Notes under the pieces: generated by a model
What the model saw: only the letters and a program-made list of their open reading frames with translations
Told to the model about the DNA's origin: nothing
Database searches by the model: none
Origin: a virus
DNA length: 26,652 nt
Reading direction: 5' to 3' (one strand)
IMG/VR virus record: IMGVR_UViG_3300021483_000005
Made by a program: the position numbers and the translations under genes
Shown: piece after piece, positions 1-26,652 of the stretch
How positions within the stretch are numbered: the stretch's first letter is position 1
Layout of the letters: each line of letters begins with the position of its first letter

Positions 1-11
1 CGATTACTGGC

Positions 12-230
12 ATGGGAAATTTCAATTATGAAGTTGTATATAGAAAGCCTGCAGAAGAGCCGGAGATAGTAGATGAAAGTAAGATTGAAGATATAGTAAA
101 GAAAGTAATATCCAGTGGAAATATTCCGAAAGAAAATATATCTTTGTGGGTCAAAGAATATCTCAAAGTAGAAGGTCTGGAAGTTCCTGAAGCGGTTATA
201 GAATCGGTTGTTAATCGAGTAGTAGGATAA
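12..230 (+). CDS. Hypothetical protein, probably 5'-truncated by the window edge
   Basis: Frame is open from base 3 (ITG-MGNF...); stop overlaps the next start (TAATG). Confidence 0.6.
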   Translation: MGNFNYEVVYRKPAEEPEIVDESKIEDIVKKVISSGNIPKENISLWVKEYLKVEGLEVPEAVIESVVNRVVG

Positions 231-1099
231 TGGAATCGGAAGTTGTATGTGAAAATTGCGGGAAGAAATTAACCGAAAAAGTCATAAAATATCTCGAAGA
301 AAATCCTAAAGCCTTTGAGGGCAAGAAACTATGTTATAAATGCCAAACAGAATTTACAAAGAAGCGTTCAAAAGAAAGGAAGCTGGTAAAGAGATTCGGA
401 GAAAGTTTAATAGAAGGCAAGAAGAATCTTAAGAGTTTAGAAATAATGCGTAAACTGTTCGGAGAAGGTGATGTAGTACAGATATTTGGAGATACACGGT
501 CGGGCAAATCGAAGGTTGCAACCCAATTAGCAAAAGAAGCAATGATGGCAGGGGACACTCCATTATTCATCGACACAGAGCGGAATATTTCAGAAAAAGA
601 CAGGTTAATGCTTGGTGATAATTATGTTGTATGTTTAGACACGCTTGCATTGAAGGAACTTATCGATAATCTTGATGATAGTATAGATATAGTAATTTTG
701 GATTCTATTGGAATGCCTATACTAATCACGTTTGCAGAGATGTCGATGAAAGAACGAGGTGAAGCATTACTGTTAATGTCAGCCATATTTGGAAAACTCA
801 AGAAATGGTGCTTCAAAACTGGTGGATTTGCTATTGTTACTAACCAAATGAAATCAGAAATGAGCACTTCTGTACCATTCAAGAAAAAAGGTGATATTCC
901 CCCGTTTGGGGATAAAACTAAATATATCGCAAAAACGATACTCTTCATGGAAGCTAAAGAGAGAACGCCTGCTATGACTCATTCAGTGCTGAGTGCTTGG
1001 GGATGCCGTGATTTAGCTAGAGGCACAACAGTTGCTGACGTTTATATATCAAATGAAGGAACAAGGATAGAGTGGAATAAGAGTTTATTACAAGAATGA
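230..1099 (+). CDS. RecA/RadA/RadB-like ATPase with N-terminal zinc finger
   Basis: Walker A FGDTRSGKS, LFIDTERN, Walker B IVILDS, IVTNQ; N-terminal CENC...CYKC. Confidence 0.85.
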   Translation: MESEVVCENCGKKLTEKVIKYLEENPKAFEGKKLCYKCQTEFTKKRSKERKLVKRFGESLIEGKKNLKSLEIMRKLFGEGDVVQIFGDTRSGKSKVATQLAKEAMMAGDTPLFIDTERNISEKDRLMLGDNYVVCLDTLALKELIDNLDDSIDIVILDSIGMPILITFAEMSMKERGEALLLMSAIFGKLKKWCFKTGGFAIVTNQMKSEMSTSVPFKKKGDIPPFGDKTKYIAKTILFMEAKERTPAMTHSVLSAWGCRDLARGTTVADVYISNEGTRIEWNKSLLQE

Positions 1100-1347
1100 A
1101 AGAGAAGAAAAAAATTTCTTGTTTTCGGTGGTTATGTAGAATGTAGAGATGGAGATGTTCATTTTGTACTCCCCCTTATCGAGTTGCAGAACTATACGGT
1201 TTAAGTCCTCGTATGCCGAATGTTAGACTTGCTTACTTTGATGTTCCTGAAACCTATCTCCCTTACGATGACAGTTGGATAAGGTTATATCCTCGTTCAG
1301 ACGGTAATTATAAAAATATGCGGGAAGAAATGGATGAAGATGAATAA
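1096..1347 (+). pseudogene. Small viral protein interrupted by two compensating homopolymer frameshifts (or sequencing errors)
   Basis: ATG frame hits TAG at 1144. The +1 frame between the A7 run (1108-1114) and the C5 run (1171-1175) reads FLVFGGYVECRDGDVHFV with typical codon usage, then the original frame resumes PYRVAELYGL...LYPRSDGNY. Not in the ORF track. Confidence 0.55.
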
Positions 1348-1372
1348 CTACTCAGAGACTATATATAAGAAA

Positions 1373-1480
1373 CTGTATCAGACGCACATATTTAATGTTC
1401 ATGCGAATTTTTTCGTTTATTAGATATTTTACTATACCCTCTTAAAAACATTTCGTTAAAATACATTATTTTGCATCTGA
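1373..1480. repeat. Pseudo-palindromic intergenic element, copy 1 (most diverged)
   Basis: Arms 1378-1408 and 1450-1480 (inverted) with 41-bp spacer; tgtatcagacgcacatattt matches tgcatgagacgctcatattt of copy 3 at 17/20. Confidence 0.7.
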
Positions 1481-1486
1481 AGAAGA

Positions 1487-1846
1487 ATGGATATGAGCGA
1501 ACAACAAAACGCATCTATAGCACATGAAGAAGGACTAGATATTCAAATTCGCATTAATTTCAATGGCCGAGATGATTTTATCGAAATTCCGGCTGATGGA
1601 GAATGGCATTTAATTGGCTATTATGACGGAAACGTGGTATTCGATAGCGTTGAAGTCCATAACAGAGCTCTTAATGAAGATGAAATCAGTAGTGCTTTTA
1701 CAATATTTGGAAATTATGCAGATAGAGTTTTATCAAAAGAAGAGACGGAAATCATCCATAAACTTCTCACCGACCGCCCAGAAATAAAAAGTTGGCAAAT
1801 TAAAAATAATATTTTTTACTTAGAAATTGATGAAAATAGAGATTGA
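1487..1846 (+). CDS. Hypothetical protein with a LamG/concanavalin-like fragment
   Basis: DGEWHLIGYYDG...FDSVEVHNRALNEDEI resembles LamG_3 signature segments. Confidence 0.6.
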   Translation: MDMSEQQNASIAHEEGLDIQIRINFNGRDDFIEIPADGEWHLIGYYDGNVVFDSVEVHNRALNEDEISSAFTIFGNYADRVLSKEETEIIHKLLTDRPEIKSWQIKNNIFYLEIDENRD

Positions 1847-2258
1847 TACGCCTCAAGAATTAAAGGAGGCTGTAGAATCAAATAGTCAAAAAATTCGGAA
1901 ATTAGAAGCACACATCTATAAGTTAGAAAAAACAATAAAAAAATCAGAGATTGATATTGAAGACTTAGTTCGGGCGGAATTTAATTATCCTGATGCGTGG
2001 GACACCTCGATTTATCCTACTGTATGGCATGTTTTGTGGGAAGAGTATTCTTGGATAAGAAAAAAGAGTGCTCCGATGCCATCAGAGAAAGCAGAACACA
2101 TCGTTAAAGGTTACTTAGGTTCAAGATTTTGGAAGAATCCCGATGATTTCTTTGATAGTTATTGTATTCATGAATTGGGGCAAGCACTACGTCAGATTAG
2201 TATCAGATGCTTATCTGATATAGTACAGCAATGGATAAAATTAAAAGAAGAAAAATGA
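1827..2258 (+). CDS. Hypothetical protein, MKIExxTP coiled-coil N-terminus
   Basis: 143-aa ORF; N-terminus shared with 2560 and 2752. Confidence 0.75.
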   Translation: MMKIEIDTPQELKEAVESNSQKIRKLEAHIYKLEKTIKKSEIDIEDLVRAEFNYPDAWDTSIYPTVWHVLWEEYSWIRKKSAPMPSEKAEHIVKGYLGSRFWKNPDDFFDSYCIHELGQALRQISIRCLSDIVQQWIKLKEEK

Positions 2259-2555
2259 AAATACTTAAAGCAGCAAAAAAAAATTGAAGTTGTGAAATTA
2301 GAACAGTTGAAAGAAGGTGATGAGATACTCTGGTCAAATCTTCGATGTAAAGTAATAACTATAGATAGATTTAAACGCAAAGTATATTTCGCACCTCATT
2401 CAACATCTGATAAGCTATTTGAAGGATCTTATTTGTATTATTATAGACTAATTAGCGGGGAAGAACAAAATGTCTGCTGTGCTTGCGGAAGAGAAATAGA
2501 GGAAGGTGAAATCTGTGATAGCTGTAAAGATGAAATTAAGAATTTCTTGATGTAA
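2255..2555 (+). CDS. Small protein with C-terminal zinc finger; apparent +1 frameshift at A9 run
   Basis: ATG at 2255 overlaps the previous stop (ATGA). Removing one A from 2275-2283 joins MKILKAAKK to IEVVKLEQL (ORF 2292..2555). Ends CCACG...CDSC. Confidence 0.6.
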
Positions 2556-2559
2556 AAGA

Positions 2560-2751
2560 ATGAAAATAGAAGTAATAACTCCATTAGATTTAGAAGATTT
2601 CATAAAGCGATTAGAAAGTTTAGAAGAAGATAATAAGCTTCATGACGGACTGCTCCAAGATGCCTTTGAAAATATTGATCAGTTAAAGAAGCGCTTAAAT
2701 GAGTTAGAAAAGCAAATAAAAGTTGAAGAAGATGAATTAAATACCAAATAA
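2560..2751 (+). CDS. Coiled-coil protein (MKIEVITP family)
   Basis: 63 aa, heptad pattern, paralog of 2752. Confidence 0.75.
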   Translation: MKIEVITPLDLEDFIKRLESLEEDNKLHDGLLQDAFENIDQLKKRLNELEKQIKVEEDELNTK

Positions 2752-2964
2752 ATGAAGCAAATAGAAATTGTAACACCTGGAGAATTTGATGATTTAAGAG
2801 ATGATGTATTGCGTAATGAAGGAGAAATAGATTCATGTATTCAGGAGCTTCAGGATTTGGTAATACGTGTAGATAAATTAGAAAAACGAATAGAAACGTT
2901 GGAACAAATTTTAAATAATATAAAAGAAGTAATGAATAATCAAGTTATGGAGAAAAGCAAATAA
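2752..2964 (+). CDS. Coiled-coil protein (MKQIEIVTP family)
   Basis: 70 aa, heptad pattern, paralog of 2560. Confidence 0.75.
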   Translation: MKQIEIVTPGEFDDLRDDVLRNEGEIDSCIQELQDLVIRVDKLEKRIETLEQILNNIKEVMNNQVMEKSK

Positions 2965-2965
2965 A

Positions 2966-3334
2966 ATGAAGAAAAATAAACAAGAATCGAAGAGTGTTAG
3001 AATTGATTTGGATGAAGAGTGGAAATTAGGTAGTGACTCTATGCAGTGGATTCTTTATAAGAAAGCTAAGGGCAAAGAAGATGAAATTTTAGATGAAGAA
3101 ATAGAATCAAAATCAACTTGGAAGAAAGAATTTGTACCAACTGGATATTTTACATCATTAGAAAATGCTTTAAAGGCGTATATTGATGCAAAATTGAGAA
3201 ATTCTGCTGCTAAATCAGTAAAAGAACTCTATGATTATCAACAAAATATTCTTTGGAGTTTAAATGAAGTCCTAAAGCCTTTTGAGATAGTAATCGGGAA
3301 TAATGCAAACAGTAATAGAAATGATGTAGATTAA
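2966..3334 (+). CDS. Conserved-looking viral protein (DUF5405-like)
   Basis: SDSMQWIL...GYFTSLENAL pattern recalled from phage proteins; the family label is tentative. Confidence 0.6.
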   Translation: MKKNKQESKSVRIDLDEEWKLGSDSMQWILYKKAKGKEDEILDEEIESKSTWKKEFVPTGYFTSLENALKAYIDAKLRNSAAKSVKELYDYQQNILWSLNEVLKPFEIVIGNNANSNRNDVD

Positions 3335-3347
3335 TATCAAAAAAAAA

Positions 3348-3752
3348 ATGTATTCGAGTCATCTTGAAGATATTGTTGTTTCTTTAGCACTTGCAAGAAA
3401 ACTAAAAGAATTGAATATAAAGTATCCTACTCCTTTTTATTGGCGTGTATGGGATGATGGATATAGTGATTGCGTAATAGGTGAATACGATTATGAAAAA
3501 CATCGTTCCAGAATTAAAGAAAGGGTGTCTACCTATACAAGTACTCAACTGATTGAAAAAATGCCACATTCTATCACATTCTTAGGAGATTATTTTTATT
3601 TTTCTATTTCGAAAAATGCAAGTGGTTATGAAGTATCTTATAAGTCAGAAATCGGTGAAGTCGGTCGACGTGATCGAAGACTTGAAGACGCACTTGCTGG
3701 AATGCACCTTTGGTTATTTGAGGCGAATATTGAGGTAGGTATTATCAAATAA
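3348..3752 (+). CDS. Hypothetical viral protein
   Basis: 134-aa ORF; VVSLALARKLKEL...FYW...YTSTQLIEKMP pattern typical of a phage family of unknown function. Confidence 0.75.
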   Translation: MYSSHLEDIVVSLALARKLKELNIKYPTPFYWRVWDDGYSDCVIGEYDYEKHRSRIKERVSTYTSTQLIEKMPHSITFLGDYFYFSISKNASGYEVSYKSEIGEVGRRDRRLEDALAGMHLWLFEANIEVGIIK

Positions 3753-3757
3753 AAAAA

Positions 3758-3952
3758 ATGTTTTGGAGTGAAGAGGAAATAGAAATATTAAAATCCTTAT
3801 GGAAGAAACCTGATATTACTGCAAAGATTATTAAAGAACGACACTTGCCTCATCGCACTATCAATGCCATACAGAAGAAAGCAAGTTCACTTGGATTAAC
3901 AAAAGAAAAAATAAAAATAGATTATGAAAAAGTAAATGAGATTATTATATGA
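3758..3952 (+). CDS. SANT/Myb-like helix-turn-helix protein
   Basis: WSEEEIEILKSLW...HRTINAIQKKASSLGL; coupled (ATGA) to the phosphoesterase. Confidence 0.65.
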   Translation: MFWSEEEIEILKSLWKKPDITAKIIKERHLPHRTINAIQKKASSLGLTKEKIKIDYEKVNEIII

Positions 3953-4728
3953 GAAATATTCTTTTATTAGGAGATTTGCATTGCGGTAGTACAGAAGGAT
4001 TATGGCATCCAGATTTTGTTACAAGAGAGGGTCAAAAGATAAAGTTATCTCCACTGCAGGAAGAATTATACGAAAAGTGGCTTCTTTTACAAGAAAAATT
4101 ACCAGATTATGAAGCAGTATTTTTGTTAGGTGATATTACTCATGGATTAGGTTCTAAAGAATTTGGTAAAGATGTAATTGATTGTGATTTACATGATCAA
4201 TTGCAGTGTGCAATTAAACTACTAAAACCAGTAACCAAAGGAAAGAAAGTAGTAGTAATTACAGGTAGTCGCTATCATTCTTCCATTGATTATGATATAG
4301 ATAGAGGCTTAGCAGAGGTTCTACATGCCAAATTTGGTGGTGCTATAAGTAATATTCGATTGAAAGGTACAGACGTTGTAATTAATATTGCACATGGTAT
4401 AGGCTCAAGACCTATTTATACAGGCACTCGCATGAATCAGGATGTGTTCAATGCTATCCTAACTGAACATCTATTGAAGATGCCTGAAGTTTCTGTGATT
4501 ATACGTGCACATTTCCATATTTTTAGTTATTTTGCAATTTACGGTAAACATTTTATTTATATTCCAGGATGGAATGCAATCAGAAAAGGTAGATTCATCA
4601 CTCGATGGTATTTTAGACAACCAGATATAGGTGCTGTCCTTTTGAGTATAGATAATGATAATAATGTATATGTAAAACCTTATCTTTTCAAGCTAAAAAG
4701 TGAACGTAAAAATATTTATGTATTATAA
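3949..4728 (+). CDS. Calcineurin-like metallophosphoesterase
   Basis: GDLHCG, LGDITHG, GSRYH, IAHG, RAHFH metal-binding motifs in order. Confidence 0.85.
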   Translation: MRNILLLGDLHCGSTEGLWHPDFVTREGQKIKLSPLQEELYEKWLLLQEKLPDYEAVFLLGDITHGLGSKEFGKDVIDCDLHDQLQCAIKLLKPVTKGKKVVVITGSRYHSSIDYDIDRGLAEVLHAKFGGAISNIRLKGTDVVINIAHGIGSRPIYTGTRMNQDVFNAILTEHLLKMPEVSVIIRAHFHIFSYFAIYGKHFIYIPGWNAIRKGRFITRWYFRQPDIGAVLLSIDNDNNVYVKPYLFKLKSERKNIYVL

Positions 4729-4733
4729 GAAAA

Positions 4734-5243
4734 ATGGAAGATAAAGATATTCAGGTTTTGGTATTTCATAGAGATAAGGACGATAAGAACTGGATATCAA
4801 GACTCGCTAATGGAAAGATAGCTATATTGCACCGAGCTGATCCTACTACTCCACAACCTAATGTTCCCTACCTTTGTAAGGTAGATGAAAAAGAAAAATA
4901 TGCAATAGCTTGGATTCAAAGTTTACATGCTTATCCACGTGTGATTATTACTCCACCGCCAAGACGTTTTGTGTATATAGGAGCGCCTGGTGAAAAGCCT
5001 GCAATTCATACAGATATACTCAGCATCTTTGATACTCATGGTTTAGAGTATCTATATGTTAAATATCCACAAGAAAATCGCGAAGAAGTTAAAGTTCCTT
5101 CGACAGATTATCGGGAAGTAGATATAGATTTAAGAATTAAAATAGGTAGCGAGAGTACAATCAAGTATTCGTGTACAATAAAAAGACCTCGTAATATGGA
5201 TGCTAAAACAATATTGGATGAAATTAAGAGCAAGATTGAATAG
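4734..5243 (+). CDS. Hypothetical protein
   Basis: 169-aa ORF tiling the operon. Confidence 0.75.
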   Translation: MEDKDIQVLVFHRDKDDKNWISRLANGKIAILHRADPTTPQPNVPYLCKVDEKEKYAIAWIQSLHAYPRVIITPPPRRFVYIGAPGEKPAIHTDILSIFDTHGLEYLYVKYPQENREEVKVPSTDYREVDIDLRIKIGSESTIKYSCTIKRPRNMDAKTILDEIKSKIE

Positions 5244-5247
5244 ACTA

Positions 5248-5496
5248 ATGAGGTTCAGAGATAATAAGAAGGATGAAATCATGAAAGAAATTTTAAAACT
5301 TATTCGTGAACGTAAAGAACTACGCCAAAATTTAGAAGAATTGCAATTACAAATGAAAGATATAAAAGACGAAGCTGAAGATGTTTACGAGGAAATCAAG
5401 AAGATAGAGAGTGCAATGGAATTAAATGAACGAAAGGTAAATGAATTAGTAGAGACTATCGAAAAGGAATGTGATATTGAGAATTTATATAGATGA
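5248..5496 (+). CDS. Coiled-coil protein, paralog of 5493..5816
   Basis: Start moved from 5200 to ATG 5248 (after upstream stop); IRERKEL...NERKVNELVE...DIENLY. Confidence 0.7.
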   Translation: MRFRDNKKDEIMKEILKLIRERKELRQNLEELQLQMKDIKDEAEDVYEEIKKIESAMELNERKVNELVETIEKECDIENLYR

Positions 5497-5816
5497 AAAC
5501 GAATATGAATGAAAAAAAAAAATGGGTTCAAAAAAAAAAAAGGTTGAGTGATGAGTTTAAAGAAAAGATTGAGGATATCATCTGGGAACGAGTGGAATTA
5601 CTTAAAGATTTAAGAGATAATGAGATGCTGATAAATAGCACAATAAAAGAACTTCAAAGGTATTGTAAAGATTATAGAAAAACGAAGAAAGAATTGGAGT
5701 CAAATGAAAGAAGCCTCATGGAATTGATAGAGAGTCTTGATGATGATCTCGATATTAAGTCTATTTATAAAGATCCAATACCAAATCCCCTCTCAGACTT
5801 AACCGATATATGGTAG
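5493..5816 (+). CDS. Coiled-coil protein, paralog of 5248..5496
   Basis: IWERVEL...NERSLMELIE...DIKSIY. Confidence 0.7.
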   Translation: MKTNMNEKKKWVQKKKRLSDEFKEKIEDIIWERVELLKDLRDNEMLINSTIKELQRYCKDYRKTKKELESNERSLMELIESLDDDLDIKSIYKDPIPNPLSDLTDIW

Positions 5817-5912
5817 AAAAGATAATAAATAAAATTGAGAATAAATTAGATAGTGCATTTAAGACTCTAAATGATATAAATAACAAAATAAAACAAATTA
5901 AGGAGGACATGG

Positions 5913-6107
5913 ATGACTCAGGAATTCCAAATAACAGGAACAAGATCACTAAATGAAGATATCTACATAAGAATCTCGCCAATGCTTTTCAGTTATCAGC
6001 ATAATTCAGTCTTCATGAGAGAAGCACAATTGCTTGCTAACATCCTGCGCAAATACCTACCAGCTCGTACTTATAATTATTTAAAAGATATTATGGTTAA
6101 GGAATGA
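5913..6107 (+). CDS. Hypothetical protein
   Basis: 64 aa, GGAGG ribosome-binding site just upstream. Confidence 0.65.
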   Translation: MTQEFQITGTRSLNEDIYIRISPMLFSYQHNSVFMREAQLLANILRKYLPARTYNYLKDIMVKE

Positions 6108-6271
6108 CTTGGAAATATTTTCCATTTAAATATCTCGGAAAAATTATTACTATCCTTGGAATAGTTTTAATGCTAAAATACTGGGATACTGAATTTCCAT
6201 TGTTTCTTGCTTGGATATTCATAATATTTGGAGTGGGTTTAGTAGAAATCAAAGAACTTTGGTATGAATAA
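6104..6271 (+). CDS. Small two-TM membrane protein
   Basis: Read by hand: MTWKYFPFKYLGKIITILGIVLMLKYWDTEFPLFLAWIFIIFGVGLVEIKELWYE; fills the gap exactly (ATGA overlap, next ATG at 6272). Confidence 0.7.
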   Translation: MTWKYFPFKYLGKIITILGIVLMLKYWDTEFPLFLAWIFIIFGVGLVEIKELWYE

Positions 6272-6523
6272 ATGTCATGGTTATGGCTGCATGTAAAACA
6301 CAAATGTCCTTTTTGTAATACTGAAAATCATCTATTGAAGTATTATGTTGTTTCTGATGAGAGTAGTTTCATAGATGTTGGAGAGTATGTACCAAATAAT
6401 TTAGATAGCAATATTGGATTCGTTACAGTAGTTGGACATTGTGAGAGTTGTGAAGGAGATTATCAATGTAAAATTGGAATCAGAAAATCAAGGCTGACGA
6501 ATATTATTATTTACGAGGAGTAA
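6272..6523 (+). CDS. Zinc-finger protein
   Basis: CPFC...CESC. Confidence 0.7.
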   Translation: MSWLWLHVKHKCPFCNTENHLLKYYVVSDESSFIDVGEYVPNNLDSNIGFVTVVGHCESCEGDYQCKIGIRKSRLTNIIIYEE

Positions 6524-6524
6524 T

Positions 6525-6728
6525 ATGCAAGAAATCCTTAAATTTAAAGGAAAAGAAAATACCGATATTTCAGTAATGGCTACTGATCAATTGATTGAGC
6601 TGATTCTAGACGAAAGATCATTAAACGATATTAGTGTTATATTTTTATATTGGAATGAATGGGATAAGATAGCAGATTTTTTAAAGAAAGTGAGGCGTAA
6701 GAGAAATGCTAAAATTCATAATTTATAA
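6525..6728 (+). CDS. Hypothetical protein
   Basis: 67-aa ORF in operon tiling. Confidence 0.6.
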   Translation: MQEILKFKGKENTDISVMATDQLIELILDERSLNDISVIFLYWNEWDKIADFLKKVRRKRNAKIHNL

Positions 6729-6900
6729 AAACGAAGATGAGTATATATTGATTATAGAGTATGAAGATAGAGCCGAGAGACTTATAGCAAAAGACACCAG
6801 AAGTTTGATTCAAGTAATGGCTGATACCACATTATATAATTTCGAAGGTAAGAGTAAATATTTTGAGCAGTCTCATCAAGCGAAGATAGAAATAATATAG
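6706..6900 (+). CDS. Hypothetical protein
   Basis: 64-aa ORF in operon tiling. Confidence 0.6.
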   Translation: MLKFIIYKNEDEYILIIEYEDRAERLIAKDTRSLIQVMADTTLYNFEGKSKYFEQSHQAKIEII

Positions 6901-6904
6901 ATAT

Positions 6905-7288
6905 ATGAAGTTAGGATTTTCGGACTCTAAAATAAAAATGACTGAATATGATTATCCTCTATGTAATTTATGCGGTAGGACTGCTCATTGTTTAGTGTTG
7001 TTTCATGATAATAAAAACAATAAAACTTATGCAACAACTCGTTGTCCTGAATGTGTGGATAAACCAGAACCGCAATTGAATAATAAAGTTCCCTATAATG
7101 ATATACCATTGTGGTATGGCTCTTACGCCTTTCCTGAAGTTAAAGTAGATAGCGTGGACTCTCCATATATGTTAACTCGTGCAGAAGTTCGATCGCGTCT
7201 TACTCCAAATGTAGTTCTCTTACGTAATCCATTTGAAAACAAGGGTCATTTGAAAGATGATGAAAAAAGAAGTAGAAGTCCTGAATAA
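6905..7288 (+). CDS. Hypothetical zinc-binding protein
   Basis: CNLC...CPEC. Confidence 0.65.
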   Translation: MKLGFSDSKIKMTEYDYPLCNLCGRTAHCLVLFHDNKNNKTYATTRCPECVDKPEPQLNNKVPYNDIPLWYGSYAFPEVKVDSVDSPYMLTRAEVRSRLTPNVVLLRNPFENKGHLKDDEKRSRSPE

Positions 7289-7940
7289 TGAGAATAAAAT
7301 TATTTATATAGATTCACGTGAACAAAATAAAGATGTACAGCATCTGTTCAATTGGCAATCTGATTTTCCAGTAGAAATTAAAAAATTAGAGTTAGGGGAT
7401 ATAGTTTTTGATGGTTGCTTAATAGAACGAAAGACCTTTAATGATTTCGCTCAGAGCATCAGGAAAGAAGATTTTTGGAATAAGTTATATCAAGCAAAAG
7501 AAGCTTATTCTAATGGAGTTTTTGTGTGGATTGATACTAATGAATATGAGAAACTAAAAGAACTTAAATATAGTCGTAATCCAAAGCTATTAGTGAATTC
7601 GATACTAGGAGCAAAAGCAGCATTAGATGCTAATGGAATTATATGGAGAGAATTTGATAAAGCAGAGGCATCTGAATATTTCTATACTTATTTCAAACGA
7701 TTAACAGACACTCATAACTATACTCCCAAGCCTGTAGTAAAAAAGAAAAATAAATCATGGACTGAGCTTAGGATTCAAACGCTTATGAGTGTACCAGGGA
7801 TAGGATATAATACAGCTGTTAAATTACTTTCATTATACAAGACAATTGAAAAAATCATAGAAATTTCAAAAGATTCTAATTCTAAAATTATGCAAAATGT
7901 TAAGAGGATTTTTGTAGAAAATGAACAAAGAAATAATTGA
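7257..7940 (+). CDS. ERCC4/XPF-family nuclease with C-terminal HhH
   Basis: IYIDSREQ, LELGDI, LIERKTFNDFAQSI (GDxnERKx motif) and VPGIGYNTAVKLL HhH. Confidence 0.9.
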   Translation: MMKKEVEVLNNENKIIYIDSREQNKDVQHLFNWQSDFPVEIKKLELGDIVFDGCLIERKTFNDFAQSIRKEDFWNKLYQAKEAYSNGVFVWIDTNEYEKLKELKYSRNPKLLVNSILGAKAALDANGIIWREFDKAEASEYFYTYFKRLTDTHNYTPKPVVKKKNKSWTELRIQTLMSVPGIGYNTAVKLLSLYKTIEKIIEISKDSNSKIMQNVKRIFVENEQRNN

Positions 7941-8511
7941 TTGGGAACGGAAAGGGAATTTAGTTAAGTTCTATCTCGGTAAAAATGGAGAACAATGGGG
8001 TGATGATTGGGATGATGTTCCTTGGGAGCACAATGCAGGTCGGGTCTATGATAAGTATATTGAAGGATATAAAACCATTGCTTTTCCCTTCGAATATAAT
8101 ATTTACGAACCCCGGCATTCTTGTTCTAAAAGAGACTTAATTAATAGGATTGTACCGTGTTTAGTTGCGTCAAGAAGGCATTTTATTAACTTTCAAGATG
8201 CATGGGAAGATAAAGACGCTATAAAATTTTATTTTGGAGATAGAGTACATGCAGAACAAGGTGTAGTAATTGAAGAGGAATATCCTGAAGTCACAGCTCC
8301 CGAATTGGGATTAGATATTGATTATAAAACATTTAGAAAAGGAAATCATAAATATTTAGAATTAAATGACTATATCTCTGGTTTAATAATACATTATCAT
8401 TTAGCTATTCAGAAAAAAATTATCACTGCTCTCTCAGATCACCAGCTTAAGCGATTAATTAAACTATGCACTCACGAACTTCAACAAAGAAAAAAAATCC
8501 GAAAATTTTAG
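7921..8511 (+). CDS. Hypothetical viral protein
   Basis: WGDDWDDVPWEHNAG motif typical of an uncharacterised phage family. Confidence 0.75.
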   Translation: MNKEIIDWERKGNLVKFYLGKNGEQWGDDWDDVPWEHNAGRVYDKYIEGYKTIAFPFEYNIYEPRHSCSKRDLINRIVPCLVASRRHFINFQDAWEDKDAIKFYFGDRVHAEQGVVIEEEYPEVTAPELGLDIDYKTFRKGNHKYLELNDYISGLIIHYHLAIQKKIITALSDHQLKRLIKLCTHELQQRKKIRKF

Positions 8512-8536
8512 GAACGCATGCTTATTAGAATTAAGA

Positions 8537-8791
8537 ATGAGTGATTTTAAAATAAAGGTAGAAGAAGACACATTCTGGAAAGAAATAAAGAAAGAAAGAA
8601 TTATAGGTAATATTTGCTGTCCAATATGCAAAACTATCCTGATACTTATTCCAGCAGTAGATTTATCAATCGCATACTGTCCAAATTGTAGAAAATATTT
8701 TGAACTTATGAAGAAGTGTAAAAGATGTGGAATAGAATATAGTGTTAATGAAATACATTTCTGTAGTAGTTTGCTTACTAATGAAATTTAA
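8537..8791 (+). CDS. Zinc-finger protein
   Basis: CPIC...CPNC...CKRC. Confidence 0.7.
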   Translation: MSDFKIKVEEDTFWKEIKKERIIGNICCPICKTILILIPAVDLSIAYCPNCRKYFELMKKCKRCGIEYSVNEIHFCSSLLTNEI

Positions 8792-9561
8792 TGGAAGAAA
8801 TAAAGCTTTTAGAAGATGTAGAACTAAAAAGATTAGGATTGAAAAAGGGTCATCATTACAAAATAGGAGATGAAATTTATCCTTCAAGTACCACTATTCT
8901 CTCAGTATTGAGAAAGCCTGCTATTGAAATATGGGCAGTAAAAACAACTGTTGAATACCTCGGAAGGCGTTTAAATGATGTTATAGATGGAAAGATAGAG
9001 CTAAATGCAAAAAATGCATATAAAATTCTAACAGAAGCGAGACAAGAACATGAAAAGATAAAAGAAAAGGCAGCGTCTTTAGGTTCCCATGTCCATAAAG
9101 CCATTGAGTTAATATTTAAATCTAAAATGGGCATTTCAGATCTACTTGACATTATTGATAGTGAATCTTATCCATCTATAACTGCCTTTCTTGATTGGAA
9201 ATCTTCACATGATATTAAAGCATTGGGAAATGAAGAAATCGTTTATCATAAAGAACTCAAATATGCAGGAACATTAGATTTTAGATGTGAATTCAACGGA
9301 GAGAAATATATTGTAGATTTCAAAACCTCAAAACGTATTTATCCAGAAATGCTACTTCAACTGGCTTCCTATAAACATGCTTATGAGTTTATGCATCCAG
9401 AGGATAGTGGTTATAAAGTTGGAATATTGCGATTAGATAAAAACAATAAGGGTTTTGAATGGAAGACTTGGAACAAAGACACAGTTTCAATAGCATGGAA
9501 TGCTTTTAAATATCTTGTTAAATATTATTATGAGGTGAAATTGTTAGATGGGAATATATAA
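8791..9561 (+). CDS. PD-(D/E)XK exonuclease (phage recombination type)
   Basis: YPSSTTIL, GSHVHKAIE, YAGTLD, IVDFKTS, LQLASY. Confidence 0.9.
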   Translation: MEEIKLLEDVELKRLGLKKGHHYKIGDEIYPSSTTILSVLRKPAIEIWAVKTTVEYLGRRLNDVIDGKIELNAKNAYKILTEARQEHEKIKEKAASLGSHVHKAIELIFKSKMGISDLLDIIDSESYPSITAFLDWKSSHDIKALGNEEIVYHKELKYAGTLDFRCEFNGEKYIVDFKTSKRIYPEMLLQLASYKHAYEFMHPEDSGYKVGILRLDKNNKGFEWKTWNKDTVSIAWNAFKYLVKYYYEVKLLDGNI

Positions 9562-9715
9562 AAAAGCTCTTGTGAAATATATTAATCGTATTGAGGAAGA
9601 ACAGGTAAGACACATATTTTGGAAATTATTTGATGGATTGTTGGACAGAAACAATAAAGAAGAGTGTGCTGCATTAGTAAGTTATCTTGCTGAAGTAGTG
9701 GAAGATGAAAATTAA
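9548..9715 (+). CDS. Small hypothetical protein
   Basis: Read by hand, 55 aa (MGIYKKALVKY...VVEDEN); fills the gap between two genes. Confidence 0.6.
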   Translation: MGIYKKALVKYINRIEEEQVRHIFWKLFDGLLDRNNKEECAALVSYLAEVVEDEN

Positions 9716-10370
9716 AGATGTTGTTGGAAAAATTAATTTTGTGAAACGATACGATTATCAAAATAGTTTTTTAGATTTAACAGCTAAGTTGATTCGTTCT
9801 GTTCAATTACTGAAAGAGGTAAATAAGTCAGATATACAAGAACTGAGTGTGCAAGCAAAAGAAACAGAAGAAAAAGCAGACTTGATTGTTCATGGAATTT
9901 ATGAATTGCTGCTATGCGATCATACGCGAGTGACAGAAGAAGTTTCGGATATTCGATACTTTGTAAAGAGAATTGATGATATAATAGATGATATAGAAGA
10001 AGTAATTTGGCGATTGATGGCTTGGTCTCAACTGGGTTATGAACTAAATGAAGCTCAAGCTTATTTTGGAAATTTCATAGGACTTATCGAAAAGACTATA
10101 CATTCTATAAGCGTTGCTACTGAATGTTCTTCAAATTTCTTGAAATACAATGATACTATATTGGATTGCATTAAAGAGATCAATCAATATGAAAATGAAG
10201 GTGATGATTTATATCGAAAAATACTAATTAAAATTATGAAGACTGATTTTAAAGAAGAACGAAAAAGAACATTATTATTAGAAATAGTTAAGCGATTTGA
10301 ACAAATATTGGATAATGCAGAAGATGTAGCAGATGCACTTGATAGTTTTAGACTCAAAGGAGGGATATAA
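9705..10370 (+). CDS. DUF47 / PhoU-like phosphate transport regulator
   Basis: Duplicated helical motifs EEKAD...IDDIIDDIE and ENEGDDLYR...FEQILDNAEDVAD; about 220 aa. Confidence 0.85.
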   Translation: MKIKDVVGKINFVKRYDYQNSFLDLTAKLIRSVQLLKEVNKSDIQELSVQAKETEEKADLIVHGIYELLLCDHTRVTEEVSDIRYFVKRIDDIIDDIEEVIWRLMAWSQLGYELNEAQAYFGNFIGLIEKTIHSISVATECSSNFLKYNDTILDCIKEINQYENEGDDLYRKILIKIMKTDFKEERKRTLLLEIVKRFEQILDNAEDVADALDSFRLKGGI

Positions 10371-10966
10371 TGAGAAAAGAATTAGAGGGTCTTTCTCTGT
10401 ATGAAAGATTAAGGTATCAAGAATTATCCGCTGGTATAATACATTTACGAGGTGAAATTGATGAGGTAACAGTTGATGACTTTAATTTAGAAATTGCAGC
10501 ATTACGAGATGCTCGTGAATGGTTATCAAGAATCACAATTAGACTTACTTCACCTGGTGGTAATGCATATTTAGCATTTGGTGTATATGATACTTTGAAA
10601 GAAATATCGAATTCAGGTGGAGAAGTGGTTGTAATAGCAGAAGGACTGGCTGCAAGTGCTGCTGCTATGATTATTCTTCAAGGAGCTGATAAGCGATTGG
10701 CGTATCCTACAACTTCATTTTTGCTTCACGAACCTCGTAGATGGACTATGTTTAGAGACGAGTCTACTTCTCAATTAGAAGATGAAGCTGCCGAACTTAA
10801 CAGAATAACTAATAAGGTAATTGACATCCTCGCCTCACGATGTAATAAAAGCGAAGAAGAAGTGCGTGAATTGATACGAAGAAGAGAAGTATGGATGGAT
10901 GCTAAAGAAGCGAAGGAATGGGGGTTGATTGATGAAATTATAAGCGAGAATGACAGAAAGTGTTAA
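10370..10966 (+). CDS. clpP: ClpP-like serine protease
   Basis: LTSPGG, GLAASAA (Ser), LLHEP (His), VWMDAKEAKEWGLIDEI. Confidence 0.9.
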   Translation: MRKELEGLSLYERLRYQELSAGIIHLRGEIDEVTVDDFNLEIAALRDAREWLSRITIRLTSPGGNAYLAFGVYDTLKEISNSGGEVVVIAEGLAASAAAMIILQGADKRLAYPTTSFLLHEPRRWTMFRDESTSQLEDEAAELNRITNKVIDILASRCNKSEEEVRELIRRREVWMDAKEAKEWGLIDEIISENDRKC

Positions 10967-11189
10967 GAGTTTAATAGTTGAAAATATTTATAAGATAAAA
11001 AGTGAAAATCGAGAAATTGAAGAAATTGTGCTTGGTGAAGAAGCTTACCAGAAATTAGCAAAAGAGTTGGATTTACCTCCCGACTACAAATCTCCAGTCA
11101 AAGTGTTTTTTAGCTATCCAATTAAAATATTATCATATTTTCCTCCAGACTACATTGGTTTAAGATTCAAACGAAAAAAAAAAAAATGA
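10950..11189 (+). CDS. Hypothetical protein
   Basis: 79 aa; ends in an A13 run, so the exact C-terminus is uncertain. Confidence 0.65.
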   Translation: MTESVKSLIVENIYKIKSENREIEEIVLGEEAYQKLAKELDLPPDYKSPVKVFFSYPIKILSYFPPDYIGLRFKRKKKK

Positions 11190-11211
11190 TTTTATTCAAA
11201 AGTTGAAGGAT

Positions 11212-11339
11212 ATGAAAGAGGCAATTGCAACTCTAAGTTCGAGTGTAGTAGAATTAGAAGGACGGGTAAATATTTAGAAGACCGTATTAAAGAAGAAGAG
11301 GAAGTGGAACTTGCAATTAAAACTAAGAAAGAATGGTAG
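11212..11339 (+). pseudogene. Small coiled-coil gene with apparent 1-nt deletion
   Basis: MKEAIATLSSSVVELEGRV continues as KYLEDRIKEEEEVELAIKTKKEW if one A is added at 11268-11270. Confidence 0.45.
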
Positions 11340-11348
11340 ATATTGAAA

Positions 11349-11845
11349 ATGGAGAAGTTTAAGTTTCGAGCTTGGCATAAAAAATTGAAATGCTGGGGAA
11401 AACCGTGTATCGGTATTGGTTTTGATAAATTAGAACCAACTTTTGGACTTGGGGTTAGATATTTGTACTTCCATAATAAAGAGATAGATGAATTACCAAC
11501 CGCACTTTCAAGCGAAAAAGTAGATATGTTGAATACCCAAGATAAAATAGTAGTTATGCAGTACACAGGCTTAAAAGACAAAAATGGAAAAGAAATATAC
11601 GAAGATGATATAGTTAAAAAGAGCTACCATAATGGCTTCTGTTATTTGCTAATTGAACACTTTAACTATAAAACAGTTGCGAAAATCTTAAAGAATTTGC
11701 CTTATGAATATGTGATCGGCTATGAAAATTTCGGCAATGACTATCTTTATTACGATTTATATCAACTCGAAGGTTATGACTTGGAAGTTATAGAAACATC
11801 TATGAAAATCCAGAATTAACAATACTTCTAAGTGATGATGCATAA
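11349..11845 (+). CDS. YopX-family protein; canonical C-terminus displaced by a 1-nt deletion
   Basis: KFRAW, MQYTGLKDKNGKEIYEDDIV. ATAGAAAC at 11790 gives the canonical EVIGNIYENPEL if one G is restored at 11793; the corrected stop is at 11843-11845. Confidence 0.85.
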
Positions 11846-11853
11846 ATATTGTA

Positions 11854-11962
11854 CTAGATGCCCATATCTTCTTATCATTGCAATTTTTTTCGTTAGGTAA
11901 TACTTTTATATATCCTAATAGATTTTATTGCGTCTATGGCTAAATATATGCGTCTCATGCAA
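11854..11962. repeat. Pseudo-palindromic intergenic element, copy 2
   Basis: Arms 11854-11884 and 11927-11957, 42-bp spacer containing ggtaatacttttatata. Confidence 0.85.
11896..11912 (+). promoter_or_regulatory. Putative archaeal BRE/TATA inside element copy 2
   Basis: GGTAAT (fits BRE consensus RNWAAW) followed by TTTTATATA; GGAGG ribosome-binding site before ATG 11988. Confidence 0.45.
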
Positions 11963-11987
11963 ATTGGGAGTATGGAGGTAGAATGAA

Positions 11988-12161
11988 ATGGCAGATATTA
12001 TAAAAGAAATTATAAATCTATTTGTATATCCTATAACACATGAGGTAGAAGCACATGGCAAATTACTAACAGATGAAGAAAAAGAAGATTTATTGAAAAA
12101 AGCGAAGAAGAGATATGAGAGAGAACTAATAAAAATATTTGAAAAGCATGATAGACTATGA
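11988..12161 (+). CDS. Small hypothetical protein
   Basis: Read by hand, 57 aa (MADIIKEIINLF...KHDRL); GGAGG upstream, ATGA overlap downstream. Confidence 0.7.
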   Translation: MADIIKEIINLFVYPITHEVEAHGKLLTDEEKEDLLKKAKKRYERELIKIFEKHDRL

Positions 12162-12433
12162 GCGAAGAAAATTTTGATTGGTATTTAGATATAATTAAGG
12201 ACACTCTCACAGAAAGAGGTAGAAAATATGATGACGCTTTCCATAGAGCTTGGAAAGAATGGGGATTGGATGTAACCCGAATACAGCTGACCATCAAACT
12301 CTGTCGTTTGAAGAATCTTGAATATAATCGAGACAATTGTGATACAATTCGGGATACTTTAATTGACATTGCAGGTTATTGTATTCTTTCGCTTATAGAA
12401 ATAGATAGAGAGAAGGAAAACAATTATTCTTAA
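12158..12433 (+). CDS. DUF1599-like (nucleotide-modification-associated, MazG-like) protein
   Basis: ERGRKYDDAF...KLCRL...IRDTLIDIAGYCIL. Confidence 0.7.
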   Translation: MSEENFDWYLDIIKDTLTERGRKYDDAFHRAWKEWGLDVTRIQLTIKLCRLKNLEYNRDNCDTIRDTLIDIAGYCILSLIEIDREKENNYS

Positions 12434-12452
12434 TAACTGAAGGGGTGATATT

Positions 12453-12890
12453 ATGGGATATTATGTATCGAATATAATTGGAATTCGAACAGGAGGAGTT
12501 TTTAGTGGAGAAAAGGATGTTGATGATATTAAACAACGAATTAAGAAGATAGTTTTGGAAATGCGCGAAGAATCTGAGAAGAAGAGGGGCGAAGTATTCG
12601 AGCCAGATTTGGGATGGCAAGACGGTGATCCATCACATTGTATGTGTGATAAAGAATTAGTGGGTAGTAAAGGTTCTTATGTAGTGTTAGCAGGAGTTTT
12701 TAATTACTGGACATTCGATAAAGCTGAACAATTTGCCAAACGATTATCTGAAGAATTCGGTACACACGTAATGTTAATGAGTTGGGATGAAGAGCATGAT
12801 ATTATTAAATCAGATGTTTATTTAGGAGGAAAATCGATTAGAGAAATCAATGAAGATCCGATTAGCAGAGCTTTCAGGAGAATGGTATAA
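12453..12890 (+). CDS. Hypothetical protein
   Basis: 145-aa ORF preceded by GGGGTGA ribosome-binding site. Confidence 0.8.
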   Translation: MGYYVSNIIGIRTGGVFSGEKDVDDIKQRIKKIVLEMREESEKKRGEVFEPDLGWQDGDPSHCMCDKELVGSKGSYVVLAGVFNYWTFDKAEQFAKRLSEEFGTHVMLMSWDEEHDIIKSDVYLGGKSIREINEDPISRAFRRMV

Positions 12891-13006
12891 AAAAAACTAC
12901 ATTCAGCAGATGAAAGTACGGCCTGATATTGAAATTTATGAAAAGATGGATGGCTGTATTTAGCTCATTTATTTTTTATATGTAGTTATTCTATCGTGTA
13001 AAAAAA

Positions 13007-14686
13007 ATGAATATTGGAGATTTTTTAGACGGGAAGAGTGTTATAGATATAAATGCTAATTACTATCCAGATATAGCTAATATTCGAAAGCAGCTGGCAT
13101 CCGGCATTGAGTTGGCGTTTAATAAACAGTTAGTTACTGATTGGTTTGATAGAGGAAAAGAAATTCTCGCACTTCACGGAAATGAGATATACATTCATGA
13201 TTCTTCGAAACTACTATTGTTGCCATACTGCTATTCGATTGCAACTGAACCTATAATGAGTGAAGGGTTACTATACTACCCTCATTTCAAAAGTAAGCCG
13301 CCGAAGCGACTGGATTCATTTATAGCACAACTTATAGAATTCACGTCTTATGTTGCGAATCGTACACGAGGAGCGATAGGCATTCCCGACCTTATTTTAG
13401 CTTTGACTTATTATGTAAAGAAACAAAAACTTAGTTTAACAGAATATCAATTCAAAAATGAATTACAAAGACTATTCTATTCATTCAATCAACACTTAAG
13501 ACAGGGAGCAGAATCACTTTATACTAACATTTCCTTTTTTGATAGATATTATTTAGAACATCTGTTTGGGGATAATGTTTGGGATTTAGATGTAGATGAT
13601 TTATTGACTGTCCAGAAATCAGTAATGAGATGGCATACTAATGAAATAAAGCTTCAAATGCTACGATTTCCAGTGATAACAGCTGCACTCAAAATAAAAG
13701 GAACAAATATCCAAGATGAAGACTTCTTAGAATTTGCTCTCGAACAAAATATTCAGCATACTATGTATAATTTCCTTGCATTGCCACATCTTGATGCCAT
13801 CGCTTCATGTTGTAGACTTACGTCGAGTACAAAACCATTTTATAATTCTTATGGAAGCGGAGGAGTGCAAATAGGCAGTCATCAAGTCGTAAGTCTTAAC
13901 TTGCCGGGTATATTTATTAGACACCATGATAGTTTCTTAGAACGTATAATAGAGAATCTAAGATTAGCAAAAGATTTTCTTGATTGGCATAGAAAACTTC
14001 TAAGAGAACATCAACATCTTGACGCTACTTTTGAGTTGGGGCTTCGATCATTGCAACGTATGTATTCTACTATTGGAATAATAGGAGTATGGGATTTAAA
14101 AGAAATAGCTGGATATTCATGGGATGAACTCGAAGAGGTACTCAAAGTAATTCGAACTGAAATAGATTCATGGGAAGGTTTTTATAATTGCGAGTTAGTA
14201 CCTGCAGAATCAGCAGCAGTTACTCTTTATGAAGCAGATATGAAATATACACAAGAAACTAATTCACCTTATGCTAATTATTATGAATCAGGCAAGATGT
14301 ATACTAATCAAATTGTATCGCCATGGCAAAAGATGACTATTGGAAAACGAGTGAGAATAACTGGGAGATTTTCGAAATATTTTGACGGTGGTCAAATGAT
14401 GTTTATAAATATCCCAAGTCCATTTCAGAATACTCATCAGATGGGTAAGGTGGTAAAAGGCGTAATAAAATATGGAGTACCGTATTTTGCATTTGATACG
14501 TTTTTAACAAGGTGTAAGTCGCATAACCATATAACCTTAGGTGATACTGTACTATGTCCAATATGCGGTGATAAAGAAGTTTTTAAATTCAGAAGAATAG
14601 TAGGATATTTCGTAGAACTTTCGAATATGCATGAAAGGAAAACAAGAGACATACCATATCGAGAAATCGATACAGATGGGAATTAA
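13007..14686 (+). CDS. nrdD: Anaerobic (class III) ribonucleotide reductase, no ATP cone
   Basis: IYIHD, PYC, SCCRL (thiyl Cys), VPAES, CPICG zinc site, RIVGY glycyl-radical motif. Confidence 0.95.
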   Translation: MNIGDFLDGKSVIDINANYYPDIANIRKQLASGIELAFNKQLVTDWFDRGKEILALHGNEIYIHDSSKLLLLPYCYSIATEPIMSEGLLYYPHFKSKPPKRLDSFIAQLIEFTSYVANRTRGAIGIPDLILALTYYVKKQKLSLTEYQFKNELQRLFYSFNQHLRQGAESLYTNISFFDRYYLEHLFGDNVWDLDVDDLLTVQKSVMRWHTNEIKLQMLRFPVITAALKIKGTNIQDEDFLEFALEQNIQHTMYNFLALPHLDAIASCCRLTSSTKPFYNSYGSGGVQIGSHQVVSLNLPGIFIRHHDSFLERIIENLRLAKDFLDWHRKLLREHQHLDATFELGLRSLQRMYSTIGIIGVWDLKEIAGYSWDELEEVLKVIRTEIDSWEGFYNCELVPAESAAVTLYEADMKYTQETNSPYANYYESGKMYTNQIVSPWQKMTIGKRVRITGRFSKYFDGGQMMFINIPSPFQNTHQMGKVVKGVIKYGVPYFAFDTFLTRCKSHNHITLGDTVLCPICGDKEVFKFRRIVGYFVELSNMHERKTRDIPYREIDTDGN

Positions 14687-14843
14687 AACATTTGAATATT
14701 TTAAGGAAGCTGTACAATTTTTAGAAGAAGGAAAAGTATGCAAAGTAATATTTAAAGCTGAAATCGAAGGAGTCGGTCAGTTTGAAGGAAATATGTACAA
14801 AAAATCTCCAGATAATATTACAATTGAATTGAAACGAATATGA
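14676..14843 (+). CDS. Small hypothetical protein
   Basis: Start moved to ATG 14676 (MGIKTFEY...) to reduce overlap with nrdD. Confidence 0.6.
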   Translation: MGIKTFEYFKEAVQFLEEGKVCKVIFKAEIEGVGQFEGNMYKKSPDNITIELKRI

Positions 14844-14998
14844 TTTTAAGATGTGAGAAATGTGGACTGACAATAAGCATCATAGAAAGAGACGGTTATA
14901 TTATTTTCAGTGAGTCAGAATTACTACCTAAGTTGCATGCTAAAGAACTTAAATATCGATGTCCTTATTGTAAAGAGGTCATGGAAATAGAAGAATGA
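14840..14998 (+). CDS. Zinc-finger microprotein
   Basis: Read by hand: MILRCEKCG...YRCPYCKEVMEIEE, 52 aa; ATGA overlaps at both ends. Confidence 0.75.
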   Translation: MILRCEKCGLTISIIERDGYIIFSESELLPKLHAKELKYRCPYCKEVMEIEE

Positions 14999-15144
14999 TT
15001 GTACAATGTAAAGATTGTGGAAAAGTCTTCGGTGTAATAATAAAAGAAGAAGAAGATGGAGTCAAGCTAAAGAAAATAAAGTATCTAAAAATGAAGTGTC
15101 CTTATTGTGGTGGTAGAATAGAAAGGGGGAAGAAAGACGCTTGA
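14995..15144 (+). CDS. Zinc-finger microprotein
   Basis: Read by hand: MIVQCKDCG...MKCPYCGG..., 49 aa. Confidence 0.75.
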   Translation: MIVQCKDCGKVFGVIIKEEEDGVKLKKIKYLKMKCPYCGGRIERGKKDA

Positions 15145-15184
15145 TGATAAAAAAAAAAGAATAAATAAGTTAGATGTTAGTCAA

Positions 15185-15481
15185 ATGTTTGAGAAGACAT
15201 ATAAAAACATTGGAAAATATGTATATAAGTGGTTAGAAGGTATCGGTCGTTACCCTCTCCTTGTTTTATTTATTCTTTCCTTTGTTCTTGGCTATTATCT
15301 CTTTCTCATAATGTCTTTATGTCTCGGTGAGAAGTCTTCAGATAGAATTAAGAGATTTAAAAAACTGCTCGAAGAATTCGAAGATTGGATTGCTGATTGG
15401 ATAGATCTAGAAGAGTTATTAATGGTTTACTTGTTTATATATATTATTTTAATAATAGGTCTTATAATTGGGAGTTTGTAA
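15185..15481 (+). CDS. Small membrane protein (two amphipathic+TM units)
   Basis: Two hydrophobic stretches, each preceded by a Trp-containing amphipathic helix. Confidence 0.7.
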   Translation: MFEKTYKNIGKYVYKWLEGIGRYPLLVLFILSFVLGYYLFLIMSLCLGEKSSDRIKRFKKLLEEFEDWIADWIDLEELLMVYLFIYIILIIGLIIGSL

Positions 15482-15503
15482 TAGTAAAGCGATAGCAGAA
15501 AAA

Positions 15504-15659
15504 ATGCTTGAAGAAGAAGAAAAAGATTGGATAGATAGATGGATGGATCACATCGGAAGGCTCTTATGCCTGATAGCAGTTACAGGTAGTCTACTACTAC
15601 TTATTACCATGATATTTCTTGTATTTTATTGGGGCATAAAAATATTTTTTGGTGTATAA
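15504..15659 (+). CDS. Small membrane protein
   Basis: Start moved to ATG 15504; DWIDRWMDHIG followed by a TM segment. Confidence 0.65.
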   Translation: MLEEEEKDWIDRWMDHIGRLLCLIAVTGSLLLLITMIFLVFYWGIKIFFGV

Positions 15660-15660
15660 A

Positions 15661-15801
15661 ATGTTTGAAAGAATTGGAAATTGGATAGATAAATGATGGG
15701 ATACTATCATGTCGGGAGCGATGCTAATAATCTTGTTTTATGCGCTTATCATCCTCTCAGCATTCGTGATAATTTTCATTAGAAAATGTCTTGGATACTA
15801 A
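15661..15801 (+). pseudogene. Small membrane protein with in-frame TGA
   Basis: MFERIGNWIDK*WDTIMSGAMLIILFYALIILSAFVIIFIRKCLGY; the TGA at 15694 aligns with Trp of paralog 19353. Confidence 0.6.
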
Positions 15802-15808
15802 TTCCAAA

Positions 15809-17737
15809 ATGAGAAGCGAAGAAGTAATAAAATATCCAAAATTAGGTTATTTAAGAGAGTCGCCTTATGGTGGTAGAGAATTAGTCGGTAAATTAATATT
15901 TTGGGAAGAAAAGCGTGATGGGTGTTTACATTCGGATACTAAAATTATTACGAATATAGGAGAGCTTAGAATTAATGAAGTAATCAAACAAAGAGATTCG
16001 ATTTTAGTACTAACATATAATTGGCGTAAAAATATGTTTGAATATCAACCAATTCTTGGTTTCATTAAACGCAGACACACGCATCCATTTGTAACTGTTC
16101 ATCTACGACGTTCAAAGAAGCTTTCTTGGACTATTACTGTTACCGAAAATCATTTATTTGCTACCGAAGAAGGTTGGAAAGAAGCAAAAAAATTAAAAGC
16201 AGGAGATAGAATATTCATGATTGGAAGGGAAATACCTTATATTCAAAGACAAATAATATTAGGAACTCTTTTAGGAGATGGATCGATTTACATAGCACCA
16301 TCGGGAAATTGTGGATTTTCAATTCTTCATTCTGAAGCGCAGTGGGATTATCTTTTTCTGATCCAGAAACTTTTGGGTGATCTAGTTAAGATGGATAATC
16401 ATGAGCATCGAGGAGGATACCCGGGAAGCAAACTAGAAAAACGCTTGACTTCACGTATTAATCCTGAAATATCTTCATTTTTGAGAGAATACTGCTTAGT
16501 AAACGAGAAAAAACAAATTAACCAAAAATGGGTGAATGAATTATCTCCGATAGCAATAGCATTTTGGTATATGGATGATGGAAGCTTTGACAGTCATAGT
16601 TCGTCTGCCTACGGTCAAGCTACATTTCATACCCAGTCGTATTCAATTCATGAATGTGCTCTTCTAATTGCTGCATTAAAAAGAAAATTTAATATAAATG
16701 CAAAACGAGGAAAAGATGGAGCTCTCCATTTGGACACTGAGAGCTCTAAAATACTTTTTAATCTAATTGCACCATATATTCCCGCATCAATGCAGTATAA
16801 ATTACCCCAAGAATTTCAAACTGGGCATTCGTATTGGGAAAGTTATAAATTCCCAACTGAATCATTTCAGCTTATTCCTATGAAAGTTAAAAAGGTTACT
16901 GAACCGAATAAGTGGAAGCATATAAGAAAAAATAGTCGAGAATATGATATAGAAACAGCAAATCATAATTATTTTGCAAACGGAATCTTGGTACATAATT
17001 CCAATATACGTGCTTTCATAGATGAGAACGATAACCTTCAGTTTGGAAGCAGAAATAAAATACCAGCAAGTGATGATTTGTTAAAATCAATTAAAAATAC
17101 AGGATATGATGCTATTCTAAGAACAGCTCTTTATACGGAAAAGTATCAATGGAATCATGATATAATAGTGTTTTTTGAATTATTACAAAAGGGTAAAAGT
17201 CCTTCTCGTATAGAATATCATGAAAAAGATGATATTGCGGTATTCGATATTTATGATATAAATGGAGGTTGGTGGAATTACACAAGAATCTATCAATTCT
17301 GCTATCAATGGAAACTACCAATTGTTAAACTATGGGCTGTCTCTTCATATTCTACGATTGATAAATTAGAAAAACAAATAGAAAAAATGCTTGACCGTGC
17401 AAAGAAAGAAAATCGAGAAGGTGTAGTCTTCAAGTCTTATGAAGGTGGTAAAGCCTATTTCTTTAAAGATCGGTTAGATATACCACACGAAAAAGACATC
17501 GAAATTGATATGGATAAAGATGCTCCTAAATATCCAGAACTACCAGAAGCAGAAGTTATGAATGAAATGCAGAAAGTTTTAGATGAAATAGGATATGAAC
17601 AATTTAGAGATAAGAAGATAGCTATGCCTTTGATCGCTCGATATGTAGCAGCAGAAGCAAAAAGAAGAATGTGTTCTGTACCAAAGGGATTATATTCATA
17701 TTATTTAGAAAAATTAAAGGAGATTGGATATGTTTAG
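15809..17737 (+). CDS. ATP-dependent RNA ligase-like nucleotidyltransferase containing an intein
   Basis: Spliced product has motif I EKRDG/SN, FGSRN, VFFELL, AVFDIY, REGVVFK, FFKD; 283 aa after splicing from ATG 15809. Confidence 0.85.
   Translation: MRSEEVIKYPKLGYLRESPYGGRELVGKLIFWEEKRDGCLHSDTKIITNIGELRINEVIKQRDSILVLTYNWRKNMFEYQPILGFIKRRHTHPFVTVHLRRSKKLSWTITVTENHLFATEEGWKEAKKLKAGDRIFMIGREIPYIQRQIILGTLLGDGSIYIAPSGNCGFSILHSEAQWDYLFLIQKLLGDLVKMDNHEHRGGYPGSKLEKRLTSRINPEISSFLREYCLVNEKKQINQKWVNELSPIAIAFWYMDDGSFDSHSSSAYGQATFHTQSYSIHECALLIAALKRKFNINAKRGKDGALHLDTESSKILFNLIAPYIPASMQYKLPQEFQTGHSYWESYKFPTESFQLIPMKVKKVTEPNKWKHIRKNSREYDIETANHNYFANGILVHNSNIRAFIDENDNLQFGSRNKIPASDDLLKSIKNTGYDAILRTALYTEKYQWNHDIIVFFELLQKGKSPSRIEYHEKDDIAVFDIYDINGGWWNYTRIYQFCYQWKLPIVKLWAVSSYSTIDKLEKQIEKMLDRAKKENREGVVFKSYEGGKAYFFKDRLDIPHEKDIEIDMDKDAPKYPELPEAEVMNEMQKVLDEIGYEQFRDKKIAMPLIARYVAAEAKRRMCSVPKGLYSYYLEKLKEIGYV
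15923..16999 (+). mobile_element. Intein (359 aa) with LAGLIDADG homing endonuclease
   Basis: Block A CLHSDTKI, block B VTENH, LAGLIDADG motifs IILGTLLGDGS and IAFWYMDDGS, blocks F/G EYDIETANHNYFANGILVHN followed by Ser(+1). Confidence 0.95.
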
Positions 17738-17945
17738 CAAGGTGATACTAAAAATATATAAATTAATGTCTCTCGTAGCTACTAAATATTTGGAATCATA
17801 TTTGACTGCTCTTAAAAAAAAAAGAAGGAGTCACTTAGAAGGAGAAATTCAACATATAGAAAGTGAAATAGAAGACCTCGATTGGAATGTGATACGTATA
17901 AACAACTTTAAACCCATACGAGATAGAAAAAATGAAAATAAATAG
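17730..17945 (+). CDS. Hypothetical protein
   Basis: ORF 17724..17945 with likely ATG start at 17730. Confidence 0.55.
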   Translation: MFSKVILKIYKLMSLVATKYLESYLTALKKKRRSHLEGEIQHIESEIEDLDWNVIRINNFKPIRDRKNENK

Positions 17946-18124
17946 AGAGGATATATCATGGCAAGAAGAACGACCTGATTGTGAATTTCTATGGGGGGAT
18001 TGGGAAGAAATATCCTGTTGCTGTCCAATGTGTGATTTATGAAACCAATTTCTTAGGTGAACGAAGACTTAAAGAAACTAAAACATTCAAGTTAGTGGAG
18101 TTAGGCAATGAAAAAGAAGAATGA
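17932..18124 (+). pseudogene. Paralog of 18121..18294 with one extra G in a G6 run
   Basis: Removing one G at 17993-17998 gives MKINREDISWQEERPDCEFLWGIGKKYPVAVQCVIYETNFLGERRLKETKTFKLVELGNEKEE, which aligns gap-free to the next gene. Confidence 0.75.
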
Positions 18125-18294
18125 ATGGAAATAAATATTTTAAATGGGTTAAAGAAGAGCCACAATGCGAGCTTATATTTTTAGCCGGCAATGTATATCC
18201 TTCATATATTCAGTGTGTTCTATTTGAAACTAATGCTATTGGGGAAAGAAGATTTGTAGAAACAAAGAAATTCAAATTAGTGGAGGTTGAGTAA
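18121..18294 (+). CDS. Small hypothetical protein
   Basis: Read by hand, 57 aa: MNGNKYFKWVKEEPQCELIFLAGNVYPSYIQCVLFETNAIGERRFVETKKFKLVEVE. Confidence 0.75.
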   Translation: MNGNKYFKWVKEEPQCELIFLAGNVYPSYIQCVLFETNAIGERRFVETKKFKLVEVE

Positions 18295-18297
18295 TCA

Positions 18298-18402
18298 ATG
18301 ATGGAAAATCATCTATGGGAAGTAATTAGAGATCATGATTCTTTGATTTACTATAGTGTAGGATTGATAGTTGGTTATATGATTCATTACTTGTTCTCTT
18401 AA
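18298..18402 (+). CDS. Small single-TM protein
   Basis: Read by hand, 34 aa: MMENHLWEVIRDHDSLIYYSVGLIVGYMIHYLFS. Confidence 0.5.
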   Translation: MMENHLWEVIRDHDSLIYYSVGLIVGYMIHYLFS

Positions 18403-18435
18403 TATAATTATATAAAAAGAGAGGAGGTGGTATGA

Positions 18436-18773
18436 ATGGAAGAGGGCGTGACAATTAGGACTTCTTATTTTGGTCTTTTCTATACTGTTTTGTTTAGTGT
18501 AATGGGCTATTTCGTCTATGGTGGTATCGAGGGCTGATGGCAATGTCAGCTTTATGTCTTTTCTATGATTTGGCATTGTGTTTGAGCGTGATTCCGTTTG
18601 GCGGAAGTATCATTCAAGCAGTCATAATGAACTTGATTTCACACAAGTTTTTCATCATACTGAATATATATCCAAGCTGGCTAACGACCTGTGTATTTTG
18701 GTGCTATCTGATTTGTGGTATAGTCATAACAATATTAGTAACTGCTATCGTAATAGCTAATTTAGATAAATAA
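18436..18773 (+). CDS. Multi-pass membrane protein, apparently split by a 1-nt deletion
   Basis: GGAGGTGG ribosome-binding site; MEEGVTIRTSYFGLFY...YGGIEG joins ORF 18537..18773 (L-MAMSAL...) if one G is added at 18531-18533. Confidence 0.55.
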
Positions 18774-18780
18774 AAGTTTG

Positions 18781-19356
18781 ATGCTATCAGACAGTGAAAT
18801 TTTAGAAGAATTGGAAAAAGGAAATATAATAATAAAACCATTCAGAATAAAGCAACTAAATCCGAATAGTTATGATGTACGATTAGGTGAATATTATGCA
18901 GTAGAAAATGTTCTTGATCATTATATACTGCCATTCGATGAAAATAGCATAAGAAATCACTGGAAAATTAAAAAGGCGAATAAAGAAATTGAAATCCATC
19001 CGGGAGAAACTATCCTAGCTCATACTCAAGAAATAATAGGAGGTCGTCATAATATCGCAAGTAAAATGAATGCAAGAAGTTCATTAGGAAGATTGGGACT
19101 ATCTGTTTGTAAATGTGCAGGATTTGGCGATGTGGGATTTATAAGTAAGTGGACAATGGAAATTACTAATCATTCACAACATGCTTCTATTCGCCTTCCT
19201 ATTGGTATGCGAATAGCCCAAATTTCATTTTTCAGAACTGGTAAAGTTTTAAAAGAATACAAAGGTAAATATGGTCAAGGAGAATGGACACCTGAAGATA
19301 TGATTCCTAAATTATGGAAAGATAAAGATATAATAAATGGCATGAATTTAAAATGA
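18781..19356 (+). CDS. dcd: dCTP deaminase (dUTPase-fold)
   Basis: MLSDSEI, NPNSYDVRLG, ARSSLGRLGL, AGFGDVGF, GMRIAQISF, YKGKY. Confidence 0.92.
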   Translation: MLSDSEILEELEKGNIIIKPFRIKQLNPNSYDVRLGEYYAVENVLDHYILPFDENSIRNHWKIKKANKEIEIHPGETILAHTQEIIGGRHNIASKMNARSSLGRLGLSVCKCAGFGDVGFISKWTMEITNHSQHASIRLPIGMRIAQISFFRTGKVLKEYKGKYGQGEWTPEDMIPKLWKDKDIINGMNLK

Positions 19357-19496
19357 AAGATTTATTTGAGAGATTTGGTAATTGGTTCGATAAATGGAAA
19401 GAGACTATTTTCCTCTTCTTATTTTCAGCATTGCTTACTTGGTGTGTTGTATTCCTGTCAATCTATTCGATATTGTTTTTCATGGGCAAGGTATAA
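19353..19496 (+). CDS. Small membrane protein (FERxGNWxDKW family)
   Basis: Read by hand: MKDLFERFGNWFDKWKETIFLFLFSALLTWCVVFLSIYSILFFMGKV; ATGA overlap with dcd. Confidence 0.75.
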   Translation: MKDLFERFGNWFDKWKETIFLFLFSALLTWCVVFLSIYSILFFMGKV

Positions 19497-19513
19497 AGAG
19501 AAGCGAAAAAAAA

Positions 19514-19642
19514 ATGACTATTATCTGTCCTTATTGTGGTAAGAGTTTTGATGTAGCATTAGAAGTTAGGAATGAATATACAGGAATTACGATTGTAGTA
19601 TGCCCGTTTTGTAATAAATATTTTGAATATAGTAGTATTTGA
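19514..19642 (+). CDS. Zinc-finger microprotein
   Basis: MTIICPYCG...VCPFCNK; start moved to ATG 19514. Confidence 0.7.
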   Translation: MTIICPYCGKSFDVALEVRNEYTGITIVVCPFCNKYFEYSSI

Positions 19643-19657
19643 TAGGAGGTAGATATT

Positions 19658-20014
19658 ATGCCAAGACCAAAAGAAGAAGTGATGGACTATGCAGATGATG
19701 AATTTCTTACTTATCTCGAGGATCATCTGAATTACATAGAAGCTTATACATATCGATTGAAGATGATGATGACTGTATACAGAGAAGTCAAGGAAGAATA
19801 TGGAGAGGGATTAGGCTGGATACCTTCAAAAGAGATTATAGACAGTGTCAATAATTTGAAGAAAAATCTTGATGCGTTTTTCTTTGCAGTTCTTGCAGAT
19901 CAACGTTCTTTGATATCGTCACTAATGATGTGGCGTAAATCAAAAGCTGCTAAGAAAAAGAAGAGTAAGAAAAGTGAGAAAAAGCGAGAAGAGATGGATC
20001 CTTCCATACAATGA
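19658..20014 (+). CDS. Hypothetical protein with basic C-terminal tail
   Basis: 118 aa, GGAGGT ribosome-binding site. Confidence 0.8.
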   Translation: MPRPKEEVMDYADDEFLTYLEDHLNYIEAYTYRLKMMMTVYREVKEEYGEGLGWIPSKEIIDSVNNLKKNLDAFFFAVLADQRSLISSLMMWRKSKAAKKKKSKKSEKKREEMDPSIQ

Positions 20015-20691
20015 TAAGGAATATAAGAATAATGGGCTTGAATAAACAATCGGGCAATATGTACCCGTTTGTAACCCATACTTGGAATCCGATAAGAGGT
20101 CGCTGTCCACATCAATGTTGCTACTGCTATATGAAACGATTTAGAGTTGGCAAACTAAGATTAGAAGAAAAAGAACTTTCGAGTGATCTTGGCAGTTCAA
20201 ATTTTATTTTTGTAGGAAGTTCAACCGACATGTGGGCAGCAGATGTACCGAGTGAATGGATACGAAAAGTACTTGAACATACGAGTAAATATAATAATAC
20301 TTATTTATTTCAAACAAAATATCCAATCCGATTTCTCGAATTCATTAGGAGTTTTAATCAAGATTGTATCCTTGGTACAACTTTAGAAACAAATAGAAAC
20401 TATGATCTAAGTATAGCACCTCTACCAATAGAAAGGTGGATGCAATTCAAATTATTAAATGACTATAAAGTTAGAATGATGGTAAGTATAGAGCCTATAA
20501 TGGACTTCGATTTAGAAAATTTCCTCTATATGCTGCGTAAAATCAAACCAGAATTCATAAGTATAGGTGCTGATAGTAAAAAGAATGATCTCATCGAGCC
20601 ATCCTCTAAGAAAATAAAAGAACTGATTTATCATCTAAAAGGATTCACAAAGGTAATAGTAAAGAAGAATCTGAATAGATTGTTGCAATAA
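20011..20691 (+). CDS. DUF5131-like (Gp37/Gp68-type) radical SAM protein
   Basis: TWNPIRGRCPHQCCYC (CxxxCxxC), FVGSSTDMW, YLFQTK, LGTTLET, VSIEPI. Confidence 0.8.
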   Translation: MIRNIRIMGLNKQSGNMYPFVTHTWNPIRGRCPHQCCYCYMKRFRVGKLRLEEKELSSDLGSSNFIFVGSSTDMWAADVPSEWIRKVLEHTSKYNNTYLFQTKYPIRFLEFIRSFNQDCILGTTLETNRNYDLSIAPLPIERWMQFKLLNDYKVRMMVSIEPIMDFDLENFLYMLRKIKPEFISIGADSKKNDLIEPSSKKIKELIYHLKGFTKVIVKKNLNRLLQ

Positions 20692-20692
20692 A

Positions 20693-20944
20693 ATGTCGTC
20701 ATCTAAAATAAGAGTTTATTCTTGTGAGAATTGTTATTTGGAATTTTATTATGAAAATCATATTACACACTGTCCTTTCTGTGGAAATAAAGTAAAGTAT
20801 GTTGGATCAATTCAAGAAAACGAAATTGAAGGACCGATCTATACATTAAAATACTCCACCGGAGAGAGAATGCAAAAGAAAATAGAGGAAGAAGAAGCGA
20901 TTAGAGAGGCAGAAGAATCTTGGTATTTATGGGAGGATAATTAA
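20693..20944 (+). CDS. Zinc-ribbon protein
   Basis: CENC...CPFCG. Confidence 0.7.
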   Translation: MSSSKIRVYSCENCYLEFYYENHITHCPFCGNKVKYVGSIQENEIEGPIYTLKYSTGERMQKKIEEEEAIREAEESWYLWEDN

Positions 20945-20948
20945 AAAA

Positions 20949-21560
20949 ATGTATTGGAAAGTCCCAAATTATTTAAAAAAGTATGTAAGAATACAAGATA
21001 TGCTAAGAAATATATTTAGACCTTGTGATTGTGGAGAAGAACTAAAGAAGTGCATTAGAGATAAAGAATACTTTGCGAAAAGAGCAGAATCATTATCGAG
21101 AGCTTTAGCAAAATCTATAAACCTTCCCGAAGTGCCATGTCCATTAGAAGGGATGGGAGAAGTCAACCCGTGGAAACTTATAAGTAAATATGGTAAATAT
21201 GATATACTAACCGCTGATAAATATTATTACACACTACCACTAAATACATGGATAAAATTTTTAACTTCCATTCAAACTCAAGTAGAAAAGATATTGCCGA
21301 AATGGCGAGAGGATGTTGCTGACTGTGATGATTATGCATTACTTATGGCGTCATTTGTAGCTGCTGTATTTGCAAAAAATCCGTGGTTTGACCACCAAAT
21401 TGCATTTGCTATTACTTGGTCTCGTTCACATGCATATAACTCATTCATAACATCTGAAGGCACGTGGGAAATATACGAGCCTCAATCTAACGCTATAGTT
21501 GGACGGTTAGGTAAAACTACAGGAATTTATAAAACAGAAAAGATATGGTTTATGGGATAG
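20949..21560 (+). CDS. Transglutaminase/papain-like cysteine protease-fold protein
   Basis: DCDDYA...HAYN...YEPQ gives a Cys-His-Glu triad. Confidence 0.7.
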   Translation: MYWKVPNYLKKYVRIQDMLRNIFRPCDCGEELKKCIRDKEYFAKRAESLSRALAKSINLPEVPCPLEGMGEVNPWKLISKYGKYDILTADKYYYTLPLNTWIKFLTSIQTQVEKILPKWREDVADCDDYALLMASFVAAVFAKNPWFDHQIAFAITWSRSHAYNSFITSEGTWEIYEPQSNAIVGRLGKTTGIYKTEKIWFMG

Positions 21561-21916
21561 TGAGAATATTCGGTCTACTTGTGATAGGTATTTTACTAAG
21601 TGTTTCTTTGAGTCAGTTTCTAATGATGGATTCAACTGATTCTCATCCTTATATTGATGGTACTTATGTCTGTCGAGACTTCAGTAGAGACCTAATTCTT
21701 TCAGCTTCTAAATATCACATTTATCTTGATTACGTTTATATACCAGAAAAGAATCATATAATGGTTGGATTATTCAATCCTCTTGAACATTCAATCGAAA
21801 TCATAGAGCCTCAAACTGATGAAATTGTAGAATATGTAAAAGAAAATAATAAACACTATATCAGAATACCAGTGTGGAATGAATGTCTTTATTACTCAAA
21901 CATTAAAATTGCATGA
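21545..21916 (+). CDS. Membrane-anchored transglutaminase-like protein
   Basis: N-terminal TM/signal, YVCRDFS...NHIMV...IIEPQ. Confidence 0.6.
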   Translation: MVYGIVRIFGLLVIGILLSVSLSQFLMMDSTDSHPYIDGTYVCRDFSRDLILSASKYHIYLDYVYIPEKNHIMVGLFNPLEHSIEIIEPQTDEIVEYVKENNKHYIRIPVWNECLYYSNIKIA

Positions 21917-22016
21917 GACGCTCATATTTGCGATTTAACGCAATGTTTTCAATAAGACAATATAAATGTATCACCACCTAAAAATATTGCGTCTATGGCC
22001 AAATATGGAGGAATTT
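21909..22016. repeat. Pseudo-palindromic intergenic element, copy 3
   Basis: Arms 21914-21944 and 21986-22016, 41-bp spacer; tattgcgtctatggccaaatat is 21/22 identical to copy 2. Confidence 0.85.
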
Positions 22017-22023
22017 TGAGGCT

Positions 22024-22764
22024 GTGATTCAAATCTCAATAAAAAATAAAATATTTAGAGATGTGTTAGAAACTATTGTTCCTATACGTGAAGAATCTAT
22101 ATTGAAATTCACTAAAGAAAGCTTGAGTTCTAAAATTACTGACTATGGTAATGTGGCATTAGTGGATGTTTCTATTCCTACTGGATTATTCAATGACTAC
22201 GTTTTGGATGAAGATATCGAAGTGGGATTAAACGCTAAGAAGCTGCTACTCTATACCAAATTAAGTGATCCTGAAGATAATATTAAGATAGAAATTACAG
22301 ACAAATTCAAGATGCTTCTCGGTAATTTCGAGATTGATATGGACATCATTGACCCCACTTACATGACTTCAGTTTCAAACCTTCCTGATAAATTCGAATG
22401 TAAATGCTTAGTTGATATAGAAGAAATTAGAAAAATCACACGTGCAGCAAATCAAATTCGAAATGACACTCTCATTTTCGAACTCGATAATCTTCATGAG
22501 AATTTAACTATTTCTACAGAGAGTGAAGAGGAATCCATTAGAATTGAAACTTATGTTGTTGGCACCTCCGATAAAAAATCTACCCATAACTTAAAATCAG
22601 CCTATCCTGTTGATTTCATTCTTGGTATTACTAACACCTTTCATAATTTGGGTATGCAAGAAATAGGACTGAGTTTCGGTAATGATTTCCCTATGCAACT
22701 GTCAAGTCCTTTACATGAAACCGGTAAGGTAGTTTATTATATTGCACCTCGTGTAATTGACTAA
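22024..22764 (+). CDS. pcn: Archaeal-type DNA sliding clamp PCNA
   Basis: 246 aa; NVALVDVSIP...FNDY, VGLN, SAYPVDFI, FGNDFPMQL, YYIAPRV. Confidence 0.92.
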   Translation: MIQISIKNKIFRDVLETIVPIREESILKFTKESLSSKITDYGNVALVDVSIPTGLFNDYVLDEDIEVGLNAKKLLLYTKLSDPEDNIKIEITDKFKMLLGNFEIDMDIIDPTYMTSVSNLPDKFECKCLVDIEEIRKITRAANQIRNDTLIFELDNLHENLTISTESEEESIRIETYVVGTSDKKSTHNLKSAYPVDFILGITNTFHNLGMQEIGLSFGNDFPMQLSSPLHETGKVVYYIAPRVID

Positions 22765-22773
22765 TTAAAAATT

Positions 22774-22882
22774 TTGCATGAGACCCTCATATAACGCCGT
22801 CATTGAAATATTTCTGCCTTAGGTATATAAAACTATTACCTGTATAATTTTATTGCGTCTATAAGTGAATATGAGTAAATGG
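22774..22882. repeat. Pseudo-palindromic intergenic element, copy 4
   Basis: Arms 22779-22809 and 22852-22882, 42-bp spacer; ttgcatgagaccctcatat and tattgcgtctat shared with copy 3. Confidence 0.85.
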
Positions 22883-22999
22883 TGGGGTGAATTGAAATAT
22901 TATAAAAAAAAACTTACAAAAATAGAAGATAAATTGTTTAATGAAGTAGTTAAAAGAATAAAAAGAAGAAAGTATACAGTAAGAAGAATAAATTTATAA
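22871..22999 (+). CDS. Possible small basic protein
   Basis: 42-aa ORF (MSKWWGELKYYKKKL...) read by hand; alternative TTG start at 22892 after GGGGTGA. Confidence 0.35.
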   Translation: MSKWWGELKYYKKKLTKIEDKLFNEVVKRIKRRKYTVRRINL

Positions 23000-23054
23000 A
23001 TGCATGTAGATTGATTCAAGAAATTCGGTGTAATTGTTTATCTACACGCTATTC

Positions 23055-25475
23055 TTAAACTTTTGCATTCCAATCTAACTTAATATTATTAGTTCCAGAT
23101 GGAGGAGCTGAAAGATAATTCACATAAATATTTGAAGTGTTGGCAGTAACATAAAAATCTCCACTAGCGTCTTCTGAGCGAGGAGTTACTTGTATATTCG
23201 AAGGAGTGCTAACTAATCCGTGGGAGATACTGAATTGCGTAGTTGAACCATCGCCACTAAAAGTTGCAGTACCTCTCTTTGATATGCAGTTATACCCACC
23301 TATCCATTCAATTTCGGGTGATCCTATTTTAATCAATTTCGTATCTACATCCATACCGAAATATGGTTCAATGATACCAACGTAACAACCGCCTCCCTCC
23401 TGTTTTACTCTGATACCACAAGTTTCTACTTCCCAATAACAGTTATTTAATACCACACCCTTGACATTTAAAAGACTAACTCCATATTTTCCTGGACCAA
23501 ATGCTACTGAAGTAATAACAGCCATAGTATTATGCATATATATATTTGTTGGGTTATAGTGAAGAACCGAATCCCTTATAGAAACAGGTTGAAGTCCTCC
23601 AGCCTCATAAAGTGAATACTGAGCAAATATACCACAAGTACTATTAGAATATATATTACAGCCTCCGATTTCTACATGGCAAGTATATCCCCCTATTTTA
23701 ATTCCTGAATCTGTAAAGTGGGCTATACTCAAACGCAAGAGTCTGGGACTTAATTGCCTAAACATTTTTATGCCGATTGGAGAAGTGTTATTACCATTTA
23801 AGACCATATAGCCGATTTCGATAAACTGGTTATACTTCCCAACTTCGCCGAGTTCTATCAGATTGTCACCCATTTCTGCTTTTAGAGTTGTTTTTCCCAG
23901 TTCACCATAAATTTTTGTATGACTAAGTCCATTTTTTATAGAAAGAGTCTCTTTGATTAAATACTTACCTCTAGCTATAAAAATAAAGCCACCCTGATCT
24001 ATAGCACTTTGAATGACACTTGCATCGTCCTCGTCAGCAGTACCTTGCGCTATTATATTTCCGCTTGCATCTTTAGCATAAACTCCTGTGTCGTCTTTAT
24101 AAACTATGACAGAATATGGTCCCAAATGTATTAAGTTATCGGGAATGATGATACCTGAAAAGTTACCTCTAAGTGCATAAACATTCTTCCATCTTTTATT
24201 CGAATTCCCTAAATCTTGCCAATTGTTAATGCTTGGTATAATGTGAGCATTGCTGATAGTAATATCAACGTTCCCAGTGCCATCAGGAATCTCAAGACGA
24301 GGAAGGACGACTCCTTGTGACGTAGGTGTACTCATTAATATTCTTCCAGTACTACCGGGTGATAATTCTATCATAGCTACATTATCACCCTCTTCTGCTT
24401 TTAGGCTAAGACCATTAACCGAATCGCCCGATATGCTCCCGTCAACTTTGAGATCATTACCACACTCTACTATGTCTCCAGAATAAGAATCAATTGTATC
24501 TGTCTTCAAACCTGTCTCACACTGAAGCAGACCAGTCATTATTTGCGATCCATCTCGTGAGAGTTTTATCGAACTTAGATTTGCGATTTTAGTTGTGTTT
24601 GAGTCTATGCCAAATTGCAACGCTGAACAGTTGCAAGTACTCAGATTTTCTTCGAGATAATCTACACGTTCATCTAAATCTGATATGTTAGCACTATTTG
24701 TAAGTATAGCATCAGGAACTATCGTGCCTGAAAAATTACCTTTAACTGCATAAATATTTTTCCAACGTTTACTATTACTGCCTAAATCTTGATAATTATC
24801 ATCGTAAGGTACAATATGTGATTCTCTAATTTTTATATTAACAAGATCTTCTTTACCAGGAATCTCTATACGTGGTACAACAATACCATCTGAACGAGGA
24901 GTTTTTATAAATATTTTTCCATTAGCACTAGAACCATAAGGATACAAATTTATAGAAGGAGCTCCTAAACTAAAATCAGATCCGAGCCATAGTCCACTAT
25001 CTCCATCACCACCCAAGCTCTGATAGACTCTGAGCTGGTTTTGACAGTCAATAATAGATTGTGTGCGTGCCTTAATTATATCTGTTTTTAAACCAATGTT
25101 ACATATTAGCTCGCCTTCCATAGGCTGTGATCCATCTCTCGAAAGCTTGATGTCACTTAGATTGGCTATTTTATTAGCATTTGATGTGATATTTACTGAA
25201 TTGTAATAAATTTTTGTTGAATTTTTGTCTATTCCATATTGTAATTCTGAACAATTGCAACTCCCACCGCTACCACTGATATTCTTTTCAAGATATTCTA
25301 TTTCATCTTGTAAATTAGAATGAACAGTACGAGTTAATCTTACTGCATTACTCCAAATATATTCTAAAGTAGGATAACTATAAGAAGATGTAGAAGGCTG
25401 AGATTGATTACCTCCTTCAAACCATTCAGGATACAGATAATAATTGTTAGAATCAACCGGAGATTTCTTACTCAT
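23055..25475 (-). CDS. Tail fibre/tailspike-like protein with duplicated stalk, beta-helix domain and C-terminal beta domain
   Basis: Repeated SRDGSQxMxG and DLGxxxKRWKNxYA modules; pectate-lyase-like DDASVIQSAIDQGG...RGKYLI start; C-terminal GTATFSGDGSTTQFSISHGL. Confidence 0.8.
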   Translation of the reverse strand: MSKKSPVDSNNYYLYPEWFEGGNQSQPSTSSYSYPTLEYIWSNAVRLTRTVHSNLQDEIEYLEKNISGSGGSCNCSELQYGIDKNSTKIYYNSVNITSNANKIANLSDIKLSRDGSQPMEGELICNIGLKTDIIKARTQSIIDCQNQLRVYQSLGGDGDSGLWLGSDFSLGAPSINLYPYGSSANGKIFIKTPRSDGIVVPRIEIPGKEDLVNIKIRESHIVPYDDNYQDLGSNSKRWKNIYAVKGNFSGTIVPDAILTNSANISDLDERVDYLEENLSTCNCSALQFGIDSNTTKIANLSSIKLSRDGSQIMTGLLQCETGLKTDTIDSYSGDIVECGNDLKVDGSISGDSVNGLSLKAEEGDNVAMIELSPGSTGRILMSTPTSQGVVLPRLEIPDGTGNVDITISNAHIIPSINNWQDLGNSNKRWKNVYALRGNFSGIIIPDNLIHLGPYSVIVYKDDTGVYAKDASGNIIAQGTADEDDASVIQSAIDQGGFIFIARGKYLIKETLSIKNGLSHTKIYGELGKTTLKAEMGDNLIELGEVGKYNQFIEIGYMVLNGNNTSPIGIKMFRQLSPRLLRLSIAHFTDSGIKIGGYTCHVEIGGCNIYSNSTCGIFAQYSLYEAGGLQPVSIRDSVLHYNPTNIYMHNTMAVITSVAFGPGKYGVSLLNVKGVVLNNCYWEVETCGIRVKQEGGGCYVGIIEPYFGMDVDTKLIKIGSPEIEWIGGYNCISKRGTATFSGDGSTTQFSISHGLVSTPSNIQVTPRSEDASGDFYVTANTSNIYVNYLSAPPSGTNNIKLDWNAKV
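24138..25259 (-). repeat. Intragenic tandem duplication (about 183 and 166 aa units)
   Basis: Unit 1 24711-25259 (CNCSELQYGID...GNFSGTIVPD) and unit 2 24138-24635 (CNCSALQFGID...GNFSGIIIPD). Confidence 0.85.
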
Positions 25476-25478
25476 TCC

Positions 25479-26585
25479 TTACTTATATTCTAATACAATC
25501 GAAGTTGAAGATATTTGACTACAATTTGATATTTTTAATTGTATGCCATTATCTGTTTCAATTATGTGTATAAAACTTTCATTATATCTATATCCACCTG
25601 CACTTCCTAAACTATAAGTCTTTTCATAATTCCACCCTTTAGCATCATCAATTGTTACTTTAATATAACCATTAGAAGCAGAAGTTAACATCATGAGTTT
25701 ATAGCCTATAAGGGTTACTGTTGTATTGAATTGATACATTGTAGAAACTGTACCTGCACCTAATAAATATTTATCGCTTGAAGATGGATTTTCGAGATAG
25801 AAAGGCATAATTCTTGGTACTTTAACTATACTCGCATTTACTTCTTCAAAATAACCTTTTACAATATGCGACTCACTCCATCTATTTCCAGGGCTTCCCA
25901 GACCTAATTCATTATCACTACCAGGAACCAAATGAGCATTGTAAATCGTTACCCAACTGGTTTCATATCCACCCCATATCCAAATTCGCCATTTTTCACT
26001 TCCAGGTTCGGTGGATACACCTGGAGTGGCAATCAGGACGCTACCTTTATAATCTCCGTGGTCACCACGATAAAGCTGGATGTAAGGATGCGGATCCAAA
26101 ACGAATCCTGCTCTAAACAACAATCCATTATTCCCGAATAGGTATTCATCAATTTCTAAGGGACAATCGACTGTTAGAACAGTATCAGGCCCTAAACTAT
26201 AAAGAGTGTTAAAAAAGCCACCTTGAGCATAAATTCTCTTCCAAGACCTATCTGACTTACCTAAATAAAAAGTTCCATTAGCAGACGGAATTAAATCACC
26301 ATCAATTTGAATTGACCCATTTTGAGTGTTTAAAATGGTAGTTTTTAACCCTGTATTGCATATTAATTCACCTGTCATCGGTAGTGACCCGTCACGTGGA
26401 AGTTTTGTTGCACTAAGATTATCTATGTTGTTACTATTAGTGTAAATACTCGTGGTATTCGCATTTATCAATGTCTGTTGATATGAAATGTTACCTTCAT
26501 TTGTGATGATACAATCTCTTATAGCATTCAATCTCGCTGCATTTATAACAGTAACATAATCTTTCCAAACATCTAAATCAGCCAT
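25479..26585 (-). CDS. Tail fibre-like protein
   Basis: N-terminal WKDYVTVINAARLNAIRD attachment-type motif; shares KLPRDGSLPMTGELICNTGLKT and LVPGSDNELGLGSPGNRW modules with the neighbour; AGGAG ribosome-binding site. Confidence 0.75.
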   Translation of the reverse strand: MADLDVWKDYVTVINAARLNAIRDCIITNEGNISYQQTLINANTTSIYTNSNNIDNLSATKLPRDGSLPMTGELICNTGLKTTILNTQNGSIQIDGDLIPSANGTFYLGKSDRSWKRIYAQGGFFNTLYSLGPDTVLTVDCPLEIDEYLFGNNGLLFRAGFVLDPHPYIQLYRGDHGDYKGSVLIATPGVSTEPGSEKWRIWIWGGYETSWVTIYNAHLVPGSDNELGLGSPGNRWSESHIVKGYFEEVNASIVKVPRIMPFYLENPSSSDKYLLGAGTVSTMYQFNTTVTLIGYKLMMLTSASNGYIKVTIDDAKGWNYEKTYSLGSAGGYRYNESFIHIIETDNGIQLKISNCSQISSTSIVLEYK

Positions 26586-26586
26586 T

Positions 26587-26652
26587 TTATTTTAAACTCC
26601 TAAATATTGTACTTAAAGATTTATAGCTTCTTCCTAAGTATAATGTAGTAAA
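26587..26652 (-). CDS. 3' end of an upstream structural-arm gene (partial)
   Basis: Open frame to the window edge (FTTLYLGRSYKSLSTIFRSLK) stopping 1 nt before the next start. Confidence 0.4.
   Translation of the reverse strand, partial: FTTLYLGRSYKSLSTIFRSLK

Follow-up and report, generated by a model that had tools for sequence, protein, structure and literature searches.

A repeated mirror-symmetric DNA element, probably a promoter cassette, heads gene blocks in an uncultivated deep-sea tailed virus

A tailed virus of the deep sea, so far uncultivated (IMG/VR record IMGVR_UViG_3300021483_000005), carries four copies of a conserved, mirror-symmetric DNA element of ~115 bp that head blocks of genes. 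The window, meaning the whole stretch of 26,652 nucleotides analysed here, holds exactly four copies, all in the same orientation (plus strand) and each placed between the stop codon of the preceding gene and the ribosome-binding site (RBS) and start codon of the next. The element is probably the standard operon-head cassette of this virus lineage, a polar promoter laid out on a dyad-symmetric core of archaeal type. It most likely represents a known kind of viral device, here in an unusually large and symmetric form.

The most symmetric of the window copies is copy 2 (~11844-11968; nhmmer E = 6e-23). Its left half consists of an outer box (11849-11867) and an inner box, TCATTGCAA, with a run of seven T residues (11875-11890); the core, containing TTTATATA (11896-11915), is followed by the right inner box ATTGCGTCTAT (11927-11937), the right outer box ATATGCGTCTCATGCAA (11942-11962), the RBS GGAGG and the ATG at 11988. 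Copy 1 (~1368-1486; nhmmer E = 1.8e-17, and E = 7e-8 on both strands with a profile of the second virus clade only) shows in alignment A3 a left outer box (1373-1391), a left inner box with a T6 run (1399-1414), an AT core (1420-1439), a right inner box of the variant form CATTTCGTTAAA (1445-1460) and a right outer box (1465-1485) that ends just before the next start, the ATG at 1487. The right outer box is found in only about half of all copies, and in copies 3 and 4 an RBS takes its place. Copy 3 (~21905-22020; nhmmer E = 5e-25) runs from TTGCATGAGACGCTCATAT (21909-21927) through an inner box and T-run (21935-21950) and the core AATATAAA..TATCACC (21956-21975) to AAAATATTGCGTCTAT (21981-21996), and then to the RBS GGAGG and the GTG (22024) of the PCNA gene. 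Copy 4 (~22769-22888; nhmmer E = 9e-24) comprises TTGCATGAGACCCTCATAT (22774-22792), an inner box (22800-22815), the core GGTATATAAAACTATTACC (22821-22840) and ATTTTATTGCGTCTAT (22847-22862), followed by the RBS GGTGGGGTG and the TTG at 22892, which opens a basic ORF of 35 amino acids ending at 22999.

Chance is excluded as the source of the element. The eight arms share a mean of 17.2 of 31 positions, compared with 8.65 ± 0.56 in 20,000 random sets of the same geometry drawn from the window, where the maximum was 12.4. A profile built solely from 13 copies of the other virus clade matches exactly the four window sites (E = 4e-12 to 7e-8) and nothing further in the window at E < 1. An earlier note on this DNA had described a palindromic element of ~104 bp, and its four copies are where it placed them, with the geometry of a 31-bp arm, a 41/42-bp spacer and a second 31-bp arm; the nested inverted pair that it saw in the spacer of copies 2 and 4 is also present (AGGT...ACCT/TCCT around an AT core). 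The conserved unit is nevertheless longer, ~115 bp, and begins 5 nt further left (TTGCA...). The AGACGC motif, singled out as an arm feature, does occur twice at a distance of 20 bp (as GCGTCT at 11930 and 11950, within copy 2's right arm) but is not the part that stays invariant across clades. The statement that the copies fill the only gaps of ~100 bp does not hold, as further gaps of 113-153 nt lie at 1100-1212, 11190-11342, 12891-13006 and 15660-15790. Since such element-free intergenic gaps exist in the window, the element is not the sole promoter type, which counts against the reading as a standard cassette.

The spacer is conserved as well as the arms, so that the whole element can be aligned directly (alignments A1 and A3). 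The boxes conserved across clades are TTGCAySAGAynnnCATAT, TCAnnnnAA-TnTTTT, ATATAA..TATA..CC, AAAATT and AAATAT, and 35 copies drawn from six genomes keep their spacing constant within ±1 nt. AGA stands 71-72 nt from the inner box and the central T 26-27 nt from the inner box (ATTGC), the most conserved of the boxes; the mirrored inner boxes of ATTGC type stand 48-49 nt apart in 34 of the 35 copies. In 22 of the 35, columns 60-67 hold a TATA-like core reading TATATAAA or AATATAAA, and its mirror position reads TTTATATA or ATTATATA in about 10. The symmetry extends over the whole element: a profile made from either half picks up its counterpart on the opposite strand at a constant offset, as in copy 2 (left-half profile against its own right half, E = 1.7e-4, offset 63), copy 3 (right-half profile against the left half, E = 6e-8, offset 1) and copy 4 (E = 5.7e-6). 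The left outer box is strongly conserved and is a putative factor-binding box.

Profile searches show that related viruses carry the element too: five related IMG/VR contigs have 4-8 copies each. A second clade of 38-39% GC, with an NrdD of 72% identity, has full-length copies as well, and they are of the same length. Elsewhere, searches of 185,579 species genomes and of GenBank phage records turned up no true copy. At orthologous junctions the element is present in all relatives with 78-96% identity, whereas the arms of different copies within the window share just 13-22 of 31 positions (42-71%), which indicates that the copies are old and fixed. Purifying selection acts on the element, as the coding DNA on either side has often diverged more between genomes than the orthologous copies have. 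Orthologues of copy 3 are 92.9-96.5% identical against 83-87% for the flanks, and in the most distant genome the element retains 77.6% against 67-69%; orthologues of copy 2 are 89-92% identical, with a right flank at 78% in two of three comparisons.

The placement of the element is polar. For most of the 35 copies, the element start falls within -24 to +24 nt of the stop codon of a preceding co-oriented gene, and a start codon comes 2-65 nt downstream, usually with GGAG, GGTG or GAGG upstream of it. No divergent gene lies to the left of any window copy, and the asymmetry of conservation within the element tracks gene direction.

From this geometry we infer promoter activity and its direction. 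The upstream box TTGCAySAGAynnnCATAT would lie ~60-80 nt ahead of the predicted start, followed by the AT-rich TATA region with its GG and CC flanks, an A/T run at the position of a promoter-proximal element, and the candidate initiator box ATTGCGTCTAT (ATTGC) 26-27 nt from the TATA. Sense starts are accordingly predicted at ~1450-1455, 11927-11932, 21986-21991 and 22852-22857, with 5' leaders of perhaps ~30-60 nt that would contain the RBS. Oligo-T tracts act as terminators for archaeal RNA polymerase, and so the T5-7 run behind the left inner box could halt read-through from the preceding operon; the T-run and the outer boxes would serve termination or regulation, the latter through a putative regulator bound to the outer boxes. 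The mirror half repeats the same boxes, placing two ATTGC-type boxes 48-49 nt apart around what would be one shared TATA region. As this matches the archaeal bidirectional BRE-TATA-BRE geometry, antisense starts are possible at ~1405, 11881, 21941 and 22806. Against a promoter of this kind, there is no clear purine-rich BRE adjoining the TATA, and the canonical TTTATATA lies on the antisense strand in 22 of the 35 copies.

A bacterial host would leave the element an operon-head promoter but change how it is read. The left inner TTGCAA/TTGAAA would be a -35 box and the central TATAAw a -10 box 17 nt away, the start would fall near the conserved CC, and the right arm would become a conserved mRNA 5' leader. 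The centre does fit the sigma-70 layout TTGmAA-N17-TATAAw, which counts against an archaeal promoter: copy 4 reads TTGAAA-N17-TATAAA, and copy 2 and the element G002_5078 read TTGCAA-N17. The conservation is nevertheless wrong for a -35 box, as the trailing AA never varies, yet only about half of the copies retain TTG, which most copies of clade 2 have lost. In most copies position 6 of the -10 box is not T, so that no element passes a sigma-70 scan. Sigma-70-like sites and intrinsic terminators show no enrichment, and none of the latter occurs where operons end or in the convergent junction 22999-23055. The gene complement points both ways. KDO-8-P synthase (KdsA) matches bacterial proteins at 60-64%, Ro60/TROVE, ClpP and YopX are bacterial- or phage-like, and the terminase has distant matches only, to Thermus and Meiothermus phages; on the other side, the PCNA is of archaeal type and closest to archaeal PCNAs, and the short XPF is closest to that of Aeropyrum. 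The nearest cellular-labelled relative of NrdD comes from a Woesearchaeota MAG, and TTTATATG is centred ~28 nt before the nrdD ATG at 13007, where no RBS can be read, an arrangement that fits an archaeal leaderless start. A sigma-70 promoter appears unlikely, though it is a reading to be taken seriously.

It is also doubtful that the element goes beyond a promoter and works as a dedicated insulator-promoter module of the virus, with a single symmetric core that would fire both ways and a virus-encoded factor that would bind the outer boxes, either as DNA or in a shared sense/antisense 5' leader. Such a factor would switch all operons in concert or keep transcription from running on between them; no genome-wide multi-operator system of this sort has been described in archaeal tailed viruses.

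Besides a viral promoter, which fits best, the earlier note had proposed an origin-like site and a recombination site. These two fare poorly, given 4-8 dispersed polar copies per genome, no adjoining initiator gene, and no empty sites or target duplications. On the model of archaeal ORB/DUE origins, inverted initiator boxes would surround an AT-rich unwinding core and be bound by a viral initiator. The dyad symmetry around the AT core is real, a 122-aa protein (2966-3334) matches PHROG 154, 'replication initiation protein' (E = 7e-15), and in relatives three elements of alternating orientation form a non-coding cluster. The copies abut an RBS, however, their asymmetry of conservation goes with gene direction, and in relatives they also head structural and tail-fibre genes; Pfam scans of the genes neighbouring the window copies found no Orc1/Cdc6 or other initiator. 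Replication-origin-like sites are thus a very improbable explanation.

Equally improbable is a MITE or dedicated recombination site that has spread through the genome, with the PCNA gene as an exchangeable cassette between two copies. The arms do look like terminal inverted repeats, and the right edge of copy 4 (22873-22884) is exactly where homology ends in four relatives. Synteny breaks are also commoner at element junctions (10 of 14) than at other gene junctions (68 of 184; Fisher p = 0.02), a weak test, given genomes that are not independent of one another and the greater width of element junctions. Against these observations, no target-site duplications or flanking direct repeats are visible at the four window copies, no orthologous junction among the relatives offers a clean empty site, and copies within a genome are far from near-identical. 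The order element-PCNA-element is kept in all five relatives that cover the locus, down to 53% protein identity, and in many copies an RBS replaces the right arm. Homologous recombination between copies may occur as a by-product and is compatible with a promoter.

The suggestion that the arms are protein-binding boxes and not a base-paired stem is supported. Across 57 pairs of mirrored columns, complementarity is 26.3 observed against 28.7 expected from base composition, with no covariation between mirrored columns and few columns showing more than one pair type. Fold energies of the window copies are ordinary against shuffles (z = -2.7 to +0.9), with DNA folds at z = -0.98 to +0.87 and unremarkable RNA folds in three of the four. 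As covariation is absent and the folds are no better than shuffles, the arms appear to work as DNA boxes. A long arm-arm hairpin in RNA or single-stranded DNA, acting as terminator, processing site or cruciform, is most improbable, for although the RNA fold of copy 2 reaches z = -2.7 and a short TTGCG/CGCAA stem precedes the T-run of copy 3, Rfam gave no match for the element and about half of the copies have no right arm to pair with.

The promoter cassette favoured here has documented counterparts, and the earlier view that the element matches no class that can be named was too strong. Archaeal ORB/DUE origins share the inverted boxes around an AT-rich core but are single sites beside an initiator gene, unlike the 4-8 dispersed, polar copies abutting ribosome-binding sites. 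The G-string is absent from the element boxes (TTGCAySAGA..CATAT, ATTGCGTCTAT). In Pyrococcus furiosus, pairs of start sites 49 bp apart are served by one shared TATA (Grünberger et al. 2019; PMC6640164). That BRE-TATA-BRE arrangement likewise has a central AT-rich TATA, with outward starts ~49-50 bp apart where the ATTGC boxes here lie 48-49 nt apart, and mirror-image TATA matches are present in element copies. In contrast to this repeated, strongly conserved 115-bp unit, for which starts are predicted only, those are ordinary promoters of the host whose symmetry is incidental and which lack long conserved arms.

The composite promoter-terminator cassettes of T4-like phages, or PeSLs, join a bacterial sigma-70 early promoter to a stem-loop terminator (Arbiol 2010, PMC2839356; Comeau 2014, PMC4122927). 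They too are short repeated cassettes at gene-block boundaries that combine an end and a start signal and have variable genes beside them, seen here as indels and replacements next to the copies. In the present element, by contrast, a stem-loop is unsupported and the sigma-70 match fails throughout; the clustering of breaks described above would be PeSL-like, but as the comparisons are not independent it is weak evidence for a role in gene shuffling.

The nearest known analogue, though not a homologue, is the set of promoter-bearing intergenic repeats of halovirus HF2. In the class I repeats of HF2 and other Haloferacalesviruses, a TATA from -26 and a start site within a conserved downstream motif are both essential, and a conserved upstream motif is dispensable for basal activity; some HF2 repeats fire weakly in reverse, and among Haloferacalesviruses a complex, bidirectional promoter region is known (Russ, Pfeiffer and Dyall-Smith 2021; PMC8707807). 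In both cases, conserved repeats of an archaeal-type tailed virus are confined to the intergenic heads of transcription units, and sequence and position are kept among related viruses. Both also combine an upstream motif, a TATA motif and a conserved motif ~26 nt downstream, where the start was mapped in HF2 and is predicted here. The two differ in that HF2 repeats are 58 or 29 bp long whereas this element spans ~115 bp with dyad symmetry throughout, and in composition, AT-rich here against GC-rich in the haloarchaeal repeats. There is no sequence similarity between them, and a distant blastn search against 50,697 phage and archaeal virus records gave no match. Promoter activity is experimental in HF2 and an inference for the element described here.

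Four copies of a mirror-symmetric element lie in the window, all on the + strand (copies 1-4 at 1368-1486, 11844-11968, 21905-22020 and 22769-22888), at the places proposed in the earlier note and with the geometry described there (31-nt arms, 41- or 42-nt spacer). The eight arms share on average 17.2 of 31 positions, against 8.65 ± 0.56 (maximum 12.4) in 20,000 random sets of the same geometry, and left and right arms share 16.75 positions versus 8.55 in the random sets. When the whole units are aligned directly, spacer included, column identity among the four copies is 67%. A profile built from the copies returns these four sites of the window and no others (E 1e-17 to 1e-25), and a profile made only from 13 copies of a second viral clade, a test independent of the earlier selection, recovers the same four (E 4e-12 to 7e-8), with no further window match at E<1. 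The conserved unit is larger than proposed, at about 115 bp, and starts with TTGCA, five bases to the left of the proposed arms. The claim that gaps of about 100 bp are confined to element sites fails, as element-free gaps of 113-153 nt are found at 1100-1212, 11190-11342, 12891-13006 and 15660-15790.

A 22-nt pattern from the right arm matches eight IMG/VR contigs, all from hydrothermal-type sample series. The window and five of these eight, taken full length, supply an alignment of 35 copies; each of the five carries 4-8 copies. The second clade, reached by an NrdD-based search, has a G+C content of 38-39% and an NrdD 72% identical to that of the window; its element copies are full-length, their length unchanged. 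Among 2.9 million IMG/VR contigs, a left-arm pattern designed without the right arm matched only 15 stretches. Of these, 13 belong to contigs of the two known clades; the other two are in new contigs, and one of these contigs holds a full-length element. The right-arm pattern matched 54 times among one genome per species (185,579 species), and all 54 are chance matches since none extends under the element profile. Searches of GenBank phage and archaeal virus records with the window (megablast), PCNA (tblastn) and copy 2 (distant blastn) returned nothing similar, and an IMG/VR search for more distant PCNA loci found none. The element is confined to one lineage of uncultivated vent viruses.

The virus is a tailed virus. 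The window has a G+C content of 31-37% and consists of a long + strand gene array (12-22999) convergent with two large - strand tail-fibre-like genes (23055-26585). The array encodes a RecA/RadA-like ATPase, an ERCC4/XPF nuclease with an HhH domain, an exonuclease, DUF47/PhoU, ClpP, YopX, NrdD, a dCTP deaminase, PCNA, and an RNA ligase whose gene is interrupted by a LAGLIDADG intein (15922-16999). This intein is absent from all five relatives, whose homology passes straight from 15921 to 17000, and is thus a presence/absence polymorphism of the lineage. Small-ORF paralogues stand side by side at 17981-18294, with a 91-nt repeat, 70% identical, at 18010-18100 and 18195-18285. Related contigs additionally encode terminase, portal protein, HK97-type capsid protein, ATP-dependent ligase, ThyX and a sugar-modification cluster. 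In one relative an auxiliary sugar and metabolic cluster (L042:1035-10926, a section of contig G003, 41032-50926) comprises KDO-8-P synthase, a transaldolase-CBS fusion, an SDR, a zinc ADH, ThyX, a radical-SAM/SPASM protein and glycosyltransferases. Another (L039, a section of contig G002) encodes a Ro60/TROVE protein at 6916-8605 (-), the end of which is adjoined and overlapped by an RNA that ARAGORN calls tmRNA-like; the RNA is thus tRNA-like and could be a Y-RNA/YrlA-type partner. Rfam and ARAGORN searches of the window gave no match.

Spacing is constant to ±1 nt in all 35 copies. Read in the sense direction, the element starts with TTGCAySAGAynnnCATAT and proceeds through TCAnnnnAA and a T5-7 run to GG..ATATAA..TATA..CC, an A/T run and then ATTGCGTCTAT, and AAATAT, which is followed by TGCGTCTCATGCAA in about half of the copies and by a ribosome-binding site (RBS) in the rest. 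The inner ATTGCGTCTAT is missing from the second clade, which retains the left outer box, CAAAnTTTT, the AT core, AAAATT and AAATATG; AGACGC is therefore not an invariant core. The AT core fits the consensus of archaeal TATA boxes: columns 60-67 read TATATAAA or AATATAAA in 22 of the 35 copies, and the mirror position reads TTTATATA or ATTATATA in about 10. An ATTGC box lies 26-27 nt from the central T; because the mirror half repeats the layout, two mirrored ATTGC-type boxes stand 48-49 nt apart. Relatives also carry a stretch, absent from the window, in which three elements alternate in orientation within ~600 bp devoid of long ORFs (L039:12573-13208, or G002 52576-53189; also G004 24810-25591, G005 1058-1565 and G003 65853-66547); it may serve as a control region, as a bidirectional promoter hub or as an origin.

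The element is polar. Its strongest blocks are the left outer box and the right inner box, and this asymmetry of conservation tracks gene direction. Most copies start no more than 24 nt from the stop codon of a co-oriented gene and end 2-65 nt upstream of a start codon, usually with a Shine-Dalgarno motif before it; divergent genes on the left side are essentially absent. In the window, copies 1 and 2 head the gene blocks 1487-11819 and 11988-21916, copy 3 only the PCNA gene and copy 4 a 35-aa basic ORF; in relatives, tail-fibre and other structural genes are also headed by copies. Orthologous copies are often more conserved than the adjoining coding DNA: copy 3 is 92.9-96.5% identical to its orthologues (flanks 83-87%) and 77.6% identical to that of the most distant genome (flanks 67-69%).

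Several local features accompany the copies. GGAGG or GGTG is usual for the first gene after each element, and an A8-A10 run stands directly before several internal genes without a Shine-Dalgarno motif (2275-2292, 3339-3348, 3751-3758, 13000-13007). The 60 nt upstream of copy 2 (11784-11843) are 87-92% identical in relatives, homology breaking off upstream of them; the TAA just before the element closes an ORF in relatives, and the YopX ORF of the window ends earlier, at 11819. Copy 4 precedes a single, very basic ORF (22892-22999) and then the convergent junction, and the sequence 3' of copy 4 differs in every relative.

We consider an archaeal host roughly twice as probable as a bacterial one. 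PCNA is nearest to archaeal PCNAs, the short XPF to that of Aeropyrum, and the nearest cellular-labelled NrdD comes from a Woesearchaeota MAG. Sigma-70-like sites are rarer than in shuffles, and intrinsic terminators are not enriched, with none at the convergent junction. The nrdD gene has no RBS; a T-run and TTTATATG (12972-13007) are centred ~28 nt before its ATG, an arrangement known from leaderless genes of archaea that fits a putative leaderless start inside the second operon. A bacterial host, for which the element would be an operon-head promoter of sigma-70 layout, is the less probable reading. In its favour, the KDO-8-P synthase (KdsA) of a relative is 60-64% identical to bacterial enzymes, bacteria and phages typically carry Ro60/TROVE, ClpP and YopX, and the element centre can also be read as TTGmAA-N17-TATAAw. 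Both hosts imply one and the same central segment for the core promoter; what changes is where transcription would start and what the right arm would do. The terminase matches Thermus and Meiothermus phages at only 23-27%. A 20-kb part of the window, compared by BLAST with 401 genomes from the phylum of a Woesearchaeota MAG (DPANN), including the unpublished genomes G341, G330, G404 and G368, gave only short AT-rich matches, and eight of the closest (91-100% identity) have no flanking CRISPR repeats.

Two further functions for the element are highly improbable. A replication origin would account for symmetric boxes around an AT core and for the match of 2966-3334 to PHROG 154 'replication initiation', but the copy number, the polarity and the abutting RBS argue against it, and no initiator gene adjoins the copies. 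The chance that the element is a MITE or recombination site is similarly slight: neither target duplications nor empty sites were seen, copies are old and divergent within a genome while orthologues are conserved, and the order element-PCNA-element is kept in all five relatives covering the locus. Set against this, homology to relatives ends exactly at the right edge of copy 4, and breakpoints with relatives fall at 10 of 14 element junctions versus 68 of 184 others (p 0.02, in a weak test). Recombination between copies, which has been proposed for PeSLs (PMC2839356, PMC4122927), may occur as a by-product.

The symmetry itself is visible to the profiles. The full profile also matches element sites on the opposite strand (best E 4e-10); the right-half profile detects left halves on that strand in 20 of 35 copies, at an offset always of -2 to 4, and the left-half profile detects right halves in 10 of 35, mostly at 62-63, with only 1-3 half-profile matches outside elements in 254 kb. 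Across 57 mirrored column pairs, complementarity is 26.3 versus 28.7 expected from column composition, and few pairs show more than one pair type. The halves therefore share a consensus and have not evolved to pair, in agreement with the DNA boxes suggested in the earlier note: the symmetry is real and a pairing signal is absent from covariation and fold tests. An RNA hairpin is rejected, complementarity being below expectation and DNA or RNA folds of the four copies giving z-scores of -2.7 to +0.9.

The element is most likely an operon-head promoter cassette with a symmetric core promoter in its inner ~60 bp, the sense side being under stronger selection. The TATA match, the 26-27 nt spacing, the layout of HF2 repeats, the mirrored boxes and a Pyrococcus furiosus precedent point to this arrangement; archaeal TATA-to-start-site distances lie in the 26-27 nt range. 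Sense transcripts would then start at 1450-1455, 11927-11932, 21986-21991 and 22852-22857, and bidirectional activity would add antisense starts near 1405, 11881, 21941 and 22806; under the bacterial reading, starts would instead lie about 7 nt past the AT core, near 1438, 11914, 21974 and 22839. The A/T run directly upstream of ATTGC would occupy the position of the promoter-proximal element. Because archaeal RNA polymerase stops at oligo-T, transcripts of the upstream operon could terminate at the sense-strand T5-7 run (1408-1413 in copy 1, 11884-11890 in copy 2), which directly precedes the core. T-run depletion was discarded as a sign of such termination, since coding-strand T-runs and A-runs (39 vs 117) agree with base composition. 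The outer box may, as the simplest guess, be an upstream regulator site. Two small proteins, 3758-3952 (PHROG 323 'transcriptional regulator', E 1.5e-5) and 2966-3334, are no more than candidates for the regulator; no solved relatives of either were found. A palindromic TATA-like TAATATAATTATATAAAAAG at 18396-18436, before an RBS and the ATG at 18436, is core-like and armless and so may be an element-free promoter.

To our knowledge, very little has been learned about the transcription signals used by uncultivated vent viruses. With a sharply defined, lineage-specific cassette that marks operon starts, gene blocks become predictable in metagenomic contigs. The cassette is also a compact candidate for use as promoter and insulator in AT-rich archaeal systems, and a concrete bait for the regulator or basal factors binding it.

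Conserved promoter-bearing intergenic repeats (HF2) and composite promoter-terminator cassettes (PeSLs) are already known. The element family is not homologous to PeSLs. In the experimentally dissected HF2 repeats, the start site lies inside a conserved downstream motif that is essential together with the TATA box (PMC8707807). The element has the same layout of a TATA-like core followed by a conserved downstream motif, but it is not homologous to the HF2 repeats, is about twice as long, dyad-symmetric throughout and fixed in geometry. Its size and whole-element symmetry exceed those of the known HF2 repeats and make the idea of a bidirectional archaeal promoter testable on a conserved natural example. 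In P. furiosus a single TATA with BRE-TATA-BRE symmetry serves both a sense and an antisense start site, which are separated by 49 bp (PMC6640164), a distance that the mirrored ATTGC-type boxes of the element closely match.
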